Shown here: positions 1-16,821 of the stretch, piece after piece | How positions within the stretch are numbered: position 1 is the stretch's first letter | How the letters are laid out: each line of letters starts with the position of its first letter | IMG/VR virus record: IMGVR_UViG_2671180758_000023 | DNA: 16,821 nucleotides | Direction: 5' to 3' (one strand) | Source of the DNA: a virus | Lineage: Duplodnaviria; Heunggongvirae; Uroviricota; Caudoviricetes | Notes under the pieces: model-generated | Told to the model about the DNA's origin: nothing | Seen by the model: only the letters and a program-made list of their open reading frames with translations | Database searches by the model: none | Program-made: the position numbers and the translations under genes

Positions 1-1461
1 ATGAAAAAATTACTGCGTCTTTTTTTCCCGCTCTCACTGCGGGTACGTTTTCTGTTGGCAACGGCTGCGGTAGTACTGGTGCTTTCGCTTGCCTACGGAA
101 TGGTCGCGCTGATCGGTTATAGCGTCAGTTTCGATAAAACTACGTTTCGGCTGTTACGTGGCGAGAGCAATCTGTTCTATACCCTTGCGAAGTGGGAAAA
201 CAATAAGTTGCATGTCGAGTTACCCGAAAATATCGACAAGCAAAGCCCCACCATGACGCTAATTTATGATGAGAACGGGCAGCTTTTATGGGCGCAACGT
301 GACGTGCCCTGGCTGATGAAGATGATCCAGCCTGACTGGCTGAAATCGAATGGTTTTCATGAAATTGAAGCGGATGTTAACGATACCAGCCTCTTGCTGA
401 GTGGAGATCATTCGATACAGCAACAGTTGCAGGAAGTGCGGGAAGATGATGACGACGCGGAGATGACCCACTCGGTGGCAGTAAACGTCTACCCGGCAAC
501 ATCGCGGATGCCAAAATTAACCATTGTGGTGGTGGATACCATTCCGGTGGAGCTAAAAAGTTCCTATATGGTCTGGAGCTGGTTTATCTATGTGCTCTCA
601 GCCAATCTGCTGTTAGTGATCCCGCTGCTGTGGGTCGCCGCCTGGTGGAGTTTACGCCCCATCGAAGCCCTGGCAAAAGAAGTCCGCGAACTGGAAGAAC
701 ATAACCGCGAATTGCTCAATCCAGCCACAACGCGAGAACTGACCAGTCTGGTACGAAACCTGAACCGATTGTTAAAAAGTGAACGCGAACGTTACGACAA
801 ATACCGTACGACGCTCACCGACCTGACCCATAGTCTGAAAACGCCACTGGCGGTGCTGCAAAGTACGCTGCGTTCTCTGCGTAGTGAAAAGATGAGCGTC
901 AGTGATGCTGAGCCGGTAATGCTGGAGCAAATCAGCCGCATTTCACAGCAAATTGGCTACTACCTGCATCGTGCCAGTATGCGCGGCGGGACATTGCTCA
1001 GCCGCGAGCTGCATCCGGTCGCCCCACTGCTGGACAATCTCACCTCAGCGCTGAACAAAGTGTATCAACGCAAAGGGGTCAATATCTCTCTCGATATTTC
1101 GCCAGAGATCAGCTTTGTCGGTGAGCAGAACGATTTTGTCGAGGTGATGGGCAACGTGCTGGATAATGCCTGTAAATATTGCCTCGAGTTTGTCGAAATT
1201 TCTGCAAGGCAAACCGACGAGCATCTCTATATTGTGGTCGAGGATGATGGCCCCGGTATTCCATTAAGCAAGCGAGAGGTCATTTTCGACCGTGGTCAAC
1301 GGGTTGATACTTTACGCCCTGGGCAAGGTGTAGGGCTGGCGGTAGCCCGCGAAATCACCGAGCAATATGAGGGTAAAATCGTCGCCGGAGAGAGCATGCT
1401 GGGCGGTGCGCGGATGGAGGTGATTTTTGGTCGCCAGCATTCTGCGCCGAAAGATGAATAA
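1..1461 (+). CDS. phoQ: Sensor histidine kinase PhoQ (complete, 486 aa)
   Basis: Full-length ORF starting at window base 1. Two N-terminal TM segments, acidic periplasmic patch (EDDDDAEM), HAMP, H-box ([10 protein letters not shown]) and HATPase motifs ([16 protein letters not shown]). Matches E. coli PhoQ as I recall it. Stop TAA at 1459-1461. Confidence 0.95.
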
Positions 1462-1970
1462 ATATGTCCTTTTATCACCACAGCAAGGCAACCCATTGAT
1501 TTAATTAAACAACTCACACTGCAAAAAGTGCTAAAAACAGCAAATTGACTACACCATTAACTACACCGTTCGGTGCACTGTATGAAACAACGTGGAACAA
1601 ATAGACACAAGAAATATACAGGCGGGTAATCTTTCCAGGGGGATGCGCACCAATTCATGAGGGGCGTTAATGTCGATATGGGGATCCCCATAACGGGGCT
1701 ACCGGATTTTTTTCCGGTTAACTGTTAATCAGGCTGGTGGGTTTTACCTGTTCGGTAGGTGTTATGATTATCGTAATACTTTTCCCCCAATGGGGTAAAA
1801 GCATCAACCGTAACGGAAGTCGTTATGGTTGCCTTGATGATCTGCGTGGTCATTATGACCATTCAGTCAATGACCTTAATCAGAGCTTTTCGCTAAAAAT
1901 GACGTTGGCCACGTCATCCGGAAAGCACAAAATCCCATCGATTTTTAATTAACGGTTAAACCGTCTTTTT

Positions 1971-2010
1971 GTCACGTCGTGTCACTGGTTGTCACTCTCC
2001 GTCACGATCT
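1971..2010. repeat. Four direct GTCAC repeats at exact 10-bp phasing (gtcacgtcgt gtcactggtt gtcactctcc gtcacgatct)
   Basis: Read directly in the sequence. Preceded by a small hairpin plus T-run (acggttaaaccgtcttttt). Helical-phase spacing suggests a protein-binding array (arm-type or Xis/Cox-like sites); function unproven. Confidence 0.55.
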
Positions 2011-2033
2011 CCGATAGCCTGGCTGCAAATTAA

Positions 2034-2052
2034 ACTACGAAAATTTCGTAGT
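2034..2052. promoter_or_regulatory. 19-bp perfect palindrome actacgaaaatttcgtagt (operator or terminator-like hairpin) downstream of the PerC-like gene
   Basis: 9-1-9 perfect dyad read directly. About 45 nt 3' of the minus-strand ORF ending at 2098. Followed on the minus strand by a moderately U-rich tract (ttaatttgc). Confidence 0.35.
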
Positions 2053-2097
2053 TCTGGCTTCTTTCAGATAGTCGGTTGCCTGGTTACACGAAAAAAA

Positions 2098-2406
2098 TTA
2101 CTTCCTGCGTTTATCCCGCTTTGTATGTCCGTGCTGAATGCCCCGCAGTGGATCTTCTTTTTTCAGGTCGATCCCCATGTCCGTTAGTGTTTTTGTGGCG
2201 GCGGTTCTTATGGCACAAATCAGGTCTCTTTCCGGTTCCCGGGTTATGGTTGCCTTCCGGATACATGCCGTTCGTCGTTCCGTTACATACTGACGCGCTT
2301 CATCACTTGCCGCCTGTTTCAGTAACTCACCCCAGCGATTAGCCGCCCGTCGCCATAAGCCTTTCGCTTCCAGTTCTTCCGCTTTGTCATCATGCACCAT
2401 AAGCAT
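2098..2406 (-). CDS. PerC-family transcriptional activator-like protein (about 100 aa; start at 2406 or 2400)
   Basis: Motif MVHDDKAEELEAKGLWRRAANRWGELL and C-terminal MGID motif, as in PerC/Pch-family proteins. Paralogous to the ORF at 9833-10105. Weak RBS. Confidence 0.55.
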   Translation of the reverse strand: MLMVHDDKAEELEAKGLWRRAANRWGELLKQAASDEARQYVTERRTACIRKATITREPERDLICAIRTAATKTLTDMGIDLKKEDPLRGIQHGHTKRDKRRK

Positions 2407-2452
2407 AATCCCATTGATACCTGTTAAATCTGAATGGTTGGTTTCTGTTCTT

Positions 2453-2484
2453 TTGATAATTTTCCGTATAGCTTATTGTATGAC
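2453..2484 (+). promoter_or_regulatory. Candidate sigma70 promoter for the plus-strand cargo gene (TTGATA -35, about 17 bp spacer, weak -10)
   Basis: TTGATA at 2453-2458 followed about 17 bp later by TTGTAT/TATGAC, upstream of the AAGGAG RBS at 2501-2506. Pattern match only. Confidence 0.25.
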
Positions 2485-2514
2485 AGTACTGTCCCACAAT
2501 AAGGAGTTGCACGC

Positions 2515-2805
2515 ATGAGAATGACCAGACACAAAAAACAGATCCTTGAACTCTACAAACCTGAGTATCGCGATTGGGTGCGGGTGGAGGCTGGAGATCC
2601 ACCTTTTGATGTTCGTGGTGTTACAGTGCTGCTCTATGGTTCCGAATATCAGCGATATCACATAGAGGCAACACGAAGGACGCTAAACGCTATGGTTCGT
2701 GATAAGTTGCTGGAGCGTGTGAAAGTCCGTGAGCCACGTTTTGATGTGCGTATTGGTGGCGATGGTGCGCATTGCACGGTAATCCGCTATGGCCTGGTAA
2801 GGTAA
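2515..2805 (+). CDS. Hypothetical small protein (96 aa) with an internal tandem repeat; convergent cargo gene
   Basis: Strong RBS AAGGAG 8 nt before ATG 2515. Internal duplication PPFDVRGVTVLLYG / PRFDVRIGGDGAHCTVIRYG. Own hairpin plus T-run terminator downstream. Opposite strand to the rest of the element. No family recognised. Confidence 0.6.
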   Translation: MRMTRHKKQILELYKPEYRDWVRVEAGDPPFDVRGVTVLLYGSEYQRYHIEATRRTLNAMVRDKLLERVKVREPRFDVRIGGDGAHCTVIRYGLVR

Positions 2806-2835
2806 GCCATCGGGTAAATCAGATGATTAAATCAC

Positions 2836-2900
2836 CAGAATGTAAATTTACATTCTGCCAGCCACCAGCTACCCTCCTCAAAATTGAGGAGCCTTTTTAT
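2836..2900. terminator. Bidirectional terminator region between convergent genes: 22-bp palindrome cagaatgtaaatttacattctg and hairpin ctcctcaaaattgaggag followed by CTTTTTAT
   Basis: Two perfect dyads read directly. The second (2874-2891) is followed by a T-run on the plus strand. The first (2836-2857) is followed by a U-rich tract in the minus-strand direction. Confidence 0.55.
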
Positions 2901-2907
2901 CAACTGG

Positions 2908-3189
2908 TTACCGCCGTAACCGCTCCGGCTTCTTCCAGTGGTACGTGATTTTCTCCTTCTCCCGATACATCTCCACGCGGCGACGGTATGCCAGCAACTC
3001 AAGGACTCTGGTTCGTATATTGCGCATATCCGCATCGTTAAGTTCAATACCATCACGGCGCATCACCTCAGCAACAACACGCGCATAATTTTCGGCGGTC
3101 ACGCTGTCCGGCTGCGTGGCCTGTTCGTCATGCTGCTGGCTGATTCCAGAGACGCGGCGGATTAATCGCAGTATTTCGGCTTCTGTCAT
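2908..3189 (-). CDS. Hypothetical protein (93 aa) immediately downstream of the large terminase
   Basis: ATG at 3189 with GAGGT about 9 nt upstream. 13 nt after the TerL stop. Charged, helical-looking sequence. No family recognised. Confidence 0.5.
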   Translation of the reverse strand: MTEAEILRLIRRVSGISQQHDEQATQPDSVTAENYARVVAEVMRRDGIELNDADMRNIRTRVLELLAYRRRVEMYREKEKITYHWKKPERLRR

Positions 3190-3202
3190 GCTGCTGACCT
3201 CA

Positions 3203-4864
3203 TTACACCCCGCTAAATTCTTCCAGTTTCTGGCGGTGGCTGTCGCTTATATCAAAAGCAAAATCCTCATGCTCTGCCTGGAATGTACCAAACGCCATCA
3301 GCGCCGCTACGCTCGGGTCTATCTTGTTCGGTGATTTTTTCTTGTTCGGCTTGATATTGGCGTTCGCGTCACTCTGCATCACGACGTTACTCATCGACCA
3401 GGACAACACCGGATCGCCACGATGCACAATCACCCTGCGGTTAACAAAAACTTCGAACGATTTCGCCGCCGGACTGAATCTGAGGTAGGTTTGCGGGAAC
3501 GGCTCCACCTCAAAACCAGCCCCCTGTAATTGCGTCCTGAGATGCGTGGCGTTCCACGTATCAAAGCCCACCAGCCTGATATTAAATTTCTCCGCGTCCT
3601 GCATGATGTCATCTCTGATCCGGTCGTAATCAATGCAGTCACCTGGCGTTGTGCGTATCCAGCCCGCTTTAGCCCACTGGCGATAGACAGCGCGGTTTTT
3701 ATTGGCGGGGTTCTGTAGCTGGAACTCCGGCAGATAATGACGGGAAACCAGCATAATGGTTTTACCTACCGGAAAGGCATAGCACACGCTGGAAATATCG
3801 CTTGTGGATGATAAATCCAGCCCCGCGTAACACTCCTGGCCGTGTAAATCTTCCTCCGTGAACGTTCCGGCACACTCAGCCCATGCGCCGTTACCCATCC
3901 ACGGGGTAGTCCCCTGACACCAGATATTAAATCGCTTTGTCATCATCTCCACCCACTGCGACGGAATACCCCGCGCTTTCTGGATGGTTGAGGCCAGTTT
4001 TTCACGATCCACGGAAACATCGATGTTAGGGTTAGCCTTTATCCACATCGCCGGATCATCAACCTCGTTTTCGTCGTCCAGTTCGTAAATCAGTACAAAA
4101 ATTGAATCGTTGACCTCTTCGCCGTCCAGGATCTGGCAGCAATAATCATAGTGCTGCTTACAGGCTGAAACGACGTTACTGCCCGATGTAGTAATGGCAA
4201 ATAACAGCCCTTCGGGACGTGCGCCCATCCCCAGCTCAAGCGCGGAATAAACGCCGTTATCGGGGTGTAGGTGGTATTCGTCCACGATGGAAAGGCTTGG
4301 GTTTGTGCCCTCGATGGTTGCCGCTTTTGCTGCCAGCGGCTTTAACAGGCTGTTGCTTTTCGGGTGCATCACCTTGTGGGCCTGAATATTCACCCGCCTG
4401 CGTAACGGTCGGGATAAAAGGCACATCTGACGCGCATCATCAAAAACGATCCGCGCCTGGTCACGGCTCACCGCTGCGGTGTAAATATCCTGCTGCCCGT
4501 TCTCCATAATCAGAAACCAGTTAGCCAGAATCGCGGCGGTCGTGGATTTCGCATTTTTGCGTGGCACTTCGATAAAGGCGCTCGTGTATTTGCGCCGTCC
4601 GGTGGCCTTAACCTTAAAGCCGAGGATGCACGCAAAGGCGAACTGCTGCCACGGCTCCAGCTCAATGGGTCTGCCACGCATCGGCCCTTTTACGTGCGGA
4701 CACACCCTGGAAAAGGCAATAAACCGCTCCACAACCTCACGATCGAACGTGTAAAGGGGGCTTTCAAGGTCCGAAAAGTACCGTTTAACGGCCTGTTTCA
4801 GCCGTTTACAGGCCGGAATTTTGCCCGTTTTTACGTCTTCTGCGTACTTATTCCAGGCGGTCAA
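3203..4864 (-). CDS. Terminase large subunit (553 aa), probable TTG start overlapping the terS 3' end
   Basis: Typical TerL N-terminus (MTAWNKYAEDVKTGKIP...) and ATPase/nuclease-like length. First codon in frame is TTG (plus-strand CAA at 4862-4864) preceded by AGGA. Overlaps terS by 17 nt. Confidence 0.9.
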   Translation of the reverse strand: MTAWNKYAEDVKTGKIPACKRLKQAVKRYFSDLESPLYTFDREVVERFIAFSRVCPHVKGPMRGRPIELEPWQQFAFACILGFKVKATGRRKYTSAFIEVPRKNAKSTTAAILANWFLIMENGQQDIYTAAVSRDQARIVFDDARQMCLLSRPLRRRVNIQAHKVMHPKSNSLLKPLAAKAATIEGTNPSLSIVDEYHLHPDNGVYSALELGMGARPEGLLFAITTSGSNVVSACKQHYDYCCQILDGEEVNDSIFVLIYELDDENEVDDPAMWIKANPNIDVSVDREKLASTIQKARGIPSQWVEMMTKRFNIWCQGTTPWMGNGAWAECAGTFTEEDLHGQECYAGLDLSSTSDISSVCYAFPVGKTIMLVSRHYLPEFQLQNPANKNRAVYRQWAKAGWIRTTPGDCIDYDRIRDDIMQDAEKFNIRLVGFDTWNATHLRTQLQGAGFEVEPFPQTYLRFSPAAKSFEVFVNRRVIVHRGDPVLSWSMSNVVMQSDANANIKPNKKKSPNKIDPSVAALMAFGTFQAEHEDFAFDISDSHRQKLEEFSGV

Positions 4865-5204
4865 GCTCGTCCTCTTCTTCTGTTTCCGGTGGATTTTTAC
4901 GGCGGCTTATCGGGTCAAAACCGAGCAAAGAGGCCATTTTTATCATCACTCTTTCAGCGTCGGATTTTGCGCTTAATGCGGGGTTTCTGCTCTCTCCGCC
5001 CTGACTGTTAACAATGCTGAACCCGCGCGCCGCAAGGTCTGCGACGGCTTTCCGGTATATCGAGTAATTGACGCAATACAGTTCCAGATTACTCCAGTCG
5101 GCGGGAGTCAGGTCACCCCGTTCCGCAAGCTGCCGCGATTTTTCCCGCCACTGCTTCACGGCGATATCATCCAGGTAGGCGGGGGCTTTCGGTGGTCTTG
5201 CCAT
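4848..5204 (-). CDS. Terminase small subunit, P27 family (118 aa)
   Basis: MARPPKAP...LELYCVNYSIYRKAVADLAARG pattern typical of P27-family TerS. Position immediately 5' of TerL. Weak RBS. Confidence 0.8.
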   Translation of the reverse strand: MARPPKAPAYLDDIAVKQWREKSRQLAERGDLTPADWSNLELYCVNYSIYRKAVADLAARGFSIVNSQGGESRNPALSAKSDAERVMIKMASLLGFDPISRRKNPPETEEEDELDRLE

Positions 5205-5494
5205 GCTTATTTTTTCGCCAGATTATTTTTCAAAAAATTCCCGTGCATAAAAATTTGAGGAGGCGTTCGGTGCCCGGCGGGGTCGGGTTTGTCCTGAAAA
5301 CGCCCCCCCACCCCGTCATACAGCCTCATCAGCGATTGCGGAAACATTCCATAACCTCGCGGTCACGGTCGGTTAATCGCTTCGCTGTGATGCGTTCTGC
5401 GCGTCCTGACGCTTTATCTTTATGCCCTGTTTCCTGTGTCTTCCATGCGTCACGCTGCCTTATAAGTCCACGGATAAGGCGGTTTTGTTCCCGC
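5205..5494. other. HNH-terS intergenic region; candidate cos/packaging site (G-rich tract tgcccggcggggtcggg at about 5271-5287)
   Basis: 290-bp non-coding gap in an otherwise tightly coupled operon, between an HNH endonuclease and a P27-family TerS, which is the arrangement of cos-type HK97-like phages. The G-rich tract is only loosely similar to lambda cosN (GGGCGGCGACCT). Confidence 0.3.
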
Positions 5495-5935
5495 TCATTC
5501 ATCAGCGTCATACATCCAGTTATTGCGGTTAGCGGCCCGTTCTTCCTCCTCACGGAATCCGCCAGCGGCACGCTTGCTTTTTGTTGCCGGATCAAGCCAC
5601 TTCGTTTTCTGGTTATGACACGCCTGGCACAATGGCTGATGGTTCCATTCGGGCCAGAAGAGAACATCATCACCGCCATTAATCGGGATAATGTGATCCA
5701 CCACCACGGCGGGCGTATATATCCCCTTCTCAAGGCATCGCACGCATAACGGGTTTTTACTCAGATACATGGCGCGGTATTTGTCCCACTGTCTGGAGTA
5801 CCCACGCGCGCGGCGGTGTCCTCGTCTGGCATCCTCTGCACGCCATGCCGCCCGCCTGTGCTCCTCACACTTGCCGGACTTCACGCGCCTGTTACAGCCT
5901 GGTTCTGTGCATCGTCTTAATGGTTGCCACGGCAT
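5495..5935 (-). CDS. HNH endonuclease (146 aa), terminase-associated
   Basis: Cys-rich zinc-finger-like N-terminus (CTEPGCNRRVKSGKCEEH, CVRC) and HNH core (DHIIPINGG...NHQPLCQACHNQK). Start overlaps the connector stop (TGATG). Confidence 0.85.
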   Translation of the reverse strand: MPWQPLRRCTEPGCNRRVKSGKCEEHRRAAWRAEDARRGHRRARGYSRQWDKYRAMYLSKNPLCVRCLEKGIYTPAVVVDHIIPINGGDDVLFWPEWNHQPLCQACHNQKTKWLDPATKSKRAAGGFREEEERAANRNNWMYDADE

Positions 5936-6231
5936 CAGTACACCCCCACATCACGGTAAGCCGTCCAGAGTGCACCAATCGTCATGGGTACGCGTGTTTT
6001 TGCGTTATCCGCGACAATCTGGCGATTTTCATACAGGTGAGCGATAAACATCATGCAGCCAATCTTTATGGCTGGCGTGAACGCCAGCCCGTCATCAAAG
6101 CGCCTGCCTATGTGTATCTGGCACGCCTCAAGCGATGCGGCAATGTATCCGCTGATTAACTGGTCTTCCTCGTCGCCATCGATGCGGCAATGGAGTTTCA
6201 CTTCTTCCAGGGTGATAAGTTCTTCTGTCAT
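5935..6231 (-). CDS. Head-tail connector protein, gp6-like (98 aa)
   Basis: MTEELITLEEVKLHCRIDGDEEDQLISGYIAAS...AHLYENRQ matches the gp6-like connector pattern (LxEVKxHLRID...DxLI). ATGA overlap with the upstream gene. Confidence 0.75.
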   Translation of the reverse strand: MTEELITLEEVKLHCRIDGDEEDQLISGYIAASLEACQIHIGRRFDDGLAFTPAIKIGCMMFIAHLYENRQIVADNAKTRVPMTIGALWTAYRDVGVY

Positions 6232-6566
6232 TTTTCCGCGCCCTCACGACAAAGAATTTCAAGGCGTGTCCTGGCGGCATCCGGCAGCGGCTGCCCGATG
6301 ATATTCAGTACACGCCCCGCCAGCGGCCCCGTATTGACCTTTATCCGGCTGGTGGCGTTGATGTCCTTCCTGTAGCGTATCCATATCCTTACCGTTCCAG
6401 TCGCCAGTTCTGCACCCGATGAAATGGCCTCCTTGCTGCTGATCATGTTCACGCTTGCCCAGAGTGTGTGACCGTCCACCCACGTTTCGAGTATTTCGCC
6501 GGTTATATCCCTGGTCTGTTTCAGGGTCTGAATCGTTACCCTGTCACGCAGTCGCCCTATGTTCAT
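6228..6566 (-). CDS. Head closure / head-tail joining protein (112 aa from ATG 6566; ORF extends to 6608)
   Basis: GRLRDRVTIQ...TWVDGHTLWASV...VRIWIRYRKDI...RIKV matches the head-closure family pattern. ATG at 6566 forms an ATGA overlap with the portal stop. An alternative ATG lies at 6608. Confidence 0.7.
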   Translation of the reverse strand: MNIGRLRDRVTIQTLKQTRDITGEILETWVDGHTLWASVNMISSKEAISSGAELATGTVRIWIRYRKDINATSRIKVNTGPLAGRVLNIIGQPLPDAARTRLEILCREGAEK

Positions 6567-7774
6567 TCCGGTTTTTCTCCCTCGCTGATTTTTACTTCCT
6601 GTTTCCATGCCTGGCTGAACTCATCACCACCATCACGCGGGGACAGCCCTTCACGTTCGCGGGCTTCGTTCGGGCACATAACGCCGGATTTGATGCCGCG
6701 TTCATAGGTGGCAAAGCGTTCGCCAGGTGTGGCCCGTAACAGGTCCGCGCTGTCAAACTCCACCTGATACCGGATACCAGGTACAGGTGAGGCCACCAGC
6801 AGGGCGTTTTTTATCTGCTGCTCAAAGTTCGCCAGCCACGGGCGCATCGTCATGGTGAGAAATGCGCGGCTTGCCTCGCTGAAATTGCTGTAGGTGCTGT
6901 TGCTGTATTCCTGCAAAAAAATCGGCGAGACGTTGAACATTCGGGCGATGTCTTCAATGGTGAAGCGACGGGAGGCCAGCCATTCAGCATCCTGATTACT
7001 CATGCCCAGCTGCTGATAGCTCATACCCCCTTCAAGGATGGGCGTTTTTCCGGCGTTTCTGGCCCCTTTGTAGCGTTCCAGTGCGGCTAATGCCTGTTTG
7101 CCCTTCACGCCGTCCAGCCATTCGCCTGACGTGATAACCCCTGCCGCCATCATGCCATCACGCATCACGCTCGCGCCGTGGCGTTGTTGGGCCAGCCCAA
7201 GCCCCAGCGATTCGCGGCAGATGGTTACAGGTGAGCGCCCCATAAAACCGTCATCCGTGGAGTAACGAAGGTGGAGAACCTCCCACGGTAAATAGTTGCG
7301 GGTGTTTCCGGTGTAGGCGTCAGTGATGCAGTAGCGCCAGTTATGCTCACCTGTCTGCTCCACGTTCACCGACTGCGGCGGGTAAGGATGCAAAGCCACC
7401 GGAAAACCATCACGCCCCCACTGAATCACCGCATAAGCATTACCGTTTAACAGGCAGTGGCGGATCATCATTCGCTTAAACTGGTAGGGGGTTTGCCATG
7501 CGTTCGGGCGCTCGTTGAGGATGTGATCGACCGGATGAGAATCAAGCCACTCTCGGGCCTCCTTCCCCTTCTCATTGCGTACCAGGTACAGGTAACACGG
7601 CATGGTAGCCACCGCCTCAGAGATGACCGTGACGGCGTTCATGACGGCGGGCAGTGATTCCGCTGTCCCCGATGATACGTACTCACCCGCCCCCGTGTTC
7701 GATGTGCCGGCCAGCGCCATAAACTCATCAAGCGTCATGCTGCGCTGCTCTTTTTTTCTTCTGAAAGGCCACAT
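6563..7774 (-). CDS. Portal protein, HK97 family (403 aa)
   Basis: Length and sequence pattern typical of HK97-family portals. RBS GGGGGTG 7 nt before ATG 7774. Sits between the protease and head-closure genes. Confidence 0.9.
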   Translation of the reverse strand: MWPFRRKKEQRSMTLDEFMALAGTSNTGAGEYVSSGTAESLPAVMNAVTVISEAVATMPCYLYLVRNEKGKEAREWLDSHPVDHILNERPNAWQTPYQFKRMMIRHCLLNGNAYAVIQWGRDGFPVALHPYPPQSVNVEQTGEHNWRYCITDAYTGNTRNYLPWEVLHLRYSTDDGFMGRSPVTICRESLGLGLAQQRHGASVMRDGMMAAGVITSGEWLDGVKGKQALAALERYKGARNAGKTPILEGGMSYQQLGMSNQDAEWLASRRFTIEDIARMFNVSPIFLQEYSNSTYSNFSEASRAFLTMTMRPWLANFEQQIKNALLVASPVPGIRYQVEFDSADLLRATPGERFATYERGIKSGVMCPNEAREREGLSPRDGGDEFSQAWKQEVKISEGEKPE

Positions 7775-7775
7775 A

Positions 7776-8348
7776 TCACACCCCCGCTAAATCCGCCCAC
7801 CAGCGGCGATTATCCGCACGCGGCATTTTTTCGGGGTGCTGCTCGTACAGGGAGCGGCGGGCCAGCTCCACGCCGGAATCAGGGTAAGCCGGTACGGATG
7901 TAACGGTAATTTCGTATAGTTCCGCCACCAGCACGGTGCGCACGCATGGATCTGTTGTGGTATCCCATACATCCTTACGGGAACGAAAGCCAAAGCTCAT
8001 GCCGGATATATCACCTCGTTTAACCAGTTCGATAACGTCGCGCCCTGTACTGGTATCCGGTGGGGTCAGTTCAAAGCGTAACCCTGTTTCGTCCTCTTCC
8101 AGTTTCAGCGTGCCGGAACGGGTGCGCCCCAGTAACATGCTGTGGTCATGCTCATACAGGCCGCGAACGTCATTACCCGCCGCAAGCCACTCAGTAAACG
8201 CCCCCCGCTGGAATTTTTCGTAAAACTCCCCCCATAGCAGTTCTGAAAGCTTATCCCAGCGAACAACGTAGCCCGTCAGCGTACCGGCTCCGCTGGTAGT
8301 GATTTCCGATGACCGGATTTCCATACTCTTCATAATTTTTTCACCCAT
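7776..8348 (-). CDS. Prohead maturation protease, HK97 family (about 180-190 aa)
   Basis: Conserved pattern GYVVRWDKLSE...GLYEHDH...LGRTRSGTL...ISGMSFGF typical of HK97 prohead protease. Start may be ATG 8348 or the downstream ATG at 8333. Confidence 0.85.
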   Translation of the reverse strand: MGEKIMKSMEIRSSEITTSGAGTLTGYVVRWDKLSELLWGEFYEKFQRGAFTEWLAAGNDVRGLYEHDHSMLLGRTRSGTLKLEEDETGLRFELTPPDTSTGRDVIELVKRGDISGMSFGFRSRKDVWDTTTDPCVRTVLVAELYEITVTSVPAYPDSGVELARRSLYEQHPEKMPRADNRRWWADLAGV

Positions 8349-8377
8349 AAAACACTAAAGGGGCTTTTAAGCCCCTT
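8345..8377 (-). terminator. Intrinsic terminator/attenuator hairpin between the major capsid and protease genes
   Basis: Dyad aaggggctt/aagcccctt (8358-8377) followed in the minus-strand direction by a GTTTTAT U-tract. Placement immediately after a capsid gene is common for stoichiometry control. Confidence 0.45.
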
Positions 8378-8387
8378 CTGTATGCTG

Positions 8388-9545
8388 TTAATCGTCGTCC
8401 TGTGGCAGTTCCAGAATCTTGATCGCGTTCGAATCCACCACGCCACCGCCTAAATATTTCTGCGTGAAAATTTTGATGAAGCCCGGCTCTGTGAGGTTGT
8501 CCGGTCTGGTGCGAACACCTGTTTCGTGATCAACAATGTAGTAACCGCGTTTGAAGTCACCCAGGGCAATAACGTTATCAGGCATAAACTCCAGATATTC
8601 GACCGGAAGGCCCAGCAACGTATCAGGATCACCCGCCTGTAAACGGTCGCGCCAGATGTAATCACCGTTCGCGTTCTTCACCTTCTGAAGTTTTGCCGCC
8701 GTCGTGGAGTTAACCACCCAGACCGCGTTTTTGCGGTATTTTTTACGTAATGCAAATTTCAGGTCGATCAGCGGGTCCGCAGATGTCCACGCCAGAGATT
8801 CGGAAGGTTTAATTACCTGCAACGTACCAAAATCACGCTCTTTGTCGTTCTTCTCTGCACGGGGTACGGATAAAAAACCTTTTGCTTTTTTGTCACCGTC
8901 GCCCACAACCAGATCGCTTTCTTCGGTTTCCGTGAAGGTGTCGCCAATCTCACCCGTCAGCCATGAAAGGATGTCCACATCGGAAAAATCCACGATTTCC
9001 TGTGTGGTGCGCGGGTACGCATAGACCGGATACAGCTTAATGCTCACCTCGTTAATCTGCGGGGTGCTGGTCTGTTCGCGTGTCTTACCCTCTTCACCGT
9101 GGTTAACGGTCGCACCGCCAGCGGAAACAAGCTGCTTAAACTCGTTGCTGCTGATTTTCTTCACGGTACAGATGCGGCGCATGGTGGATTCATCCGTCAG
9201 CATTCGCATGATTTCGGTGTTCAGTTCGGGGATAACGGTATAACCACCATCAGCGGGAACGCCTGTACTTAATGCGCGGGTTTCACCTGTCAGAATGTAG
9301 TTGCGTAGTTCTGCGGGGTCAGTGGTCTGGCTGCTTTTACCTGGCTTGCTGCGCTCTTCGTCTGCAATGGCTTCAAGGCGGGAAATGTCTTTATCGAGGG
9401 ATTCAGCTTTAGCGCGTAATTCGTCAAATTTTGCGCCCTCAGCATCGTTAAGACTGCGGTTTTCTTTTTCCGCGTTCTCCAGCATGTCGCGCATCTGATT
9501 TTTAATGGCGGTTTTCTGCTGGCGTAATTCGATTATTCTCGGCAT
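8388..9545 (-). CDS. Major capsid protein, HK97 fold (385 aa from ATG 9545; ORF track extends to a GTG at 9593)
   Basis: N-terminal coiled-coil delta/scaffold-like domain (IELRQQKTAIKNQMRDMLENAEKENRSL...) followed by a typical HK97 MCP body. AGGA 8 nt before ATG 9545. Confidence 0.9.
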   Translation of the reverse strand: MPRIIELRQQKTAIKNQMRDMLENAEKENRSLNDAEGAKFDELRAKAESLDKDISRLEAIADEERSKPGKSSQTTDPAELRNYILTGETRALSTGVPADGGYTVIPELNTEIMRMLTDESTMRRICTVKKISSNEFKQLVSAGGATVNHGEEGKTREQTSTPQINEVSIKLYPVYAYPRTTQEIVDFSDVDILSWLTGEIGDTFTETEESDLVVGDGDKKAKGFLSVPRAEKNDKERDFGTLQVIKPSESLAWTSADPLIDLKFALRKKYRKNAVWVVNSTTAAKLQKVKNANGDYIWRDRLQAGDPDTLLGLPVEYLEFMPDNVIALGDFKRGYYIVDHETGVRTRPDNLTEPGFIKIFTQKYLGGGVVDSNAIKILELPQDDD

Positions 9546-9634
9546 AAAAAAAGTCCTGGGGTTAAGTAAGGAACTCCAGGACGCGGCAAACACTCAACCG
9601 TTTTTCATAAGGAAATCAGTAATCGCACCGATCG

Positions 9635-9684
9635 TTTTCCCGCCTGGTAATGAATATTGGCGAGCACATTAACAGGCGGGAAAA
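9635..9684. promoter_or_regulatory. Large imperfect inverted repeat (18-14-18: ttttcccgcctggtaatg ... cattaacaggcgggaaaa) in the capsid-operon leader
   Basis: Read directly; the arms match at 17 of 18 positions. Lies 90-140 nt upstream of the capsid ATG on the transcribed strand. No adjacent U-tract, so more likely an operator or leader structure than a terminator. Confidence 0.4.
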
Positions 9685-9689
9685 TGGCC

Positions 9690-9800
9690 CCAGCGTCCTG
9701 GCACCACGGGCGAGAATAATCATGATTCAGGTCGGGTAAAATATGCCGTTCCGGTCAGCGAGCAACGTGGAACAACCACGAACAAATAATTTACAAAACA
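9690..9800 (-). promoter_or_regulatory. Candidate late (capsid-operon) promoter region containing the 13-bp motif CAACGTGGAACAA (9763-9775) and TTGCTC-N16-TATTTT on the minus strand
   Basis: Only sizeable non-coding gap upstream of the head operon. The motif is repeated at 1588-1600 with conserved flanking ACCGRAACGG. Promoter hexamers are a by-eye match. Confidence 0.35.
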
Positions 9801-9826
9801 TGACAAAAAGCCGGATTGCTCCGGCT
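9801..9826 (-). terminator. Rho-independent terminator after the PerC-like gene (hairpin agccgga-ttgc-tccggct followed by a U-run on the minus strand)
   Basis: 7-bp GC-rich stem with 4-nt loop at 9809-9826. Five A on the plus strand (9805-9809) equal a U-run 3' of the hairpin on the minus strand. 7 nt after the stop at 9833. Confidence 0.6.
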
Positions 9827-9832
9827 GTGTGA

Positions 9833-10105
9833 TTATCTGTCCTGGTAATTTCGCCATATTTCATCGCTTACACCATCTATACCCATTTCAGCATAAGTGC
9901 GATCTACTGCCTTTCTCAGGTCTCCGAAGTTATCCGGCGGCTCCGGTGGCTTCTGTGCCTTCCTGGAACATTCCAGCCGTCGCATCGTAACCTGATGCCG
10001 TTCCTTGTCTGTCTCCACCAGCAGCATGACTTCACCCCATCGCGCCGCCGCCCTCCGGTAAAAGCCTTTCGCCTCGAGTTCTTCCGCTATGCGGTCATGT
10101 ACCAT
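9833..10105 (-). CDS. PerC-family transcriptional activator-like protein (90 aa from ATG 10105; ORF track extends to a GTG at 10225)
   Basis: MVHDRIAEELEAKGFYRRAAARWGEV and C-terminal MGIDGV motif. GAGGGGG RBS 5 nt before ATG 10105. Last gene of the early/replication operon before the terminator. Confidence 0.6.
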   Translation of the reverse strand: MVHDRIAEELEAKGFYRRAAARWGEVMLLVETDKERHQVTMRRLECSRKAQKPPEPPDNFGDLRKAVDRTYAEMGIDGVSDEIWRNYQDR

Positions 10106-10115
10106 CGCCACCCCC

Positions 10116-10526
10116 TCAGAACGGAATACCGTCACCGTAAGGGTCATCGCCTCCCGCTGGTGGCTGATTACCCTGTGTGCCTGTGGTTTTGCGTCTGTTC
10201 CCGCCAGGACGTGCCGCACGGGCACTGATTACGCTGTCTGCAATAACCTGATAACCCTGCCGCGTTTCCCCGTTCTGTCCGGTCCACTGGCTGACCTGCA
10301 TCGTGCCGGATACGCTGGCAACGTCGCCTTTTTGATGTTTAGCCAGGAAGTCGGCCTGCTTACCAAATGCGATGACCGATAGCCATAACGTAGCCTGCCC
10401 ATCCTGCGCCTGACTACATGGCAACGATACCGCCATACGTGCCAGCGTCATTGGTGTGCCCTTGCTGGTCTGTTTTACCTGCGGGTCGTCCACCAGCCGC
10501 CCGTAAGCTGCTATCTGTGCTGTCAT
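10116..10526 (-). CDS. ssb: Single-stranded DNA-binding protein (136 aa)
   Basis: OB-fold-like N-terminal region, Gly/Gln-rich linker and C-terminal acidic tail ending DDPYGDGIPF (SSB DDDIPF-type tip). Strong RBS GGAGAGGTGG. ATGA overlap with the upstream ORF. Confidence 0.8.
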   Translation of the reverse strand: MTAQIAAYGRLVDDPQVKQTSKGTPMTLARMAVSLPCSQAQDGQATLWLSVIAFGKQADFLAKHQKGDVASVSGTMQVSQWTGQNGETRQGYQVIADSVISARAARPGGNRRKTTGTQGNQPPAGGDDPYGDGIPF

Positions 10527-10774
10527 GATTCCACCTCTCCGGTTTTAACGTTGATGGTTGTCACCTGTTCAGCTTCCGCAATCTCCCGCTCTGTCAGCGT
10601 GGCAAAATTTGCCGCCGTCGTGGTCATGAATGCGCTTATCAGTTCGGGATGTGCTTTCGCGTATCCTTCCCCCGCGTGGCGGTCTATCGTTCTGATTGCC
10701 ACCTTTAAGGCGTGCTCTGTCATGTCTAACGCTTTATATTTTGGCTCTGTTCTGTCTCTGTGTTTTTGAGTCAT
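10523..10774 (-). CDS. Hypothetical small protein (83 aa from ATG 10774; ORF track extends to a GTG at 10906)
   Basis: GAGGTGGG RBS before ATG 10774. The ORF portion upstream of 10774 coincides with the iteron array, so it is probably non-coding. Confidence 0.45.
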   Translation of the reverse strand: MTQKHRDRTEPKYKALDMTEHALKVAIRTIDRHAGEGYAKAHPELISAFMTTTAANFATLTEREIAEAEQVTTINVKTGEVES

Positions 10775-10777
10775 TTG

Positions 10778-10985
10778 CCCACCTCTACCCACTTTTTTCG
10801 CCCACTTTTTACGTTTTCCCACTTCGTCCAACGTGGGAAATTTGGGATTTATATCATCTTGTTTCATAGGTATTTTTTTAGTGCCCACTTTTTGGGATAT
10901 ATACACGTGGGAAAGTGGGTAATTTTGTTAAAATTCCGTTAAATCGCCCACCTTTCCCACTTTTAATGCCCACTTTTTACAGTGG
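10778..10985. repeat. Iteron array (about 10 copies of CCCACTT(TT), both orientations) flanking an AT-rich core; candidate replication origin
   Basis: Copies at 10778, 10788, 10801, 10818, 10884, 10947, 10956 and 10969, with inverted copies at 10833-10838 and 10907-10919. AT-rich spacer at 10838-10883. Immediately 3' of the replication ATPase gene, as in PICI/SaPI origins. Confidence 0.55.
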
Positions 10986-12377
10986 TCCTACATCATCACC
11001 GTCAATGTAGATCACGTCGTCTTTTTCCAGTTTGGCTAACCATCGTTTAAGGTGTTTTGTGTCATACCCCAGCTTTTTCATATCGTCACGTAACAGCGGG
11101 ATCGTGCACTTGTCGCCGTGCTGTGTGCGTGAACGTATGCATCCCCATAGCGCGGTATGGTTTTCCGTCTTGTTCCCTGCCTCCTCGATGCGCTCCAGTT
11201 CAACAGGAGGGCGCGGATCATCCACCACCACCAGCGACGTGATTAATTCACCGTCAGCGTCGGTAAAAAGCTCCACCACGCGTAAGTCATATGCGGCTTC
11301 TTTGAGTTCCTCCGCGTCCTTCATTTTGGTGCATGAGATAACCAGCGCTTCGCTTCCTGCGTCCTCCCTGCGTATCCGGTATTCAGCATCCAGCGAAGCA
11401 CGAAATGCACTGGAACCGCGCGCGCCTTTCGTCTCATCCTTGCCGGAATGGTGAACCACCAGCACCGTGGCCCCTGTGCGTCGTTTCAGTTCGTCACAAC
11501 CACGGATAAACGCCCCCATATCACGGGAATCATTTTCATCATTCCCACCAAAGCAACGCGCCAGCGTATCCAGAATAATCATGCGTACAGGTTTACCCGT
11601 TTCCCGCTCCACCTGACGGGCAGCGATAACCATTTCATCAACATCAAGCGGGGCAGCCGGAAAGATGGGGCGGTTTACCAGATACAGATTTTTCACCTGC
11701 TCATCGTGCACAACCTCCCAGGCTTTTACACGACGCGGAACACCTATACCGCCTTCACCAACCACATAGAGAACCGCACCATGTGCAACCCTGCGGCCTC
11801 CCCACTGGCGACCAGTGGCAACATGGCACGCCCACGATCCGGCAAGGAATGATTTATAGGACCCGCTAGCCCCGTATATGCTGCATAGCGATACCGCCGG
11901 AATAATCCCCTTAACCACGTAATCCAGTTGCGTGTCGTATCCGGTAGATCCAACGCTCATCGGTAGCGTGGTTTTTCGCTGGTGGTTTTTTTCTTCCGCC
12001 GGCTCTTTCCCGCGCACCCGTTCCAGGTATTCGCGCCAGTTCTCCCGCATATGGCTGTGCATCCCTTCGGGGTAATAATTCGCATCAGTTACACCCGCCG
12101 CCGCCAGCTTGTGCGCAATGGCATTAATATTTGATGGCCTGATGTGGCCTGCCTTGTACAGCCGGACACAATAGCGCCCCTCGTCGATGATTCTCAGGTC
12201 TGCCAGTTCATCCAGTTGATCATCAGCCAGCACAACGGGAGGCACATTATCGCCAGCCAGTCGCCCGTCCTGTTCCTGCCACTGTTTCGCATGTGCCCAG
12301 GCATCACTACCCGCAAAAATAATGACTTCGGTCATCTTGTCGTAAGGCTGTTTTTTTAAGTTCGGTGCGCTTTTCAT
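10977..12377 (-). CDS. Replication protein, RecA-fold ATPase (RepA/AAA_25-like helicase, pri-rep analogue), 466 aa
   Basis: Walker A-like YGASGSYKS, Walker B-like VRMIILDTLARCF, and VLVVHHSGKD motif typical of RepA-like helicase ATPases. Unassigned N-terminal domain and a C-terminal winged-helix-like tail. A canonical primase domain is not evident by eye. Confidence 0.8.
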   Translation of the reverse strand: MKSAPNLKKQPYDKMTEVIIFAGSDAWAHAKQWQEQDGRLAGDNVPPVVLADDQLDELADLRIIDEGRYCVRLYKAGHIRPSNINAIAHKLAAAGVTDANYYPEGMHSHMRENWREYLERVRGKEPAEEKNHQRKTTLPMSVGSTGYDTQLDYVVKGIIPAVSLCSIYGASGSYKSFLAGSWACHVATGRQWGGRRVAHGAVLYVVGEGGIGVPRRVKAWEVVHDEQVKNLYLVNRPIFPAAPLDVDEMVIAARQVERETGKPVRMIILDTLARCFGGNDENDSRDMGAFIRGCDELKRRTGATVLVVHHSGKDETKGARGSSAFRASLDAEYRIRREDAGSEALVISCTKMKDAEELKEAAYDLRVVELFTDADGELITSLVVVDDPRPPVELERIEEAGNKTENHTALWGCIRSRTQHGDKCTIPLLRDDMKKLGYDTKHLKRWLAKLEKDDVIYIDGDDVGPL

Positions 12378-12673
12378 TTCTTGCCCCTGAATCCGTTAAT
12401 CATGGTTTTCAGCTTCTGGATGTTTGCCCGTGCCCTGGCGTTGCTGGTGGGCACGTTATGCGGCGCGGTCTGTACCAGAGAAAAATCACGCCGGAACTGA
12501 TAAACAGGCATCACGCAATCATATTCGTAACCTTCACGGCGGTAAGTTACGCACCGTCCCGCCACGCCCTTAATCATTACCGTGCCGCCGTACTGGTCGC
12601 GGTAAATATCACCGCGCGTAAATTTAGGGTGAGTGTTGCCACTGGCAGTTAAGCCAGAATATTTAAGTTTCAT
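12374..12673 (-). CDS. Hypothetical protein (99 aa)
   Basis: ATG with GGAGA RBS. ATGA overlap with the replication gene start. No family recognised. Confidence 0.5.
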   Translation of the reverse strand: MKLKYSGLTASGNTHPKFTRGDIYRDQYGGTVMIKGVAGRCVTYRREGYEYDCVMPVYQFRRDFSLVQTAPHNVPTSNARARANIQKLKTMINGFRGKK

Positions 12674-12678
12674 TATTT

Positions 12679-12912
12679 TTATTCTCCGGTGTGCTGTTCT
12701 TTATATCTGTCGTGCAATAGATCTATTTCTTGCAGTTCCATTATTACAGGCTCAAGAAGCGTTATTAATGCCGTGGCAATTCTTGATTTTTGTTTGTCGC
12801 GTTCATTGTCGCCAAGTGTTTCAAGCCATATGCGCAATATTTCCAGCATGTTTTCACTGTGAGAAAGTGCAAGAAATGCGCGGTCTATTGTTTGGTGGTA
12901 AATATCACGCAT
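12679..12912 (-). CDS. Hypothetical protein (77 aa)
   Basis: ATG 12912 with GAGGA RBS. 5-nt gap to the next gene. No family recognised. Confidence 0.5.
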   Translation of the reverse strand: MRDIYHQTIDRAFLALSHSENMLEILRIWLETLGDNERDKQKSRIATALITLLEPVIMELQEIDLLHDRYKEQHTGE

Positions 12913-13369
12913 GGCTTACATCCTCAGGAAATTTTCTTCTATAACGCGCCTCTGCCACATATTCCGCATAATCGGCGGCGATATTCAGTACATCAAGCCC
13001 CGTTGATTTATATTCTCTCGTGGAAAGTAAGAAAAAAGCCGCTCTAATAAGTTCTGGCATTGACGAAAGCGCATCAGCCGCATCATCAGGAACGCCGGAA
13101 AATTCCTGTTTCAGGGAATTAAAACGATCATCACGCATAACCCCCCCATTTTCACAATCAGCAATCAGGATAGCTTTGGCCTCATTCAGCGCCGTATCAG
13201 CACTAAATTGCATGACAGCCAGTGAGTGAGGAACGAAAGCACCGGCATATTCTGTTTCGCTGGTGGCGTGCTTATGTGCCCTGTCCGCGATAACAGAAAT
13301 ATCAATCAGCGCGTGCATCAGCGTTTTGATGGCTTCGGCGGCTGCGTCCGGTGTGGTTTTATTGTGCAT
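12905..13369 (-). CDS. Hypothetical protein (154 aa)
   Basis: ATG 13369 with AGGGGA RBS. Acidic, helical-looking. Overlaps neighbours by a few nt. No family recognised. Confidence 0.55.
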   Translation of the reverse strand: MHNKTTPDAAAEAIKTLMHALIDISVIADRAHKHATSETEYAGAFVPHSLAVMQFSADTALNEAKAILIADCENGGVMRDDRFNSLKQEFSGVPDDAADALSSMPELIRAAFFLLSTREYKSTGLDVLNIAADYAEYVAEARYRRKFPEDVSHA

Positions 13370-13571
13370 AAAGCATCCCCTGAATATTCGTGTTAATCAT
13401 TCCGGCACGTTTTGTGATTTCCTGTAATGATTCCCTTGTGGCGACAATTGCTTCATCTGGTAAGTGGTAATTACACACCACGCGACCTTTATCCACATTG
13501 ACCAGTAGCTGCCCTGTGAATTTCTCACGAAACTGAATGCGGTTAAGGTCAGTAAGTGACAGATTAATCAT
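13359..13571 (-). CDS. Hypothetical protein (70 aa)
   Basis: ORF in the coupled operon; overlaps the upstream gene by 8 nt. No family recognised. Confidence 0.5.
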   Translation of the reverse strand: MINLSLTDLNRIQFREKFTGQLLVNVDKGRVVCNYHLPDEAIVATRESLQEITKRAGMINTNIQGMLYAQ

Positions 13572-13767
13572 GGCGCACCTCCTGACGAATACGGGCAGCG
13601 AATACCATCACGCAGCCAGCCGGAGATTGCTGGCGTGCTTCCTGTTCGCTGGTGGCCTCAATGGTAATCACGCGCGGTTGTGCCGTGCTCAGGGCGATAA
13701 AACGCCAGATGTATTTATTCAGGTTGTGCGAGTCCCGCCCTTGCGGGTGTGTGGTATTATTTCTCAT
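13564..13767 (-). CDS. Small protein (67 aa) resembling Icd-like (host cell division inhibitor-like) proteins of P4-family elements
   Basis: GAGG RBS 5 nt before ATG 13767. Motifs YIWRF, IEATSEQEAR and FAARIRQEV recall P4-family Icd-like proteins (from memory, not searched). First gene after the divergent promoter region. Confidence 0.45.
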   Translation of the reverse strand: MRNNTTHPQGRDSHNLNKYIWRFIALSTAQPRVITIEATSEQEARQQSPAGCVMVFAARIRQEVRHD

Positions 13768-13802
13768 AGCTACCTCGATACTCTCGTTATCGTTGGTGGT
13801 TA

Positions 13803-13837
13803 GAAGCCCCGTTACTGCTCCAACAGTGCGGGGCTTC
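13803..13837 (-). ncRNA. Leader stem-loop (gaagccccg ... cggggcttc, 9-bp stem, 17-nt loop) in the 5' UTR of the early operon
   Basis: Dyad read directly. Lies between the predicted minus-strand promoter and the Icd-like start codon. Not followed by a U-run. Confidence 0.3.
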
Positions 13838-13874
13838 GTCGTTTCAATTGCTGAATTGCATGTATCAGCACTTG

Positions 13875-13929
13875 TGGTATTCACATTACATTTAGGTGAA
13901 TACCATTTCAAGTCTTTTTTGGTATTCAC
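13875..13929. promoter_or_regulatory. Operator array in the divergent switch region: three copies of TGGTATTCAC (two form a 10-11-10 palindrome), overlapping back-to-back promoters
   Basis: Copies at 13875-13884, 13896-13905 (inverted) and 13920-13929. Minus-strand promoter candidate TTGAAA (13906-13911), 17-bp spacer, TAATGT (13883-13888) overlaps copies 1 and 2. Plus-strand -10 candidate TATTAC (13935-13940) lies just after copy 3. Confidence 0.45.
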
Positions 13930-13972
13930 TTTTGTATTACACTGCATCCCGTTATTAATGGGAGGTGCAAAC

Positions 13973-14278
13973 ATGTCCAGGAGTTCTGTTAACAATAAGT
14001 CACAGCAACTGAATGCCAGATTTCCACATGAAGTAGTGAGTGGCATTGAGGCATCCCTACAGCCAGGGGAAACTAAAGCGAATTTTATAGTTACGGCTGT
14101 ACGCGGTGAGATCGCCCGGCGCCAGGCAGAAGGAAGTGGAGAAAATCCCCTGGTTTCTTCGCTCGATGCACTGGCGCAGGTGGAAAAACTCGGAATCAAA
14201 GCCGCCGAGGAGATCGGGCAGCTCGTCACTGTCGCACGTGAAGAACTCCAGCGCCGCAAGACCAAAGAACCAGAGTAA
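13973..14278 (+). CDS. Ribbon-helix-helix-like DNA-binding protein (101 aa); candidate repressor/regulator of the switch
   Basis: Strong RBS GGGAGGTG 5 nt before ATG 13973. N-terminal beta-strand-helix-helix pattern (LNARFPHEVVSGIEASL...ANFIVTAVRGEIARRQ). Divergent from the early operon. Followed by a clear intrinsic terminator. Confidence 0.6.
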   Translation: MSRSSVNNKSQQLNARFPHEVVSGIEASLQPGETKANFIVTAVRGEIARRQAEGSGENPLVSSLDALAQVEKLGIKAAEEIGQLVTVAREELQRRKTKEPE

Positions 14279-14335
14279 TCACCATCAGCGCCGTGGTGTA
14301 AGGTATTACGGCGCATTGCTATGCAGGACAACACA

Positions 14336-14509
14336 ATGACCGATAAAGAATTGACCAAAACATTATCACCGGCACGGAAAAGACGGCGCAGAAAGATAGA
14401 GCATGAATCAGAAAGATTCGCGCCATGTGCTTTTGCCCTTGAGCAATTCCTTAAAGAGTACAGGGAAAAGCGCTCATTGCAGGTATGGCAACGAACTGAA
14501 CCAGACTGA
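14336..14509 (+). CDS. Hypothetical small basic protein (57 aa)
   Basis: AGGA 8 nt before ATG 14336. Basic patch RKRRRRK. Same transcription unit as the RHH gene, ending before the terminator at 14589. Confidence 0.4.
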   Translation: MTDKELTKTLSPARKRRRRKIEHESERFAPCAFALEQFLKEYREKRSLQVWQRTEPD

Positions 14510-14588
14510 TTGCATTGCCCACCAGCCGCAAATGTGGCATTGTTGGCAATGCTCATGCGTTGGGGATAACGTGTAGCTTGTGTCGAGG

Positions 14589-14617
14589 GGCCACCGTAGC
14601 GGGTGGCCTTTGTTTTG
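14589..14617 (+). terminator. Rho-independent terminator (ggccacc-gtagcg-ggtggcc followed by TTTGTTTTG)
   Basis: Perfect 7-bp GC-rich stem, 6-nt loop and U-run, about 80 nt after the stop of the plus-strand operon. Confidence 0.7.
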
Positions 14618-14985
14618 CCCGTTATTCGGCAATTGTGGCGCTTCTCCACATGGTTGATATAATCCCACTGCTCAGATTCATTTTTTGCGCAGTAGGTTAA
14701 TTGTTCACAAAGGCGCTCCGGCAACGGGGCGCTTTTTGTTTTTATTAGTTTGTAGAAACCTGACTCAGAGATAATGCTCATATTCTGATTGCCGTCAGGG
14801 GTGTAAGTTAAATTTACTCCCTTTTTATCATCAAACATCTGCAACGCTCTGGCGTTAACAATATTGGTTTCACTCCCGCCAGTAAGGCCGGAAATAACCG
14901 GAATAATTTCGGCAAAATTTTGCAGATTCTGTTTTTCAGGACGAACGAAGCCCCGCCCTTGTTCGGGAGAATATCCAGTATTCAT
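14618..14985 (-). pseudogene. Bro-N-like antirepressor N-terminal domain, probably a gene remnant (no in-frame stop before running antisense through the plus-strand operon)
   Basis: Residues DDKKGVNLTYTPDGNQNMSIISESGFYKLIKTKSAPLPERL align to the Bro-N pattern (DEDEKGV...GG.Q...IISE.GLY.LI..S..P.A..F). Weak RBS. The frame stays open for 473 codons to 13564, but the middle section is Ser/Cys/Arg-rich antisense of a well-supported plus-strand gene. Confidence 0.3.
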
Positions 14986-15037
14986 GGTTAGATCTCTGTA
15001 TTAGTGGATGGGTGGCGGCTGTGTGCCGCCAGCCTGA

Positions 15038-15226
15038 TTAGTGAACTGCCTCGCAGCTGTCCTTCCATGCCAGAACTTCGGATAAAGACCAGCCAACGGA
15101 ACGACCGCCCAGCTTACGCCGTGATGGGAATTGTCCGGCTTTTTCCAGGCGGTACCGACATGAGCGGCTCAGGCCTGTAAGTTGCTGACATTCTTTTTCA
15201 CGTATAAAGCGATCTGTGCTTAACAC
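15038..15226 (-). CDS. alpA: AlpA-family transcriptional regulator / excisionase-like protein (about 62 aa, GTG start)
   Basis: Motif QLTGLSRSCRYRLEKAGQFPSRRKLGGRSVGWSLSEVLAWK matches the AlpA winged-helix pattern. AAGGGGG RBS 4 nt before GTG at 15226. Confidence 0.8.
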   Translation of the reverse strand: MLSTDRFIREKECQQLTGLSRSCRYRLEKAGQFPSRRKLGGRSVGWSLSEVLAWKDSCEAVH

Positions 15227-15256
15227 AATTCCCCCTTTGTTGTTTCTTAAAGAGTC

Positions 15257-15310
15257 ATTGGGTGGATTATTGGGTTGGGTTGTGTCGGATTGTGTCAGGG
15301 TGTTTGTGGA
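15257..15310. repeat. Degenerate direct repeats with about 10-bp period (ttgggtgg, tgggttgggt, tgtgtcggat, tgtgtcaggg, tgtttgtgga) immediately upstream of alpA
   Basis: Read directly. Lies in the alpA 5' region on the transcribed strand. Function unknown. Confidence 0.4.
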
Positions 15311-15510
15311 ATGGCAAACACTGGCGGCGGTCGTTTTACAGAAGCAGGGGGAATGAGAATAAAAACTCTTTTAATTCATTATGATGCAAAGGCATAAAAT
15401 TTTACTTTTACGCCTTTTTTACATATTTTTAAGAGTGATTCGCCAGTGTATAAAAAAACAGTACACCTATAAAAATCAAATGGTTATTACGATGGCTGAT
15501 TTTTAACCCG

Positions 15511-15570
15511 TTGTTCCATTTTGTTCCTTGTTGTTCGTCGTTGTGTCTCGTTGTTTCACGTTGTCCGCAT
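15511..15570. repeat. Six tandem 10-bp-phased repeats (ttgttccatt ttgttccttg ttgttcgtcg ttgtgtctcg ttgtttcacg ttgtccgcat) just 3' of the integrase gene
   Basis: Read directly; every 10-mer starts with TTGT. Exact helical phasing over 60 bp. Shares the GAACAA/CAACG core with the late-promoter motif (reverse complement). Confidence 0.55.
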
Positions 15571-15591
15571 CCTGAAAAATCGCAAAAAAAA

Positions 15592-16821
15592 TTATATTTC
15601 TCTGGCTATTGGCAATGTGGTTACGTTTTCATGTGTTCCCGCCAGTATCCCTAACCGCTCCGTCCACATATCCAGCGCGTCACGTTTCGCATCCAGATAA
15701 CGGGAATGGTTATAGACTCGTTGCATCCCTGGCATCTGATGACCTGTAAGCTGCTCCACGACGTGAGGATCCACGCCTAAATCGTTCAGCATCGTTGTAA
15801 AGGTGCGCCGGATGTCATGCAGTGACCAGTGAGGGTGTTTTAGCCTCCTGTGCGCTAATCTGCCGTACTGCGACACGCTTGTTTCCTGTTTCAATTCCCC
15901 CAGCAATAAGCCCGTGTGCCTGTTCTGCTCCACCAGCTGCGTGACGAACGGCAGTATTGCTTCCGGTATGGGCCGGAATATTGCCACCTTCGTTTTGCTG
16001 TGTTCTTTCGGCACGGTCCAGAGCATTTCGGTAAAATCCCACTCGCTGATCTCCGATAACCTCAGTTCTACCGTCCGGCATCCGAAAACAATCAGGAGGC
16101 GGATTAGTGCGACGTAGTAAGGGGAAAATATTTTTTTGTCCAGTGCCTGCAATAATTCGCCAAGTTCTTTGGTGCTTAAGACACGCTCGCTTATATCCGG
16201 TTTTTTCCCAACGTCCGCCACACTCATATCATCAAGAACGTTGCTGATTGCATAGCGCCGCCTCCGGCAGAACTTAAGCGCCTGTTTGCACGTCTGTAGC
16301 AAGAATCCGGCAGTAACAGGCGTTCGCTTTGCCACCTGGTCAAAACAGGCCAGCCAGTGCCGTAGCTCGCATTTATCCAGCGGCATAGCACCAATGTGCT
16401 GTATTACGTGATTATTAAGGCGCTTTTTCAGGGCGGCATAATCCACGCGGTTTTCCTTTACGTAAGACTCAAGCCAGTAGGTAAGCGCATCGCCAACCGT
16501 TACGGGCTTTAACGCTTTCTGTACGGTGTAATTCATCTCATGACGTGGATTTTTCCCCTCAGCAAGCCAAGCGCGACACTGTGCCGCTTTTTCCCTGGCA
16601 GCTTTCAGACTCAGATCAGGATAATTTCCCAGCTTAATCCGTTCCGGTCGTGCTCCCCTTCCCGTTCCGGCCCTGTAGGTGAAATACCAGGTTAAAAGGC
16701 CGCTGGTTGAATGCCTGACGCTCAGGTTTCCACCGTCATTAAGAAAAGCTGTTTTTTGGGCGGGTGTGCCGTTGATTTTCCTCAGCTGTGTATCGCTCAG
16801 TTTGTTAAGTGCTCTGCTCAT
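15592..16821 (-). CDS. Tyrosine integrase, P4-type (409 aa); start codon at the window edge
   Basis: N-terminal arm-binding-like domain (LSDTQLRKINGTPAQKTAFLNDGGNLSVRHSTSGLLTWYFTYR) and catalytic motifs (HDIRRTF, C-terminal Y in GMQRVYNHSRY). ATG at 16819-16821. Confidence 0.9.
   Translation of the reverse strand: MSRALNKLSDTQLRKINGTPAQKTAFLNDGGNLSVRHSTSGLLTWYFTYRAGTGRGARPERIKLGNYPDLSLKAAREKAAQCRAWLAEGKNPRHEMNYTVQKALKPVTVGDALTYWLESYVKENRVDYAALKKRLNNHVIQHIGAMPLDKCELRHWLACFDQVAKRTPVTAGFLLQTCKQALKFCRRRRYAISNVLDDMSVADVGKKPDISERVLSTKELGELLQALDKKIFSPYYVALIRLLIVFGCRTVELRLSEISEWDFTEMLWTVPKEHSKTKVAIFRPIPEAILPFVTQLVEQNRHTGLLLGELKQETSVSQYGRLAHRRLKHPHWSLHDIRRTFTTMLNDLGVDPHVVEQLTGHQMPGMQRVYNHSRYLDAKRDALDMWTERLGILAGTHENVTTLPIAREI

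Follow-up and report, generated by a model that had tools for sequence, protein, structure and literature searches.

A 15.5 kb island downstream of phoQ is very probably an integrated capsid-forming satellite of the EcCIEDL933 lineage

Introduction

The E. coli satellite EcCIEDL933, found in O157:H7 EDL933, is the prototype cf-PICI (Alqurainy et al., bioRxiv 10.1101/2022.09.08.507074; He et al., bioRxiv 10.1101/2025.02.11.637232). According to these two studies, EcCIEDL933 builds its own 47.5 nm T=4 capsid, which fits its 15.5 kbp genome (PDB 9GYI), while AlpA mediates induction by the helper, and mutation of alpA abolishes both induction and transfer. Mutants in its packaging genes lose transfer and leave the helper unaffected, and helper tail mutants also abolish transfer; the helper is needed for tails only. 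Tail specificity is set by the adaptor and connector, as reported in the same work. Classical PICIs are packaged in helper-made capsids.

Here, we analyzed a window of 16,821 nucleotides (IMG/VR virus record IMGVR_UViG_2671180758_000023). An earlier note, made from the letters of this DNA, had proposed a satellite that encodes its own capsid and depends on a helper phage for nothing but tails. Judged by sequence, the element is already known, being a near relative of EcCIEDL933, and the present copy is a mosaic variant of that prototype: its replication ATPase is a different one, the region after alpA is rearranged, and an additional 0.9 kb of cargo is present. We consider it very probable that the 15.5 kb island lying directly after the phoQ stop codon is an integrated cf-PICI of the EcCIEDL933 lineage.

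Results

A single island spans position 1467 to the end of the window, with nearly all of its genes on the minus strand (Table 1). To classify it, Pfam and PHROGs matches were set against the component list of the SatelliteFinder cf-PICI model (de Sousa et al. 2023, PMC10085698). Judged by these family matches, 11 of 11 core components were present: an integrase, an AlpA regulator (MerR or Stl being the accepted alternatives), a primase-replicase, its own major capsid protein and prohead protease, a portal, adaptor and connector, and the HNH endonuclease, TerS and TerL. The primase-replicase is represented by a RepA/AAA_25 ATPase with adjacent iterons, where the prototype has a DUF927 protein. 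Portal, adaptor and connector, all three found here, are forbidden in the classical PICI model. The components forbidden in the cf-PICI model, tail and holin, were not found within the window ORFs, and searches of all ORFs on both strands against Pfam, PHROGs, NCBIfam and PADLOC gave no matches to tail, tape-measure, baseplate, fiber, holin, endolysin or CI/Cro families. The longest stretch without an assigned gene is approximately 630 bp (1467-2097), so there is no room for a tail module.

Table 1. Features of the window, in order of position.
Feature	Position	Strand	Evidence
phoQ, chromosomal flank outside the island	1..1461	+	annotated PhoQ in matching O157:H7 and K-12 loci
attL crossover core ATGAATAAATATG, ~13 bp, containing the phoQ stop codon	1454..1466	.	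alignment (see text)
arm-type repeats: ACTACACC x2 (1548-1567) and three ACAA units, 10-nt period (1587-1616)	1543..1617	+	
second PerC-family gene, part of cargo	2098..2406	-	Pfam PerC E 5e-23
cargo gene, 96 aa	2515..2805	+	annotated hypothetical in RM9088
conserved 93-aa gene after terL	2908..3189	-	phrog_1561 E 2e-56; 87% identical to last gene of EDL933 island
large terminase (TerL)	3203..4864	-	Pfam TerL ATPase and nuclease domains, E 2e-50; 98% identical to EDL933
small terminase (TerS), P27 type	4848..5204	-	Pfam Terminase_4; 100% identical to EDL933
candidate cos region; G-rich motif GGGGTGGGGGGGCGTTTTCAGGAC ends at 5291	5205..5328	-	
conserved 60-aa packaging-module gene	5329..5511	-	phrog_3173 E 8e-37; annotated in both O157:H7 copies
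HNH endonuclease	5495..5935	-	Pfam HNH; 99% identical to EDL933
gp6-like head-tail connector	5935..6231	-	Pfam Phage_connect_1; 99% identical to EDL933
head closure / head-tail adaptor	6228..6566	-	Pfam Phage_HCP; 94% identical to EDL933
portal	6563..7774	-	Pfam Phage_portal, E 9e-91; 99% identical to EDL933
prohead serine protease (S78)	7776..8348	-	Pfam Peptidase_S78; 98% identical to EDL933
major capsid protein, HK97 fold, 385 aa	8388..9545	-	Pfam HK97-type capsid, E 3e-61
region upstream of capsid operon: terminator-like hairpin after perC (~9806-9826), ACAA-type repeat (9762-9790)	9546..9832	-	
PerC-family regulator, conserved copy	9833..10105	-	Pfam PerC E 5e-45
single-strand DNA-binding protein (SSB)	10116..10526	-	Pfam SSB
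conserved 83-aa gene	10523..10774	-	phrog_1231 E 2e-51
iteron array, putative replication origin	10778..10975	.	CCCACYT x9 in ~200 bp
RepA-type replication ATPase (AAA_25, RecA fold)	10977..12377	-	Pfam AAA_25 E 4e-44
DUF4222 gene (12374-12673) and three small conserved genes (77, 154, 70 aa)	12374..13571	-	Pfam; PHROGs 2196, 2512, 340
long open frame, 473 codons	13564..14985	-	NCBIfam and PHROGs
opposite-strand unit inside long frame (RHH gene and 57-aa gene)	13970..14509	+	see text
terminator-like hairpin placed to terminate the plus-strand unit	14709..14746	+	12-bp stem then T run
AlpA	15038..15226	-	Pfam Phage_AlpA E 3e-18
six ACAA units, 10-nt period, between int stop codon and alpA	15505..15564	-	motif search
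P4-type tyrosine integrase	15592..16821	-	Pfam Arm-DNA-bind_3 and Phage_integrase; 98% identical to EDL933 integrase

These matches bear out, at the positions it gave, every gene class that the earlier note had read from the DNA: a full HK97-type head and packaging set (capsid, protease, portal, head closure, connector, HNH, TerS and TerL), a replication set of RecA-fold Rep ATPase, iterons and SSB, the AlpA, Icd-like (NCBIfam NF033153), PerC and P4-type integrase genes, and the lack of tail, lysis and CI/Cro genes or space for them. The profile-HMM check that it had proposed for the structural ORFs, carried out with Pfam and PHROGs, upheld the capsid, portal and terminase assignments. The feature that it singled out as most worth a closer look, AlpA, Icd-like and PerC genes together with an HK97-type head, is no novel mix, since the cf-PICI family is defined by it in the literature.

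All 385 residues of the capsid protein are identical to those in the EcCIEDL933 cryo-EM capsid (PDB 9GYI; 100% identity), and the remaining packaging proteins are 87-100% identical to their EDL933 counterparts, with equal lengths and intact ORFs. This capsid identity, along with the shared insertion site, agrees with the proposal of a satellite that makes its own capsid and borrows only tails. The head closure protein matched PDB 2KZ4 ('putative head-tail adaptor') with an E value of 1e-67, and differs from the EDL933 adaptor at 7 of 112 residues; given these differences, the helper and tail specificity of the present copy may differ from that of the prototype. We placed a candidate cos region between the HNH block and terS because of this position and because the linear record of the cf-PICI vB_KppS-Ant, which starts 22 nt before terS, ends at a motif homologous to the G-rich motif found there. 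The hairpin and ACAA-type repeat upstream of the capsid operon may have a regulatory role.

The insertion site between phoQ and roxA is common to strain EDL933, O157:H7 F6321 and the present copy, with roxA directly following the integrase in the O157:H7 copies. When the empty K-12 site was aligned with attL and with the attR known from the O157:H7 copy, the attL core was defined and the left junction fell at 1466/1467, making 1467 the first island base. The comparison with a reference locus advocated in the earlier note did set the junction, while moving the boundary from the 1462 given there, and the core overlaps the phoQ stop codon. The same note had anticipated attR as a direct repeat of sequence in 1462-1600. 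This held only in part: a longer, 75-nt imperfect direct repeat (1543-1617) does recur in the O157:H7 island, inside the end next to attR; since it lies inside the island's other end, it is arm-type rather than the att core, which is 1454-1466. ACAA and repeat motifs were counted against shuffled sequences, in which runs like the six-unit array at 15505-15564 occurred 0.007 times per sequence.

The window stops at the integrase start codon, leaving the final ~0.2 kb of the island and attR outside. In the O157:H7 copy, attR lies 178 bp past the integrase start codon, and applying this offset gives an estimated size of ~15.53 kb for the present island, within 54 bp of the 15,587-bp F6321 island. 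Size is therefore nearly constant relative to F6321 despite a net cargo gain of 839 bp. The 0.9 kb of cargo (2009-2906) missing from the F6321 copy, mapped as an insertion by blastn, holds the second PerC-family gene and the 96-aa gene, which had no family match in Pfam, PHROGs, NCBIfam or PADLOC and is followed by a terminator-like hairpin (2874-2891). This two-gene module occurs in 48 genomes of E. coli; in RM9088, for instance, it closes a PICI that has no capsid genes.

In the replication region, the iterons sit immediately 3' of repA, and the window as a whole contains 10 copies of CCCACYT compared to 3.5 expected by chance. The RepA ATPase is 94% identical to the F6321 copy.

Between the replication genes and alpA is a long open frame of composite origin. 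It opens with part of an Ant/Bro-N gene, as seen by comparison with Ant of RM9088, runs through an unconserved middle, and closes with an Icd-like stretch of 94 aa (13564-13848); the Ant-like gene that follows alpA has thus been truncated and fused into it. Across this region, the frame itself is free of stop codons, whereas the remaining two frames of the minus strand have 28 and 32. The unit on the opposite strand consists of a YlcI/YnfO-type RHH gene (13970-14278, plus strand; NF041551, E 1e-16) and a 57-aa gene (14336-14509, plus strand), with PHROGs matches to phrog_6522 (E 2e-45) and phrog_21027. The arrangement in which an Icd-like gene terminates a long frame of low conservation, with a small RHH gene running antisense to it, recurs in nine other genera or species.

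One tentative and rather doubtful proposal is that 'Icd-like' satellite genes are the ends of frames of ~250-470 codons that are kept open by selection and coupled to the upstream gene, with the frame and the RHH gene together as a switch. Under this proposal, the long frame would be translationally coupled to the gene upstream and would be held open even though most of its amino-acid sequence is unconserved, and the RHH gene would always lie opposite the frame, phased so that the third codon positions of the two fall together. The pair could then act where the replication and packaging genes begin: ribosomes on the long frame would shield the alpA-initiated transcript against premature termination, while the convergent RHH transcript or its protein would shut that transcript off. 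Such a switch can be likened to c4/icd/ant of P1 and CI/kil of P4.

Could the island instead be a decayed HK97-like prophage, cryptic and with no life cycle of its own after losing its tail, lysis and immunity genes? Its head genes do come from phage families and one gene after alpA is visibly truncated, but we consider this very unlikely, as the packaging ORFs are all intact at the lengths of the mobile prototype, the att junctions, seen here on the left and in the O157:H7 copy on the right, are exact with no leftover sequence, the regulatory and replication half is PICI-type rather than lambdoid, and a size of ~15.5 kb is maintained across variants. Neither tail, lysis or CI/Cro immunity modules nor remnants of them were found in the window, and in its authors' analysis (10.1101/2022.09.08.507074) no phage genome had more than six homologues in common with EcCIEDL933.

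Less probable still is that a classical PICI or a P4-like satellite is at hand, one that diverts the capsid proteins of its helper and carries the head genes as unused cargo. The int, alpA, Icd-like region, PerC and DUF4222 genes are indeed common to classical E. coli PICIs; however, no ORF matched Sid, Psu, Delta or another capsid-remodelling family, or a P4 alpha-type primase, in Pfam, PHROGs or NCBIfam, the capsid protein is the very one that forms the satellite's solved capsid, and mutations in the prototype's head genes abolish transfer. We give almost no credence to a small autonomous temperate phage with tail and lysis genes too divergent for recognition, despite several small ORFs of unassigned function, because those ORFs encode only 57-154 aa, a tail module cannot fit into the free space, and the prototype requires helper tail genes.

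Nothing in the sequence contradicts the cf-PICI reading, and the present copy can be assigned a predicted life cycle by analogy to EcCIEDL933, for which the following steps were shown. A helper siphophage would switch on alpA, upon which AlpA and the integrase would excise the island, and RepA and SSB would replicate it from the iteron origin. The island's capsid protein, protease and portal would make a small T=4 procapsid, and its HNH, TerS and TerL would fill it with a single 15.5 kb genome, cleaved probably at a cos site just upstream of terS. After the adaptor and connector finish the head, helper lysis would free it tailless; it would then join a compatible phage tail and inject its DNA, which would integrate at the phoQ-roxA attB.

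Discussion

The present island shares attB and gene order with EcCIEDL933 and departs from it in the replication protein, in the region after alpA and in cargo. The replication protein of the prototype is a DUF927 protein of 710 aa, whereas that of the present copy is a 466-aa RepA/AAA_25 protein that resembles it over the first ~122 aa only (67%), and the regions after alpA are unlike. The F6321 island (NZ_CP038369.1), representing 55 other complete E. coli genomes as well, has 96.6% DNA identity over 90% of the window, and carries the RepA-type replicon, site and fused post-alpA long frame of the present copy. Its iteron word is CTCCCCAC instead of CCCACYT, the Rep proteins differ mainly in the C-terminal ~60 aa, and two of its small genes are missing here.

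Classical Gram-negative PICIs of the EcCICFT073 type, such as the RM9088 island at smrA/abgR, share int, alpA, Ant, Icd-like, DUF4222 and PerC genes with the present island, as well as the PerC/unknown-gene cargo module and, in the opposite orientation, a YlcI/YnfO-type gene. In the RM9088 island, capsid, portal, protease, connector and TerL genes are not annotated, while the present island has them. Phage P4 has in common a P4-type integrase, an AlpA-type regulator and the helper dependence predicted here, but takes its capsid protein from the helper, whereas this island encodes its own. HK97-like phages and the Rhodobacter gene transfer agent (capsid 6TSU, portal 6TE9) use capsid, portal, protease and terminase proteins of the same fold families, distant in sequence, with the gene transfer agent capsid (6TSU) as the next-best solved capsid match (E 3e-46). 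Both encode their own tails, and the HK97 shell is T=7 and cross-linked, in contrast to the T=4 shell of the prototype cf-PICI, which has no cross-links. Finally, vB_KppS-Ant (LR881103.1, 16.5 kb), although deposited as a phage, differs from the present island in primase and cargo but has the cf-PICI gene order and a 325-aa frame with an Icd-like end, 44% identical to the Icd-like part described here.

Gene content of the island

From position 1467 to its end, the window formed a single block with nearly all of its genes on the minus strand. G+C content in this block was uneven, ranging from 0.43 to 0.59 in 500-nt bins compared to 0.49-0.52 in phoQ. Genes were assigned by profile searches over the window ORFs, and the gene set claimed in an earlier note on this DNA was present. 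The same note had claimed that tail, lysis, and CI/Cro-type genes are absent. This was borne out, as none of these families matched either strand of the window, long shadow ORFs included, and the largest gap without an assigned gene was ~630 bp. With the gene set found and no room or match for the missing classes, the original observation was confirmed.

A tRNA scan detected no tRNA genes in the window, so the att site of the island is not a tRNA gene. Rfam searches of the whole window (E up to 0.1) returned no RNA families, leaving a c4- or CI-type RNA without support, and PADLOC gave no defence-system match for the cargo or small genes. Within 1600-2008, an interval of ~400 bp that separates the attL arm from the cargo, there was no convincing gene and no Rfam match; the O157:H7 copy of the island shares this interval.

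Features of the island and its flank, listed from the integrase end, followed by the phased ACAA runs
Feature	Position	Strand	Basis or location
P4-type tyrosine integrase	15592-16821		profile search
AlpA	15038-15226		profile search
Long frame, final 94 residues Icd-like	13564-14985	-	profile search
Strong terminator-like hairpin	14709-14746	+	after the RHH and 57-aa genes
57-aa gene	14336-14509	+	inside long frame
YlcI/YnfO-type RHH gene	13970-14278	+	inside long frame
Three small conserved genes, DUF4222 next			profile search; between long frame and RepA/AAA_25
RepA/AAA_25 ATPase	10977-12377		profile search
Small conserved gene, then SSB, then PerC			profile search; past RepA/AAA_25
Major capsid protein, S78 prohead protease, portal, head closure/adaptor, gp6-like connector, HNH (in this order)			profile search
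60-aa gene, TerS, TerL, 93-aa gene (in this order)			profile search; past HNH
Cargo segment, 0.9 kb: second PerC gene and unknown 96-aa gene			profile search; past 93-aa gene
phoQ	1-1461	+	chromosomal flank, left end of window
ACAA run, six units	15505-15564		int-alpA interval
ACAA run	9762-9790		upstream of capsid operon
ACAA run	1587-1616		attL arm
ACAA run	L001 20931-20970		attR arm, O157:H7 copy

The island occupies the interval between phoQ and roxA

The phoQ end of the window matched every one of the 5,426 complete E. coli genomes, 56 of which contain most of the window. In E. coli O157:H7 F6321 (L001, NZ_CP038369.1), the island is flanked by phoQ and roxA, genes that are 75 bp apart at the empty site of K-12. 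Aligning the empty K-12 site with both junctions, a comparison of the kind that the earlier note had proposed, placed the left junction at 1466/1467; the stop codon of phoQ falls within the core there, ATGAATAAATATG. In the O157:H7 copy, the right junction reads TGATAAAATATG and is located 178 bp beyond the integrase start codon. In the window's genome, attR is thus expected outside the window, with ~180 bp past 16821 followed by TGATAAAATATG, CCCATACTTCACGC, and roxA. The F6321 island measures 15,587 bp (L001 5467-21053), and by this measure we estimated the window's island at ~15,533 bp.

It had also been suggested that attR would be a direct repeat of sequence in 1462-1600. A 75-nt imperfect repeat (1543-1617) was indeed found again within the other end of the O157:H7 island. 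Its identification as the att site was rejected, however, because the K-12 comparison sets the junction at 1466/1467 and both copies are inside the island; recurrence inside the other end instead marks it as an arm-type repeat rather than the att core.

Runs of ACAA with a 10-nt period occurred at four places, three in the window and one in the O157:H7 copy. Such runs were far more common than in shuffled sequences, which contained 0.007 each. They resemble a binding array and may be recognised by AlpA or by the integrase's arm-binding domain.

A candidate cos site

A G-rich motif, GGGGTGGGGGGGCGTTTTCAGGAC, was found upstream of terS at 5291-5314. Because the linear record of another satellite of the capsid-forming (cf-PICI) type, deposited as Escherichia phage vB_KppS-Ant (L017, LR881103.1), ends at this motif and starts just before terS, we place a candidate cos site within 5205-5328. 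In vB_KppS-Ant, the cargo position that follows terL is occupied by a 765-aa gene (L017 2036-4333) carrying the annotation of a tape measure protein. If that annotation is right, this element would depart from the tail-less rule.

A long open frame follows alpA

The frame that ends in the Icd-like part contained no stop codons over its entire length, while the other two minus-strand frames had 28 and 32 in the same interval. Over its first ~50 residues it matches the N terminus of an AntA/AntB antirepressor (84% identity); the middle ~270 residues, which matched no family, have a high content of Cys, Ser, and Arg. Annotation of this region disagrees among genomes: for F6321 PGAP gives a 94-aa Icd-like protein, for EDL933 a hypothetical protein of 247 aa, and for many other genomes 'Icd-like' proteins of 385-540 aa. 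A protein database search returned >100 clusters (385-540 aa; 60-99% identity), most of which bear the NCBI name 'Icd-like'; as this cluster list favours long proteins, a second search was made with the Icd-like part alone, taking one genome per species. The loci compared were L001 17762-19039, the island of strain RM9088 (L003 31462-32508), vB_KppS-Ant (L017 8578-9552), and the further long-frame loci L006-L016.

An open frame opposite other genes could be a chance shadow of them, and a small RHH-type ORF lay opposite the long frame in all nine open loci (9/9), with third codon positions coinciding in every case. Between genera, amino-acid conservation was confined to a short N-terminal motif and the Icd-like end. 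The AlphaFold2 model of the long frame, built with 49 relatives, was uninformative owing to the shallow alignment: mean pLDDT was 29, and only the Icd-like end came near 50-57. In nine of ten uncut loci, representing nine other genera or species, 148-331 codons ahead of the Icd-like part were free of stops, against 0.057 stops per codon in neighbouring frames, and on this basis we rejected the 473-codon frame as a chance shadow of the opposite-strand genes. No antisense frame of this kind accompanies a YlcI/YnfO gene in a lambdoid prophage.

The start of the long frame is also closely linked to the gene upstream. In each of eight loci examined, the upstream gene ends with a stop codon 1-14 nt past the long frame's first start codon. 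An ATGA or GTGA overlap is seen in three loci, and GGAGG a few bases upstream of the start in four of the eight. At a ninth locus, the upstream stop came 12 nt before the first start.

We hypothesized that the frame may need to be translated while its sequence hardly matters, such that translation would prevent early termination of the operon transcript and the convergent RHH unit would act as a brake; we regard this as a tentative idea that is rather unlikely to be correct as it stands. A literature search found no paper describing this role for the long frame, with Icd-like and YlcI/YnfO appearing only as entries in gene lists. [quoted passage not shown]

A probable exchange of the replication module

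Nine CCCACYT words were located directly 3' of repA (10778-10975), and the whole window contained 10 compared to 3.5 expected. Where the window encodes RepA/AAA_25, strain EDL933 encodes a DUF927 protein (L005 4139-6271), and the two are alike only over their first ~122 residues (67% identity). With similar N-terminal domains attached to unrelated ATPase bodies, the two proteins appear to reflect an exchange of the replication engine at the level of domains. The capsid module can be paired with at least two unrelated replication ATPases.

A finer difference separates the window from F6321, whose Rep (L001 14815-16212) is 94% identical, with the differences mostly in the final ~60 residues. The iteron word differs as well, being CCCACYT in the window and CTCCCCAC in F6321 (L001 14630-14816). 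That the Rep C terminus and the iteron word change in step suggests matched specificity of initiator and origin.

Cargo, mosaicism, and island size

Positions 2009-2906 of the window comprise 898 bp where F6321 has 59 bp, a net gain of 839 bp. This segment encodes a second PerC-family gene and an unknown 96-aa gene that has its own terminator-like hairpin and matched no defence system or other family. Forty-eight complete E. coli genomes carry the cargo module, which is found at the ends of different satellites; one example is RM9088 (L003 18039-18746), where it ends a PICI without annotated capsid genes. PerC-type regulators are carried as cargo on capsid-forming PICIs (cf-PICIs) in strains related to Shiga-toxin-producing E. 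coli.

Conversely, two small F6321 genes are missing from the window, one loss being flanked in F6321 by a pair of 27-nt direct repeats (L001 12972 and 13326), and the segment 13138-14248 is mosaic relative to F6321. Three losses elsewhere compensate for the cargo gain, leaving a net length difference of 54 bp. The shell of the prototype cf-PICI, EcCIEDL933, is T=4 and 47.5 nm and fits a 15.5 kbp genome (He et al., bioRxiv 10.1101/2025.02.11.637232). Near-constant length would fit a size limit set by a small capsid, and module swaps that keep the island at ~15.5 kb are consistent with the T=4 limit.

Relationship to EcCIEDL933 and the cf-PICI family

The capsid protein was 100% identical over 385 residues to PDB 9GYI, the EcCIEDL933 capsid model (He et al., bioRxiv 10.1101/2025.02.11.637232), and the EDL933 island, located between roxA and phoQ, shares its site with the window. 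Compared one protein at a time with the EDL933 copy, identity was 100% for TerS, 99% each for HNH, portal, and connector, 98% each for TerL, protease, and integrase, 94% for the adaptor, which carries 7 substitutions, and 87% for the last small gene (93 aa), with the lengths of these proteins unchanged. In SatelliteFinder, cf-PICIs are defined by 11 core components, with tail and holin genes forbidden (PMC10085698); the window contained 11 of 11 core components, and no forbidden one was found. Capsid identity, shared site, and core components together support the proposed reading of a capsid-encoding, tail-less satellite. The combination of AlpA, Icd-like, and PerC genes with an HK97-type head, which had been singled out as striking, is instead the normal make-up of the family, given the complete core set and the frequency of PerC genes among Gram-negative PICIs.

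In the prototype, induction requires alpA and a helper (HK106 or HK446), the island's own packaging genes are required for its transfer but not for transfer of the helper, and island transfer persists with helper capsid mutants but is lost with helper tail mutants (Alqurainy et al., bioRxiv 10.1101/2022.09.08.507074). Later work described the release of tail-less heads able to join the tails of different phages, with tail choice governed by the adaptor and connector. Each of these life-cycle steps was demonstrated for EcCIEDL933, and the near-identical parts of the window copy suggest that it would proceed likewise. A survey identified 969 cf-PICIs, and 13% of Enterobacteriaceae genomes carried the complete form, Type A (PMC10085698). 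The element is therefore not new, as the satellite family is already known genetically, structurally, and from genome surveys; collectively, these findings support its identification as a mosaic version of an already well-characterised satellite, located at its known site.

Follow-up and report, generated by a model that had tools for sequence, protein, structure and literature searches.

The stretch of DNA analysed here, referred to throughout as the window, is 16,821 nucleotides long and opens with phoQ, a gene that in Escherichia coli K-12 is followed closely by roxA (ycfD). Inspection of the letters alone had led to the proposal that a satellite is inserted directly after phoQ, displacing the expected neighbour, and that its integrase targets an intergenic or protein-gene 3' site rather than a tRNA. 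This raises the questions of exactly where chromosomal sequence ends, what has been inserted, and which sequences the integrase is likely to use. The interpretation is supported, and the finding is correct but ordinary: the region between 1460 and 1620 is almost certainly the phoQ-side attachment junction of a 15.5-kb capsid-forming phage-inducible chromosomal island (cf-PICI). Neither the site nor its 10-bp identity block nor the family to which the element belongs is new, all being known from the literature and from annotated reference genomes.

The junction between phoQ and roxA

In the K-12 strain BW2952, phoQ and roxA are on the same strand and are separated by a 75-bp spacer, in agreement with the roughly 100 bp given in the sequence-only reading, with pepT and potA next. 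The PhoQ protein of the window is identical to that of K-12, and a tblastn search of the window with K-12 RoxA returned nothing better than E=1.5, so that the stated lack of a RoxA-like ORF in the window holds. Two features define the boundary:

1-1461, + strand: phoQ, complete, 486 aa, stop codon at 1459-1461 (from the ORF list and the annotation in all matching genomes)
1460-1469, unstranded: att identity block AAATATGTCC, from a three-way attB/attL/attR comparison, with a direct repeat 172 bp past the right end of the window

We compared positions 1200-2100 with 5,426 complete E. coli genomes, in every one of which phoQ was matched. Alignments with uninterrupted genomes reach 1469, or only 1466 if they are trimmed by the K-12-type SNP, and synteny does not continue beyond 1469. 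The junction at 1469/1470 is thus 8 nt past the phoQ stop codon; the satellite had been expected to begin within a few hundred bp of that codon, and the border is sharper than that. The empty site, attB, reads gaaTAAATATG(C/T)CCatacttcacg, the phoQ side of the window reads gaaTAAATATGTCC followed by ttttatcacc, and the roxA side in relatives reads gataAAATATGTCC followed by atacttcacg. In longer form, the empty site is …GATGAATAAATATG(C/T)CCATACTTCACG…, the phoQ side of the window is …GATGAATAAATATGTCC joined to TTTTATCACCAC…, and the roxA side in related occupied genomes is …AATTGATAAAATATGTCC joined to ATACTTCACG…. The identity block at 1460-1469 takes in the final two bases of the stop codon of phoQ. 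The attL core that had been placed somewhere in 1462-1600 does lie at the start of that interval, but begins 2 nt before it. The name attL is appropriate in the orientation of the window, whereas by PICI convention, with int on the left, this junction is attR.

Because the window ends at the integrase start codon, the second copy of the block falls outside it. An exact-protein look-up of the 473-aa ORF (13564-14985) yielded contig L009 (GCA_013999155.1), which agrees with the window at every one of the 13,258 bases that can be compared (100% identity) and was used to extend it. The direct repeat anticipated to the right of 16821 is present in this contig at extended coordinates 16993-17002; both core copies are perfect, and the length of the element between them is 15,533 bp. 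The roxA gene is displaced and absent from the window only: it starts 249 bp to the right of base 16821, with its ATG at extended coordinate 17070, 67 bp after the second block copy. Joining the two element ends reconstructs a circular attP junction, …CACTAATTGATAAAATATGTCCTTTTATCACC….

The same block has been reported before. The junctions phoQ.EcCICFT073 and phoQ.EcCIRM12579 have the identity block GGACATATTT (PMC10111431 supplement), which is the reverse complement of AAATATGTCC and therefore the identical 10-bp sequence; it is found here at the 3' end of phoQ and at both ends of the element, placing the element in the published phoQ att class. The EcCICFT073 and EcCIRM12579 flanks are near-identical to those of the window on both sides, the element-side flank of EcCICFT073 differing at a few bases (…ttttatcacTacaTcaaggcaaGcc…), although EcCICFT073 is a classical PICI without capsid and terminase genes of its own. 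For tqsA.EcCI042 and tqsA.EcCIK1516 the published block is ATAACAGCA (PMC10111431 supplement), and both the phoQ and the tqsA blocks were derived here independently of the published ones. A literature search combining phoQ/ycfD with island and integrase found no relevant paper.

The target is the 3' end of a protein-coding gene and the adjoining intergenic spacer, as had been proposed. ARAGORN finds no tRNA or tmRNA in the window and no tRNA at the roxA-side junction of L009, and neither junction contains a tRNA or tmRNA 3' part of the kind used in P4-like integration. Within 1300-3300 there is no RNA family match (Rfam, E up to 1), and a promoter/terminator scan of the same interval gave no promoter-like site and only weak terminator-like hairpins that are not above chance. 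The coding sequence of phoQ is kept, with a 3' flank that would now be element-derived. On its side, roxA would still have 67 bp of its own upstream DNA, among them the hairpin-forming GTTAAGCATCC…GGATGCTTAAC seen in the sequence, but would lie 15.5 kb from any phoPQ read-through. For annotation, the value is that the border of the element is fixed at 1469/1470, with phoQ intact and roxA displaced rather than lost.

Most E. coli genomes have the site empty. Of the 5426 complete genomes, 4823 (89%) cover a 220-bp probe that spans the empty site, and 600 cover a 220-bp probe that spans the window junction. Most of the whole window is present in only 56 genomes, and many different island variants therefore use this junction; all of the occupants inspected, a subset of the 600, are PICIs or cf-PICIs. 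Probes containing phoQ also matched 10-13 places on records labelled as plasmids in the E. coli genome collection, which may have the wrong replicon label or may be plasmids that have picked up chromosomal segments.

Proposed strand exchange within the identity block

The reconstructed attP reads …CACTAAT TGATAAAA TATGTCC TTTTATCA CCACAG…, in which TGATAAAA and TTTTATCA form a perfect 8-bp inverted repeat around 7 bp. This arrangement suggests the following assignments at the phoQ side:

1455-1462, unstranded: putative host core-type half-site B, TGAATAAA, comprising the last phoQ bases and stop codon (by lambda-type analogy)
1463-1469, unstranded: candidate strand-exchange (overlap) region TATGTCC, flanked in attP by the inverted repeat
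1470-1477, unstranded: first element bases, putative half-site C' TTTTATCA, the reverse complement of the int-side TGATAAAA that precedes the core

The host half-site matches the element TGATAAAA at 6 of 8 positions in the same register, and the putative inverted core-type sites surround a candidate overlap of 7 bp inside the attP/attB identity, within the 6-8 bp expected of a lambda-type site. We propose that the tyrosine integrase of the island recombined circular attP with a chromosomal attB extending from the phoQ stop codon into the start of the phoQ-roxA spacer. Exchange would occur inside the 10-bp block, most likely in the 7-bp TATGTCC at 1463-1469; phoQ, including its stop codon, would then lie wholly to the left of the exchange and so be left unaltered. 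The TATGTCC register is the one we prefer, and it is probably, though by no means securely, correct.

Position 1467 is a T/C polymorphism of attB. Counting exact 43-mers, 3,688 genomes have an empty site with TATGTCC, matching the element exactly, and 1,132, K-12 included, have TATGCCC. The K-12 allele puts one mismatch into the proposed overlap, and the uninterrupted identity is then AAATATG (1460-1466), which is also 7 bp. Among occupied sites, T is present at both ends in Sakai and in the lineage of the window, and C at both ends in several genomes such as NCTC86; C is seen on the roxA side in 12 genomes and on the phoQ side in about 7-10. In O157:H7 strain F6321, a single island (contig L003) has TATGTCC on the phoQ side (5460-5469) and TATGCCC on the roxA side (21047-21056), a combination that fits either a crossover to the left of 1467 or a heteroduplex within a TATGTCC overlap.

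These data give some substance to a different placement of exchange at the same junction, namely in AAATATG (1460-1466), with position 1467 falling in the C'/B' sites and not needing to match between attP and attB. With a K-12-type attB the uninterrupted identity is exactly 7 bp, and the F6321 configuration, in which the junction next to phoQ has the T of the element and the junction next to roxA the C of the host type, is the outcome that this placement predicts. Moreover, the closely related EcCIEDL933 has been moved into a laboratory strain, and if that strain has the K-12 allele, the mismatch was tolerated. However, AAATATG has no flanking inverted repeat, whereas TATGTCC has a perfect 8-bp one; the register of TGATAAAA plus 7 bp also fits the tqsA-type site, where it yields TGCTGTT; and lysogens with C at both ends exist, the two ends tending to co-vary at 1467. 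We thus regard exchange in AAATATG as a minority possibility, rather unlikely beside the TATGTCC register. The attB polymorphism and the mixed T/C lysogen together provide an inexpensive handle for mapping the crossover region.

Repeated motifs in the attachment-site arms

Sequences beyond the core are organized as would be expected for integrase accessory sites, and three features are present on the phoQ side:

1489-1501, - strand: IHF consensus match AATCAATGGGTTG, located after the core and ahead of the arm motifs (a consensus match only)
1544-1567, + strand: doubled 12-nt motif ATTGACTACACC ATTAACTACACC, candidate arm-type integrase sites, repeated in the other arm
1538-1620, + strand: block of ~84 nt repeated between the arms in direct orientation, with its copy at extended 16837-16921

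The ~84-nt repeat gives a local alignment score of 80, compared with 24 for the reverse complement. The doubled motif has the consensus ATT(A/G)ACTACACC, and the other, int-proximal arm has ATTAACTACACC ATTAACTACACC in the same orientation. In the 25-kb extended sequence ACTACACC is found four times and nowhere outside the two att arms; the copies are co-oriented, with a spacing of 12 nt, so that repeated motifs are found on both arms and are arm-specific. The IHF consensus has 4 matches in the window where 0.69 are expected by chance, and the match at 1489-1501 sits at the start of a block conserved with tqsA-type PICIs.

Since the integrase contains an arm-binding domain (PF13356), the doubled motifs are most likely arm-type sites. 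The N-terminal arm-binding domain would bind them to assemble the intasome, and the four half-sites most likely correspond to one per subunit of an integrase tetramer. Cleavage positions, IHF binding and binding by the integrase arm domain are all predicted here from the sequence.

PICIs that target tqsA (EcCI042, EcCIK1516 and the element in strain PE164) provide an informative comparison. The PE164 element, inserted in tqsA, encodes a 409-aa integrase that is 91% identical to that of the window, and in this group both att arms are conserved, as are the doubled motif and the IHF consensus within them. The phoQ and tqsA types also have their left core half-site, TGATAAAA, in common, whereas in the tqsA type the core cassette of ~35 nt is completely different and has the identity block TGCTGTTAT; with the register of TGATAAAA plus 7 bp, the tqsA-type overlap TGCTGTT falls wholly inside its 9-bp identity block. 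The tqsA-type doubled motif is AGTGACTACACC in both arms, with the same change, ATTA to AGTG, in each. Of 38 differences between the phoQ-type and tqsA-type integrases 19 lie in residues 1-95, where 20% of positions differ as compared with 5-8% elsewhere. The consequences for the host also differ, because the tqsA-type target is inside the tqsA coding sequence and the gene is split, whereas use of the phoQ site leaves phoQ intact.

In PE164 the tqsA gene is represented by a 144-nt 5' fragment (L005 8846-8989) and a 906-nt 3' fragment (L006 3127-4032), both annotated as pseudogenes, and tqsA thus appears to be disrupted by the related PICI in that strain.

The doubled ATTAACTACACC motifs might instead be bound by AlpA, an excisionase-like regulator, or by another factor, rather than by the arm domain of the integrase. 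The authors who described an analogous doubled motif in HE-PICIs left the same ambiguity (PMC10111431), and AlpA does vary between related elements, with 93.5% amino acid identity between the window and EDL933. On the other hand, the integrase has a clear arm-DNA-binding domain, four co-oriented half-sites in two arms supply one for the arm domain of each subunit of a tetramer, and the motif change between phoQ and tqsA types coincides with integrase substitutions concentrated in residues 1-95. Recognition by AlpA or some other factor is therefore improbable, although it deserves some weight, and we favor the integrase arm domain as the ligand.

In helper-embedded PICIs (HE-PICIs) the doubled arm motif, tgTGTATTGCantgTGTATTGCa, lies 81±2 and 132±2 bp from the attP centre (PMC10111431). 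Like that motif, the one described here is a tandem pair with a 12-nt period, of which there are two copies that point the same way and are not equally far from the attP centre; its nearest edges are 78 and 132 bp from the centre of the proposed overlap, as compared with 81 and 132 in HE-PICIs; this agreement in distance may be partly coincidental, and the basis of the HE-PICI distances may differ. The motif sequences are unrelated (TGTATTGC compared with ACTACACC here), and the integrase clade and the targets differ too. It is conceivable, though we hold this only tentatively, that the geometry of the doubled ATTAACTACACC represents an attP layout common to different PICI integrase clades, with the phoQ and tqsA elements as a natural retargeting pair. 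If true, the determinants of core specificity in this integrase family would be directly mappable. The arm-motif geometry, the pair of phoQ and tqsA core cassettes, and the mixed-allele lysogen are the mildly new aspects of this locus.

Core-type inverted repeats around a 7-bp overlap, IHF sites and arm-type sites constitute the attP architecture of lambda-type tyrosine integrases. At the level of sequence, the attP reconstructed here resembles it in several ways: an 8-bp inverted repeat encloses 7 bp, an IHF consensus separates the core from the arm, motifs recur in each arm, and the integrase has its arm-binding domain as a separate unit. It differs in that its arm motifs form two tandem pairs, with no change of orientation from one arm to the other.

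Gene content and relation to EcCIEDL933

The genes between the two core copies are arranged in modules, as follows:

1495-1866, unstranded: conserved int-distal end, common to EcCIEDL933/Sp7 and tqsA-site PICIs
1867-2897, unstranded: variable accessory module of ~1 kb, adjoining the att end and absent from EcCIEDL933
2098-2406, - strand: PerC-family gene (PF06069, 4.6e-23), the second PerC of the element
2515-2805, + strand: 96-aa ORF, divergent from the PerC gene, no family match
2908-9545, - strand: capsid and packaging module (Pfam matches), beginning with a 93-aa ORF
3203-4864, - strand: TerL
4848-5204, - strand: TerS
5495-5935, - strand: HNH endonuclease
5935-6231, - strand: connector
6228-6566, - strand: head closure
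6563-7774, - strand: portal
7776-8348, - strand: prohead protease
8388-9545, - strand: major capsid
9833-14985, - strand: replication and regulation module, including small ORFs
9833-10105, - strand: PerC family, first copy
10116-10526, - strand: SSB
10977-12377, - strand: RepA-type AAA_25 helicase, 466 aa
12374-12673, - strand: DUF4222 protein
13564-14985, - strand: 473-aa ORF, directly after alpA
15038-15226, - strand: alpA-like regulator, 62 aa (PF05930 Phage_AlpA, on the identical locus L009)
15592-16821, - strand: tyrosine integrase, 409 aa (PF13356, Arm-DNA-bind_3, 9.7e-19; PF00589, Phage_integrase, 3.7e-17)

The two domain matches in the integrase correspond to a tyrosine-recombinase catalytic domain and a separate arm-binding domain. 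A blastn search of 1470-1900 against 50,697 phage records found nothing similar; the conserved end block is therefore not a cos region held in common with phages. The part of this block past the arm repeats, 1620-1866, is more than 90% conserved in PICIs with a different attB (tqsA), and the conservation extends further than an att arm requires. The palindrome CGATATGGGGA/TCCCCATAACG lies within this part (1674-1695), for which the phage and RNA family searches gave no match.

The region of the 96-aa ORF contains an internal 40-nt imperfect repeat (2577-2616 / 2712-2751), and 43 complete E. coli genomes cover at least 80% of the accessory module as a whole (1867-2897). In EHEC, LEE is under the control of PerC/Pch homologues, and the PerC-type cargo may thus bear on virulence. 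The 473-aa ORF has no Pfam or PADLOC match; its similarity to phage 'transcriptional repressor' families (phrog_6196, 7e-54) is confined to the C-terminal ~90 aa, residues ~49-84 contain a weak Ant-like motif, and it occupies the position of a short Icd-like gene in relatives. The exact protein occurs in 28 assembly-collection blocks, for which 24 contigs were read, and all six of the contexts shown are this PICI beside roxA. None of the unassigned ORFs has a PADLOC match to a defence system.

We used the description of cf-PICIs by Alqurainy et al. (10.1101/2022.09.08.507074) to classify the element. Cf-PICIs are about 10-15 kb in size, and this one, at 15,533 bp, is essentially the size of the 15.4-kb prototype, EcCIEDL933; its int gene lies beside regulator genes including alpA, and it carries its own capsid and packaging module like that of EcCIEDL933. 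Neither tail nor lysis genes appear in the annotation or the gene calls for the window, L002, L003 and L009, in which a few small ORFs are unassigned. Cf-PICIs use six attB sites in E. coli, four of which are common to classical PICIs, and experiments on EcCIEDL933 demonstrated alpA-dependent induction by the helper phages HK106 and HK446 and transfer at high frequency (10.1101/2022.09.08.507074). Such induction, and tail-less capsids to which helper tails are added, are traits of the class demonstrated for EcCIEDL933 alone; another trait is an attachment site that prophages do not use.

In the EDL933 chromosome the sole such element sits exactly between roxA and phoQ, in the same orientation as that of the window. 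Its length, 15,461 bp from the coordinates and from the span of Sp7 in Sakai, matches the 15.4-kb EcCIEDL933 and compares with 15,533 bp here. In Sakai the element is annotated as 'prophage Sp7; untypable' (15,461 bp), with borders inside the identity block at both ends; SpLE2 was also considered as the Sakai counterpart and was ruled out, as it is located at cobU/yeeB.

The Sakai annotation invites the view that the element is a decayed, immobile prophage remnant and the junction a fossil, and the lack of tail or lysis genes could be read in the same way. However, the integrase, alpA and the whole capsid/packaging module are intact, both core copies are perfect, and HK106 and HK446 induce the near-identical EcCIEDL933, which occupies this site too, and transfer it at high frequency (10.1101/2022.09.08.507074); mosaic variants at this site in many lineages also argue for ongoing mobility. 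A remnant is thus very unlikely. That the 15.5 kb is ancestral and has been precisely deleted from most E. coli, a purely formal possibility, is already refuted by the att structure (one core copy at the empty sites of 89% of genomes, two copies in direct repeat at occupied sites), and in addition the segment encodes an integrase and phage-type genes and the same element family uses other att sites.

The inserted element is a mosaic variant of EcCIEDL933, within a known satellite family. Gene order is common to the two, namely int, alpA, replication, capsid, protease, portal, connectors, HNH, TerS and TerL. Positions 1-1864 of the window have 98.4% nucleotide identity with EDL933 and the packaging module 96.9% with EcCIEDL933, and amino acid identities are 97.1% for the integrase, 100% for the capsid, 99.5% for the portal and 98.4% for TerL. 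Most of the replication/regulation region differs, in contrast: the RepA-type AAA_25 helicase (466 aa) of the window has as its counterpart in EcCIEDL933 a DUF927 primase (710 aa), a modular exchange within an otherwise near-identical cf-PICI, and the 473-aa ORF after alpA compares with a 247-aa ORF. The window also differs over 1865-2897, where the extra PerC module of ~1 kb (1867-2897) lies beside the att end; EcCIEDL933 lacks this module. The window thus represents the prototype cf-PICI with a different replication module and additional PerC-type cargo, integrated at the same site.

Follow-up and report, generated by a model that had tools for sequence, protein, structure and literature searches.

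The window, the whole 16,821-nt stretch of DNA that was analysed, carries a family of phased repeat arrays built on the 10-bp unit xxxACAAxxx, arranged head to tail and one helical turn apart, and these ACAA arrays are most likely the binding sites of the AlpA excisionase/activator of a resident satellite, a reading that we put at an even chance. The assignment of AlpA as the binder proceeds by elimination and by analogy, and we would neither bet on it nor against it. Phased ACAA arrays are an ordinary kind of feature, but undescribed in these satellites. Arrays of this family are found in both arms of the satellite attachment site, upstream of the capsid operon and upstream of alpA.

The window opens with phoQ; the remainder is a capsid-forming PICI satellite, a close relative of EcCIEDL933, that has integrated between phoQ and roxA. 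By its ORFs and by homology, the gene content and synteny of the window are those of the O157 element present at phoQ-roxA (Int and AlpA of the O157 copy are 99.8% and 98.4% identical to those of the window), which is of the published EcCIEDL933 type (bioRxiv 10.1101/2022.09.08.507074). The element carries int, alpA and rep together with its own genes for capsid, protease, portal, connectors, HNH, TerS and TerL; as judged from its ORFs and from homology to the O157 element, it has no tail or lysis genes, is about 15 kb long and possesses its own att site. The att core is defined by the empty site of strain LD67-1, which reads phoQ-TAAATATGTCC-atacttc-roxA. In the O157 locus (L001), a second core copy is located 171 bp past the int ATG (L001 23047-23056). 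A search of the whole window against Rfam gave no match. The features discussed below are collected in Table 1.

Table 1. Location of genes, repeats and candidate control sites in the window and in the adjoining int-proximal arm
Feature	Position	Strand	Description
Attachment-site core AAATATGTCC	1460..1469	.	overlaps phoQ stop codon (1459-1461); left satellite boundary
Int-distal attachment-site arm (P' arm)	1460..1750	.	conserved block, about 290 bp
Pair of ACTACACC repeats, 12-bp period	1548..1567	+	candidate integrase arm-type sites
Array A, units GAAACAACGT GGAACAAATA GACACAAGAA	1584..1613	+	three 10-bp units, 16 bp after the pair; contains left 13-mer
perC2	2098..2406	-	PF06069, E 4.6e-23; 81.7 bits; profile positions 1-82 of 90
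32-bp palindrome	2472..2503	.	between divergent perC2 and orf96; candidate cassette operator
orf96, cassette partner gene	2515..2805	+	no Pfam or PHROG match; 'hypothetical protein' beside perC2 elsewhere
Candidate weak capsid-operon promoter TTTACC-16-TATTCT	9713..9740	-	8/12 matches to consensus; inferred from alignment
Array C	9759..9808	+	units at 10-11 bp spacing; contains right 13-mer (9763-9775)
Intrinsic terminator after perC1	9809..9826	-	directly upstream of array C (terminator scan)
perC1	9833..10105	-	PF06069, E 4.5e-45; 152.3 bits; profile positions 1-89 of 90
alpA (62 aa), candidate array binder	15038..15226	-	Pfam Phage_AlpA PF05930, E 3e-18
Predicted alpA promoter TTGCCA-17-CACAAT	15279..15317	-	overlaps two GACACAA units
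Array E, two GACACAA units	15279-15296		over predicted alpA promoter
Array D	15508..15567	-	six units, 10-bp period, between int stop and alpA; inverted relative to A and C
Tyrosine integrase	15592..16821	-	second arm (pair and array B) and second core copy past window end
Array B	L001 22938-22977		int-proximal arm, just outside window; same pair-16 bp-array layout as array A

The initial annotation had drawn attention to a 13-mer, CAACGTGGAACAA, and this sequence is indeed present as two exact copies, both on the + strand (1588-1600 and 9763-9775). Taken alone, an exact 13-mer repeat is not significant: the window itself contains 12 exact direct repeats that are 13 nt or longer, and 91% of Markov-1 randomisations have at least one. 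Runs of three or more [AC]ACAA spaced 9-11 bp apart were observed twice, for a null mean of 0.012, and the 13-mer counts as a real feature because it is embedded in arrays with strict 10-bp phasing. From the sequence, the odds appear level that the 13-mer is simply the best-matching stretch in a family of phased binding arrays. Four of these arrays (A, B, C and D) carry CAACGTGRAACAA. Their ACAA cores lie at offsets 11/21/31 in array A, 5/15/25/35/47 in array B, 21/31/42/52 in array C and 21-71, in steps of 10, in array D; the repeats are direct, with a core spacing of 10 bp in arrays A, B and D and of 10-11 bp in array C. With a position weight matrix derived from these arrays, the arrays of loci L006 and L007, on which it was not trained, scored 30.4 and 24.7 (null maximum 10.3 +/- 3.1). 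These two loci have the capsid-upstream block (block C), but no strong arrays were found in their att arms or upstream of their alpA, and satellites that have a different int-alpA module lack arrays A, B and D. Longer identities are also present in the family: 23 nt, CAACGTGGAACAACCACGAACAA, are common to the int-alpA array of locus L012 and to array C of the window, and 17 nt are common to the distal arm of locus L094 and to block C.

A flanking sequence, ACCGRAACGG, had been reported as conserved beside both 13-mers. It is located 13 nt from the left copy versus 7 nt from the right one, and relatives differ: it is replaced by CCGATCGTT in the arm of CFT073 and by CAGGATCGG, GCGGATCGG or TTCTGGCTG upstream of the capsid gene in other elements, whilst the CCG in the flank of the left copy is part of the ACTACACCG arm repeat. 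This lack of conservation and the differing spacing rule out the flank as a part of the motif.

The left copy belongs to the attachment site. It faces att and is followed by no gene before the element end, as had been noted, and it lies within the int-distal arm. Between the window, the capsid-forming satellite of O157 and the classical satellites of CFT073 and O145, this arm shows 97% identity or more, whereas little similarity is left past position ~1750. Array A is identical in loci L001, L008 and L009. The 20-mer pair that precedes it is found again in the other arm, 26 bp from the int ATG (L001 22902-22921), and the module made of the pair, a 16-bp interval and the array is present in both arms, each array being placed beside candidate arm-type sites. 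The int-proximal arm and its array are conserved in elements inserted at four different chromosomal sites. In locus L094, the Int and AlpA of which are 78% and 58% identical, both arms carry TTGTTCG three times at a 10-bp period together with the pair. The pair varies with integrase type, reading GCAATACAC, GTGATACACC, TCTATACAC or CGTATAAC, and TAGGCCCA in CP4-57. The left copy had also been proposed to act as a promoter; a promoter scan found no sigma-70-like site there and, at the offset of the candidate -35 of the right copy, the left copy has an integrase arm repeat (TGTAGT of the arm pair) without a -10. The sequence by itself neither predicts antisense transcription into phoQ nor speaks against it, and the left motif gives no reason for expecting it. 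The suggestion that it is the relic of a tandem or ancestral satellite copy finds no echo in the data either, as collinear similarity is lacking and the left copy lies within this highly conserved arm.

The right copy belongs to an apparent control region of the capsid operon. The core of array C (9768-9798) is invariant in all capsid-forming satellites examined, and no variation of block C is seen among about 67 IMG/VR loci or among E. coli genomes with flanks that are otherwise unalignable; the scan of viral contigs gave 75 matches, from which 8 unrelated chance matches were set aside. An exact-pattern scan with one genome per species returned a single Shigella match and is uninformative because of dereplication. 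Block C is always found ~177-222 bp before the capsid start (the capsid ATG of the window is at 9545). Most relatives have, at the position of the perC1 terminator, a hairpin and then a T-run of different sequence. The candidate promoter TTTACC-16-TATTCT is located 22 bp beyond the right motif and a second lineage has TTTACA-16-TATGTT at the aligned position, so that array C spans about -57 to -100 with respect to a conserved but weak promoter candidate of the capsid-to-terL operon. Scans for sigma-70 promoters found one at alpA and none at either 13-mer, the capsid candidate being below the scan threshold. The claim that the right copy marks the late promoter of the capsid operon is therefore upheld in part: an apparent control region is present, it follows the perC1 terminator and it contains an invariant block, but its dependence on PerC is not sustained. 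Nor do the two copies make up a late promoter with a fixed motif-to-core distance, a promoter core candidate being found at the right copy only. Consensus folding of the capsid leader in two lineages was hampered by a poor alignment and revealed no convincing conserved structure; an 18-bp inverted repeat is present in this leader at 9635-9684. A cos site is presumably to be expected near 5205-5330, from the adjacency of HNH and terS and by analogy with HK97-type phages. With cos placed there and the motif present also in the att arms, block C was dropped as a candidate cos/terminase recognition site.

The element encodes a small winged-helix excisionase/regulator, AlpA, which corresponds to the PHROG 'excisionase and transcriptional regulator' and matches PDB 8c3t, of the AlpA family. 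The stretch from the int 3' end to alpA (15030-15600) is 99.8% identical to that of EcCICFT073. Array D lies upstream of the predicted alpA promoter and array E over it, and array C lies upstream of the conserved weak promoter candidate; in position, these arrays would suit sites of a dual-function regulator at its target promoters. The phasing and the ACAA cores of array D are kept in relatives that are ~75% identical over the whole int-alpA stretch, and the TTGCCA and the ACAA units at the alpA promoter are conserved in diverged relatives. AlpA of EcCICFT073 activates its own promoter and the downstream genes, and its over-expression alone results in excision and replication whilst a Pint fusion is unaffected (PMC6092414); induction of EcCIEDL933 is abolished by mutation of alpA (bioRxiv 10.1101/2022.09.08.507074). 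Neither paper describes a binding site for AlpA, nor any cis-element of the capsid operon. Two other systems were considered and set aside. The P. aeruginosa 'AlpA' antiterminator, which has a GGGACG element, is a Q-like protein of at least 142 residues unrelated to the 62-aa PF05930 protein, and the shared name is therefore a coincidence. The alpA/intA region of CP4-57 in K-12 has the 12-bp pair near intA and no ACAA arrays, and its AlpA is too diverged to inform on AlpA sites.

Direct repeats with a spacing of 10-11 bp are the targets of dual-function directionality factors, at promoters as well as at att (PMC7498355). By analogy, the 62-aa winged-helix AlpA would polymerise on the arrays. 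At arrays A and B it would bend the arms and act in excision as the directionality factor; through array D and the GACACAA units that cover the alpA promoter it would regulate its own gene; and at array C it would switch on the capsid and packaging genes. The wider proposal, which we hold with slightly less than even confidence, is that the ACAA arrays may constitute the AlpA operator of Gram-negative PICIs, one protein and one 10-bp code coupling excision, amplification of alpA and, in capsid-forming satellites, the switching on of capsid and packaging functions. Several findings count against AlpA in this role. Block C does not vary, although AlpA identity ranges from 48% to 100%; hence the AlpA alleles have a specificity in common or array C is read by a different protein. 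Loci L006 and L007, as described above, combine block C with att arms and an alpA-upstream region that are devoid of strong arrays. Array D is inverted with respect to array C relative to the downstream gene, and ~190-250 bp separate it from the promoter predicted for alpA. Block C is missing from EcCICFT073, whose AlpA is the same; array C therefore goes with the capsid module rather than with alpA.

If the proposal is true, the invariance of block C would mean that capsid modules can move between satellites whose integrases differ, since every AlpA allele would recognise one common code. AlpA is known genetically as the master switch of these satellites and the arrays would supply the missing cis-element; the AlpA work cited above gives no account of how AlpA promotes excision without raised int expression. 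The signature found next to int, an arm-site pair followed by a phased ACAA array, could also help to annotate satellite boundaries and regulatory regions.

A different assignment would make the ACAA arrays the arm-type sites of the integrase itself, the ACTACACC pairs being bound by something else, for example AlpA, and the copies at alpA and capsid being either Int-mediated or fortuitous. Arrays A and B are confined to att arms that go with this integrase family (78% to 100% identity), which favours such a role. The λ Int arm sites P'1-P'3 form tandem 10-bp arrays, and Int could therefore bind at arrays A and B. However, it is the 12-bp pair and not the array that varies with integrase type (six integrases), keeping its position beside the int start; block C stays invariant between satellites that have different arm pairs and integrases with no more than 42-47% identity; arrays C and D have no accompanying pair; and no role for Int is known at capsid promoters. 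We consider this assignment unlikely.

Block C, and perhaps array D, could instead be read by a factor that the satellite does not encode, either a helper-phage protein or a host regulator of the OmpR/PhoB type. With a helper-phage protein, capsid production and the induction of alpA would both be tied to the helper, and block C is invariant while the AlpA, Int and Rep types vary. Regulators of the OmpR/PhoB type also bind 10-11-bp direct repeats, and we take the array units to resemble in form the decameric tor boxes and PhoP boxes. Transcription of alpA depends on a helper function, but an identical module is induced by AlpA alone, without helper (PMC6092414). Moreover, the same motif occupies each att arm and accompanies the int-alpA module at four integration sites, which points to a recombination cofactor encoded by the element, and the absence of arrays A, B and D where the int-alpA module is another speaks against an outside reader as well. 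Such a factor appears rather improbable to us.

The reading of the initial annotation was that PerC paralogs activate late promoters marked by the 13-mer, the left copy being degenerate, a relic of a tandem or ancestral satellite, or else a promoter directed at int in the circular form and antisense into phoQ in the integrated one. Two PerC paralogs are present as described: both proteins score above the curated PF06069 cut-off (22.6 bits) and they are 47% identical. Two PerC genes accompany two exact 13-mers in the same orientation, the right copy precedes the capsid operon and follows a terminator, and in the excised form the minus strand of the left copy would, by geometry, point across att towards int. 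The statement that each PerC gene is followed by the motif a few hundred bp downstream applies to perC2 (498 bp from its stop) and not to perC1 (58 bp). The pairing dissolves upon comparison with other elements. The O157, CFT073 and O145 satellites have an identical left motif without perC2; the perC2 cassette occurs on two other backbones with no motif after it, even where 400 bp downstream are homologous (locus L092); several of the ~67 loci with block C lack PerC altogether, and PerC-less satellites retain this block together with array D; and in the classical satellites of CFT073 and O145, which do have PerC, the late control region is entirely different. Alignment of 1462-2500 with 9594-10230 (blastn) returned only the 13-mer and a 74-bp, 77% match between the 5' coding ends of the PerC genes, so that the two regions show no collinear similarity; this outcome is close to the one named beforehand as refuting the PerC/late-promoter reading, namely the 13-mer as the only similarity. 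LEE1 fusions did not respond to the PerC homologues of EcCIEDL933 and EcCICFT073; the related satellite genes that were tested silenced LEE1 or left it unaffected, and PerC genes are treated as accessory or virulence genes (PMC11773190). By comparison with other elements, the PerC reading is largely refuted, and we judge it very improbable.

The perC2 gene forms part of a movable two-gene cassette (about 2060-2873) found in 48 of 5,426 E. coli genomes and on at least three satellite backbones, and absent from the O157 element. In the favoured model, this cassette fills the accessory slot beside att with perC2 as its cargo, and both PerC genes stand outside the array circuit. Satellite PerC paralogs should not be assumed to be late-gene activators.

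That the arrays are replication-origin iterons bound by the satellite Rep is scarcely credible. Direct repeats are typical of origins, and the type I iterons of the P4 alpha protein, TGTTCACC, presumably resemble the array unit TGTTCCAC. However, the repeats do not follow the type of replication initiator: identical copies of arrays A, B and D accompany a primase-family Rep (CFT073) and a RepA-family helicase (window, O157, O145), and block C is found with RepA, DUF927 and primase-type proteins. A better origin candidate is provided by the GCCCACTTTTT repeats at 10788-10980, just downstream of repA. Finally, a chance match of the two 13-mers without shared function, which the recurrence statistics given above would allow, is hardly tenable and is already contradicted by comparison, since both copies lie within phased arrays, both are conserved in diverged relatives, and longer identities link the arrays of the arm, the alpA-upstream and the capsid-upstream regions in other elements.

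When compared with known systems, the two PerC genes of the window match nearly the full length of the PerC/Pch family (PF06069), but have no tie to the motif. The attachment site is of the λ type, with a 10-bp core and arms of about 170 and 290 bp that carry repeated protein sites; the satellite int abuts one arm, and the int promoter must therefore lie in that arm. In contrast to a λ-type site, the satellite repeats an identical module (pair and array) directly in both arms. Its integrase belongs to the IntA family of CP4-57, and CP4-57 intA has the same 12-bp pair near its start.

The closest systems to the AlpA arrays are the operators of 186 Apl, P2/HP1 Cox and P4 Vis (PMC7498355), which have in common with them head-to-tail direct repeats one helical turn apart, an att array by the integrase arm sites, and a small winged-helix excisionase/regulator; the further arrays at promoters would have their counterpart in the satellite arrays at the predicted alpA and candidate capsid promoters. 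For Apl, the repeats number five at att and seven at pR-pL (PMC7498355), compared to three to five units per arm and six before alpA in the satellite. The differences are that the satellite arrays are present in both arms rather than in one, that binding in the satellite is what we infer from the arrays, that Apl and Cox mainly repress whereas the effect proposed at the capsid operon and at alpA is activation, and that AlpA (PF05930) belongs to another sequence family than Apl and Cox. Within the satellites themselves, the published properties of the EcCICFT073 and EcCIEDL933 AlpA proteins, autoactivation, excision and replication, and loss of induction upon mutation, fit the presence of arrays at alpA and in the att arms.

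The exact 13-mer at 1588-1600 and 9763-9775 (left and right copies, both on the + strand), which the initial annotation had paired with two PerC-family genes, reading the right copy as an activator-dependent late promoter, was recovered by a scan of the window, and the two genes, perC1 and perC2, are 47% identical to each other. The exact repeat alone means little here, since the window holds 12 exact direct repeats of at least 13 nt (2.3 expected under a first-order Markov model) and at least one exact 13-mer repeat is present in 91% of randomised sequences; lone short exact repeats in this window are not to be read as signals. When two mismatches were allowed, four further copies were found on the minus strand at 15511-15563, in 10-bp steps, and the longest inverted repeat of the window pairs 1583-1613 with 15528-15558. 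Alignment anchored on ACAA revealed that each site consists of strictly phased 10-bp units (arrays A to D, see table). The window contains two phased [AC]ACAA chains of at least three units, whereas 0.012 would be expected. A single sigma-70-like promoter, TTGCCA-17-CACAAT, is predicted ahead of alpA, and two more units, GACACAA (15279-15296), overlap it. The int-alpA array of satellite L012 and array C share 23 consecutive bases, CAACGTGGAACAACCACGAACAA, and 17 bases are common to the distal arm of satellite L094 and block C, the invariant part of array C. In relatives only ~75% identical over the whole int-alpA stretch, the phasing and ACAA cores of array D are kept. The arrays form one family. 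Very probably they are phased protein-binding sites that belong to the att/int-alpA module and the capsid control region and have no connection with PerC.

A conserved hairpin, AAAGGCGTAAAA...TTTTATGCCTTT, sits in the interval from array D to alpA (~15388-15418, - strand), and a clear intrinsic terminator immediately precedes alpA in an L006-type satellite (L006 18590-18640, - strand); helper-dependent antitermination of alpA is a possibility. At 1952-2005, a small hairpin and T-run (1952-1964, + strand) are followed by four GTCAC units at an exact 10-bp period (1971-2005), a layout that recalls the terminator-then-array order at block C in the opposite direction. The O157 element and satellite L092 have kept it; the CFT073 and O145 satellites lack it.

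phoQ occupies 1-1461, and the remainder to the right is an island of ~15.6 kb whose major genes all lie on the minus strand. The phoQ-roxA site of O157:H7 and related strains holds the same island (90% coverage, 96.6% identity), a type of element published as EcCIEDL933, the prototype capsid-forming PICI (bioRxiv 10.1101/2022.09.08.507074). Strain LD67-1 has an empty site, phoQ-TAAATATGTCC-roxA, which places the attachment core, AAATATGTCC, at 1460-1469, where it shares bases with the phoQ stop codon; the other copy of the core is found beyond the window, 171 bp past the int start codon (L001 23047-23056, in the O157 satellite). At this overlap (1459-1469), integration regenerates the phoQ stop, so the phoQ coding sequence is untouched by the island. 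Another capsid-forming satellite, L006, sits inside a prophage large-terminase gene (5280-5790 and 20076-20245), a helper-embedded arrangement already described for an integrase clade (PMC10111431). The island also carries an intact 473-aa reading frame (13564-14985, - strand), whose C-terminus matches a PHROG 'transcriptional repressor' family and aligns with genes annotated Icd-like in relatives and whose N-terminus weakly matches Ant-like anti-repressors; the annotation of related genomes divides the corresponding stretch into pseudogene fragments and small genes on both strands.

Features of the island, phased arrays and 12-bp repeat pairs of related elements
Feature	Position	Strand	Remarks
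int	15592-16821	-	
array D	15508-15567	-	six units
alpA	15038-15226	-	
RepA-type helicase gene	10977-12377	-	
SSB gene	10116-10526	-	
perC1	9833-10105	-	
array C	9759-9808	+	four units
capsid	about 8388-9545	-	further genes in island: protease, portal, connectors, HNH, TerS, TerL
93-aa gene	2908-3189	-	
array A	1584-1613	+	GAAACAACGT GGAACAAATA GACACAAGAA
array B	L001 22938-22977		int-proximal arm; four to five units
12-bp pair, L006			GCAATACAC
12-bp pair, L007			GTGATACACC
12-bp pair, L091			TCTATACAC
12-bp pair, L092			CGTATAAC
12-bp pair, CP4-57	before intA		TAGGCCCA

The left copy lies within the attachment site. Both arms contain a pair of ACTACACC repeats at a 12-bp period followed after 16 bp by an ACAA array, and the pair in the int-proximal arm begins 26 bp from the int ATG. 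Four elements (the window, the O157 element, EcCICFT073 and the O145 satellite) share at least 97% identity over the int-distal arm, 1460 to ~1750, past which similarity collapses; of the four, all but the window lack perC2. The int-proximal arm (pair and array) is conserved at four chromosomal sites with differing cores (phoQ-roxA, abgR, a Mg-chelatase-like gene and tqsA), and the more distant L094 (cspD-clpS; Int 78%, AlpA 58%) has three TTGTTCG at a 10-bp period beside the pair in both arms. The pair varies with integrase type (table), the pattern that integrase arm-type sites should show.

The right copy belongs to the control region of the capsid operon. In a distant search with 9540-9840, only 55-60 bp matched in other genomes, exactly the array, before the capsid genes of other capsid-forming satellites with integrases 42-47% identical and no PerC. 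The block TTTTGTAAATTATTTGTTCGTGGTTGTTCC is identical in 5 of 5 aligned sequences while the flanks diverge. A 17-mer from block C retrieved 75 viral contigs, ~67 of them capsid-forming satellites, in which block C lies 177-222 bp upstream of the capsid start, is preceded in most by a hairpin then a T-run, and has a variable upstream gene (PerC, an unrelated 82-aa protein, both, or neither). A candidate weak promoter, TTTACC-16-TATTCT (9740-9713), 22 bp beyond the right motif, falls below the promoter-scan threshold and was read from the alignment, as was its counterpart in a second lineage, TTTACA-16-TATGTT. The capsid leader contains an 18-bp inverted repeat (9635-9684; 94% complementary, 14-nt spacer), with no structure conserved there across the two lineages of capsid-forming satellites. 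In the CFT073 and O145 satellites (L008 10261-10514; L009 10676-10926), block C is replaced by a near-consensus promoter, TTGCTC-16-TATAAT, then a perfect palindrome, ATAACTGGATG.ACATCCAGTTAT; the late operon of these classical satellites seems to be repressor-controlled.

PerC is not the partner of the motif. The identical left motif is found without perC2, and on other backbones the perC2-orf96 cassette (~2060-2873; 48 of 5,426 genomes, at least three backbones) leads into different arm sequences that lack the motif; L092 lacks it too, despite its homology to the window over the 400 bp downstream of perC2. Array D and block C are present in three nearly full-length satellites of this AlpA type that have no PerC-like reading frame; the CFT073 and O145 satellites carry PerC at the same position, and their late control region is quite different. 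Details of the described pairing were not confirmed: the motif lies 498 bp from perC2 and 58 bp from perC1 rather than a few hundred bp after each, the supposedly conserved flank ACCGRAACGG differs in spacing (13 nt vs 7 nt) and is not kept in relatives, and aligning 1462-2500 with 9594-10230 recovered nothing beyond the 13-mer and a 74-bp match where the two PerC frames begin. The initial interpretation was reasonable for the right copy and mostly wrong for the left copy and PerC. Published work regards satellite PerC genes as accessory; LEE1 was silenced by one of them and unaffected by those of EcCIEDL933 and EcCICFT073 (PMC11773190). Between the divergent perC2 and orf96 (no family match for the latter) lies a 32-bp palindrome, CTTATTGTATGACAGTACTGTCCCACAATAAG (2472-2503), probably an operator of the accessory cassette; a related TTATTGT...ACAATAA sequence occurs in the left-end region of satellite L007 (about 5090-5125).

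We propose that the arrays would be AlpA sites, because arrays placed in the two arms and ahead of alpA and the capsid operon are consistent with the AlpA phenotypes, and that the ACTACACC pairs would be Int arm sites. The stretch from the int 3' end to alpA is 99.8% identical between EcCICFT073 and the window. In EcCICFT073, AlpA activates its own promoter and downstream genes, and its over-expression alone leads to excision and replication, a Pint fusion being unresponsive (PMC6092414); EcCIEDL933 induction is abolished by alpA mutation (bioRxiv 10.1101/2022.09.08.507074). However, block C moves with the capsid module and not with alpA, being absent from CFT073, which has the same AlpA; it is invariant while AlpA alleles span 48% to 100% identity; L006 and L007 have it without strong arrays in the arms or before alpA; and array D is inverted relative to C. 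The assignment to AlpA specifically has about an even chance of being correct. Because of these weak points, Int may instead bind the arrays, at least those in the arms, and a helper or host factor may act at C. Replication-origin iterons are much less likely, as the arrays are unchanged alongside unrelated replication proteins and a better origin candidate exists at 10788-10980, where three to four copies of GCCCACTTTTT(AC), spaced by ~84 bp, directly follow the RepA helicase gene.

Integrase and excisionase sites in attachment arms are already well known, as are dual-function excisionase/regulators. The literature found on these satellites names AlpA their master activator (PMC6092414; bioRxiv 10.1101/2022.09.08.507074) and describes no AlpA binding site or capsid-operon control element. 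Direct repeats spaced by one helical turn are bound cooperatively, in head-to-tail order, by small winged-helix directionality factors, which bend the DNA; the dual-function members 186 Apl, P2 Cox and P4 Vis use one array in att and a second at promoters (PMC7498355). The island resembles these systems in encoding one small winged-helix protein of that kind, AlpA.

Follow-up and report, generated by a model that had tools for sequence, protein, structure and literature searches.

A predicted winged helix-turn-helix protein co-inherited with a conserved palindrome at the accessory end of an Escherichia coli phage-satellite island

The locus analysed here raises the question of what is encoded by a 96-codon gene (hereafter ORF96) that faces the packaging genes of a phage-like element, and what the gene does there. 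An earlier description of this DNA, made from the letters and their reading frames (the sequence-only reading), had left its function open. The window, that is, the whole stretch of DNA that was analysed (16,821 nt), carries an island of about 15 kb, with the following landmarks:

1-1461, plus strand: 3′ part of phoQ, which opens the window.
2515-2805, plus strand: ORF96, encoding a protein of 96 aa from an unannotated family, predicted to be of the winged helix-turn-helix type.
2908-3189, minus strand: c1, a 93-aa gene (phrog_1561; match to PHROG 1561, E 1.5e-56), converging on ORF96 and last in the late operon of the island.
12374-12673: homologue of RgdR (DUF4222), with RGD at residues 20-22.
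15592-16821, minus strand: tyrosine integrase, which closes the window.

Across 90% of its length the window is 96.6% identical to the island that E. coli O157:H7 carries between phoQ and roxA, a similar island being found at phoQ-roxA in other STEC as well, and the 10% that does not align with the O157:H7 and STEC islands is the ORF96 region. The O157:H7 island is annotated with an integrase, a RepA-family helicase, SSB, PerC, an HK97-type capsid, a prohead protease, a portal, connectors, HNH, and the small and large terminase subunits. A capsid-forming PICI is expected to combine an integrase and a replication module with its own HK97-type capsid, portal, protease and terminase, without tail or lysis genes, in about 15 kb and at a dedicated att site; judged by its gene content and place, the island is of this kind, a PICI of the OI-51/EcCIEDL933 type inserted between phoQ and roxA. 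It corresponds to the OI-51/CP-933C element, also known as the capsid-forming PICI EcCIEDL933; Fillol-Salom et al. treat this element as a PICI (PMC6092414), and it carries RgdR (PMC3378721). A 62-codon ORF at 1764-1952 (plus strand), considered as a second cargo gene, was discarded: no PHROG matches it, and in the O157 relative the frame is interrupted.

Comparison with the O157:H7 island (L001) delimited the segment that sets the window apart:

2009-2906: variable cassette of 898 bp, comprising perC, a control region, ORF96 and terminators, as defined by blastn against L001.
2098-2406, minus strand: gene for a PerC-family regulator, divergent from ORF96 (Pfam PF06069, E 4.6e-23, 81.7 bits).

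The blastn homology to L001 covers 1402-2008 and 2907-3300, and the intervening segment stands in place of only 59 bp of this closest O157 island. Homologues of the 2098-2406 gene in relatives are annotated "PerC family transcriptional regulator"; this divergent gene had been overlooked in the sequence-only reading, as had the 32-nt palindrome at 2472-2503 described below. The cassette is also missing from EcCICFT073, which occupies the same chromosomal site and in which c1 leads straight to phoQ, and c1 thus occurs without ORF96 both there and in the O157 island. Conversely, the perC-ORF96-c1 block (2060-3190) is found at 95% identity in the unrelated ETEC1738 island, and O145:H28 has the same arrangement in a different PICI, by clpS, again at the end away from the integrase. 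Relatives were found at 26 loci in IMG/VR, mostly on contigs of 5-15 kb with the gene about 0.3-2 kb from the contig end, and they usually converge on late or packaging genes, often on c1, which adjoins family members in about 12 of the 26 contexts. In three contexts the chromosomal fis gene is the neighbour, which makes the family gene the outermost one of the element at these loci. Because the cassette is absent from sister islands, the block is present in unrelated ones and the position at the end recurs, we class ORF96 as optional cargo that occupies a characteristic place, the integrase-distal end of phage-satellite islands. This bears out the earlier classification of the gene as accessory cargo. 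The check that had been suggested, whether the locus is variable among related elements, came out positive: the cassette does vary among islands that are otherwise collinear.

The family is widespread. A match to segment 2407-2900 (ORF96, control region and terminators) was obtained in 409 of 5,426 complete E. coli genomes, and about 7.5% of such genomes carry a family member; at least 80% of the segment is covered in 45 of the 5,426 genomes, 44 of these being of the window type with an identity of at least 80%. When a single genome per species was scanned, members turned up in Buttiauxella, Atlantibacter, Erwinia, Mixta, Enterobacter, Klebsiella, Shimwellia, Serratia, Pluralibacter, Kluyvera, Lonsdalea, Proteus, Tatumella, Yersinia and Moellerella, and also on one Pseudomonas lundensis contig. 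Furthermore, there is a phage-borne branch (Klebsiella phage ZX1, L030), in which the gene is part of an early operon and an anti-repressor gene comes after it.

The signals that surround the reading frame of ORF96 are these:

2501-2506, plus strand: Shine-Dalgarno sequence AAGGAG, 8 nt before the ATG, overlapping the last 3 nt of the palindrome (read from the sequence).
2836-2857: perfect 22-nt AT-rich palindrome CAGAATGTAAA/TTTACATTCTG, which pairs as a 9-bp stem when 2800-2905 is folded as RNA.
2874-2898, plus strand: intrinsic terminator of ORF96, with the stem CTCCTC-AAAATT-GAGGAG (2874-2891), then CC, then five T (2894-2898).

ORF96 is a real gene under purifying selection, since dN/dS is 0.09-0.15 in comparisons with relatives that differ by 13-22% at the nucleotide level. 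The 96-aa frame and the strong ribosome-binding site (RBS) reported earlier are both seen, AAGGA being kept directly after the palindrome in most relatives, and the gene is convergent as described, facing c1 on the minus strand and the packaging operon behind it. The sequence-only reading had further credited it with a dedicated bidirectional terminator. The terminator itself is well supported on the plus strand, where the scan at 2874-2898 gave 7 pairs, 4 of them GC, followed by CCTTTTTATC, and where the fold energy of 2800-2905 is -27.9 kcal/mol, shuffled sequences giving -16.3 ± 2.9 (z -4.1; 0 of 200 shuffles). Its T-run is present on the plus strand only, however, so that bidirectionality is unsupported. 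The AT-rich palindrome at 2836-2857 does not have the T-run sought by the terminator scan and is not flagged by it; it could possibly serve as a terminator stem for the converging minus-strand operon, or as a binding site.

The protein belongs to no family that could be recognised, in agreement with the earlier statement to that effect. No Pfam family matched ORF96 at E≤1, searches against PHROGs and NCBIfam gave nothing significant, the best match in PADLOC-DB 2.0 (HEC-01B, E 0.027, 12.3 bits) was not significant, and PDB sequence searches with two family profiles returned nothing relevant. Relatives were collected by a word-index protein search, which gave 17 clusters, all close, and to which a repeat with a broad alignment added almost nothing, and by an exhaustive HMMER search of 1.84 billion representatives, which gave 60 clusters at E≤1e-3, among them at least three spurious repeat proteins and several truncated or frameshifted products. 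The spurious ones (P0019, P0042 and P0048) are large proteins with 6-12 matching stretches each, and were discarded because their ERVTVREPDGDDAIGGD repeats resemble ERVKVREPRFDVRIGGDG by chance. Genuine members are 95-130 aa long and share the consensus MRMTxRKKxIL...G.PPFDVxGVAYLL...ESTRRTLExMVxDGLLE...VxRYGLPG; most end in an acidic tail (LPGxCxVxRDxxGxDxAIxGE), which ORF96 does not have. The family, previously unannotated and found mainly in Enterobacterales mobile elements, is nonetheless of a very common kind of protein.

That kind was indicated by structure prediction. An AF2 run with 12 close homologues was unusable (pLDDT 47), and the model retained was built from an alignment of 31 diverse family sequences (pLDDT 83, pTM 0.72). 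Its topology is H1-H1′-b1-H2-H3-wing, with helices at residues 5-12 and 16-26, a strand at 31-32, helices at 33-41 and 47-62, and a hairpin of strands 66-75 and 85-94. A three-helix bundle that includes helix 2 and a recognition helix 3 is present in the model, as is a two-strand hairpin wing behind it, and ORF96 is accordingly predicted to be a minimal winged helix-turn-helix protein; its helix-3 recognition motif, E[SA]TRRTL, is nearly invariant across the family. Among curated winged-helix families, none of the Pfam gathering thresholds for MarR, ArsR/HTH_20, TrmB, IclR, PadR and HVO_A0114 was reached, but members gave sub-threshold matches to HVO_A0114 (two members, best E 1.2e-4), MarR_2 (0.036) and TrmB (0.037), as well as to PaaX, HTH_29, HTH_IclR, AbiEi_4 and HTH_20. 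Foldseek of the model found nothing in the PDB at E<1e-3 and, in BFVD, only an uncharacterised 115-aa homologue. One relative, P0070, consists of an ORF96-type module fused to a MUG113/T5orf172 domain, a domain commonly joined to DNA-binding modules. The nearly invariant helix-3 motif, together with the co-inherited palindrome described below, hints indirectly that ORF96 may bind DNA in a sequence-specific manner. The remote-homology search and structure prediction recommended for this protein have thus provided a predicted fold, and the searches no family assignment.

The feature of the protein that had been singled out earlier is an internal tandem repeat, whose two copies are encoded as follows:

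2577-2616, plus strand: copy 1, encoding VRVEAGDPPFDVR, at the end of helix 1′, strand 1 and the start of helix 2 in the model.
2712-2751, plus strand: copy 2, encoding ERVKVREPRFDVR, in the first wing strand of the model; clade-specific, 73% identical to copy 1.

If ORF96 were a two-repeat protein derived by duplication of a unit of about 45 aa (PxFDVR...V-x-x-YG), significant self-similarity would be expected, and it is indeed observed: the two 40-nt copies are in frame, 135 nt (45 codons) apart, and the protein self-alignment of RVEAGDPPFDVR..GVTVLLYG with RVKVREPRFDVRIGGDGAHCTVIRYG scores 39, against 20.2 ± 3.8 for shuffled sequences, with 0 of 500 shuffles as good. Nevertheless, we consider this origin highly improbable. 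The second FDVR copy is limited to the clade of the window and missing from all relatives outside it; at 45-55% identity, relatives have YESRQIRRGGD where the window has REPRFDVRIGGD, and only about four changes lead from the consensus E-S-R-Q-I-R-R-G-G-D to E-P-R-F-D-V-R-I-G-G-D. The small number of substitutions needed and the restriction to one clade suggest that the resemblance is local and recent. Moreover, in the model copy 1 corresponds to residues 22-42 (strand 1 and helix 2) and copy 2 to residues 67-93 (the wing hairpin), which are non-equivalent elements of a single winged-helix domain, so that by this model no structural unit has been duplicated. The units of ORF96 are neither conserved in homologues nor structurally equivalent, as those of a tandem repeat would be. 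That is, the similarity noted earlier is real in DNA and protein, whereas the structural duplication that it seemed to imply is not upheld.

While the internal repeat turned out to be a red herring, the informative feature of the locus proved to be a palindrome in front of the gene:

2407-2514: divergent intergenic control region of 108 bp, from the perC start (2406) to the ORF96 start (2515).
2472-2503: 32-nt inverted repeat CTTATTGTATGACAGT/ACTGTCCCACAATAAG, with 16-nt arms that are 88% complementary and no spacer, proposed as ORF96 operator or 5′-leader hairpin.
2453-2479, plus strand: best candidate sigma-70 promoter, weak (PWM score 9.6), with TTGATA at 2453-2458, a 15-nt spacer and TATTGT at 2474-2479.

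The 30-nt core of the palindrome (2473-2502, TTATTGTATGACA-GTAC-TGTCCCACAATAA) lies 12 nt upstream of the ORF96 start codon, the full repeat ending inside the Shine-Dalgarno sequence. This core precedes the family gene in 25 of the 26 IMG/VR contexts and at one further E. coli locus, and 27 of 28 loci in Enterobacterales genomes have it as well, which brings the genera to at least 15. Its length is invariant, it abuts the RBS and AAGGA nearly always comes next, whereas the DNA farther upstream is unrelated from locus to locus; the distant blastn matches in about 330 E. coli genomes begin exactly at its left edge. Of the 36 sites returned by an exact IUPAC scan of IMG/VR, 33 are immediately followed by a family ORF; two stand in front of a deletion scar and one in front of a truncated gene copy. 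No site among these 36 was away from a family gene or its remnant, and in the window no second copy, nor any half-site copies beyond chance, were found. Gene and palindrome are therefore co-inherited in nearly all relatives, the phage-borne branch (ZX1, L030), which has no palindrome, being an exception; its absence there implies that autoregulation would not be universal in the family.

Together, the predicted winged-helix fold and the co-inherited, operator-like palindrome narrow the function that had been left open to that of a DNA-binding regulator. We give a little more than even credence to the reading that ORF96 is autoregulated, with the palindrome as its own operator. The ORF96 protein would bind, probably as a dimer, the 30-bp inverted repeat at 2473-2502, and since this repeat overlaps the only candidate -10 elements and abuts the RBS, binding would repress transcription of ORF96 itself. 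In the clade of the window, the divergent perC gene would probably be affected too, through the shared 108-bp control region. Palindrome, RBS, ORF and terminator would then make up a self-contained, portable regulatory cassette. Several observations speak against the autoregulator reading. The protein does not have the additional dimerisation helices of MarR- and ArsR-type proteins, nor the C-terminal tail found in most relatives. A sigma-70 consensus scan is empty, and in the best -35/-10 pair the spacer measures 15 nt. The phage-borne branch has no palindrome, and the states of one palindrome position (13/20, see below) suit base-pairing as well as half-sites that co-evolve.

The control region contains, besides the palindrome, candidate promoter hexamers. 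The consensus scan of 1900-3300 found zero sites, and the PWM scan yielded the weak TTGATA-15-TATTGT candidate, of which the spacer is suboptimal. The sequence-only reading had attributed to the gene its own promoter; the PWM candidate makes an independent promoter plausible, though unproven. The candidate -10 hexamers (TATTGT, TAKGAT) fall within the left arm of the palindrome. When a promoter shared across contexts was sought by PWM, the best sites were at differing positions at each locus.

The location of the palindrome also invites an explanation at the RNA level, in which it would act as a 5′-leader hairpin: its 3′ arm, ACAAUAAG, would control translation or the stability of the mRNA, and the winged-helix protein would have its site of action elsewhere or bind its own leader. 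We hold this to be unlikely, although several observations fit it. In all relatives the overlap of the 3′ arm with AAGGAG falls at the same place, and the upstream flanks are unrelated and share no consistent -35, which points to promoters provided by the context; were transcription to start upstream of the palindrome, the element would be in the leader and could act as RNA. Furthermore, the MFE structure of 2460-2530 forms exactly the palindrome hairpin. Its energy is ordinary, however (-13.9 kcal/mol against -10.65 ± 2.6 for shuffled sequences; z -1.25, with 17 of 200 shuffles as good), Rfam gave no match on 1400-3300, and with the candidate -10 hexamers inside the left arm this arm would be excluded from the transcript.

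Sequence variation of the palindrome, tabulated over 34 distinct cores, bears on the same choice. Next to no variation is seen in the outer heptamers TTAWTGT/ACAWTAA or in the inner GA/TC; the arms are conserved and do not drift, and the positions that do vary are often unpaired: core position 5/28 has 22 pairs and 11 mismatches, and 9/24 is A.C in 23 of the 34 cores. In favour of pairing, position 10/23 alternates between T.C (21 cores) and G:C, and position 13/20 is T:A in 21, C:G in three and G:C in one, the rest being unpaired or wobble; the states at 13/20 would suit co-evolving half-sites as well as base-pairing. On the whole, the variation points to conservation of sequence more than of pairing. 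In the clade of the window, a symmetric change from GATAG/CTATC to GACAG/CTGTC coincides with a change from ES to EA in helix 3, and the same clade also has DVRG in place of DVSG at helix 2; this link between operator variant and helix residues amounts essentially to one phylogenetic event. As sequence rather than pairing is conserved, the hairpin energy is ordinary, the candidate -10s lie in the left arm and the recognition helix is nearly invariant, an operator is favoured over an RNA element.

If the palindrome is the operator of ORF96, the protein may in addition act in trans, on host or helper-phage promoters, by analogy with RgdR and PerC/Pch. No trans target of ORF96 was found, and we infer the operator role, autorepression and any trans role from the features described above. 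A broader proposal, which we regard as doubtful, is that the gene and its palindrome form a portable module of the accessory ends of Enterobacterales PICIs, the protein being a third class of trans-acting satellite regulator beside RgdR and PerC/Pch that perhaps reprograms host virulence and motility or helper-phage late genes, and that is coupled here to a PerC paralogue through the shared operator.

SaPI proteins of the PtiA or Stl type bind phage partners, and ORF96 might similarly be a factor of helper-phage interference or defence that binds helper DNA or a phage protein and biases the contest between phage and satellite. Several features of its surroundings would fit such a role: the gene sits at the PICI end that carries accessory genes, a place where functions of interference and immunity are concentrated (PMC6092414); its neighbours in other contexts include, as read from their sequences, a putative Panacea/SocA-like pair and a very large putative DarB-like methyltransferase-helicase; the phage-borne relatives adjoin anti-repressor genes; and the distribution is patchy. 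We find it distinctly unlikely nonetheless, as the best PADLOC match (E 0.027, 12 bits) is not significant, no partner gene in the same orientation is consistently present, neither the rest of the window nor, away from the gene, IMG/VR contains a copy of the operator motif, and nothing ties ORF96 to any phage component.

With respect to biological relevance, LEE type III secretion and motility of EHEC and EPEC are altered by small regulators (RgdR, PerC/Pch) that come from islands of the OI-51 type and other E. coli PICIs. ORF96 moves between islands in company with a PerC paralogue and may plausibly feed into the LEE and motility circuits as well, or into the contest between satellite and helper. 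The autoregulator reading suggests no new mechanism, and the importance of ORF96 would rise if it controlled host virulence or helper-phage genes. The family can now be annotated as predicted winged-helix proteins with a defined candidate operator, which makes the proposal directly testable.

Compared with known systems, the predicted fold of ORF96 and its layout of gene plus palindrome resemble those of ordinary small winged-helix autoregulators. Against ArsR/SmtB-, MarR- and Fur-type domains, though, sequence identity is just 6-22%, and ORF96 has none of the metal or ligand site motifs of these types; in the model its wing is unusually long (residues 66-94) and its first helix is split (residues 5-12 and 16-26). 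MarR proteins are about 140 aa long and have N- and C-terminal dimer helices, whereas ORF96 has 96 aa and ends two residues after the second wing strand, that is, at the wing, and thus does not have the dimerisation helices of the MarR type at either end.

Regulators of about 100 aa are also carried by the same class of island, namely RgdR (ECs1581, DUF4222) and PerC/Pch. RgdR is an activator of LEE1 and a repressor of motility (PMC3378721). Among PICI cargo, PerC-like proteins are frequent; some activate LEE1, others leave it unaffected, and the PerC-like EcCIMP1_025 represses it (PMC6092414, PMC11773190). ORF96 differs from both groups in its predicted fold and in having a dedicated conserved palindrome. 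Its identity with RgdR was considered and rejected, BLASTP against the RgdR homologue of the window giving E 0.55 and RgdR being a separate gene at 12374-12673; membership of the PerC family was likewise rejected, as PF06069 is matched by the neighbouring gene at 2098-2406 (E 4.6e-23) but not by ORF96. Finally, ORF96 resembles phage morons in its optional presence, its own terminator, its orientation opposite to that of the flanking operon and its movement between unrelated elements. For a promoter of its own there is a weak PWM candidate, the consensus scan being empty. It differs from morons in that the family is widespread and keeps a conserved position at PICI ends, rather than being a sporadic one-off insertion.

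Downstream of the ORF96 cassette lies a gene, c1, that faces ORF96 from the opposite strand, and two further sequence features lie to the left of the cassette and one within it:

1764-1952, plus strand: a 62-codon ORF (..FPQWGKSINRNGSRYGCLDDLRGHYDHS..); next comes a terminator-like hairpin (1952-1964) with its T-run
1970-2005: four hexamers (TGTCAC three times and CGTCAC once), just outside the left junction of the cassette
2836-2857: a perfect 22-nt palindrome, CAGAATGTAAA/TTTACATTCTG, between ORF96 and the ORF96 terminator
2908-3189, minus strand: c1, a 93-aa gene matching phrog_1561, a PHROG family with no assigned function

In EcCIEDL933-type islands, as in EcCICFT073, the late operon ends with c1, which is often the convergent partner of members of the ORF96 family. 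Moreover, the perC-ORF96-c1 arrangement has been transferred as a single block between unrelated islands. The 22-nt palindrome located 3′ of ORF96 could serve the converging operon as a terminator stem; alternatively, it could be a binding site.

Loss of the ORF96-family gene was also encountered. In two IMG/VR contigs (L039 and L053, positions 716-745 in both), the proposed operator palindrome is kept while a deletion has taken out the gene that would follow it; divergence sets in directly 3′ of ACAATAA. At another locus (L058), the family gene is truncated and ends after MRMT, the N-terminal start of the family.

On the left side of the cassette, the hexamers follow an exact 10-bp period (tGTCACgtcg tGTCACtggt tGTCACtctc cGTCAC), and none of 200 shuffles gave a phased array of this kind. 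The same array is carried by both the O157 island and the O145 PICI, the different island located next to clpS in O145:H28, and it is found in several IMG/VR PICI contigs at positions other than that in the window. It resembles an array of protein-binding sites, perhaps with a role in packaging or replication recognition. The 62-codon ORF preceding the array is probably not a functional gene: its peptide recurs in the O157 island with 76-86% conservation, yet divided there between two frames, and it had no match in PHROG. The N-terminal extension of the homologue P0011 consists of a similar peptide.

Among the proteins retrieved by the ORF96-family searches, one member of 200 aa (P0070) carries a MUG113/T5orf172 (GIY-YIG-like) domain as a C-terminal fusion, which suggests that the ORF96 module can target a nuclease-type protein to DNA. 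In an 83-kb IMG/VR contig (L014, 5001-10294), a family gene lies directly upstream, and in the same orientation, of an ORF of >1,648 aa whose sequence suggests a DarB-like methyltransferase-helicase. The sole member found outside Enterobacterales is located on a Pseudomonas lundensis contig (L086, 4001-4294); since this copy is near-identical to Yersinia-type copies and shares the family palindrome, it points to recent transfer or contamination. Three other proteins (P0019, P0042 and P0048; 591-1506 aa) contain 6-12 tandem copies of a ~90-aa unit with ERVTVREPDGDDAIGGD, which resembles the wing region of the profile by chance. These are false positives, to be left out of any ORF96-family model.

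Farther along the island lies one more gene:

12374-12673, minus strand: a 99-aa DUF4222 protein homologous to RgdR/ECs1581, with RGD at residues 20-22

RgdR/ECs1581 is a regulator of LEE and motility encoded by O-island 51 (PMC3378721). The presence of its homologue confirms that the element is an OI-51/EcCIEDL933-type PICI, with host regulators already aboard.

Follow-up and report, generated by a model that had tools for sequence, protein, structure and literature searches.

A capsid-first head and packaging operon at phoQ-roxA, very probably that of a capsid-forming PICI of the EcCIEDL933 type

The operon at positions 2908-9593 of the window (the whole stretch of 16,821 nucleotides that was analysed) is, with a probability of about 0.95, the capsid-and-packaging operon of a Gammaproteobacterial capsid-forming PICI (cf-PICI) of the EcCIEDL933 type, located at phoQ-roxA. 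It belongs to a known family and is not exceptional within it, because its gene order is a published, invariant hallmark of EcCIEDL933-type cf-PICIs; the capsid-first arrangement is fixed in this clade and is no local peculiarity. The founding cf-PICI papers already report the order, how it differs from that of helper phages and the deep lineage apart from phages, and Alqurainy et al (2022/2023; bioRxiv 10.1101/2022.09.08.507074) state both the order and the conclusion that it marks a deep lineage and not a recent phage fragment. The observation carries little weight as a discovery, and its value lies in annotation: the order capsid-protease-portal-Hc1-Ad1-HNH-terS-terL distinguishes satellites from prophages, and it separated the two in the surveyed loci even where a cf-PICI sits within a prophage.

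The components of the operon are listed below in the order of transcription, with their Pfam and PHROG matches.

8388..9545 (open reading frame extends to a GTG at 9593), minus strand: major capsid protein, HK97 fold, with N-terminal scaffold (delta) domain; PF05065 Phage_capsid, E=2.6e-61; phrog_10, E=2e-89
7776..8348, minus strand: prohead maturation protease, S78, HK97 family; PF04586 Peptidase_S78, E=7e-48; phrog_80, E=1.7e-67
6563..7774, minus strand: portal protein; PF04860 Phage_portal, E=9.2e-91; phrog_12, E=2.8e-116
6228..6566 (open reading frame extends to 6608), minus strand: head closure/head completion protein Hc1; PF05521 Phage_HCP, E=9.7e-24; phrog_25
5935..6231, minus strand: gp6-like head-tail adaptor Ad1; PF05135 Phage_connect_1, E=1.5e-11; phrog_40, E=4.9e-35
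5495..5935, minus strand: HNH endonuclease, a packaging cofactor (cf. HK97 gp74); PF01844, E=1.8e-8; phrog_144, E=8e-45
5329..5502, minus strand: 57-aa ORF (orf57), overlapping the HNH stop (ATGAATGA); phrog_3173 over its full length, E=6e-37
5205..5328: putative cos region between orf57 and terS; the minus strand reads GGGGTGGGGGGGCGTTTTCAGGAC ... CCTCCTCAAATTTTTATGCACGGGAATTTTTTGAAAAA
4848..5204, minus strand: TerS, P27/Terminase_4 family; PF05119, E=1.3e-23; phrog_83
3203..4864, minus strand: TerL, ATPase and nuclease domains; PF03354, E=1.3e-25, and PF20441, E=1.7e-50; phrog_9, E=9e-179
2908..3189, minus strand: 93-aa ORF (orf93), 13 bp 3' of terL; phrog_1561 over its full length, E=1.5e-56

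All eight named functions pass the Pfam gathering thresholds, and the PHROGs agree. An earlier note, made from the sequence alone, had given each ORF the same function; the models reassigned none of them, and the order stays non-canonical. The capsid protein aligns over its full length with chain 9gyi_B of PDB 9GYI, the T=4 capsid of EcCIEDL933 (E=6.9e-257). Translation probably begins at the ATG at 9545, which gives 385 aa and matches PGAP-annotated relatives and the PDB chain. Hc1 matches PDB 2kz4_A, a 112-aa protein there named “head-tail adaptor” (E=6e-68), and probably starts at 6566, which gives the same length. The starts assumed previously for these two genes (9593 and 6608) were slightly long.

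Coordinates and profile matches confirm the transcription order capsid, S78 protease, portal, Hc1, Ad1, HNH, TerS, TerL, orf93 on a single strand, as the earlier note had read it. The canonical order with which it was compared is also found in the HK97 record (NC_002167): terS, terL, portal, protease, MCP, Ad1, Hc1, then tail genes, and HNH at the right-hand end. The capsid/protease/portal block and the Hc1/Ad1 pair are each internally reversed, as claimed, but the HNH-terS-terL segment, which had been included in the irregularity, follows the canonical arrangement when an HK97-type genome is joined into a circle. The true anomaly is the reversed internal order within capsid/protease/portal and within Hc1/Ad1. 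A breadth-first search over signed circular gene orders showed that at least three block transpositions or at least seven inversions separate the HK97 order from that of the island, so that neither a single inversion nor a circular permutation suffices, as had been argued.

The same order is shared by all related loci among the matches listed (157/157; capsid identity 58-100%), which span Enterobacteriaceae, Erwiniaceae, Orbaceae and Pasteurellaceae, from Escherichia to Pasteurella and Gilliamella. These include 73 same-order loci added by an IMG/VR scan with a 12-sequence capsid alignment, whose best 80 loci were all 62-100% identical. Distant capsid relatives were sampled at 14 loci; in the ten of these (≤37% identity) with a detectable portal gene, the portal always precedes the capsid gene in the canonical manner (10/10; capsid-first, 0/10). 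Satellite-sized records are 57-82% identical, whereas genuine tailed phages reach at most 40% in the MCP and 36% in TerL and portal. No ordinary tailed phage with capsid-first order was found among the relatives surveyed, an occurrence that would have spoken against the proposed distinct and long-standing satellite lineage; the invariance of the order among the matches listed and the identity gap to phages support that proposal. Genes within the module recombine singly while the order remains constant: in locus L081, the MCP is 69% identical and protease and portal are 96-97% identical. The literature describes the clade-specific order as capsid-protease-portal-head connectors followed by hnh-terS-terL, and a published survey calls the organisation “very conserved” across 969 cfPICI. 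The coordinates of the present operon agree exactly with this order.

Comparison with collinear elements places the operon in an island of ~15.5 kb flanked by phoQ and roxA. The island extends from position 1490 or earlier, where the match to the end of an EcCIEDL933-type element begins, to past 16821; the integrase begins at the window edge, and roxA lies less than 250 bp further on in the collinear F6321 locus. The following features were assigned besides the packaging genes, with the replication and regulatory genes between 9833 and 12377 forming the upstream island backbone.

15592..16821, minus strand: tyrosine integrase, far end of the island; PF00589 and Arm-DNA-bind_3
15038..15226, minus strand: AlpA regulator, far end of the island; PF05930, E=3e-18
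10977..12377, minus strand: RepA-type AAA_25 helicase
10523..10906, minus strand: phrog_1231 ORF
10116..10526, minus strand: SSB
9833..10225 (ORF), minus strand: PerC-family regulator
9809..9826, minus strand: terminator-like hairpin, a stem of 7 pairs followed by TTTTTGTCATG, between the PerC gene/replication module and the capsid gene
8357..8378, minus strand: GC-rich hairpin and T-run directly 3' of the capsid stop codon, which may act as an attenuator or stabilise the mRNA
2515-2805, plus strand: 96-aa ORF in the cargo segment
2098-2406, minus strand: second PerC-family gene, in the cargo segment
2009..2906: cargo segment, missing from the otherwise collinear elements of E. coli F6321 and Shigella flexneri

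Tail, holin and endolysin families had no match in any scanned island ORF with Pfam and PHROG models, and the ORFs without an assignment are all ≤154 aa. The combination of integrase, AlpA regulation and replication by a RepA-type helicase and SSB, without tail or lysis genes, identifies the island as a capsid-forming PICI. Its size falls within the range of about 10-18 kb in the published search criteria, which also use the capsid-first order. Classical PICIs of the EcCICFT073 type share the int-alpA-rep backbone and use helper capsid proteins, and SatelliteFinder forbids portal, adaptor and connector genes in this class; the island has the backbone, but it has portal, adaptor, connector, capsid and TerL genes of its own and falls outside the class.

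The closest known system is EcCIEDL933, the cf-PICI prototype from E. coli O157:H7. At the DNA level the packaging module shares 98.8% identity with that of the element integrated at tqsA in O157:H7, an element that we infer to be EcCIEDL933, and both carry the same nine annotated genes and the small ORF in identical order. Integrase, AlpA-type regulator, PerC, SSB and a DUF4222 gene are common to EcCIEDL933 and the island. The two differ in the integration site (phoQ-roxA versus tqsA), in the replication protein (a 466-aa RepA/AAA_25 helicase in the island versus a 605-aa primase-family protein) and in ~0.9 kb of extra cargo (2009-2906) that holds the second PerC gene; the differences in replication module and integration site may bear on helper range and inducibility. 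The gene order recurs in Escherichia phage vB_KppS-Ant (LR881103, 16.5 kb; MCP 65% and TerL 81% identical) and Pasteurella phage Pmp8 (OR544139, 15.3 kb; MCP 58% and TerL 69% identical), which differ from the island in hosts, integrases, replication genes and post-terL cargo. Strong divergence is seen in the Hc1 and Ad1 proteins of these two (37-61% identity), and a tblastn search gave no match for Hc1 in Pmp8. Both are satellite-sized records deposited as phages.

HK97-like phages (HK97, NC_002167; Pseudomonas phage VW-6S; the ST64B/SfI group) draw on the same protein families for each of the eight functions, and their HNH gene adjoins cos and terS after circularisation. They differ in having terS-terL-portal-protease-MCP-Ad1-Hc1 followed by tail genes, and their genomes of 37-45 kb carry tail and lysis modules, both of which are absent from the island. 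Two further clades of cf-PICIs in Firmicutes have the same minimal gene content and lifestyle according to the literature, but they place either portal-protease-capsid or HNH-terS-terL first, and published capsid and TerL trees indicate an independent origin (Alqurainy et al). The next-nearest solved capsid is that of the Rhodobacter capsulatus gene transfer agent (PDB 6TB9/6TSU; E=3e-46), compared here by capsid sequence; it likewise forms a small HK97-fold head, but unlike the island, this agent is no satellite.

Membership of all eight proteins in ordinary HK97-type phage families, together with a prophage-like layout with an integrase at one end, could also be expected of an HK97-like prophage in decay, or of a phage head module captured recently, in which tail and lysis genes had been lost and the order had been scrambled locally. 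We consider this origin very improbable. Against it stand the identical order in all 157 loci among the matches listed, from several bacterial families, and the occurrence of the module, with coverage of ≥80%, in 410 complete E. coli genomes. Moreover, every gene is intact, the nearest genuine phages are at most 40% identical, the backbone is of PICI type (AlpA, RepA, ~15.5 kb), and a near-identical module is functional according to the literature. The island also departs from HK97-like (pro)phages in both defining respects, namely the canonical head order and the presence of tail, lysis and full lysogeny modules in about 35-60 kb. That wrongly assigned ORFs or a mis-assembly in this one window produced the order is more remote still: the initial reading was made without tools and took two ORF starts slightly too long, but the HMM matches have E-values between 1e-8 and 1e-179 and cover the whole profile for most genes, and independent PGAP annotation of other genomes and independent phage-database records give the same order.

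A different question, which would add to the cf-PICI identity and not replace it, is whether the capsid-first order is kept by selection for expression stoichiometry and is not a frozen accident, with the leading capsid gene and an attenuating hairpin yielding many capsid but few portal, connector and terminase subunits. We regard this as possible but unlikely. In its favour, the post-capsid hairpin is kept, with varying stems and loops, in 13/13 cf-PICI representatives including Pasteurella and Gilliamella, and the order is constant despite single-gene recombination. However, most folded canonical-order relatives show a hairpin 3' of the capsid gene as well, and the HK97 record annotates a putative terminator there; the hairpin is hence ancestral, and the capsid-first order is not required for it. 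Firmicutes cf-PICIs also function with other orders. A fuller form of the proposal is rather more doubtful: the invariant order would be a functional clade trait under selection that arose by at least three transpositions, in which capsid gene and attenuator hairpin set the capsid:portal:terminase ratio for a T=4 head and HNH-orf57-cos-terS-terL come last. This placement would set cos within the 3' part of the late operon.

For the cf-PICI operon itself, a mechanism can be proposed from its near-identity to EcCIEDL933, for which the literature provides experimental evidence. A helper phage would induce the island to excise and replicate in an AlpA-dependent manner, and the island-encoded capsid protein, protease and portal would form small T=4 procapsids. 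HNH, TerS and TerL would then cut and package unit-length island DNA (~15.5 kb), presumably at a cos site between orf57 and terS, and Hc1 and Ad1 would complete the neck to which helper-phage tails attach. Exclusive self-packaging, likewise a trait of this clade, would be predicted as well. The hairpin at 9809-9826 suggests that the packaging operon is its own transcription unit, and a promoter of its own may lie downstream of this hairpin; a promoter scan found no sigma-70-like promoter upstream of the capsid gene on the minus strand. The post-capsid hairpin may favour expression of the capsid gene over that of the genes downstream.

The putative cos site between orf57 and terS is proposed from sequence conservation and the end points of two database records. 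The cos-like motif is kept from E. coli to Pasteurella and Gilliamella. LR881103, a linear “induced prophage” record, terminates at ...GGTTTTCAGGAC and resumes 22 nt before terS, lacking ~70 nt of the cos-like region, and the cf-PICI portion of PQ569648 likewise stops in this region, within the orf57 homolog. Neither orf57 nor the cos-like region in the HNH-terS interval appeared in the earlier note. Among the matches listed, orf57 was found in 116 of the 142 related loci having HNH; its counterpart in relatives is a PGAP hypothetical protein.

The second small ORF, orf93, had been described as an unassigned extra member. It did match only phrog_1561, of unknown function, and sequence searches gave no Pfam family and no PDB relative; a single-sequence AlphaFold2 model consists of three helices with low confidence (pLDDT 66). 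It is a variable, non-core member of the operon, occurring in 54 of the 139 related loci having terL among the matches listed. The additions made here, which could aid work on cf-PICI packaging, are orf57, the cos-like motif with its conservation, the hairpin after the capsid gene and the variable status of orf93. In EcCIEDL933, mutating “hypothetical gene 1792” strongly lowers transfer (Alqurainy et al, 10.1101/2022.09.08.507074); this gene is described as a member of the packaging module, which is compatible with either orf57 or orf93.

The packaging operon at 2908-9593 comprises nine tightly packed ORFs on the minus strand. Pfam and PHROG profile searches returned, in transcription order, the same identities that the earlier note had assigned by reading the sequence, and its gene assignments and order are therefore correct.

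Packaging operon of the window, in transcription order, with profile matches
8388-9593, minus strand: major capsid protein (PF05065, E=2.6e-61)
7776-8348, minus strand: S78 prohead protease (E=7e-48)
6563-7774, minus strand: portal (E=9e-91)
6228-6608, minus strand: head closure/completion protein, Hc1 (E=1e-23)
5935-6231, minus strand: gp6-like adaptor, Ad1 (E=1.5e-11)
5495-5935, minus strand: HNH endonuclease (phrog_144, E=8e-45)
4848-5204, minus strand: P27-type small terminase, TerS (E=1.3e-23)
3203-4864, minus strand: large terminase, TerL (phrog_9, E=9e-179)
2908-3189, minus strand: 93-aa protein, orf93 (phrog_1561 only)

For the capsid gene the likeliest start is the ATG at 9545 (385 aa), and for Hc1 it is 6566 (112 aa), lengths that agree with the PGAP annotation of relatives and with solved chains. 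The canonical order used for comparison was likewise confirmed on the HK97 reference record: terS, terL, portal, protease, capsid, Ad1 and Hc1 lead into the tail genes, and HNH adjoins cos at the right end. The HNH-cos-terS-terL block is canonical once an HK97-type genome is circularised, and it was handled as a single conserved block in a breadth-first search over signed circular orders. The window order was reached from the HK97 order by a minimum of three block transpositions, or seven inversions, so the argument that no simple rearrangement yields it is sound. What is truly unusual is that capsid/protease/portal and Hc1/Ad1 are each reversed internally while the strand is kept.

To place this order among relatives, the window's ten proteins were compared by tblastn with every locus fetched, namely annotated records, 12 GTDB genome loci and 80 IMG/VR loci from a single-protein scan, to which a further 73 IMG/VR loci were added from an alignment-based scan (best 80 loci). 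The window order was found on one strand in all 157 loci with a capsid identity of at least 58%, with zero violations. The common order is capsid, protease, portal, (Hc1), Ad1, HNH, (orf57), terS, terL, (orf93), where orf57 is a 57-aa ORF, and the hosts include Escherichia, Shigella, Klebsiella, Salmonella, Citrobacter, Erwinia, Rosenbergiella, Gilliamella, and Pasteurella. In contrast, among 14 distant relatives with a capsid at most 37% identical, the portal was detectable in ten and lay upstream of the capsid gene in all ten, and VW-6S, the genuine phage nearest to the window, carries the complete canonical order with tail genes behind it. Real tailed phages reach at most 40% identity to the window in the capsid and at most 36% in TerL and in portal. 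[quoted passage not shown] Of 5426 complete E. coli genomes, 1505 carry the packaging module, 410 of them at a coverage of at least 80%. The most diverged genes of the module are Hc1 and Ad1 (median identities of 52 and 62%, versus 80-82% for portal, TerS, and TerL), which fits the published role of both proteins in tail specificity.

The window opens with phoQ and closes with a tyrosine integrase gene. Between them lie the packaging operon, orf93 and then a 0.9-kb cargo segment, a gene for a DUF4222 protein, and the remaining backbone genes.

Flanking and backbone genes of the window
1-1461: phoQ, at the start of the window
9833-10225, minus strand: PerC-family regulator
10116-10526: SSB
10977-12377: RepA-type AAA_25 helicase
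15038-15226: AlpA (PF05930, E=3e-18)
15592-16821: tyrosine integrase; the window stops at its start codon

No tail, holin or lysin family matches were found among the scanned ORFs of the island. E. coli O157:H7 F6321 and further STEC strains carry a collinear island between phoQ and roxA (96.6% identity, 90% coverage), and from window position 1490 onwards there is homology to the end of an island integrated at tqsA, which together give an island size of about 15.5 kb. All sequence-level features that He et al. list for a cf-PICI are present, and the element is a standard member of this described family. The tqsA island of O157:H7 has a packaging module 98.8% identical in DNA to that of the window, with PGAP product names and order alike. 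It is probably the prototype EcCIEDL933, since the window capsid protein matches PDB 9GYI across all 385 residues (E=7e-257); according to its authors, this entry is the EcCIEDL933 capsid, a T=4, 47.5-nm shell containing the 15.5-kb genome.

By this near-identity, the cycle shown experimentally for EcCIEDL933 would apply here as well: a helper phage would activate alpA, leading to excision and replication; the island capsid protein, protease, and portal would form T=4 procapsids; HNH, TerS, and TerL would package unit-length island DNA; and Hc1 and Ad1 would decide which helper tails dock. Alqurainy et al. gave the order of this clade as capsid, protease, portal and head connectors, followed by hnh-terS-terL. 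They wrote that the packaging modules of phages and PICIs "have different genetic organisations" and that island transfer depends on every gene of the module, whereas phage transfer depends on none of them. Moura de Sousa et al. described the organisation of 969 cfPICI as "very conserved", and in He et al. the same gene order serves as a search criterion for cf-PICIs. Both the observation and its interpretation as the mark of a distinct satellite lineage, which was right, are thus already published: the feature is real, and the order is a published hallmark of this satellite family.

Three elements absent from the earlier note are orf57, a cos-like motif, and a hairpin behind the capsid gene. 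The orf57 gene (5329-5502, minus strand), which overlaps the HNH stop codon, has a full-length match to phrog_3173, is PGAP-annotated in relatives, and was detectable in 116 of 142 related loci that have HNH. Its C-terminus is conserved (RDRE.xECFRNR), and its DNA is divergent in Klebsiella-type elements. The cos site probably lies between orf57 and terS, within 5205-5328, where the minus strand carries GGGGTGGGGGAGGTTTTCAGGAC, a spacer, and then CCTCAAATTTTTAYGCAC...ATTTTTTGAAAA, a motif kept from E. coli to Pasteurella and Gilliamella. Its G-rich and C-rich arms give a G-rich 5'-3' reading on either strand. The termini of the packaged island DNA are predicted within the same interval, near GGTTTTCAGGAC. 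The linear "induced prophage" record LR881103 (Escherichia phage vB_KppS-Ant) ends exactly at ...TTTTCAGGAC within the cos-like region and restarts just before terS.

The 93-aa ORF had been regarded as an unassigned extra member of the operon. It is indeed unassigned, with no Pfam or PDB relative found and a helical structure model of low confidence, but it is not a core member: it occurs in only 54 of 139 related loci that have terL, and other genes occupy its position in LR881103 and in Pasteurella phage Pmp8. It is better regarded as a variable gene that follows terL. Alqurainy et al. reported that mutation of the EcCIEDL933 "hypothetical gene 1792" strongly lowers transfer; either orf57 or orf93 may be this gene.

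A terminator-like hairpin at 9809-9826, between the replication module and the packaging operon, may insulate the latter. A GC-rich hairpin with a T-run (8357-8378, minus strand) directly follows the capsid stop codon and is kept, with varied stems and loops, in 13 of 13 representatives examined; equivalents are located in the related loci L002-L010, L058, L075, L079, L081, and L091. This hairpin looks ancestral, because one also follows the capsid gene in most canonical-order relatives that were folded and HK97 carries an annotated putative terminator at this place, and it does not by itself explain the gene order.

Several related loci showed further variation. In the IMG/VR locus L081, identity to the window is 69% for the capsid, 96-97% for protease and portal, 47% for Hc1, 73% for Ad1, and 100% for HNH and terS, which indicates gene-by-gene recombination between cf-PICIs with the order unchanged. 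In Rosenbergiella sp. YN46 (L007, 4158-6700), capsid, protease, and portal matches are followed directly by a terL match ~750 bp past the portal start, and the module looks like a deleted, degenerate copy. The 106.5-kb record PQ569648.1 ("Klebsiella phage P12620-1", L004) holds a complete cf-PICI at ~90.6-106.5 kb as a cos-to-cos permutation, terS first and orf57 last, which suggests that a phage and a satellite packaged with it were assembled into one chimeric record.

In nine IMG/VR contigs (L058, L063, L064, L066, L075, L086, L089, L167, and L169), cf-PICI relatives with a capsid 63-73% identical to that of the window lie within a prophage terL gene, a location not described in the satellite papers searched. 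The N-terminal part of the prophage TerL (ATPase domain) is followed by the satellite, from integrase to its own terL, and then by the remaining nuclease domain. The TerL parts lie at 885-2078 and 16566-17291 in L058, where the first also includes the start of the nuclease domain, and at 1530-2177 and 17179-18240 in L075. Several of these loci, L058 and L075 among them, then continue with the portal and other head genes of the prophage itself, arranged canonically. The insertions differ in position and in prophage type, with at least two of each, and L079, L091, and L171 have one prophage flank only.

Within the window island, the 473-aa ORF at 13564-14985 (minus strand) is probably not one real gene: its family match (phrog_6196, transcriptional repressor) is confined to the final ~90 residues, and a phrog_6522 ORF lies on the opposite strand at 13973-14278. 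PerC homologues (Pch) regulate LEE virulence genes in EHEC, and the island encodes two PerC-family transcriptional activators. The gene at 9833-10225 directly precedes the capsid operon, an arrangement shared with EcCIEDL933-type islands, and the second, at 2098-2406 (minus strand), lies within the cargo segment (2009-2906), which the collinear islands of E. coli F6321 and Shigella flexneri lack.

Follow-up and report, generated by a model that had tools for sequence, protein, structure and literature searches.

Evidence for a cos site of the HNH-dependent P27/SfV/HK97 type upstream of terS in a capsid-forming PICI

Capsid-forming PICIs (cf-PICIs) are defined here as islands of ~10 to 18 kb with an integrase gene, a replication module, and capsid, protease, portal and connector genes followed by hnh, terS and terL, without tail or lysis genes. 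Induction by a helper phage, and transfer in their own small capsids with helper tails, have been shown for EcCIEDL933 and KpCIDSM30104 (bioRxiv 10.1101/2022.09.08.507074; 10.1101/2025.02.11.637232). Packaged KpCIDSM30104 DNA concatemerises via cohesive cos ends (10.1101/2025.02.11.637232), and no cos coordinates for cf-PICIs are given in bioRxiv 10.1101/2022.09.08.507074 or 10.1101/2025.02.11.637232. Other satellites, namely cos-type SaPIs and P4, carry the cos of their helper phage (cited in bioRxiv 10.1101/2022.09.08.507074). They resemble the element described here in being satellites with cos-dependent packaging, some of them in HNH-dependent systems, but they borrow both the terminase and the cos of the helper, whereas this element has its own HNH, TerS, TerL and capsid genes.

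The cos site of phage lambda is made up of cosQ, cosN and cosB, generates 12-nt 5′ overhangs and has no HNH partner. Phage HK97 has the gene order hnh, cos, terS, terL, as in the element described here, and cleavage that is stimulated by its HNH protein, gp74. Its DNA has 10-nt 3′ overhangs, and its TerS binds positions +15 to +29, with a C:G pair at position 21 and a T-run (PMC11331095, PMC9410871). For the Shigella phage SfI, comparison of sequenced virion ends with the prophage revealed a gap of 10 nt, TGCCCGCCCC (PMC3636060). A G+C-rich 10-nt 'cos-site', CGCCCGCCCC, is annotated in phage P27 between the genes coding for HNH (L34) and TerS (L35), as misc_feature 21806-21815 of GenBank entry AJ298298. 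It is preceded by GGGAC and followed by GTCAAATTTTTACAC, with a G-run ~40 nt upstream.

We analyzed a stretch of 16,821 nucleotides, called the window hereafter, in which ORF listing and Pfam scans identified host phoQ (1-1461) and a ~15-kb cf-PICI resembling EcCIEDL933, with its integrase gene at 15592-16821. The packaging operon is on the minus strand and includes the genes for the major capsid protein (8388-9593), the prohead protease (7776-8348), the portal (6563-7774), a head completion protein (6228-6608) and a gp6-like connector (5935-6231). Other cf-PICI genes in the window code for DUF4222, AAA_25 replication, SSB and PerC proteins, and the same scans found no tail genes in the island. 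The island thus contains the gene set by which cf-PICIs are defined, and its layout is that of the prototype, EcCIEDL933 (bioRxiv 10.1101/2022.09.08.507074). The chromosomes of O157:H7 and other STEC strains carry copies that are 99.1% identical to it over the hnh-terS segment, which is present in 514 of 5,426 complete E. coli genomes.

On the integrated map, the upstream neighbor of the proposed cos site is the HNH endonuclease gene (5495-5935, minus strand), whose 146-aa product matches Pfam HNH (E = 1.8e-8) and phrog_144 (E = 8e-45) and is 39% identical to HK97 gp74 (E = 2e-19) and 38% identical to P27 L34 (E = 3e-18). On the other side, terS (4848-5204, minus strand) codes for a 118-aa small terminase of the P27 family (Pfam Terminase_4, E = 1.3e-23; 31% identity to P27 L35, E = 5e-17). 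It is followed by terL (3203-4864, minus strand), coding for a 553-aa HK97-like large terminase with the Pfam TerL_ATPase and TerL_nuclease domains and 27% identity with HK97 gp2 across 506 aa (E = 9e-47). The HK97 system differs in that the window's TerS has no BLAST similarity to HK97 gp1, a protein that itself yields no Pfam hit, although TerL and HNH do match their HK97 counterparts. The cognate trio of the HNH-dependent P27/HK97-type cos, HNH, an HK97-like TerL and a small terminase, is present, and the site has the same position as in those systems, between hnh and terS, all on the minus strand. The original prediction had recognized a cos-packaging arrangement in an HNH gene lying beside that of a P27-family small terminase, and the Pfam, HK97 and P27 matches confirm it, with an HK97-like TerL.

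On the minus strand, the last position of the HNH ORF is 5495 and the first of terS is 5204, leaving a 290-bp interval (5205-5494) that had been described as the only large gap of the operon. The interval does stand out, as the other operon junctions overlap or are very short, but it is not empty. The minus-strand ORF at 5329-5511, initially noted as a possible, uncalled ORF with a weak ribosome-binding site, is annotated by RefSeq/PGAP as WP_000174068.1 in the 99.1%-identical O157:H7 copy NZ_AP018488, and it matches phrog_3173, a family of unassigned function, over the whole 57-position profile (E = 7.5e-37). As this alignment begins at residue 4 of the ORF, translation likely starts at the ATG at 5502 (MNEREQ...) rather than at the PGAP start at 5511, which would give a gene of 174 bp (5329-5502, minus strand) coding for 57 aa followed by a stop codon. 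Its reading frame and its C-terminal motif RDRE[LV]xECFRNR, directly before the stop codon, are kept in 73 distinct protein variants from related loci. The gene is missing from the Xenorhabdus and Aeromonas loci, and its sole match among deposited phage records is one cf-PICI-like contig. Since this ORF is a real gene, the non-coding gap, which is the entire proposed cos region, measures 124 bp (5205-5328, minus strand) and not 290 bp.

Read on the gene-sense strand, i.e., the minus strand of the window, the gap begins with a conserved G-run element, box1 (GGGGTGGGGGGGCGTTTTCAGGACAAA; 5288-5314), located 14 nt after the end of the small ORF and 14 to 40 nt upstream of the predicted right-end cut. 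A variable spacer of ~13 nt (5275-5287) that differs by lineage separates it from the pentamer GGCAC (5270-5274), the predicted last duplex bases of the right, hnh-side packaged end. Next come the predicted 10-nt cohesive end 5′-CGAACGCCTC-3′ (GAGGCGTTCG on the plus strand; 5260-5269), a putative 3′ overhang, and box2 (CTCAAATTTTTATGCACGGGAATTTTTTGAAAAATAA; 5223-5259), the predicted start of the left, terS-side end and a putative, cosB-like TerS recognition region. A variable leader with the terS ribosome-binding region (5205-5222) completes the gap. In the family, box1 takes the form GGGGTGGGGG[AG]G(G)TTTTCAGGACAAA (5314-5288 in the window), the pentamer GG[CA]AC (5274-5270) and box2 CTCAAATTTTTA[CT]GCACGGnnATTTTTTTGAAAATAA (5259-5223), and the G+C-rich 10-mer reads CGCCCGCCCC or CACCCGCCCC in most loci other than the window. 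The G-rich tract tgcccggcggggtcgggtttgtcc noted in the original prediction is present at 5271-5294 of the plus strand, but it is not the conserved core, as it covers GGCAC, the spacer, where conservation in the gap is lowest, and the part of box1 nearest to terS. A single match to the composite motif GGCAC-N10-CTCAAATTTTTAYGCACGG was found in the window, against none in 200 shuffled sequences, even when three mismatches are allowed.

Might the window's copy be a true cos by descent that has become inactive, a relic in a decaying island? Such decay does occur, as a Shigella flexneri copy has lost 98 bp by deletion, including the cos core and codons 1 to 9 of terS, and the run in the window's box1 has 7 G compared with 6 in most E. 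coli copies. Nevertheless, neither the blocks and their spacings nor the flanking ORFs are damaged in the window, two other loci have a 124-bp gap of identical sequence, and the length of the run is naturally polymorphic (5 to 8 G). We thus regard loss of function of this copy as unlikely.

Loci were gathered by TerS homology, 33 from different genera and 80 from E. coli in IMG/VR; the genera include Klebsiella, Citrobacter, Enterobacter, Kosakonia, Serratia, Rahnella, Erwinia, Pantoea, Pectobacterium, Xenorhabdus and Aeromonas. Mean pairwise identity among 31 sequences from different genera (about 30 genera) was 0.84 for box2, 0.86 for GGCAC, 0.78 for the 10-mer and 0.72 for box1, compared with 0.86, 0.90 and 0.53 for the first, second and third codon positions of terS, 0.39 for the spacer, 0.52 for the variable leader and 0.29 for the small ORF. 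The conserved non-coding DNA of the gap is therefore constrained like the amino-acid-determining (non-synonymous) sites of terS, and strong purifying selection acts on the gap across genera. Of the 117 distinct family variants, 113 have exactly 10 nt separating GGNAC from CTCAAA.

A blastn search of 50,697 phage records with the family-consensus gap hit phage P27 (AJ298298/NC_003356) precisely on its annotated cos-site. In a MAFFT alignment, the P27 cos elements share columns with GGCAC, CGAACGCCTC and CTCAAATTTTTATGC of the window; that is, the flanks GGGAC and GTCAAATTTTTAC of the P27 site align with the window's GGCAC and CTCAAATTTTTAT on either side of CGAACGCCTC. The P27 10-mer, CGCCCGCCCC, is identical to one of the commonest cf-PICI variants, whereas that of the window deviates from it at 3 positions (7 of 10 match P27 and the consensus). 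Beyond about +13 the terS-side sequences diverge fully, with CACCCGCGAAATTAAAAATTTCAGG in P27 versus TGCACGGGAATTTTTTGAAAAATAA in the window. P27 also differs in being a complete tailed phage and in having no small ORF between hnh and cos. The gap reported for SfI is the same kind of signature, and its 10-mer is nearly that of the cf-PICI consensus; SfI and SfV are lambdoid tailed phages, and the likeness is one of the 10-mer. A literature search for the 10-mers returned irrelevant papers only.

For HK97, whose GenBank numbering matches the published T16, C:G21 and T24-29, the right and left ends were joined and then aligned with the cf-PICI gaps. Position +1 of HK97 aligns with the C of CTCAAA, the last duplex base before the overhang with the last C of GGCAC, and the last 10 nt of the HK97 record occupy the same columns as the window's predicted cohesive end. 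The pentamer preceding the 10-nt end is thereby GGCAC in the window, GGGAC in P27 and ATGAC in HK97. Both HK97 and the cf-PICIs have a G-run ~33 to 45 nt before the cut, at the same distance, which P27 shares, a 10-nt stagger, AC/CGCC at the right end, ACGC at +12 to +15, and a T-run, at about +24 to +30 in HK97 and about +23 to +29 in cf-PICIs (+23 to +28 in the window). By this correspondence, the equivalent in the window of the minimal HK97 TerS site (+15 to +29) would be CACGGGAATTTTTTG (5245-5231), to which the satellite's TerS may bind. Pairwise semi-global alignment of the HK97 junction with cf-PICI gaps was not significant against 1000 dinucleotide shuffles (z from -0.3 to 2.2), and an nhmmer profile built from 30 cf-PICI cos regions gave its top hit on circularised HK97 at cos, at an E value of only 0.24. 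As the DNA similarity is that weak, HK97 was used for architecture only and not as proof of homology. HK97 differs further from the cf-PICIs by a 319-bp stretch after gp74 in place of the phrog_3173 gene.

Two assemblies of relatives have physical ends at or within this region. The metagenomic contig IMGVR_UViG_3300022664_000095 (15,518 bp) has the full cf-PICI gene set without host flank, in the order terS-terL-int-...-capsid-...-hnh-small ORF. It starts with CTCAAATTTTTACGCACGG, i.e., at CTCAAATTTTTACGC (CTCAAATT...), and ends with ...TTTTCAGGACAAAACCCAAGCCGCAAGGCAC, i.e., with ...GGCAC, so that it stops on both sides of the 10-mer and lacks exactly those 10 nt. With a circular or concatemeric template the contig ends would overlap, and filled-in 5′ overhangs would be present twice. 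The 10 nt being absent rather than duplicated would suggest 3′ overhangs if the library was end-polished, a step that removes them. Of ~190 IMG/VR contigs with the motif, among the matches listed, this one ends at the site, and the rest are integrated copies or fragments. The second assembly, vB_KppS-Ant (LR881103), corresponds to KpCIDSM30104; DNA from a lysate of K. pneumoniae DSM 30104 was sequenced with Nextera XT and assembled with SPAdes (PMC8006926). Its sequence equals that of the integrated copy in the ATCC 13883 genome except for 69 missing nt, composed of the 21 nt before the 10-mer, the 10-mer and the 38 nt after it. Since the outermost tens of bases of a linear molecule are lost in tagmentation libraries, this absence argues that the physical ends of vB_KppS-Ant lie inside the gap. 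This end evidence comes from relatives with ~83% TerS identity rather than from the window's element.

Other records were considered for their ends and set aside. The locus L312, which starts 1 nt before AAATTTTT, was left out as its contig end is unconfirmed, and the E. coli draft contig L275, which stops at ...GGGCACC, was discounted because a break in a draft assembly does not mark the end of a molecule. As a second virion record, PQ569648 (Klebsiella phage P12620-1) is uninformative, since its cf-PICI part runs into unrelated sequence at terS and is cut short within the small ORF. The Pasteurella records Pmp7 and Pmp8 share the cos block but neither start nor end there. A box2 scan of JGI/ENA metagenome contigs retrieved 49 loci and no further clear contig ends.

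Conservation of non-coding DNA does not by itself name the function under selection, and the block lies directly upstream of terS and is A/T-rich near the start codon; it might accordingly control transcription or translation of terS-terL, for instance through an internal promoter, through antitermination or by masking the ribosome-binding site. A scan of the gene strand over 4800-6000 detected neither a sigma-70-like promoter nor a terminator, however, and the 18 nt next to the start codon are less conserved (0.52), the peak being 20 to 70 nt upstream. The block also matches an annotated phage cos-site to the base, and linear assemblies end there; we consider a control region quite improbable.

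The ends of the relatives also bear on headful packaging, in which the block would be a pac recognition site and the DNA would have no defined ends. Recognition sites adjacent to the small terminase gene are known in pac systems too, and the end evidence for the window's own element is indirect. Yet HNH with an HK97-like TerL and a P27-family TerS is a cos arrangement, the homologous P27 site is annotated as cos, and the whole-element contig has unique ends that are 10 nt apart on the circular map. Together with the cohesive-end concatemers formed by KpCIDSM30104 DNA (10.1101/2025.02.11.637232), these observations make a pac mechanism very unlikely.

The weak dyads noted in the original prediction were found again, at 5227-5243/5284-5300 (71% complementarity) and 5256-5267/5299-5310 (83%). 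The former is imperfect, and its center is at most 1 nt from that of the predicted 10-nt stagger. The G-run of box1 is complementary to the C-rich 10-mer region. We give the dyads little weight because they show no covariation across the family. That the gap encodes a structured RNA, i.e., a small RNA or a cis-regulatory leader, is highly improbable: the G-run and C-run could pair and RNAalifold gives an 8-pair helix, but Rfam gave no match at E <= 1, shuffled sequences reach comparable minimum free energies (z = -0.68), and the consensus energy is only -7.6 kcal/mol, with no compensatory pair in 22 sequences.

The proposal that a cos site lies between hnh and terS is thus supported by selection across genera, by the base-for-base alignment with the P27 cos-site and the HK97 ends, and by the ends of two relatives' assemblies. 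We conclude that 5205-5328 is very probably the cos site of this cf-PICI, of the HNH-dependent P27/SfV/HK97 type. That the cohesive ends are 10 nt long is supported by the spacing, which is the same in 113 of 117 variants, and by the linear contig, from which just these 10 nt are absent. Their 3′ polarity in the window's element is the one expected from HK97 (PMC9410871, PMC11331095) and from the absence, instead of duplication, of those 10 nt in the contig.

With such a site, packaging would proceed as follows. After excision and replication of the island, the satellite's own TerS would recognize box2, from about +13 to +37 relative to the cut, whose T-run resembles the one needed by HK97 TerS. 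TerL, aided by HNH, would make two nicks 10 nt apart, one between GGCAC (5270) and C5269 and the other between C5260 and C5259, so that the molecule would have 3′ cohesive ends of 10 nt, with the sequence CGAACGCCTC on the gene-sense strand. DNA would then enter the capsid from the terS side, in the order terL, att junction, int, replication genes, capsid genes, hnh and small ORF, until the following cos of the concatemer is reached. At that cos, box1 with its G-run would lie on the last-packaged end, where it may act as a cosQ-like or nuclease-side element. As proposed, the arrangement would resemble that of lambda in having an upstream element at the last-packaged end, a near-dyad nicking site and a TerS-binding region toward the terminase genes; the sequences and the small terminase of lambda are unrelated, and a cosQ-like role of box1 is an analogy only.

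Whether the site is specific to satellites, as originally suggested, has a different answer for each of its parts. The cut core, GGNAC followed by 10 nt and NTCAAATTTTTA, is common to P27 and cannot be called satellite-specific. The terS-side block from about +13 to +37, on the other hand, is restricted among the 50,697 phage records to cf-PICI-like ones, namely, vB_KppS-Ant, an E. coli O157 lysate contig, the Pasteurella records Pmp7/8 and the chimeric Klebsiella record, and it occurs in no deposited complete phage of that set. From about +13 on, the sequence is nearly invariant among cf-PICIs and unrelated to those of P27 and HK97. This distribution suggests that specificity resides in the TerS address rather than in the nicking site. 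More tentatively, cf-PICI cos sites might have two layers, a cut core shared with P27/SfV-type phages (GGNAC, 10 nt, NTCAAATTTTTA) and a private TerS address (about +13 to +37), conserved between Escherichia, Xenorhabdus and Aeromonas and possibly recognized jointly with the 57-aa phrog_3173 protein that is restricted to cf-PICIs, the address keeping satellite and helper packaging mutually exclusive. We view this two-layer code as a possibility, and a rather doubtful one.

These results leave knowledge of how cos sites of the HNH-dependent class work unchanged, and the cf-PICI class had already been described; two database records were corrected by the analysis. What they provide is a prediction at the level of the base: the right end is expected at ...GGCAC, the cohesive end at 5260-5269, and the left end, with the conserved terminase-side block, at CTCAAATT. 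Possible uses include minimal cos cassettes for cf-PICI-based delivery particles and the recognition, by their ends, of complete virion-derived cf-PICI genomes in viromes. As cf-PICIs package only themselves, a cos predicted to the base makes this exclusivity directly testable. If the two-layer code were true, identical islands could work with tails from many hosts.

A Shigella flexneri locus related to the window element (L085, CP182556.1) carries a 98-bp deletion, the counterpart of window 5178-5275, flanked by two copies of the 7-nt sequence CCCCGCC. The deletion takes out GGCAC, i.e., the predicted right end, together with the adjacent 10-mer, box2, the RBS and codons 1-9 of terS, and self-packaging of this copy should be lost. 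The box1 G homopolymer following GGGGT (5301-5310) has a length of 7 in the window. Among related E. coli loci, the length is 6 (n=58), 5 (n=4), 7 (n=4) or 8 (n=2). Lengths of 5 to 8 among E. coli loci indicate that the conserved box1 includes a length-variable run.

The 14-nt sequence across the predicted right-end cut (window 5259-5272; CACCGAACGCCTCC on the gene strand) recurs with 86% identity as CACCGAAAGCCCCC at window 5181-5194, 78 nt downstream and within terS codons 4-8, and in the family consensus ACCGCCCGC is also found at both the predicted cut and the terS position. This repeat may have arisen by chance or may be a by-product of the conserved sequence coding for PPKPPAY. Two collected sequences stop or start near the predicted ends. 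A contig from an E. coli draft genome (L275, IMGVR_UViG_2563366883_000010) stops at ...GGGCACC, 1 nt beyond the predicted right end, and a metagenome locus (L312, JAEHJW020008655.1) opens with CAAATTTTT, so that its first base lies 2 nt inward of the predicted left end. These boundaries may represent either physical ends or assembly or storage boundaries.

The small phrog_3173 gene beside cos (5329-5502, minus strand) codes for a basic protein of 57 aa, and its 3′ end lies 14 nt before the G-run box. Both the reading frame and a C-terminal motif, RDRE[LV]xECFRNR, are kept across the cf-PICIs of Enterobacterales. The gene is absent in the Xenorhabdus and Aeromonas relatives, and the protein's sole match in a set of 50,697 deposited phage records is one cf-PICI-like contig. 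The position of the gene suggests that its product is a possible packaging accessory.

LR881103.1 (L002, vB_KppS-Ant), an "Escherichia phage" in GenBank and a filamentous ssDNA prophage according to its own paper (PMC8006926), is KpCIDSM30104, a cf-PICI from K. pneumoniae DSM 30104/ATCC 13883. The record is devoid of 69 nt around cos. Downstream of terL it includes a 2.3-kb CDS (2036-4333) with the annotation "tape measure protein", to which nothing in the window corresponds. In PQ569648.1 (Klebsiella phage P12620-1; L004, 89500-106503), a cf-PICI makes up the final ~15.9 kb of a 106.5-kb "complete genome"; it begins at terS, fused to unrelated sequence, and breaks off within the small ORF. 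This record appears to be a chimera, with a phage and a satellite packaged alongside it assembled into one sequence.

At 1-1461 and ~1500-3200 of the window, the island adjoins phoQ, whereas the near-identical copy in O157:H7 has ydgD/mdtJI and a truncated gene for an autoinducer-2 transporter nearby. The replication module contains AAA_25 in the former and a primase in the latter. Thus, closely related packaging modules are found at differing chromosomal sites, with differing replication modules.

Follow-up and report, generated by a model that had tools for sequence, protein, structure and literature searches.

An inverted repeat before the capsid gene of a capsid-forming satellite is predicted to be the middle hairpin of a covarying leader RNA

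Results

The near-perfect inverted repeat upstream of the major capsid gene is, in our model, the middle hairpin (P2) of a three-hairpin 5′ untranslated leader of approximately 160 nt, which would be carried at the start of the minus-strand transcript of the capsid operon. The repeat is very probably a functional RNA stem in this leader. Comparison with related elements demonstrated that P2 is conserved as a structure and not as a sequence. The leader probably gates capsid expression and does not serve as the binding site of a regulator protein.

Genomic context

The window (the whole stretch of DNA that was analyzed, 16,821 nucleotides) is a capsid-forming PICI (cf-PICI) satellite inserted in tqsA. 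An element of this kind combines a PICI core (integrase, AlpA, and primase/replication genes) with its own packaging set (HK97-type capsid, protease, portal, head–tail connectors, HNH, TerS, and TerL), lacks tail genes, and is about 15 kb in size. All of these characteristics were found here, based on the RefSeq annotation of a 100%-identical locus and on Pfam matches in the window (AlpA, PerC, Phage_capsid, Peptidase_S78, HNH, and Terminase_4). The window is 100% identical to Escherichia coli CFSAN061761, and its perC–capsid intergenic region shares 96.2% identity with that of EDL933, the host of the prototype EcCIEDL933 (10.1101/2022.09.08.507074). EcCIEDL933 corresponds to CP-933C and to O-island 51. 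The genes all lie on the minus strand in the order int, alpA, primase, ssb, perC, a gap of 287 nt, capsid, protease, portal, connectors, HNH, terS, and terL. Read on the mRNA strand, the gap contains the perC terminator, a conserved block, the hexamers TTTACC and TATTCT separated by 16 nt, a small hairpin, the dyad, a linker, a second hairpin, a run of seven U residues, and the capsid ATG. The coordinates are given in Table 1.

Table 1. Features in and around the perC–capsid gap, in the order of the mRNA strand
Feature	Position	Strand	Sequence or remark
PerC-family gene	9833-10105	-	upstream of the 287-nt gap
Intrinsic terminator of the PerC gene	9809..9826	-	AGCCGGAGCAAUCCGGCU then UUUUU
Conserved upstream block	9782..9797	-	TTTGTAAATTATTTGT; ~80 nt upstream of the predicted start
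Putative sigma-70 promoter of the capsid operon	9713..9740	-	-35 TTTACC (9740-9735), 16-nt spacer, -10 TATTCT (9718-9713)
P1, 5′-terminal hairpin (predicted)	9685..9707	-	GGUGCCAG-GACG-CUGGGGCC
P1 segment (5′ arm, loop, and one further base)	9693..9701	-	CCAGGACGC; complementary to 9576-9584
P2 (the inverted repeat)	9635..9684	-	RNA UUUUCCCGCCUG-U-UAAUG / 14-nt loop / CAUUA-C-CAGGCGGGAAAA
P3-side segment	9576..9584	-	GCGUCCUGG; overlaps the P3 5′ arm; partner in a possible long-range helix enclosing P2
P3 hairpin	9553..9582	-	GUCCUGGAGUU / AACCCCAGGAC; Shine–Dalgarno AGGA in the 3′ arm; -14.1 kcal/mol, z = -3.4
U7 tract between P3 and the capsid AUG	9546..9552	-	E. coli lineage only
Major capsid gene (HK97-type)	8388..9545	-	ATG at 9545; first gene of the packaging operon behind the leader
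Terminator-like hairpin directly after the capsid stop codon	8357..8378	-	in related elements AGGGGC-UUCG-GCCCCUUUU

Sequence and predicted fold of the inverted repeat

A repeat search returned the same arms and spacer as the preliminary description, which had reported a near-perfect 18-14-18 repeat with 17 of 18 matches. The arms TTTTCCCGCCTGGTAATG (9635–9652) and CATTAACAGGCGGGAAAA (9667–9684) are 18 nt long, are complementary at 17/18 positions (94%), and are separated by 14 nt. The 16.8-kb window was scanned for 18-nt inverted repeats that match at 17 or more positions across a spacer of 3 to 30 nt, and this was the only one. None of this quality occurred in 300 Markov-1 simulated windows with the same dinucleotide make-up. 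Folding of a 61-nt segment containing the dyad gave −24.2 kcal/mol (z = −3.9 versus dinucleotide shuffles) for the RNA of the minus (mRNA) strand and −27.8 kcal/mol (z = −4.8) for that of the plus strand.

The earlier placement of the repeat between the promoter and the capsid start is correct. The dyad lies within the 287-nt gap; the conserved promoter is ~20 to 70 nt upstream of it, and the capsid ATG (9545) follows 90 to 140 nt downstream. The statement that no U-tract adjoins the repeat also holds by sequence on either strand. The dyad does not have the form of an intrinsic terminator: the next bases are AACGAUCGG (minus strand) and UGGCCCC (plus strand), and it was not listed in a terminator scan.

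Within the E. coli lineage (28 unique sequences), two of the 18 positions are variable in each arm, and the loop varies at 4 of its 14 positions and can carry a 4-nt insertion. The outermost pair, T9684–A9635, is private to the window allele, and 26 of the 28 unique relatives have C at position 9684. The conserved stem therefore comprises 16 pairs in 17 positions.

Putative promoter and conserved upstream block

The dyad is predicted to be transcribed from the putative promoter that precedes it. In 118 unique upstream sequences, the most conserved positions are ATGTATAT.TT, that is, TAT.TT together with the preceding ATGTA, and this conserved −10 ends 6 to 7 nt before P1. A natural recombinant (L003; strain JNEC-KY176) carries unrelated DNA in place of everything upstream of about position 9706. 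The replacement DNA supplies a consensus TTGCGA-16-TATAAT in the exact register of the TATTCT of the window. A simple consensus promoter scan found no sigma-70 site between 9300 and 10300, and the promoter call rests on the comparative evidence. Judged solely from the promoter conservation, the transcription start would be located at about 9705–9707. A sigma-54 promoter within P1 (TGGCAC) was considered separately and rejected by eye, as the GC element is out of register.

Farther upstream, a block with the cross-genus form TTTGTAAAT(T/A)ATTTGT is conserved along with a −35-like TTTAC and the −10 TAT.TT. This block (9782–9797) is a better candidate for an activator site than the dyad, and the search for such a site accordingly shifts from the latter to the former.

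Leader architecture in related elements

Three sets of capsid-upstream regions were compiled. The capsid protein retrieved 58 IMG/VR loci, a capsid alignment retrieved 80 genomes of other species, and the exact P1 motif retrieved at least 120 further IMG/VR contigs. The motif was present as one copy per contig in these at least 120 contigs, most of which are 14–18 kb long. Forty-one unique leaders each folded independently as P1–P2–linker–P3–AUG, and 83 more unique leaders from the at least 120 contigs folded likewise. The architecture was found in E. coli, Shigella, Proteus, Providencia, some Xenorhabdus, Serratia, Erwinia, Pantoea, Kosakonia, Citrobacter, Enterobacter, Kluyvera, Rahnella, and Rosenbergiella. 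Many cf-PICIs of Xenorhabdus, Photorhabdus, and Gilliamella have quite different capsid leaders without P1 and P2, which indicates that the P1–P2–P3 element is not indispensable for such satellites.

In a leader of this type, P1 is a hairpin with a G(A/G)CG loop located 6 to 8 nt after the TAT.TT −10, and P2 is a long hairpin that begins 0 to 3 nt after P1. In the window, TATTCT is followed after 6 to 7 nt by P1, P1 and P2 abut with a gap of 0 nt, and the third hairpin bears the Shine–Dalgarno sequence and has a 5′ arm complementary to P1. The sequence of P1 is near-invariant across genera, where its counterpart is GUGGCACUCA-GACG-UGAGCCGCCAC, and the hairpin carries an asymmetric bulge. P3 buries the ribosome-binding region in all of the related leaders. 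Only in the E. coli lineage does P3, together with the U7 tract, have the shape of an intrinsic terminator.

Covariation of P2 and assignment of the strand

As for the conservation of the dyad in related elements, a point raised in the preliminary description, a hairpin is present in every related leader and its pairing covaries, but the sequence of the arms is unrelated. The P2 arms differ wholly from element to element (GGCCGUUUAAUC/GGUUAAACGGCC, UGUCCACCCGG/CCGGGUGGACA, GGCCGUCAG/CUGACGGCC, GCCCGCUUG/CAAGCGGGC, and GCCGCCUGAC/GUCGGGCGGC). The stems are 9 to 18 bp long and the loops 10 to 49 nt. Many of the loops consist of a pair of hairpins, and P2 as a whole ranges from a plain hairpin to a three-way junction.

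The pairing was quantified in a MAFFT alignment of 39 unique P1–P2 segments. Standard pairs occupied 94.9% of the cells, as opposed to 32 to 52% when the 3′ partners were slid by 1 to 3 columns. Changes on both sides were observed at 15 of the 19 pairs, and none of 500 shuffles equaled the observed pairing or covariation. In the P2 helix alone, both-side changes occurred at 9/10 pairs. The P1 helix was paired in 98.9% of cells, with both-side changes at 6/9 pairs, and the differences between the P1 arms of the window and those of the majority type are compensatory. A covariance model built without the window lineage and searched with the filters off gave its top match in the window at 9634–9709 on the minus strand, with a modest score (18.2 bits, E about 0.004), and the next-best match in the window had E = 0.71. 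With default filters and E values up to 1, the window-lineage relatives L003 and L052 were not recovered.

The strand of the functional RNA was assessed from wobble pairs. The nested hairpins in the P2 loops covary, with CUGC..GCAG in 29 cases, CUGU..GCAG, which contains a U·G wobble, in 16, and CUGA..UCAG in 6. A C-to-U change at position 9680 in five unique relatives results in a G·U pair. A CC-to-UU variant of P3 repairs an A·C mismatch to A–U and creates a G·U pair. These three observations and the location of the element favor the mRNA strand. In the P2 stems overall, 8 G·U and 4 A·C combinations were counted in 383 positions, numbers too small to tell the strands apart. The suggestion in the preliminary description that the repeat is a leader RNA structure governing capsid expression gains support at the level of sequence, with a stem placed downstream of a −10 that is conserved across genera and carrying compensatory substitutions.

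Complementarity between P1 and P3

The segments CCAGGACGC (9701–9693) and GCGUCCUGG (9584–9576) are the only two exact copies in the window, and they are mutually complementary over exactly 9 nt. Equivalent complementarity is present in the other leader types. In the majority type, AGACGUGAG pairs with UUCACGUCU, and in a third type, GACGGGAG pairs with a segment containing CCCGUC. A P1/P3 helix of 8 to 9 bp is possible in 89 of 89 unique leaders. At the position adjacent to the loop, the combination is U–A in 48, C–G in 5, and G–C in 3 cases, so that all 56 unique combinations are Watson–Crick pairs without a mismatch; this covariation spans three sequence lineages only.

A fold with this alternative helix is less stable than the minimum-energy fold by a median of 6.2 kcal/mol, and by 8.5 kcal/mol in the window. 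Among the 16 nt that precede the AUG, the helix raises the number of unpaired bases from 5 to 9. The alternative helix is itself part of the minimum-energy fold in the relative L052, and also in the window transcript when this is truncated before the 3′ arm of P3.

Discussion

Proposed mechanism

Here, we propose a four-segment switch in which P2 acts as a staple. The proposal is tentative, and we give it slightly less than an even chance of being right. In the ground state, which would be the default and closed one, P1, P2, and P3 all form, and the ribosome-binding site is buried in P3. In the E. coli lineage, P3 and the U7 tract may also terminate transcription just before the AUG in this state. 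The U-tract after P3 is found only in that lineage, and termination control is therefore not the general mode; control would be translational. In the alternative state, the P1 segment would pair with the 5′ arm of P3 to give a long helix that encloses P2, by which P3 is dissolved and the ribosome-binding site is freed. P2 may serve as a very stable, sequence-independent staple that draws together the 50 to 60 nt separating the competing segments and prevents misfolding. The reading of P2 as a staple, which joins and at the same time insulates the rival segments, follows from an attenuator topology with P2 placed between segments 2 and 3. It explains why only the pairing of P2 is conserved, why P2 abuts P1, and why its loop could grow into extra hairpins. 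A protein, a small RNA, or the kinetics of transcription during induction of the helper phage could shift the leader from one state to the other.

A more far-reaching version of the proposal is that the P1–P2–P3 leader represents an undescribed family of cis-regulatory RNAs, which gates the whole capsid/packaging operon and is opened by a factor specific to induction. Such an opener might be a protein of the helper or of the satellite, or a small RNA that captures P1. Taken with all of its parts, this version is somewhat unlikely. If it is true, the satellite times capsid production to the late phase of the helper at the RNA level.

Alternative explanations

The most probable alternative dispenses with the switch. 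P1 and P2 would be generic stabilizing 5′ hairpins that counter 5′-end-dependent decay of the long late transcript by RppH and RNase E, or P2, with its 17 bp, would be a site for RNase III. 5′-terminal stem-loops do stabilize E. coli mRNAs, as in the ompA 5′ UTR. P1 begins 0 to 2 nt from the predicted 5′ end, P2 is constrained for stability only and not for sequence, and the conserved hairpin after the capsid stop codon would guard the 3′ end of a processed capsid mRNA. However, this explanation leaves unaccounted for the near-invariant sequence of P1 across genera, the covarying complementarity of P1 to the 5′ arm of P3, and the burial of the ribosome-binding site of a highly expressed capsid gene. 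In many elements, moreover, the P2 stem has 9 to 13 bp, which is short for RNase III. We consider it unlikely that stabilization or processing is the whole function of the leader.

Antitermination, which like processing was a suggestion of the preliminary description, was also considered in a put-type form. The nascent P1–P2 RNA would bind its own RNA polymerase and render it resistant to the terminator-like hairpins on either side of the capsid gene, so that the 7-kb operon is read through. The location of two adjacent stem-loops immediately downstream of the promoter is reminiscent of HK022 putL (PMC9378689). Moreover, P1 is conserved in sequence with an asymmetric bulge, and terminator-like hairpins are available downstream, namely P3 with U7 (9546–9582) and the hairpin at 8357–8378. 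On the other hand, no sequence similarity to putL was seen by eye, and the P1–P2 covariance model had no match in the PL-nun/put region of HK022. Conserved noncanonical features in both put stems make contact with RNA polymerase (PMC9378689), whereas P2 is structurally variable here. The complementarity between P1 and P3 would also remain unexplained, and an RNA of this type is quite improbable. Resemblances to a CsrA site, to boxB/nut, and to the RfaH ops element were looked for by eye, and none is conserved across lineages.

The preliminary description had regarded the repeat as a possible site for a dimeric regulator, and a PerC-like, AlpA, or helper-phage protein bound to the palindrome could in principle repress or activate capsid transcription. 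A near-perfect dyad just downstream of a promoter is in the classic position of a repressor site. A palindrome that coevolves with its regulator would likewise change in both arms, and the hairpin is equally stable on both strands. Nevertheless, neither the spacing nor the half-sites behave like those of a palindromic operator, which would have a fixed spacing and half-sites conserved along with the regulator. The spacer between the same two arms measures about 11 nt in L052, 14 nt in the window, and 18 nt in L040, a variation that is incompatible with a rigid dimer and of no consequence to a hairpin. Elsewhere in the family, the arms are unrelated in sequence, the loops (10 to 49 nt) contain nested hairpins that covary, and wobble pairs appear on the sense strand. 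Association with PerC is also lacking. In a tblastn search, PerC homologs within 1.5 kb upstream were found only in E. coli/Shigella, whereas the hairpin is present in many genera, and near-identical leaders lie downstream of a PerC gene in one relative (L005) and of a ProQ/FinO gene in another (L004). The PerC-like genes of PICIs have been treated as accessory or virulence genes (PMC11773190, PMC3378721). The block that is conserved in sequence is located elsewhere, at 9782–9797. Binding of a dimeric PerC-like or AlpA protein to the dyad is thus not supported, and the operator as a whole is very improbable.

It is hardly credible that the repeat is a cos site for packaging, an origin of replication, or an element that is repetitive or due to chance; all that speaks for these readings is a long palindrome in a mobile element. 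The repeat is single-copy in the window and not expected by chance. As for cos, the particle-derived cf-PICI vB_KppS-Ant has a linear record (LR881103) that starts 22 nt ahead of terS and whose other end follows the HNH gene and a small ORF, which places cos between these genes and terS and not before the capsid gene.

Comparison with known systems

We return to the leader as a switch with P2 as its staple. Structured 5′ leaders in which helices exclude one another are a well-known type of device; this leader family and its staple hairpin appear to be undescribed. No matches were obtained with Rfam 15 at the gathering threshold over the whole window. When E values up to 10 were allowed for the window and the majority-type leaders, only chance-level matches elsewhere in the intergenic region were obtained. 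A blastn search of the region against a phage database returned matches inside the capsid gene only, and the leader was found in no phage there. In the literature, no description of a leader, promoter, or regulation of the cf-PICI packaging operon was found (10.1101/2022.09.08.507074, 10.1101/2025.02.11.637232).

The cf-PICIs make their own capsids and borrow only tails from helper phages; for the timing and dosing of their late operon, no account was found in these papers. The conserved, covarying leader, which precedes the capsid gene in satellite contigs (at least 120) from many genera of Enterobacterales, offers a candidate control point that is easily mutated. As a structured RNA motif it is well supported, and Rfam has no entry for it.

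Among satellites, the closest parallel is the immunity system of P4, which likewise controls its own operon by RNA–RNA pairing in a leader that leads to premature termination. In P4, the CI RNA pairs with seqA, seqB, and seqC of the leader, and the RNA belongs to the C4 antisense RNA family of Rfam. The small RNA of P4 is processed and acts in trans, and termination in the early (immunity) operon is Rho-dependent, whereas the complementary segments are in cis here and belong to a late capsid leader. No match to the C4 family of Rfam was found for the capsid leader. The late leader of lambda between pR′ and tR′, which is under antitermination by Q, is similar in that a late operon lies behind a promoter-proximal leader ending in the shape of a terminator. 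In contrast to lambda, the capsid leader has no identified Q-binding or pause element, and it is conserved across satellites with different helpers.

HK022 putL and putR, which are cis-acting antiterminator RNAs, resemble the capsid leader in that a pair of neighboring stem-loops opens a phage-type operon and terminators lie downstream (PMC9378689). The second stem of the capsid leader, however, is not conserved in sequence, and there is a third hairpin, which sequesters the Shine–Dalgarno sequence and is complementary to the first.

In its topology, the leader resembles classical four-segment transcription attenuators of the trp and pyrBI type, in which the mutually exclusive helices 1:2, 2:3, and 3:4 would correspond to P1, the alternative helix, and P3, respectively. 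As in attenuators, riboswitches that sequester the Shine–Dalgarno sequence, and RNA thermometers, helix 3:4 buries the ribosome-binding site, and a U-tract precedes the gene in the E. coli lineage. A leader peptide of the trp type over segment 1 was not found, and segment 1 is at the 5′ end of the predicted transcript. The only ORF in the leader is the four-codon AUGAAAAACGGUUGA (9594–9608) in the linker, which lacks a Shine–Dalgarno sequence and is absent in other lineages. The capsid leader differs from riboswitches in that no ligand-binding core is recognizable, and it differs from the attenuators in the large, sequence-free P2 that is placed between segments 2 and 3.

Conserved block upstream of the capsid promoter

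In the cross-genus comparison of capsid-upstream regions, the block TTTGTAAATTATTTGT was found approximately 80 nt 5' of the predicted start of the capsid operon. It occurs as one copy in the window and is kept between genera, and also between leader classes that are otherwise unlike. For activator binding, this block is a stronger candidate site than the dyad at 9635–9684 (P2, the middle hairpin of the capsid leader), for which the preliminary description had proposed such a role as one possibility. The block is absent from the replacement region of L003 (2660–3020), a related locus of E. coli JNEC-KY176, in which approximately 300 nt of unrelated DNA occupies the place of the perC-to-P1 region, P1 being another leader hairpin. 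The replacement DNA carries an additional terminator-like hairpin and a consensus promoter, TTGCGA-16-TATAAT, in the same register as the −10 element of the window.

Features of the window outside the dyad
Feature	Position	Strand	Remark
Conserved block TTTGTAAATTATTTGT	9782–9797 (extended conservation, 9763–9799)	minus	Cross-genus comparison
Four-codon mini-ORF, AUG AAA AAC GGU UGA	9594–9608	minus	Linker between P2 and P3
GC-rich hairpin, then short U-run	8357–8378	minus	Directly 3' of the capsid stop codon
DUF4222 protein, 99 aa	12374–12673	minus	RGD motif, residues 20–22

Capsid leaders and neighboring genes in related elements

The gene preceding the leader varies among the relatives. In L004 (E. 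coli ATCC 43886), which represents a second E. coli lineage of capsid-forming PICIs (cf-PICIs), the place of perC is taken by a gene (2824–3354) with a ProQ/FinO domain (Pfam E = 4.6e-24), a family of RNA chaperones; it lies just 5' of a structured leader of the same type as that of the window. In other genera, the immediate upstream neighbor of the capsid leader is often a member of a family of small genes (74–82 aa; L002 1938–2162, L040, and the upstream regions of many loci) with no Pfam match. This family is absent from the window; some E. coli elements have a member of it inserted between perC and their leader.

In many cf-PICIs, the capsid leader is of quite another kind and lacks both P1 and P2, as in Xenorhabdus and Photorhabdus (L070–L118) and in Gilliamella and Frischella (L121 and L127–L130). 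Leaders of one such class contain segments of their own that are complementary to one another (CAUGUAGG, CCUGCAUG, and CCUACAUGCAG), and in another class a 9-nt inverted repeat (CATGGTGTT ... AACACCATG) links the −10 region with the start codon. The mini-ORF in the leader linker of the window has no obvious Shine–Dalgarno sequence and is limited to the E. coli lineage.

Hairpin after the capsid gene, cos site, and DUF4222 protein

The hairpin that follows the capsid gene is kept in nearly all related elements in the form AGGGGC-UUCG-GCCCCUUUU, and it may act as a leaky terminator or a 3' stabilizer and so set how much capsid is made relative to the downstream proteins. For vB_KppS-Ant (L144), a particle-derived cf-PICI, the linear record starts 22 nt 5' of terS, and its other end lies beyond the HNH gene and a small ORF; these ends suggest a location for the cos site of the window between that small ORF and terS, at about 5205–5330. 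The DUF4222 protein appears to be the homologue of RgdR (ECs1581), the OI-51/CP-933C regulator that controls LEE expression and motility (PMC3378721).

Follow-up and report, generated by a model that had tools for sequence, protein, structure and literature searches.

A candidate Rep-cognate replication origin with short iterons in a capsid-forming PICI of Escherichia coli

Where does a capsid-forming PICI of E. coli begin its replication, and which protein recognises that site? PICI origins directly follow the 3' end of the initiator gene (Fillol-Salom et al. 2018, PMC6092414), and it is at this position that a dense array of short repeats was noticed in the DNA analysed here, a stretch of 16,821 nucleotides referred to below as the window. 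The question raised by this locus is whether the intergenic gap behind rep is the origin that matches the Rep protein encoded next to it.

Setting and layout of the repeat array

The window contains an E. coli phage satellite in which int, alpA, rep, ssb and perC are combined with a capsid/terminase module adjoining phoQ (Table 1), with all island genes on the minus strand. Given that both the gene set and the insertion site match those of capsid-forming PICIs, we assigned the element to this group; the presence of int, alpA and rep, the small size and the specific att site are those of a PICI. The phoQ junction is the roxA-phoQ site, which is used by EcCICFT073 and EcCIEDL933. In addition to perC, a second PerC-family gene (2098-2406, minus strand) is located at the far island end between terL and phoQ. 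Neither Pfam nor PADLOC gave a match for the 473-aa ORF (13564-14985, minus strand), which stands where related islands have Icd-like and small genes. Its last 90 residues correspond to a PHROG annotated as phage 'transcriptional repressor' (E = 7e-54), and near its N-terminus a short stretch resembles the anti-repressor Ant.

Table 1 Positions of island genes, Rep domains and elements of the candidate origin in the window
Feature	Position	Strand	Remark
int	15592-16821	-	
alpA	15038-15226	-	
Several small genes and an unusual 473-aa gene	13564-14985 and after	-	
DUF4222 gene	12374-12673	-	
rep, 466 aa, Pfam AAA_25, 'helicase RepA family'	10977-12377	-	Stop codon 10977-10979
rep codons 1-125, N-terminal domain common to other PICI Rep types	12003-12377	-	
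RepA-like AAA_25 helicase core, Rep residues 148-315			
rep codons 400-466, C-terminal winged-helix DNA-binding domain	10980-11180	-	Predicted
Winged-helix elements H405-419, H426-435, H443-452, beta-hairpin 456-465			Predicted
rep codons 439-452 (DTKHLKRWLAKLEK), N-cap and recognition helix	11022-11063	-	Predicted
Intergenic gap, 202 bp, candidate origin, between rep and 83-aa gene	10775-10976	-	
Rep-proximal cluster, three direct copies AAAGTGGGC, AAAGTGGGA, AAGGTGGGC	10944-10976	-	Positions conserved in alignment
Cores of rep-proximal cluster	10969-10973, 10956-10960, 10947-10951	rep strand	
First AT-rich spacer, 27 bp, about 81% AT	10920-10946		Counted from sequence
Two adjacent iterons in opposite orientation, ACGTGGGAAAGTGGG	10905-10919	+	
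TGTATA motif	10900-10905	-	Between inverted iterons and central iteron
Single central iteron AAAAGTGGGC on rep strand	10884-10888	-	Borders AT-rich core
AT-rich core, 46 bp, 76% AT	10838-10883		Proposed DNA-unwinding/melting site
Rep-distal cluster, one inverted copy (core 10833-10837) and four direct copies	10778-10837	-	
Direct cores of rep-distal cluster	10818-10822, 10801-10805, 10788-10792, 10778-10782	-	
83-aa gene, conserved, PHROG 1231	10523-10774	-	Directly after gap; ATG 10774-10772
ssb, island-encoded single-stranded DNA-binding protein, replication accessory gene	10116-10526	-	
perC	9833-10225	-	
Capsid, prohead protease, portal, head completion, connector, HNH, TerS, TerL	3203-9593	-	
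phoQ	1-1461	+	

The gap contains seven exact copies of CCCACTT within 10788-10975, six on the plus and one on the minus strand, together with four one-base variants: CCCACCT at 10778 and 10947, and CCCACGT on the minus strand at 10831-10837 and 10905-10911. The CCCAC core is thus present 11 times, in eight cases on the plus strand, where it reads GTGGG on the rep strand, and in three cases inverted on the minus strand. A second repeat, ACGTGGGAAA, occurs twice, at 10831-10840 and 10905-10914. Read along the rep strand, the order is three direct iterons, an AT-rich spacer, two inverted iterons, TGTATA, one direct iteron, the AT-rich core, one inverted iteron and four direct iterons, spaced by 9-17 bp without strict helical phasing. 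The first iteron begins 2 nt past the rep stop codon, and the last (10778-10782) overlaps the Shine-Dalgarno region of the 83-aa gene. The original prediction, which described about ten CCCACTT-type copies in both orientations, two copies of a second repeat and a 45-bp AT-rich core, therefore agrees closely with the sequence. It placed these elements at 10778-10985, an interval that does hold the array but whose end runs 9 nt into rep, and compared their position with that of PICI-type origins after pri-rep; the position directly 3' of a helicase-type rep stands, whereas a separate pri gene is absent from the window element.

Of the 39 GTGGG/CCCAC pentamers in the window, 11 fall in the gap, compared with 0.34 expected per 202 bp from the rest of the window (Poisson P ~1e-13). 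Any other 202-bp stretch of the window holds at most three cores, and mononucleotide shuffles of the gap yielded a mean of 0.17 and a maximum of three. The gap is also richer in AT than the window as a whole (60% versus 49%). Folding of the gap as single-stranded DNA gave a z-score of -3.0, with the AT-rich core remaining unpaired; this score is explained by the inverted iterons and is therefore uninformative about function.

No IHF consensus and no GATC were found in the gap, and the search for a DnaA box there gave nothing convincing, with a single two-mismatch match that overlaps an iteron. The absence of a DnaA box and of an IHF consensus fits a self-loading initiator, yet it removes one classical hallmark of an origin. 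Elsewhere in the window, two perfect DnaA-box nonamers (TTATCCACA) are located inside terL (4039-4047) and near a 70-aa gene (13489-13497). Over the window as a whole, matches with up to two mismatches number 64, above all 200 shuffles (mean 44). A scan of the whole window with Rfam matched no RNA family.

The exact allele of the candidate origin was found in 30 of 5,426 complete E. coli genomes and the Rep family in 1,757 genomes. This allele has never been annotated, with the matching RefSeq regions being listed as 'none' or 'hypothetical protein'. In E. coli 2013C-4991, a rep-ori segment 99.8% identical to that of the window lies within an island inserted in tqsA, which indicates that replication modules are exchanged between islands at different attachment sites.

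Covariation of the repeats with the Rep C-terminal domain

The ATPase core of Rep matched RSF1010 RepA (PDB 1G8Y) over residues 150-321 with an E-value of 0.006. The AlphaFold model of full-length Rep was poor (pTM 0.43) apart from a confident stretch over the last 66 residues, the domain arrangement in it is uncertain, and a fold search with it returned only RecA/RadA/DnaB-like proteins as meaningful matches, all to the core. Given the quality of this model, we modelled the C-terminal domain on its own. Residues 387-466 gave a pLDDT of about 90 over three helices and a beta-hairpin, and Foldseek matched the model to MepR, MexR, DtxR/IdeR, Fur, LexA, the DnaD N-terminal domain and the MCM C-terminal winged helix with probabilities of 0.9-0.99, TM-scores of 0.55-0.66 and weak E-values, the latter being expected for a 70-residue domain. 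A Pfam search up to E = 10 yielded no match for the N-terminal 130 or the C-terminal 81 residues of Rep or for the 83-aa protein. A search of a phage collection returned only distant matches to the helicase core (up to 55% identity), so that no characterised phage origin was transferable.

The N-terminal domain of about 125 residues is common to three E. coli PICI Rep types, namely the AAA_25 Rep of the window, a 584-aa primase-family protein (EcCICFT073) and a 710-aa protein (Sakai Sp7), which are 62-82% identical over this domain and unalignable beyond it. It corresponds to 12003-12377 in the window, 6242-6616 in L094 and 4601-4975 in L082, and gave a confident beta-alpha repeat model; part of a 'DNA primase' PHROG matched the domain weakly.

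Scanning one genome per species, we obtained 80 Enterobacterales loci in which the Rep relative shows 52-72% identity, and eight more loci were added. Short repeats are present at the equivalent position, directly 3' of rep, in about 90 related loci, and nearly all of the 80 Enterobacterales loci have 3-10 copies of a short motif within 260 bp past the rep stop codon. The iteron motif is AAAGTGAGGAA in Xenorhabdus, AAGTGCGGCA in Kosakonia, Enterobacter, Kluyvera and Citrobacter, AAGTGGGGA in Pantoea dispersa, and AAGTGGGGGA in Pectobacterium, Serratia and Morganella. We aligned the Rep C-termini on an invariant R/K-W-L-x-K-L motif and compared the tripeptide preceding it with the iteron hexamer. 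At the hexamer level, the two fit in 78 of the 80 loci with at least three copies. KNF accompanies GTGAGG (22 of 23 loci), KSF or KGF accompanies GTGCGG (9 of 9), and KKF accompanies GTGGGG followed by G (32 of 33). KHF accompanies GTGGGG followed by A in seven of nine loci, the exceptions being two RKHF loci (L039 and L042) with G instead of A, and KHL, the tripeptide of the window Rep, accompanies GTGGG followed by a base other than G, GTGGG(H), in all three loci. The tripeptide is located just before the predicted recognition helix of the C-terminal winged helix. In the modelled structure, the covarying residues 440-444 lie at the start of helix 3, and 454, 457 and 464 lie in the wing; helix 3 is the usual recognition helix of winged-helix domains.

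Two helicase backbones, 66-69% identical to each other, are found in E. coli and Salmonella, each with KHL, KNF and KHF C-termini. In all six combinations of this natural two-by-three design, the iteron tracks the C-terminal type and not the backbone, so that shared ancestry alone is insufficient to account for the covariation. The Rep of EcCI042 differs from that of the window at 11 of 466 residues, nine of which fall within 439-464, and its gap of 200 bp aligns position for position with the window gap, with GTGAGG replacing GTGGG. More generally, an alignment of seven origins shows iterons at conserved positions with cores that change together, and the TGTATA motif (alignment columns T72-A77) is invariant in all seven whatever the iteron type. 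Neither the DUF4222 protein nor the 83-aa protein tracks the iteron type. The latter is 89% identical in Sakai Sp7, where the iterons (TAACCCGCA) are unrelated, and it follows the origin whichever of the three Rep types an island encodes, which indicates that it is not the iteron reader. On this comparative evidence each Rep allele has its own iteron sequence. The covariation proves that the Rep C-terminal domain and the repeats are co-inherited and co-adapted, and not that binding initiates replication.

These comparisons also bear on the idea that the repeats arose by chance or reflect the low complexity of an AT-rich intergenic spacer. Such a region, rich in T-tracts, does inflate some k-mer counts, and CCCACTT taken alone was only moderately significant in a whole-window shuffle test, with eight copies being reached in 3 of 200 shuffles. 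The extreme local enrichment, the repeat positions held in common by the aligned origins with their cores changing together, and the near-universal agreement between protein and DNA refute this explanation, to which we attach a negligible probability.

Several relatives deserve separate mention. A metagenomic locus (L089, 2917-3327) has a 411-bp gap that resembles two tandem origin-like arrays, with mixed GTGAGG, GTGAGT and GTGGGG cores and a repeated 'TGTATATA'-type centre, and may be a duplicated or hybrid origin. In two Xenorhabdus loci (L027 and L081), the Rep C-terminus appears frameshifted, with in-frame stops, and seven GTGAGG iterons are kept downstream; the frameshift may reflect decay or sequencing error. 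In Klebsiella, a cf-PICI whose Rep is of the KSF type and whose iterons read GTGCGGCA was deposited as a 16,971-bp circular 'plasmid' (L095, CP018459.1), which fits an excised, possibly replicating form. This Klebsiella pneumoniae record contains an integrase, a Rep homologue, capsid and terminase genes, and a gene annotated as tail tape measure protein.

Proposed function and alternative roles

Taken with the PICI gene context and the flanking of an AT-rich core by iterons, the tracking of the Rep C-terminal domain by the repeat sequence supports the origin proposed in the original prediction. We consider it highly probable that the gap at 10775-10976 is a Rep-cognate origin of the PICI type, at which the winged helix physically binds the iterons, the AT-rich core melts and self-loading of the RepA-like helicase follows; we infer each of these steps, and with them Rep-dependent, autonomous replication, from these comparisons. 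In the proposed course of events, induction by a helper phage would lead to AlpA-driven expression and excision, and Rep would be produced as a protein composed of the N-terminal domain, a RepA-like hexameric helicase core and the C-terminal winged helix. The winged helix would bind 8-bp iterons, (A)AAGTGGG(H), arranged in two groups on either side of AT-rich DNA, and the bound Rep would melt the AT-rich core and then load itself as the replicative helicase, with the island SSB and the host primase and polymerase completing the replisome. The gap would then mark a candidate cis-acting site needed for amplification of the satellite after induction.

The repeats might instead be Rep-binding operators with a mainly transcriptional role, which control or insulate the downstream operon of the 83-aa gene, ssb, perC and the capsid genes. 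The overlap of the last iteron with the ribosome-binding region of the 83-aa gene would suit such a role, as would the invariant TGTATA between iterons, which is -10-like, and the fact that the winged-helix fold matches mostly transcription factors. The TGTATA motif might also be a host-factor site or the edge of an unwinding element. Consensus scans revealed neither a sigma-70 promoter nor an intrinsic terminator in 10400-11300, a result that neither supports nor excludes transcriptional function. The array lies 3' of rep and not at the rep promoter, and the equivalent region of EcCICFT073 is required for plasmid maintenance (PMC6092414). Moreover, 11 sites in two orientations around AT-rich DNA, read by a domain fused to a hexameric helicase, constitute the architecture of a self-loading initiator (PMC9371898). 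A mainly regulatory function is thus improbable and much less likely than an origin, yet it is compatible with one, the two roles not being exclusive.

The array might also be a packaging signal, consisting of cos or pac repeats for the island TerS, HNH and TerL, or it might bind another protein of the island or helper phage. Recognition of short-repeat arrays is common among terminase small subunits, and TerS, HNH and TerL are all encoded by the island itself. The repeats, however, track the Rep C-terminal domain and not the packaging module: the same rep-ori type is present in islands with different capsid modules and in EcCI042, which has no annotated terminase genes (PLSDB/RefSeq annotation). 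The array is also about 5.5 kb from terS, and classical E. coli PICIs of this kind have cos sites elsewhere (PMC6092414). We therefore regard a packaging signal or a site for such another protein as very unlikely, and return to the gap as a candidate origin.

The layout of this candidate origin has already been published for SaPIs and E. coli PICIs (PMC6092414, PMC9371898). The gap represents a new allele within a type of origin already described, and the current picture of PICI biology is unchanged by it. Only the correspondence between residues and bases and the modular make-up of the three E. coli PICI Rep types may be new. A joint reading of these data, to which we give about an even chance, combines a compact, portable code for origin specificity, set by the N-terminal end of the recognition helix (residues 440-444), exchange of cassettes, and a third superfamily of self-loading helicases. 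Within such a code, the partner of the base at iteron position 4 would be His442 for G, Asn for A, and Ser or Gly for C, and Phe or Leu at 443 together with neighbouring residues would set the bases further 3'. The pairing of His with G and of Asn with A agrees with common side-chain-to-base preferences. If this reading is true, E. coli satellites diversify replicon specificity by swapping a cassette of ~300 bp, which comprises rep codons ~436-466 and the origin, between otherwise unrelated helicase backbones, and such swapping could avert cross-talk or incompatibility between co-resident islands. The RecA-fold, RepA-like helicase would likewise bring to three the helicase superfamilies that serve satellites as self-loading initiators. 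A map from tripeptide to hexamer could predict which co-resident islands cross-replicate, and could guide the design of orthogonal satellite replicons as well as tests of DNA reading by winged-helix initiators.

Comparison with known replicons and islands

Classical oriV regions of iteron plasmids of the Rep_3 type (pPS10, RK2, F and R6K) contain direct iterons of 17-22 bp in helical phase, with DnaA boxes and/or an IHF site adjoining them, and their Rep is a WH1-WH2 protein and not a helicase. The window iterons, in contrast, are about 8 bp long, occur in both orientations at a spacing of 9-17 bp and are not adjoined by DnaA boxes or an IHF site in the gap, and the window Rep gave no Rep_3 match, having an AAA_25 helicase core instead. 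In satellite phage P4, which is discussed in PMC6092414, the alpha protein combines a helicase and a C-terminal origin-binding domain that reads octamer repeats in one polypeptide, and a second repeat cluster (crr) several kb away is required. The window element resembles P4 in being a satellite replicon with a helicase fused to a predicted C-terminal origin-binding domain, but the helicase and primase domains of alpha are of another family, and no distant second CCCACTT cluster is present in the 16.8-kb window, where the only other copy stands alone at 190-196. The 20-bp iterons of IncQ plasmids are bound by a separate initiator, RepC, and RepB' is responsible for priming at ssi sites. Although the ATPase core of the window Rep is homologous to RepA of RSF1010, the window helicase carries its own predicted DNA-binding domain and its iterons are about 8 bp; RepC and RepB homologues were not found in the window, and neither was any further replication protein except SSB.

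SaPIs offer a parallel in origin logic. Their Reps are self-loading helicases that melt AT-rich DNA and load themselves (Qiao et al. 2022, PMC9371898), and their origins, which directly follow rep, are built of 6-12 iterons of five or six nucleotides that surround a central AT-rich region in opposed orientations on its two sides and are recognised by the C-terminal winged helix of a hexameric helicase-initiator (PMC9371898). The gap shares with the PICI-type layout of SaPI and EcCI elements its position immediately 3' of the initiator gene and its 6-12 iterons of 5-8 bp, arranged in two sets with opposed copies flanking an AT-rich region. According to the predicted fold, the helicase Rep likewise ends in a winged-helix iteron-binding domain, but its superfamily is unlike that of SaPI Reps, which have SF3 or MCM-type AAA+ cores as opposed to a RecA-fold, RepA/DnaB-like AAA_25 core. 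The two systems thus share the same logic without sequence homology.

For the E. coli islands, a functional origin test has been published for EcCICFT073, of which a pri-rep-ori plasmid was maintained only with both rep and ori (PMC6092414). As in the window, the gap of EcCICFT073 directly follows rep and precedes a small gene, 71% identical to its window homologue, and then ssb and perC. Its AT-rich DNA likewise has a set of short iterons on each side, its Rep is 62% identical to that of the window over the first 125 residues, and both islands are inserted next to phoQ. The tested module is nevertheless non-homologous to that of the window beyond these 125 Rep residues, given that its Rep is a 584-aa 'DNA primase family' protein whose helicase and DNA-binding parts are unalignable to the AAA_25 Rep, and its iterons are CTGTCTACC-like. 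EcCIEDL933 (Sakai Sp7), the prototype capsid-forming PICI (bioRxiv 10.1101/2022.09.08.507074), is the same type of island, with the same insertion site and gene order in the packaging module, and its origin gap precedes the same 83-aa gene and ssb. It differs in its 710-aa Rep, of which only the N-terminal 125 residues are common (67% identity), and in its 370-bp gap with a different iteron sequence. EcCI042, a classical PICI in tqsA published in 2018 (PMC6092414 supplement), differs from the window element in having a lambda-type capsid and decoration-protein pair and not a full capsid/terminase module, but its Rep is identical at 455 of 466 residues, and its gap has the same iteron positions, the same orientations and the same AT-rich stretches.

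Follow-up and report, generated by a model that had tools for sequence, protein, structure and literature searches.

By their conservation and family matches, the five small genes described here are genuine, and they open the early operon of an E. coli phage satellite. They lie in a 16,821-nt stretch of viral DNA, hereafter the window. We consider it moderately likely that they form a translationally coupled segment of a PICI early operon, in which an Icd-like arrest gene stands first, the gene for RgdR accompanies the replication gene, and exchangeable cassettes lie between them. Gene reality, family assignments, architecture, coupling, the fold class of RgdR and hairpin covariation were shown in our analysis; AlpA dependence, the RgdR phenotypes and Icd-like-dependent growth arrest are taken from published work.

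The satellite and its early gene block

The window shares 96.6% identity across 90% of its length with the O157:H7 islands at phoQ, and its layout matches that of Sakai Sp7/OI-51. Pfam matches revealed an integration module (Phage_integrase with an Arm-DNA-binding domain), a Phage_AlpA protein (3e-18), an SSB, a PerC homologue, and a packaging set of HK97-type major capsid, protease, portal, connector/adaptor, HNH, TerS and TerL. No tail or lysis genes are annotated in the near-identical RM6927 copy. The element occupies some 15 kb of the window (about 1.5 to 16.8 kb), and the cf-PICI range is 10–18 kb. Based on the integrase, AlpA and capsid/terminase matches, the identity to the O157:H7 phoQ islands and the Sakai-like layout, the window can be assigned to an EcCIEDL933/OI-51-type E. 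coli capsid-forming PICI (cf-PICI) adjoining phoQ. In EcCICFT073 and EcCIEDL933, AlpA switches on the downstream genes and is needed for induction (PMC6092414; 10.1101/2022.09.08.507074). Induction by a helper phage and transfer via helper tails are known for EcCIEDL933 only (10.1101/2022.09.08.507074).

A previous sequence-only reading had described five minus-strand ORFs of 67–154 aa at 13767–12374, all with ribosome-binding sites (RBSs) and start/stop overlaps, as the beginning of the early operon. All five are present at these positions, each starts with ATG behind an RBS of the GAGG, GGAGG, GGGGA, GAGGA or GGAG type, and together they form the promoter-proximal stretch of that operon, with the regulatory region on one side and the replication gene on the other. 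The overlaps were recovered at four of the five junctions: 8 nt for ORF1/2, 11 nt for ORF2/3, 8 nt for ORF3/4 and 4 nt (ATGA) for ORF5/RepA. The exception is ORF4/5, where a 5-nt gap separates the genes. No terminator-like sites were found on the minus strand within the block, and near-identical copies carry the same genes in their RefSeq annotation. The coordinates are collected in Table 1.

Table 1. Features of the early operon and its upstream region in the window
Feature	Position	Strand	Remarks
ORF1, Icd-like, first early-operon gene	13564..13767	-	67 aa; NF033153, phrog_6196
ORF2, optional cassette after the Icd-like gene	13359..13571	-	70 aa; phrog_340 at 1e-23
ORF3, whole	12905-13369	-	154 aa; two modules
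ORF3 N module, residues 1-77	13139..13369	-	phrog_5146; dN/dS 0.26
Poly-G tract, G7 here	13141..13147	-	joins ORF3 modules in frame
ORF3 C module, residues 78-154	12905..13138	-	phrog_24341 at 2e-40; dN/dS 0.27
ORF4, slot just upstream of RgdR	12679..12912	-	77 aa; phrog_2196 at 4e-42
ORF5, RgdR orthologue (DUF4222)	12374..12673	-	99 aa; stop overlaps replication-gene start
Replication gene, RepA-family helicase (AAA_25)	10977..12377	-	PF13481 at 3.5e-44
Candidate cis-antisense RNA over Icd-like start codon and Shine-Dalgarno	13752..13848	+	motif, covariation
Three TGGTATTCAC copies (direct, inverted, direct)	13875..13929	.	divergent regulatory region upstream of the early operon

Since the ORFs are short and three of them have no annotated family beyond PHROGs, some or all could be taken for chance open frames within a non-coding leader. 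The conservation pattern contradicts this. All five ORFs match PHROG families (E 1e-23 to 3e-92), every module is under purifying selection with pairwise dN/dS of 0.20–0.40 (11–75 homologous loci), and the order, RBSs and overlaps are kept across dozens of loci. The probability that chance frames explain the block is therefore negligible.

Rather than being special cargo of the window's element, the block is widespread and conserved among E. coli PICIs. Of 5426 complete E. coli genomes, 1830 carry parts of it. The E. coli PICI layout runs from the Icd-like gene through one to four interchangeable small ORFs to DUF4222 and the replication gene, as seen in RM6927, Sakai, Nissle, O157 strain 611, APEC17, strain 82.0312 and 82 IMG/VR loci. 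Judged by gene content, the early-operon segment is mosaic: its two ends are fixed, and the genes between them are exchangeable.

Fixed ends and exchangeable middle genes

Only the first of the five ORFs had been thought to resemble anything familiar. That resemblance was borne out: residues 19–62 of ORF1 match NCBIfam NF033153 (phage_ICD_like) at 1.4e-19 and 69.8 bits (cutoff 25), and the protein matches phrog_6196 at 5e-45, which places ORF1 by profile in the Icd-like family. A 473-codon open frame that extends this ORF upstream was rejected as a genuine long protein. ORF5 had been missed. Its residues 16–68 match Pfam PF13973 (DUF4222) at 2e-23 and 82.1 bits (cutoff 27), and it aligns with ECs1581 over its full length (residues 1–99) at 78% identity, retaining R20, G21, D22 and K35. 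By this alignment ORF5 is a full-length RgdR/ECs1581 orthologue. RgdR has been characterised by experiment: it activates LEE1/type III secretion, represses motility and binds DNA non-specifically, and its RGD motif (residues 20–22) and K35 matter for activity (PMC3378721). In the structural model, RgdR is predicted to belong to the Tudor/SH3-like barrel fold class; a Foldseek search of viral structures with this model matched uncharacterised or DUF1653 proteins only. A contig scan with peptide patterns derived from the RgdR alignment gave two loci only, a count that says little about distribution because the patterns are narrow.

The middle genes are more variable in their occurrence. ORF2 was found in a minority of related loci (dN/dS = 0.24) and had no match in Pfam, NCBIfam, PADLOC, PDB or phage records; ORF2-like domains are fused to ORF3 modules in P0128 and P0183. 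ORF3, compared with its relatives, is best described as an in-frame fusion, via a variable poly-G tract, of two genes that are separate in most of them. The N module is a stand-alone gene of ~75 aa in most relatives, and Nissle 1917, APEC17 and S. flexneri encode the two modules separately. M78 of ORF3 is where the separate C-module gene starts in relatives; its ~75-aa stand-alone representatives begin at profile position 78. The tract is G7 in the window, G8 in L003, L005 and L007, and G9 in L001. Among the 82 IMG/VR loci, G7 occurs in 23, G8 in 34, G9 in 18, G10 in 4 and G11 in 2, and the length varies in 6 of 10 groups that share identical ±200-bp flanks. A helical hairpin is predicted for the N module (AF2, pLDDT about 70). 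The AlphaFold2 model of whole ORF3 (pLDDT 56.6; shallow alignment, 77–99% identity) is unreliable and its best Foldseek match against the PDB had an E of 0.85, so we leave its fold unclaimed. ORF4 is predicted to be helical (dN/dS = 0.31) and is equivalent in position to Sakai ECs1580, to which it is 26% identical (E 1e-7); in some loci its slot is empty or taken by an ORF2-like gene.

Database searches gave few further leads. No informative homologue, fold or defence-system match was found for ORF2–4. PADLOC-DB 2.0 contained no family for ORF1–5 or RepA (E up to 0.1), and a PDB-chain sequence search with all five ORFs returned nothing below E 0.79. When 50,697 phage records were searched by megablast with the block and by tblastn with each ORF, there were only two matches, ORF1 in a Klebsiella cf-PICI deposited as a phage and ORF5 in a partial Klebsiella phage (a short DUF4222), and thus no true phage homologues of ORF1–4. 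P4 was not matched by any of the five ORFs (tblastn, E up to 0.001–0.01, in a collection whose inclusion of P4 is unconfirmed).

RepA and the Sakai primase ECs1582 share 67% identity at their N-termini (residues 1–122 of RepA). The succession of RgdR and RepA_N is invariant, and four different C-terminal catalytic types come after it. Likewise, the replication gene overlaps the DUF4222 gene in 25 of 25 spread matches that reach the DUF4222 3′ end, covering four annotation types. Lambdoid prophages of Erwinia, Pantoea, Klebsiella and E. coli also carry short DUF4222 genes immediately ahead of their replication module; in the Klebsiella cf-PICI vB_KppS-Ant, no DUF4222 precedes the primase. The association of DUF4222 with rep could stem from joint inheritance as a single recombination unit, with no functional link.

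A candidate antisense RNA and the proposed working of the operon

The RBS of the Icd-like gene appears to be guarded by a conserved candidate cis-antisense RNA. Its putative promoter has an extended -10 (TG at 13752–13753, TATTAT at 13755–13760; predicted start about 13766–13768) and lacks a recognisable -35 element, and a -10-like hexamer is kept in 76 of 76 loci. At the 3′ end lies a terminator hairpin (13803–13837) with a U-rich tail; in the window this U-tract is weak (GUCGUUUC). The hairpin covaries in a strand-specific manner. Compensatory changes occur at 8 of its 13 pairs, and none of 500 shuffles reached its score; standard pairs account for 97.0% of cells on the + strand (45 G-U) versus 83.6% on the sense strand. 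The fold z-score is -6.7. Rfam searches of the whole window (gathering thresholds) and of 13500–15300 (E up to 5) gave chance-level matches only, with no C4, CI or sar. Further upstream, the exact TGGTATTCAC motif occurs in only a few of 60 distinct leaders, with three copies in the window's type only, and is therefore probably a type-specific operator. A sigma-70 scan found 3 promoter-like sites versus 6.5 expected by chance, and was therefore not used for placing the early promoter.

As in characterised relatives, the early operon would depend on AlpA. ORF1 would be a small protein that arrests growth or division. If the antisense RNA guards the Icd-like RBS, it would keep the operon translationally silent until helper-induced transcription outruns it. 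Ribosomes would then move from gene to gene over the overlapping stop/start codons down to the replication gene, and RgdR, a basic protein predicted to combine a Tudor/SH3-like barrel with a C-terminal helix, would be made in fixed proportion to the replication protein. RgdR most likely aids the replication or transcription machinery at satellite DNA, the role in replication being our suggestion; its reported effects on LEE and motility may, we propose, result from leaky expression in uninduced cells. ORF2, the ORF3 halves and ORF4 are probably small, mostly helical, satellite-specific proteins swapped as cassettes between elements, and our best guess is that they modulate host or helper factors during induction.

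A speculative extension, which we hold with little confidence, is that the early operon is gated in toxin-antitoxin fashion by the Icd-like gene together with its cis-antisense RNA, and that the exchangeable small proteins behind this gate, as sensors or effectors, convert phage attack into growth arrest or satellite induction. Equally doubtful is that the sensor/effector proteins of such a gate include the gene pair toggled between split and fused forms by the hypervariable poly-G tract. If true, the gate could be the negative regulator so far missing for Gram-negative PICIs, and the antisense RNA, if real, would be a candidate for the repressor that these satellites have been missing. PICIs of the Gram-negative kind occur commonly in E. 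coli, and published maps draw their early small genes as blank 'hypothetical' boxes. Three published lines, on the EHEC regulator RgdR, the PICI/cf-PICI cycle and the ECOR61 growth arrest, appear to meet in this one conserved operon. Four ideas are open to testing: that an antisense RNA guards the Icd-like gene, that the poly-G tract toggles two genes between split and fused, that the middle genes are exchangeable cassettes, and that RgdR is Tudor-like and linked to the replication gene.

Alternative readings and comparison with known systems

Deletion of OI-51 or ecs1581 reduces type III secretion, adherence and sheep colonisation, ecs1581 in trans corrects the defect, and the CFT073 orthologue C1493 likewise represses motility; these phenotypes are reported for ECs1581 and C1493 only, and published alleles vary in activity (PMC3378721). 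Together with the PerC homologue in the same element, they would fit a block kept mainly for lysogenic conversion, with RgdR and perhaps its neighbours modulating host transcription to the bacterium's advantage (more LEE/type III secretion, less motility) and having no role in the satellite cycle. We regard this as improbable, since strains without LEE commonly carry RgdR orthologues (PMC3378721), the 4-nt overlap persists whichever type of replication gene follows, and in lambdoid prophages short DUF4222 genes likewise lie right ahead of the replication genes. The overlap and the prophage position point to a primary role of RgdR in the mobile element. Alternatively, the block and the replication gene may be mainly an abortive-infection or superinfection-exclusion module. 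A protein of an infecting phage would be its trigger, and the Icd-like protein, with the small ORFs assisting, would halt host growth and thereby keep the phage from spreading. Indirect support comes from the ECOR61 locus, whose six linked genes include an Icd-like gene, overlapping small ORFs and a primase, and which arrests growth upon expression of the phage accessory gene orf24 (10.1101/2023.04.06.535777). Suppressor insertions fell in the Icd-like gene and the next two small ORFs, the effect is lost when the Icd-like gene is removed, its product is the likely effector, and Icd-like is also among the suppressor hits in a P4-like element of ECOR15 (10.1101/2023.04.06.535777). These two small ECOR61 ORFs (about 186 and 192 nt, with overlaps of about 8 and 1 nt) fit Sakai ECs1578/ECs1579; by gene sizes and overlaps, the locus appears to be a Sakai-type version of the window's operon. 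The lack of true phage homologues of ORF1–4, with ORF5 matching one short Klebsiella phage DUF4222, agrees with such a function. However, PADLOC matched none of the genes, the reconstituted ECOR61 effect is described as muted (10.1101/2023.04.06.535777), the upstream-gene Tn5 insertions are polar on the primase, and the families of the window's ORF2, ORF3 and ORF4 differ from the ECOR61 targets. Moreover, uncontrolled PICI replication after AlpA expression also arrests growth (PMC6092414), and the ECOR61 phenotype may thus be mere satellite induction. An anti-phage module is a possibility that we consider rather unlikely.

The position of the block had also been compared with that of helper-manipulation genes in P4 and PICIs. 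The comparison holds for P4, where epsilon (helper derepression) precedes the primase gene alpha in the early left operon; it does not hold for the known packaging-redirection genes of E. coli PICIs, which lie downstream of rep. The middle ORFs might, as in P4, derepress the helper prophage or redirect or interfere with helper assembly and packaging, as small satellite-specific genes swapped among elements with different rep and regulatory types, an exchange typical of partner-specific selection. Against this, they match nothing among the 50,697 phage records, cf-PICIs make their own capsids and terminase and reportedly leave helper propagation undisturbed (10.1101/2022.09.08.507074), and with Gram-negative PICIs it is the helper that induces the satellite, not the reverse (PMC6092414). 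P4-style helper manipulation is thus very unlikely, and we retain the coupled early-operon segment as our preferred reading.

The predicted antisense RNA resembles SymR/SymE, Sok/hok and P22 sar/ant in that an RNA of ~80 nt would begin at the start codon of its target, complement the Shine-Dalgarno sequence and end in a hairpin terminator; it differs from them in having no sequence or Rfam kinship, and both the transcript and the toxicity of ORF1 are predictions. P1 Icd inhibits cell division, an activity shown for P1 Icd itself and not for the Icd-like subfamily of ORF1, and the P1 immI operon consists of C4 RNA, icd and ant. Like P1 Icd, ORF1 is a small first ORF of an early operon, matches the Icd family model and appears to be under RNA control of its translation start (the candidate RNA). 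It differs in lacking BLAST-level similarity to phage records. P1 C4 is a sense-strand RNA upstream of icd, whereas the window's candidate is cis-antisense. Relaxing the Rfam cutoff to E 5 over 13500–15300 still gave no C4 match, and the ORFs downstream of ORF1 include no recognisable ant gene (no Ant/KilAC domain; ORF5 with DUF4222 is the sole Pfam match). The window thus holds no P1-type immI module, with C4 upstream and an antirepressor downstream.

Compared with ECs1581, ORF5 is also 99 aa long, has the DUF4222 core, RGD and K35, and lies directly before rep; the 22% of residues that differ are chiefly in the N-terminus and at residues 69–95. The ECOR61 locus, with its Icd-like gene, overlapping small ORFs and primase, is apparently the same type of operon. 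It differs in carrying Sakai-type cassettes unlike the window's ORF2, ORF3 and ORF4, and the orf24 trigger is known for ECOR61.

Among the closest known systems is EcCIEDL933/OI-51 (CP-933C, Sakai Sp7), the prototype cf-PICI of E. coli O157:H7, which shares the site beside phoQ. Identity to Sakai is 78% for RgdR and 51% for the Icd-like protein. The window encodes a 466-aa RepA-type helicase and Sakai a 710-aa primase, with only the N-terminal ~122 aa in common. ORF2 and ORF3 are unrelated to ECs1578/1579, ORF4 is the 26% identical counterpart of ECs1580, and the window has a divergent YlcI/YnfO gene at the place where Sakai annotates ECs1576. Both elements share the order int, alpA, Icd-like gene, small ORFs, RgdR, rep, small ORF, SSB and PerC, followed in both by the HK97-type capsid and terminase module.

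Five small early-operon genes in a capsid-forming PICI

By its sequence, the window is identified as an Escherichia capsid-forming PICI (cf-PICI). Pfam searches recognized a tyrosine integrase and AlpA, a RepA-type AAA_25 helicase, SSB and PerC for replication and regulation, and an HK97-type capsid protein, prohead protease, portal, head completion and connector proteins, HNH, TerS and TerL for capsid formation and packaging. The top whole-window matches were the phoQ-site islands of O157:H7 and other STEC, with 96.6% identity over 90%. This phoQ-adjacent island is O-island 51, CP-933C or Sakai Sp7, as placed by Flockhart et al. (PMC3378721), and EcCIEDL933, the prototype cf-PICI (10.1101/2022.09.08.507074), is consistent with it in size and gene content. 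In characterized relatives the helper phage induces AlpA, which activates the downstream genes and is required for both induction and transfer (PMC6092414; 10.1101/2022.09.08.507074).

Between alpA and the early operon lies a divergent unit of two genes, encoding a YlcI/YnfO-like protein of 101 aa and a basic protein of 62 aa. It is closed by a strong intrinsic terminator (12-bp stem, T-run) and may be a component of the regulatory switch. The interval between this unit and the early operon contains three exact copies of TGGTATTCAC in direct, inverted and direct orientation. Since most of the related leader sequences lack exact copies, the triplet looks like a type-specific operator.

The sequence-only reading had placed five small ORFs with RBSs between the switch and the replication gene, and this arrangement is present, with all five co-oriented on the minus strand. 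ORF1–5 all start with ATG, preceded by a purine-rich RBS at a distance of 5–9 nt. The start/stop overlaps expected throughout are found at ORF1/2 (8 nt), ORF2/3 (11 nt) and ORF3/4 (8 nt) and are missing at ORF4/5, where a gap of 5 nt separates the genes; a further overlap, of 4 nt (ATGA), links ORF5 and the replication gene. On the minus strand, the block contained no terminator-like sites. Every ORF matched a PHROG family (E 1e-23 to 3e-92), and pairwise dN/dS between homologous loci was 0.20 for ORF1, 0.24 for ORF2, 0.26 and 0.27 for the halves of ORF3, 0.31 for ORF4 and 0.40 for ORF5. Thus, ORF1–5 are real genes.

Features of the early operon and its surroundings in the window
Feature	Position	Strand	Remark
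phoQ	1-1461
Replication gene (RepA-type)	10977-12377		directly after ORF5
ORF5	12374-12673	-	99 aa, RgdR/DUF4222
ORF4	12679-12912	-	77 aa
Promoter-like site in ORF4	12768-12740	-	TTAATA, 17-nt spacer, AATAAT, upstream TG
ORF3	12905-13369	-	154 aa
Poly-G tract	13141-13147	-	G7; length sets ORF3 split or fusion
ORF2	13359-13571	-	70 aa
ORF1	13564-13767	-	67 aa, Icd-like
Open frame extending ORF1	13564-14985	-	473 codons
Candidate cis-antisense RNA	13752-13848	+	~80 nt; covers Icd-like start codon and RBS
Extended -10	TG 13752-13753, TATTAT 13755-13760	+	inside ORF1 codons 2-5
Terminator hairpin	13803-13837	+	~35 nt past -10, U-rich tail
TGGTATTCAC copies	13875-13884, 13896-13905, 13920-13929		direct, inverted, direct
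YlcI/YnfO-like gene	13973-14278	+	101 aa
Basic protein gene	14321-14509	+	62 aa
Intrinsic terminator	14709-14746		closes the two-gene unit
AlpA	15038-15226		Pfam
Tyrosine integrase	15592-16821		Pfam

Cassettes in the middle of the operon

Of 5426 complete E. coli genomes, 1830 contained parts of the 1394-bp block, and in 425 of these the part amounted to 80% or more. The nearest full-length copy, in strain RM6927, is 97.3% identical and occupies another integration site. At the DNA level the block was absent among 50,697 phage records. By tblastn against the same collection, ORF2, ORF3 and ORF4 had no match, and ORF5 matched only a short DUF4222 gene of a partial Klebsiella phage. The sole match of ORF1 was LR881103.1 (‘Escherichia phage vB_KppS-Ant’), a 16.5-kb record deposited as a phage and labelled ‘induced prophage’, which in fact is a cf-PICI of Klebsiella. 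ORF1 has no BLAST-level relatives among the phages of this collection. LR881103.1 encodes integrase, AlpA, Icd-like, primase, capsid, protease, portal and terminase genes, and its primase is not preceded by a DUF4222 gene.

Annotated relatives and 82 IMG/VR contigs, the latter chosen by the ORF3 junction and thus biased toward the ORF3 module pair, follow a common plan of int, alpA, Icd-like gene, one to four small ORFs, DUF4222 gene, replication gene, small ORF and SSB, often with a divergent YlcI/YnfO gene between alpA and the Icd-like gene. Across relatives, ORF2 is kept, missing or swapped for a gene like Sakai ECs1579, ORF4 is kept, missing or swapped for a distant ORF2-like gene, and the two ORF3 modules stay together. 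Both ends of the block are therefore fixed, and its middle is a cassette array.

One of the five ORFs, ORF3, is two genes joined via a poly-G tract. When 1.84 billion representative proteins were searched with a profile, only 63 relatives of ORF3 were returned. Many of these are stand-alone proteins of ~75 aa matching either positions 1–77 (N module) or 78–154 (C module), and the stand-alone C-module relatives begin precisely at M78. In Nissle 1917, APEC17 and S. flexneri each module has a gene to itself and the two genes overlap, and RM6927 has an N-module gene with a frameshifted tail. The outcome follows tract length: G7, as in the window, fuses the modules in frame, G8 gives two genes with a shared ATGCGTGA, G9 an N module that ends in an out-of-frame tail, G10 the fusion with one extra glycine, and G11 separate modules. 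Among the 82 contigs we counted 23 with G7, 34 with G8, 18 with G9, four with G10 and two with G11. Of 10 groups whose ±200-bp flanks are identical, 6 were unequal in tract length. The tract therefore varies more rapidly than the sequence around it, by either in vivo slippage or homopolymer miscalls in public assemblies. Two representative proteins from the profile search combine modules in one polypeptide: P0128 joins an ORF2-like domain to the C module, and P0183 holds an N-like module between two ORF2-like domains. This linkage suggests that the ORF2 and ORF3 small proteins may act jointly; both proteins could also be frameshift or gene-calling artefacts. The structural model of ORF3 is all-helical and unreliable (pLDDT 56.6), and it had no significant structural neighbours.

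RgdR and the replication gene

The first ORF had been thought the only one resembling anything known. This view is overturned by ORF5, which contains a DUF4222 domain (Pfam, 82 bits) and is 78% identical to Sakai ECs1581 over all 99 residues, sharing R20-G21-D22 and K35; it is thus assigned by sequence as the orthologue of RgdR. ECs1581 is RgdR, and strains deleted for ECs1581 or OI-51 show reduced LEE expression, type III secretion, adherence and sheep colonization. RgdR activates the LEE1 promoter and represses motility, binds DNA weakly and without sequence specificity, and is affected in its activity by residues 20 and 35 (PMC3378721). A promoter-like site lies within ORF4, ~60 nt before the RgdR start. 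Such sites are not enriched in the region, and this one could allow RgdR expression in uninduced cells.

Among evenly sampled E. coli hits, 25 reached the 3′ end of the DUF4222 gene, and in every one its stop overlapped the replication-gene start. Annotations of these replication genes vary between RepA helicase, P4-family or DNA primase, DUF927 and primase-like DNA-binding protein. Their constant part corresponds to RepA residues 1 to ~122, which share 67% identity with the N-terminal part of the Sakai primase ECs1582; residues 1–122 have no Pfam or NCBIfam assignment. Behind it, the catalytic C-terminal parts belong to four or more unrelated types. Short DUF4222 genes (57–83 aa) are also carried after cII in the early-right operon of lambdoid prophages from E. 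coli, Klebsiella, Erwinia and Pantoea, directly before an O-like initiator (HTH_36/Phg_2220_C) or upstream of an Ash gene preceding the initiator. The modelled fold of RgdR is a Tudor-like barrel. As such barrels are very common, this names a fold class and not a function, and the model fits a small nucleic-acid- or polymerase-binding adaptor. RgdR would then serve the replication or transcription machinery of the element, and its effects on the host would stem from leaky expression.

The Icd-like gene, its candidate antisense RNA and growth-arrest loci

ORF1 satisfies the NCBIfam Icd-like model. Its partners in P1 immI were not seen, with no C4 RNA match in Rfam and no ant gene downstream. 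The Icd-like frame stays open far upstream, antisense to both genes of the YlcI/YnfO unit, and this extension has a Cys/Ser/Arg-rich stretch in common with the annotated Sakai ORF ECs1576.

On the opposite strand, an extended −10 inside ORF1 and a terminator hairpin delimit a predicted RNA that would be complementary to the start codon and Shine-Dalgarno sequence of the Icd-like gene. The −10 place holds TATGAT, TATAAT, TATTAT or TATGCT in 76 of 76 related loci with three different N-terminal protein sequences. The amino acid of codon 4 varies (H/Y/N) with a good −10 retained, and the third positions matching the critical −11 and −8 bases are invariant, though 27 of 63 codons of the gene vary at the third position. 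Compensatory double changes occur in 8 of the 13 hairpin pairs (26 distinct sequences), at a score reached by 0 of 500 shuffles. We assign the hairpin to + strand RNA because 97.0% of its cells form standard pairs on that strand (45 G-U) versus 83.6% on the sense strand (no G-U). The predicted RNA is much more stably folded than shuffled controls (z −6.7), with no matching family in Rfam. It is a candidate for negative control of first-gene translation and, through coupling and polarity, of the whole operon. No −35 element was found, so that this control is something we infer. The layout recalls SymR/SymE and P22 sar/ant.

Published growth-arrest loci bear on possible functions of the block. 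In the ECOR61 ‘prophage’ locus, expression of the phage accessory gene orf24 arrests growth, the effect is lost once the Icd-like gene is removed, and suppressor insertions fall in the Icd-like gene and the next two ORFs (Silas et al., bioRxiv 10.1101/2023.04.06.535777). These two ORFs (~186 and ~192 nt, overlaps ~8 and ~1 nt) equal Sakai ECs1578/ECs1579 in sizes and overlaps, and we therefore infer that the locus is a Sakai-type version of the window’s operon. For another trigger, in ECOR15, suppressors map to the integrase, AlpA, Icd-like and primase genes of a P4-like element (bioRxiv 10.1101/2023.04.06.535777). These data show that phage proteins can cause operons of this kind to arrest the growth of the host. 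Uncontrolled PICI replication is toxic in its own right (PMC6092414), so that the data fit a dedicated defence and ordinary satellite induction alike. The earlier interpretation finds partial support, in that the Icd-like gene could plausibly act against phages or in relation to a helper; the middle cassettes perhaps share such a role.

The block belongs to a known kind, the early operon found in E. coli PICIs and cf-PICIs, and its sequences are already available from hundreds of genomes. It consists of the experimentally characterized RgdR, a family-assigned Icd-like gene and three satellite-specific cassettes. Beyond the literature found, our analysis adds the strict coupling of RgdR to the replication gene and the predicted Tudor-like fold of RgdR, the split/fusion polymorphism at the poly-G tract, the operon’s middle of exchangeable cassettes and the candidate antisense RNA.

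Follow-up and report, generated by a model that had tools for sequence, protein, structure and literature searches.

What is the function of a 473-codon open frame that lies, for much of its length, antisense to a two-gene operon and its regulatory DNA? The frame occurs in the window, by which we mean the whole 16,821-nt stretch of DNA that was analyzed. Its host element is a capsid-forming PICI-like satellite, and the genes of the window include int, alpA, a RepA-type helicase, SSB, PerC, capsid, protease, portal and TerL. A preliminary description had reported the frame with coordinates that proved exact (Table 1), and had taken it for a probable chimera, which implies that its continuity carries no meaning. 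The chimera holds as anatomy: codons 1–81 comprise an AntA N-terminus and a Bro-N fragment, codons 82–406 are an antisense stretch, and codons 407–473 form a separate Icd-like gene. The implied meaninglessness of the continuity does not stand, in view of the comparison with relatives discussed below.

Table 1. Features in and around the 473-codon frame.
Feature	Position	Strand	Remarks
Bridging (eta-like) ORF	13564..14985	minus	ATG start, 473 aa; 3′ end is the stop codon of the nested Icd-like gene
alpA	15038..15226	minus	Phage_AlpA, 3e-18; directly upstream of the long ORF
Antirepressor remnant, codons 1–81	14743..14985	minus	AntA-type N-terminus (residues 1–48) and mid Bro-N (~47–81)
Candidate small-RNA unit	14655..14746	plus	antisense to codons ~81–110; extended −10, core, terminator
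Intrinsic-terminator-like hairpin of the plus-strand operon	14589..14616	plus	GGCCACC-N6-GGTGGCC, then TTTGTTTT
Second gene of the plus-strand operon, 62 aa	14321..14509	plus	phrog_21027 1.6e-15; antisense to codons 159–222
YlcI/YnfO-family small DNA-binding protein, putative immunity repressor	13973..14278	plus	NF041551 60.8 bits (cut-off 30); phrog_6522 1.9e-45
Divergent promoter/operator region	13846..13972	.	codons ~339–380 of the long ORF; promoters inferred from conserved hexamers only
Conserved structured element	13752..13845	plus	antisense to icd leader, SD and ATG
Nested Icd-like (P4 Kil-family) gene, 67 aa	13564..13767	minus	own SD GAGGT (13776–13772) and ATG

Opposite codons 82–406 lie two plus-strand terminators, a candidate small RNA, the YlcI/YnfO operon and an operator/promoter region. 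The middle of the frame had been called rich in Ser, Cys and Arg and antisense to an operon and its terminator, and both observations are borne out (S 13.4%, C 5.4% and R 7.2% in residues 130–406). It has no family match in Pfam or NCBIfam. The codon-usage profile that had been proposed as a check gives the middle an antisense-like score of −0.20 (antisense of real genes −0.19 to −0.38), and the Icd part +0.22. The equivalent antisense frame of nine well-supported window genes contains 99 stops per 3161 codons, and against this control some 325 stop-free codons outside real coding sequence are far above chance. Tests of the dN/dS type cannot discriminate here because the third codon positions of both strands coincide. 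In the minus-strand RNA C exceeds G over most of 13950–14750, and a consensus scan detected a weak terminator-like site on this strand at 14496–14472.

The frame begins 52 nt after alpA (alpA stop at 15038, ATG at 14985). A promoter-like site is present upstream of alpA on the minus strand (15317–15289), and the ribosome binding site before the ATG is weak (GAGA about 10 nt upstream). Among the 77 listed related loci the frame starts 8–57 nt past alpA in 36. Five architectures that have an intact ant/bro gene in between were examined: in three, the start of the frame overlaps the 3′ end of that gene by 4–44 nt, and in the remaining two it is either 145 nt downstream or bypasses the conserved module.

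The first 120 or so codons had been described as resembling a Bro-N antirepressor domain. An antirepressor-like start is indeed present, but it extends over 81 codons and only residues ~47–81 are Bro-N-like, with 61% identity there to Bro-N proteins such as P0079. Residues 1–48 match the N-termini of AntA/AntB-family proteins with an AntA domain (P0056, P0059). No Pfam match to AntA (PF08346) was found in the ORF, and the match to Bro-N (PF02498; residues 52–91 on profile positions 37–85 of 96) scores 14.1 bits, below the gathering score of 25.6 bits. Alignment to intact Bro-N proteins places the truncation after ...FYKLI at codon 81, the end of the conserved plus-strand terminator module: the first half of the Bro-N domain and everything past ...YKLI are missing, and about 35 residues of the 96-position domain are left. 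In P0012 (175 aa) these 81 residues continue into an intact Bro-N C-terminus, and P0079 (192 aa) is an intact Bro-N protein. Residues 82–158 are not Bro-N and are antisense to the second plus-strand terminator (14709–14746) and the candidate small-RNA unit. Most likely, the antirepressor remnant does no more than provide the bridging ORF with its start.

The last 67 codons are, as had been proposed, a separate gene with its own ribosome binding site: the sequence passes the NCBIfam model NF033153 (phage_ICD_like) with 69.8 bits (cut-off 25), and the spacing is GAGGT-N4-ATG. The gene is nested in frame with the long ORF in 42 distinct related loci. Icd is started separately: in nine other distinct relatives it is intact although the stop of the long frame lies 5–20 nt ahead of the Icd ATG or 12 nt past it. 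P4 Kil reaches 73.1 bits with the phage_ICD_like model, and its identity to the window Icd is 28% (pairwise BLASTP, E = 0.007). A tblastn search of 50,697 phage records with the 67-aa protein gave a single match and did not recover P4; the link between Icd and P4 Kil needed the family model.

The first gene of the plus-strand operon is preceded by the SD sequence GGGAGG and lies antisense to codons 236–338, its third codon positions coinciding with those of the long ORF. Its YlcI/YnfO-family product has 128 homologs of ~101 aa across Enterobacterales. The N-terminus of the protein may be RHH-like and its C-terminal motif is HhH-like; Pfam gives a weak match, below its cut-off, to PSK_trans_fac, an RHH family (E = 0.008). 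Structure prediction and structural searches did not confirm the RHH fold. The AF2 monomer (pLDDT 75, pTM 0.36) shows helices 19–28 and 35–55 after a short N-terminal segment and has no Foldseek match with E < 0.5; phmmer and profile searches against PDB sequences returned only weak HhH-like matches, the profile match being in the C-terminal half. The N-terminus co-varies with the operator inverted repeats. In the literature, YlcI/YnfO or an RHH repressor in PICIs was found in gene lists only. The second gene is annotated by RefSeq in a 99.7% identical locus, with its start at 14336.

All three hairpin terminators within the long ORF face the plus strand. The hairpin behind the operon is conserved, occurs with a compensatory variant (GGCGACC/GGTCGCC), and has no T-run on the minus strand. 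The candidate small-RNA unit consists of an extended −10 (TGATATAAT, 14655–14663), a conserved core (GCGCAGTAGGTTAATTGTTCACAA) and a terminator of 12 pairs with a T-run; the −10 and core are kept in differing backgrounds and the terminator has a compensatory variant. This unit was judged by single-sequence folding (−29.8 kcal/mol, z = −5.4) and inspection, and its RNAalifold consensus is poor, as the two variants of the terminator do not align in register. The structured element at the icd start contains a −10-like TGGTATTAT (13752–13760), a 13-bp hairpin (13803–13837) and a U-rich tail. It folds with −37.6 kcal/mol (z = −7.6), four pairs show compensatory changes, and the pairing is satisfied in 167 of 169 cells on the plus strand and 146 of 169 on the minus strand. 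The element may be a cis-antisense RNA or a plus-strand terminator.

The divergent promoter/operator region contains the repeats GGTATTCAC (13876–13884 and 13921–13929) and GTGAATACC (13896–13904). A candidate minus-strand promoter is formed by a −35 TTGAAA (13911–13906) and a −10 TAATGT (13888–13883), part of a conserved TTGAAA/TTGACN-17-TAATGT-like pair that is not among the sites from a general promoter scan. The first in-frame ATG past this promoter is the Icd start.

Whether the continuity of the frame has meaning can be judged from relatives. The antisense frame is open across the operon, over 200–820 codons, in 75 of 76 distinct related IMG/VR loci, and the other two antisense frames close within 26–131 codons. 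Among 13 out-of-sample loci, drawn from Enterobacter, Xenorhabdus, Photorhabdus, Pantoea, Phytobacter and Klebsiella, it is open in 10; the two full-length exceptions are without the upstream alpA context, one of them having IS3-family transposase-like ORFs instead. Because the frame is also broken in L078 (+202), L071 (−64) and class F (at the hairpin), openness is not indispensable. Throughout, openness and reading phase of the middle are conserved, its amino acid sequence and codon usage are not. A conserved full-length architecture in homologs, which the preliminary description would have counted against a chimera, is thus found for the open frame but not for the protein sequence.

One account, the view of the preliminary description, would be an accidental shadow ORF without function, in which an antirepressor pseudogene, a stop-poor antisense frame of two small genes and an Icd gene that is in phase by chance together form an annotation trap. 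Several observations agree with it: the middle has antisense-like codon usage and matches no family, annotators choose many different starts, and coincidence of third codon positions defines the antisense frame that is most tolerant of overlap. Synonymous resampling with the plus-strand proteins held constant leaves the frame open with P = 0.21 for YlcI/YnfO and P = 0.85 for the second gene. Thus, as in other shadow ORFs that share third positions with a real gene, openness of codons 159–338 is largely explained by the plus-strand proteins. The difference is that this frame runs on through ~160 codons of non-coding regulatory DNA and is open across unrelated variants. Eight variants of the operator region are barely alignable (23–53% pairwise identity; E/F 76%), and all eight have 0 stops in the long-ORF frame. 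The other two minus frames contain 2–7 stops (one variant has 0 in one frame) and the three plus frames 0–5. The probability of 0 stops is 0.023–0.084 per variant; the product is about 4e-10, or 5e-7 with shared columns held fixed, approximate values, given the common descent of the variants and their shared promoter motifs. Furthermore, the hairpin-to-ATG distances (175, 166, 166, 163, 166, 187 and 199) are all 1 mod 3, and the sole class with a distance of 167 is the one whose frame closes at the hairpin. An accident leaves unexplained the absence of stops in eight diverged non-coding variants, the mod-3 spacing, the in-frame junctions in several independent upstream architectures and the open frame in distant genera, which makes it a rather improbable explanation. 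On these sequence comparisons, the signal for a frame that is kept open is in the non-coding operator region, not in the coding parts. The continuity is probably no accident; relatives appear to keep the frame stop-free, probably for translation across the repressor operon.

A precedent for such translation is the nested eta/kil pair of phage P4 (Forti et al. 1999, J Bacteriol 181:5225, as summarized under 'Gene content' in PMC10111431). According to that summary, translation of the long, otherwise meaningless P4 ORF renders late transcription immune to immunity-specific termination. The P4 eta-frame ORF (8168–8812) stands right after vis/ORF88. In both systems a long ORF directly follows an alpA homolog (vis in P4) on the same strand, carries in the same frame at its 3′ end an Icd/Kil-family gene with a separate start, and encloses immunity determinants together with an internal promoter (here putative); a replication operon lies downstream. 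The differences concern size, spacing and immunity. The ORF has 473 codons here and 197 in P4, and it starts 52 nt after alpA here, whereas overlap or coupling is reported for P4. Immunity in P4 depends on CI RNA with seqA/seqC on the same strand as the long ORF; instead, the window has a two-gene protein operon, operators and three plus-strand terminators on the opposite strand. P4-type RNA immunity was considered for the window and rejected: Rfam gave no match at gathering thresholds on the whole window and no C4, isrK or CI-like RNA in 13300–15400 at E ≤ 10, while the P4 eta-frame ORF, as positive control, contained the CI RNA (C4, 74.9 bits) and a seqA-like isrK match (60.8 bits). As judged from sequence, the CI immunity RNA of P4 is replaced here by an antisense protein operon.

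In view of the above, we suggest that the 473-codon frame is the counterpart of P4 nested eta/kil in a PICI-like satellite and acts as a translated bridge that protects read-through transcripts, a reading to which we assign a probability of roughly 0.6. Under repression, the YlcI/YnfO protein would shut the leftward promoter within the ORF; if that promoter fired, it could yield only the 67-aa Icd. A helper phage would switch on AlpA-driven transcription from upstream of alpA, and the polymerase would have to cross 1.2 kb of antisense DNA. Ribosomes starting at ATG 14985 could follow it all the way. Their cover would shield the transcript from Rho-dependent termination, a role for Rho that is assumed by analogy with P4 and with what is generally known of antisense transcription, and from pairing with plus-strand antisense RNAs. 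Transcription and translation would thereby be delivered into icd and the replication genes, with silencing of the repressor operon by convergent transcription as a further effect. Which peptide the middle encodes would not matter. More tentatively, the frame could be selected solely for having no stops, as a 'ribosome bridge' that spans the whole repressor operon with its operators, the two divergent promoters and three terminators. Helper-induced AlpA-driven transcription would then both cross and silence the immunity module, small plus-strand RNAs (13752–13845 and 14655–14746) would guard both translation starts, and the whole would amount to a protein-plus-antisense-RNA re-invention of the P4 CI-RNA switch.

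Silencing might itself be the main function, with the frame translatable mainly in order to stabilize a long antisense RNA that acts on the YlcI/YnfO operon by transcriptional interference or RNA duplex formation, and with feeding of downstream genes secondary. The transcription units are convergent, the plus-strand terminators are unidirectional, and the whole repressor operon with both promoters is covered by the ORF. Taken alone, however, this leaves unexplained why the end of the ORF so regularly shares the Icd frame or falls no more than 20 nt from the Icd start. We consider it unlikely as the sole function; it is compatible with a translated bridge rather than exclusive of it.

Alternatively, the product itself could matter, either as an Icd isoform with an N-terminal extension or as an Eta-like 'Bro-network' regulator, the middle being a flexible linker. 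P4 Eta is a recognized gene product and is grouped with Bro-network proteins in the summary cited above (PMC10111431). The 16 N-terminal residues of the ORF (MNTGYSPEQGRGFVRP) are conserved even when the ant part is deleted (P0016, P0039, L057). Yet the middle changes wholly from one immunity class or upstream architecture to another, it is rich in Ser, Cys, Arg and Leu and has the codon usage of an antisense strand, only ~35 Bro-N residues are left, and in nine distinct loci the ORF ends before Icd. A functional long protein is therefore very doubtful.

The gene order of the satellite fits the 'Bro zone' described for Gram-negative PICIs (Mageeney et al. 2023, PMC10111431), with int, alpA, Bro-network gene(s), replication and late genes in this order, shuffled Bro/Ant domains, and embedded immunity functions. 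The Bro-zone account differs in that the immunity RNAs are inside Bro genes and the genes are largely unidirectional; as cited here, it makes no mention of an antisense protein-coding repressor operon under an eta-like frame.

The combination of an Icd-family small protein with an antirepressor gene also resembles another arrangement, the immI operon of phages P1 and P7. In that operon the order is c4 RNA, icd and ant, and translation of one gene is coupled to expression of the other. In the satellite the order is reversed, with the ant remnant first and icd last; the ant part is a fragment, and C4 RNA is absent.

If the proposed reading is correct, the P4 principle would extend to PICI-type satellites with a protein repressor on the opposite strand. 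It would also provide a clear natural case of selection on translatability rather than on a protein, a point of relevance when antisense and overlapping ORFs are evaluated. The scheme offers a concrete model for the passage of Gram-negative PICIs from repression to induction, and it puts forward the YlcI/YnfO family as the immunity repressor of these elements, with eight or more operator specificities.

It would further account for a widespread inconsistency in annotation, with 'Icd-like proteins' of 67 to 474 aa at one locus. The expectation that annotators would call a single long protein here is borne out by an identical 473-aa sequence at NCBI (EEW0085001.1 and others, 25 contigs), deposited as 'host cell division inhibitor Icd-like protein'. 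Variants with lengths of 474, 384, 360, 254, 232, 160 and 136 aa have been deposited as well, and 59 contigs have the 67-aa form. The RefSeq call is 161 aa at the 99.7% identical locus and 327 aa at a 94.5% identical locus, and at both the Bro-N remnant is without RefSeq annotation.

The 473-codon open reading frame (ORF) is real and has the anatomy given in the preliminary description: an antirepressor part, an antisense stretch and an Icd-like end. It lies in a capsid-forming PICI-type phage satellite that sits between phoQ and roxA and has on its minus strand the genes for integrase, alpA, small genes, DUF4222, a RepA-type AAA_25 helicase, SSB and PerC, and further those for the major capsid protein, prohead protease, portal and large terminase. 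LEE expression is reported to be repressed by a PerC-like protein from a different E. coli PICI (PMC11773190). The ORF starts 52 nt from the alpA stop (15038), and the start of the gene that follows overlaps the last eight bases of the ORF and of the Icd-like gene (13564-13571). Overlapping or abutting ends recur in the subsequent genes (13369/13359, 12912/12905), so that translation is tightly coupled along the leftward operon.

Features of the bridging ORF, the operon opposite it and neighbouring genes
Feature	Position	Strand	Remarks
Bridging ORF	13564..14985	-	ATG start, 473 aa
Next minus-strand gene	13359..13571	-	70 aa, phrog_340
PerC-family regulator gene	9833-10225	-	PF06069, 1.3e-44; adjoins SSB gene, inside satellite
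Promoter-like site upstream of alpA	15317-15289	-	promoter scan
Antirepressor remnant	14985-14743	-	codons 1-81; AntA/Bro-N hybrid fragment
Strong terminator	14709-14746	+	inside module antisense to codons 82-158
Extended -10 TGATATAAT	14655-14663	+	precedes conserved core and terminator 14709-14746
Operon terminator	14589-14616	+	same module
Gene 2, second gene of the operon	14321-14509	+	62 aa; antisense within codons 159-338
YlcI/YnfO-family gene	13973-14278	+	antisense within codons 159-338
Leftward promoter (predicted)	-35 13911-13906, -10 13888-13883	-	inside ORF; repeats GGTATTCAC/GTGAATACC overlap it
Conserved hairpin, 13 bp	13803-13837	+	within 13752-13845 element
-10-like TGGTATTAT	13752-13760	+	within 13752-13845 element
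Icd-like gene	codons 407-473	-	NF033153, 69.8 bits; GAGGT-N4-ATG

The last 67 codons had been taken for a separate gene with its own ribosome binding site, which is borne out by the Icd-like model match, the motif before the ATG and variation among relatives. In 42 distinct loci the long ORF contains the Icd-like gene in frame. Another 9 have a long ORF that ends close to the Icd ATG, either 5-20 nt short of it or 12 nt past it, and these show that Icd is a separate gene. The expectation that annotators would call a single 473-aa protein was also correct, as this exact sequence and many start variants are present in NCBI as 'Icd-like protein'. In near-identical loci the lengths in RefSeq/GenBank are 67, 68, 103, 136, 160, 161, 232, 254, 327, 360, 384, 473 and 474 aa, with RefSeq calls of 161 or 327 aa (examples of differing annotation are 2993-3478 in related locus L001 and 3165-4148 in L002), and annotation is often missing for the Bro-N remnant or for the YlcI/YnfO gene.

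The N-terminal part, described as some 120 Bro-N-like codons, has to be shortened to 81, and these are themselves a hybrid. Residues 1-48 resemble the N-termini of the AntA/AntB-domain proteins P0056 and P0059 (84% identity over about one third of the query) and residues ~47-81 a central stretch of Bro-N-domain antirepressors such as the 192-aa P0079; whatever these proteins carry before ...RTALQM and after ...FYKLI is absent. The Pfam Bro-N model reaches only 14.1 bits on the ORF, under the cut-off of 25.6, and PHROG Ant families match residues ~50-85 down to 1e-5. Since P0012, a 175-aa metagenomic protein, shares residues 1-81 and then continues into an intact Bro-N C-terminus, the truncation lies exactly after residue 81. 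This point is the right edge of the conserved plus-strand module to which codons 82-158 are antisense. In the window, the ant gene is truncated and fused in frame to the bridging ORF. It is unlikely that a truncated Bro-N protein as such is functional; most likely the remnant provides an eta-like bridging ORF with its translation start.

The term chimera therefore fits the origin and the annotation of the ORF, but its continuity is probably not meaningless. The alternative is that the frame is open by accident. Third codon positions are common to minus-strand and plus-strand codons, and when synonymous codons were resampled the antisense frame stayed open, given the plus-strand proteins, with P = 0.21 for YlcI/YnfO and 0.85 for gene 2 (similar values in six other variants). 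Openness over the coding parts is thus unremarkable. The codon-usage score along the frame is -0.20 in the middle and +0.22 in the Icd-like gene, compared to +0.13 to +0.41 for real genes and -0.19 to -0.38 for their antisense strands, so codon usage in the middle resembles that of an antisense strand.

The comparative data are at odds with an accident and suggest that the frame is kept open. With the YlcI/YnfO protein as query 80 IMG/VR loci were fetched, 76 of them distinct. The frame is stop-free over the whole YlcI/YnfO gene and far beyond (200-820 codons) in 75 of the 76; in the two remaining antisense frames a stop comes within 26-131 codons. Homologs thus conserve the full-length architecture as an open frame, not as a protein sequence. 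The decisive region is the non-coding operator DNA. Eight variants exist of the 135 nt that precede the YlcI/YnfO start, with pairwise identities of 23-53% (76% for E/F), and none of the eight has a stop in this frame; the two other minus-strand frames contain 2-7 stops (0 in one frame of one variant) and the three plus-strand frames 0-5. Dinucleotide shuffles give a probability of zero stops of 0.023-0.084 per variant, with a product of ~4e-10 over seven classes, or 5e-7 with all shared columns fixed, the variants being not fully independent. The conserved hairpin and the start codon are 175, 166, 166, 163, 166, 187 or 199 nt apart, each 1 mod 3, and in the sole class with 167 nt the frame closes at the hairpin. 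Broken frames among relatives are found in L078, L071 and class F.

In an out-of-sample set of 13 loci from one-genome-per-species contigs the frame is open in 10 (322-696 codons; Enterobacter soli, Xenorhabdus, Photorhabdus, Pantoea, Phytobacter and Klebsiella), with 0 stops in the operator region versus 2-6 in other frames. The exceptions are one truncated gene and two loci without upstream alpA context. These two, L085 (Martelella alba scaffold, IS3-family transposase-like ORFs in the place of alpA) and L086 (Erwinia psidii, no alpA upstream), keep the YlcI/YnfO and Icd-like genes, and their antisense frame is closed, with 4 stops in the operator region. They are natural cases in which the open frame was lost together with the upstream context.

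Both ends of the frame are regular. The first ATG lies 8-57 nt past alpA in 36 of 77 listed loci, with several unrelated junction types. Of five examined architectures in which alpA is followed by an intact ant or bro gene, three have a bridging ORF whose start overlaps the 3' end of that gene (8 nt in L032 and L019, ATGA in L020, 44 nt in L043). L014 and L068 offer a single start, a TTG that lies 145 nt beyond the Bro-N stop; the L030 ORF begins past the conserved module. The Shine-Dalgarno sequence ahead of ATG 14985 is weak.

The same skeleton is known from phage P4. According to the passages of PMC10111431 that summarise Forti et al. 1999, eta comes after an alpA homolog and encloses the CI immunity RNA together with the target of that RNA and a constitutive promoter. 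Kil is Eta in a truncated, nested form, translation of full-length Eta occurs solely from an upstream late promoter, and, as that paper puts it, 'Eta translation prevents termination'. In the P4 sequence itself the eta-frame ORF (8168-8812) comes after ORF88/vis, its C-terminus scores 73.1 bits on the Icd-like model that the window's Icd also matches, and Rfam places C4 (the CI RNA) and an isrK-like element within it. Rfam detected no C4- or isrK-type RNAs in the window at gathering thresholds, nor in 13300-15400 even at E <= 10; where P4 has CI-type RNAs, the window has a protein-coding operon on the opposite strand. We found no literature description of such an operon spanned by an eta-like frame, which is probably a variant of the P4 arrangement.

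The protein encoded opposite the frame may be the satellites' specific repressor. At least eight 'immunity classes' can be distinguished (window 13876-13929 and its counterpart in L002, L020, L021, L025, L068, L069 and L070), in which the first ~35 YlcI/YnfO residues change together with the inverted repeats between the divergent promoters, evidently as operator specificities, and the C-terminal two thirds are nearly constant. This co-variation suggests a repressor; an RHH fold for it is putative. Residues 45-86, in the C-terminal half, contain a helix-hairpin-helix-like motif (LDALAQVEKLGIKAAEEI). Its weak matches are to the HhH domain of Hef (1x2i, E = 0.023) and to the lyase/HhH region of DNA polymerase beta. 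The literature searched lists YlcI/YnfO solely as an accessory 'prophage-associated protein'.

Beyond a frame that is kept open, we infer all further steps by analogy with P4. The YlcI/YnfO protein would repress the leftward promoter, which would yield only the 67-aa Icd; the first in-frame ATG downstream is the Icd start. Transcripts begun upstream of alpA would have to cross 1.2 kb in antisense, and untranslated antisense RNA is a classic Rho substrate. The minus-strand RNA is richer in C than in G over most of 13950-14750. With a stop-free frame, ribosomes could follow the polymerase as far as icd and the replication genes, and convergent transcription would simultaneously interfere with the repressor operon. 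The three hairpin terminators inside the ORF are all built for the plus strand; a weak terminator-like site on the minus strand lies at 14496-14472.

The module opposite codons 82-158 includes a candidate sRNA gene of ~75-80 nt (14655-14746, plus strand) with a conserved core (GCGCAGTAGGTTAATTGTTCACAA), a terminator with a compensatory variant among relatives and a predicted fold of -29.8 kcal/mol (z = -5.4); Rfam gives no match for it. Where loci carry a second type of alpA, the bridging-ORF start codon (MNITKSAPLPER) is located right at this terminator, and the candidate sRNA would therefore be antisense to that translation start. Codons 339-406 cross the divergent promoter/operator region and the conserved hairpin, which has 4 compensatory pairs. 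Pairing is retained in 167 of 169 cells on the plus strand (21 G.U) but only 146 of 169 on the minus strand, which points to selection in a plus-strand RNA. The 13752-13845 element could be a cis-antisense RNA of ~80-90 nt over the icd Shine-Dalgarno sequence and ATG, or a plus-strand terminator shielding the repressor promoter.
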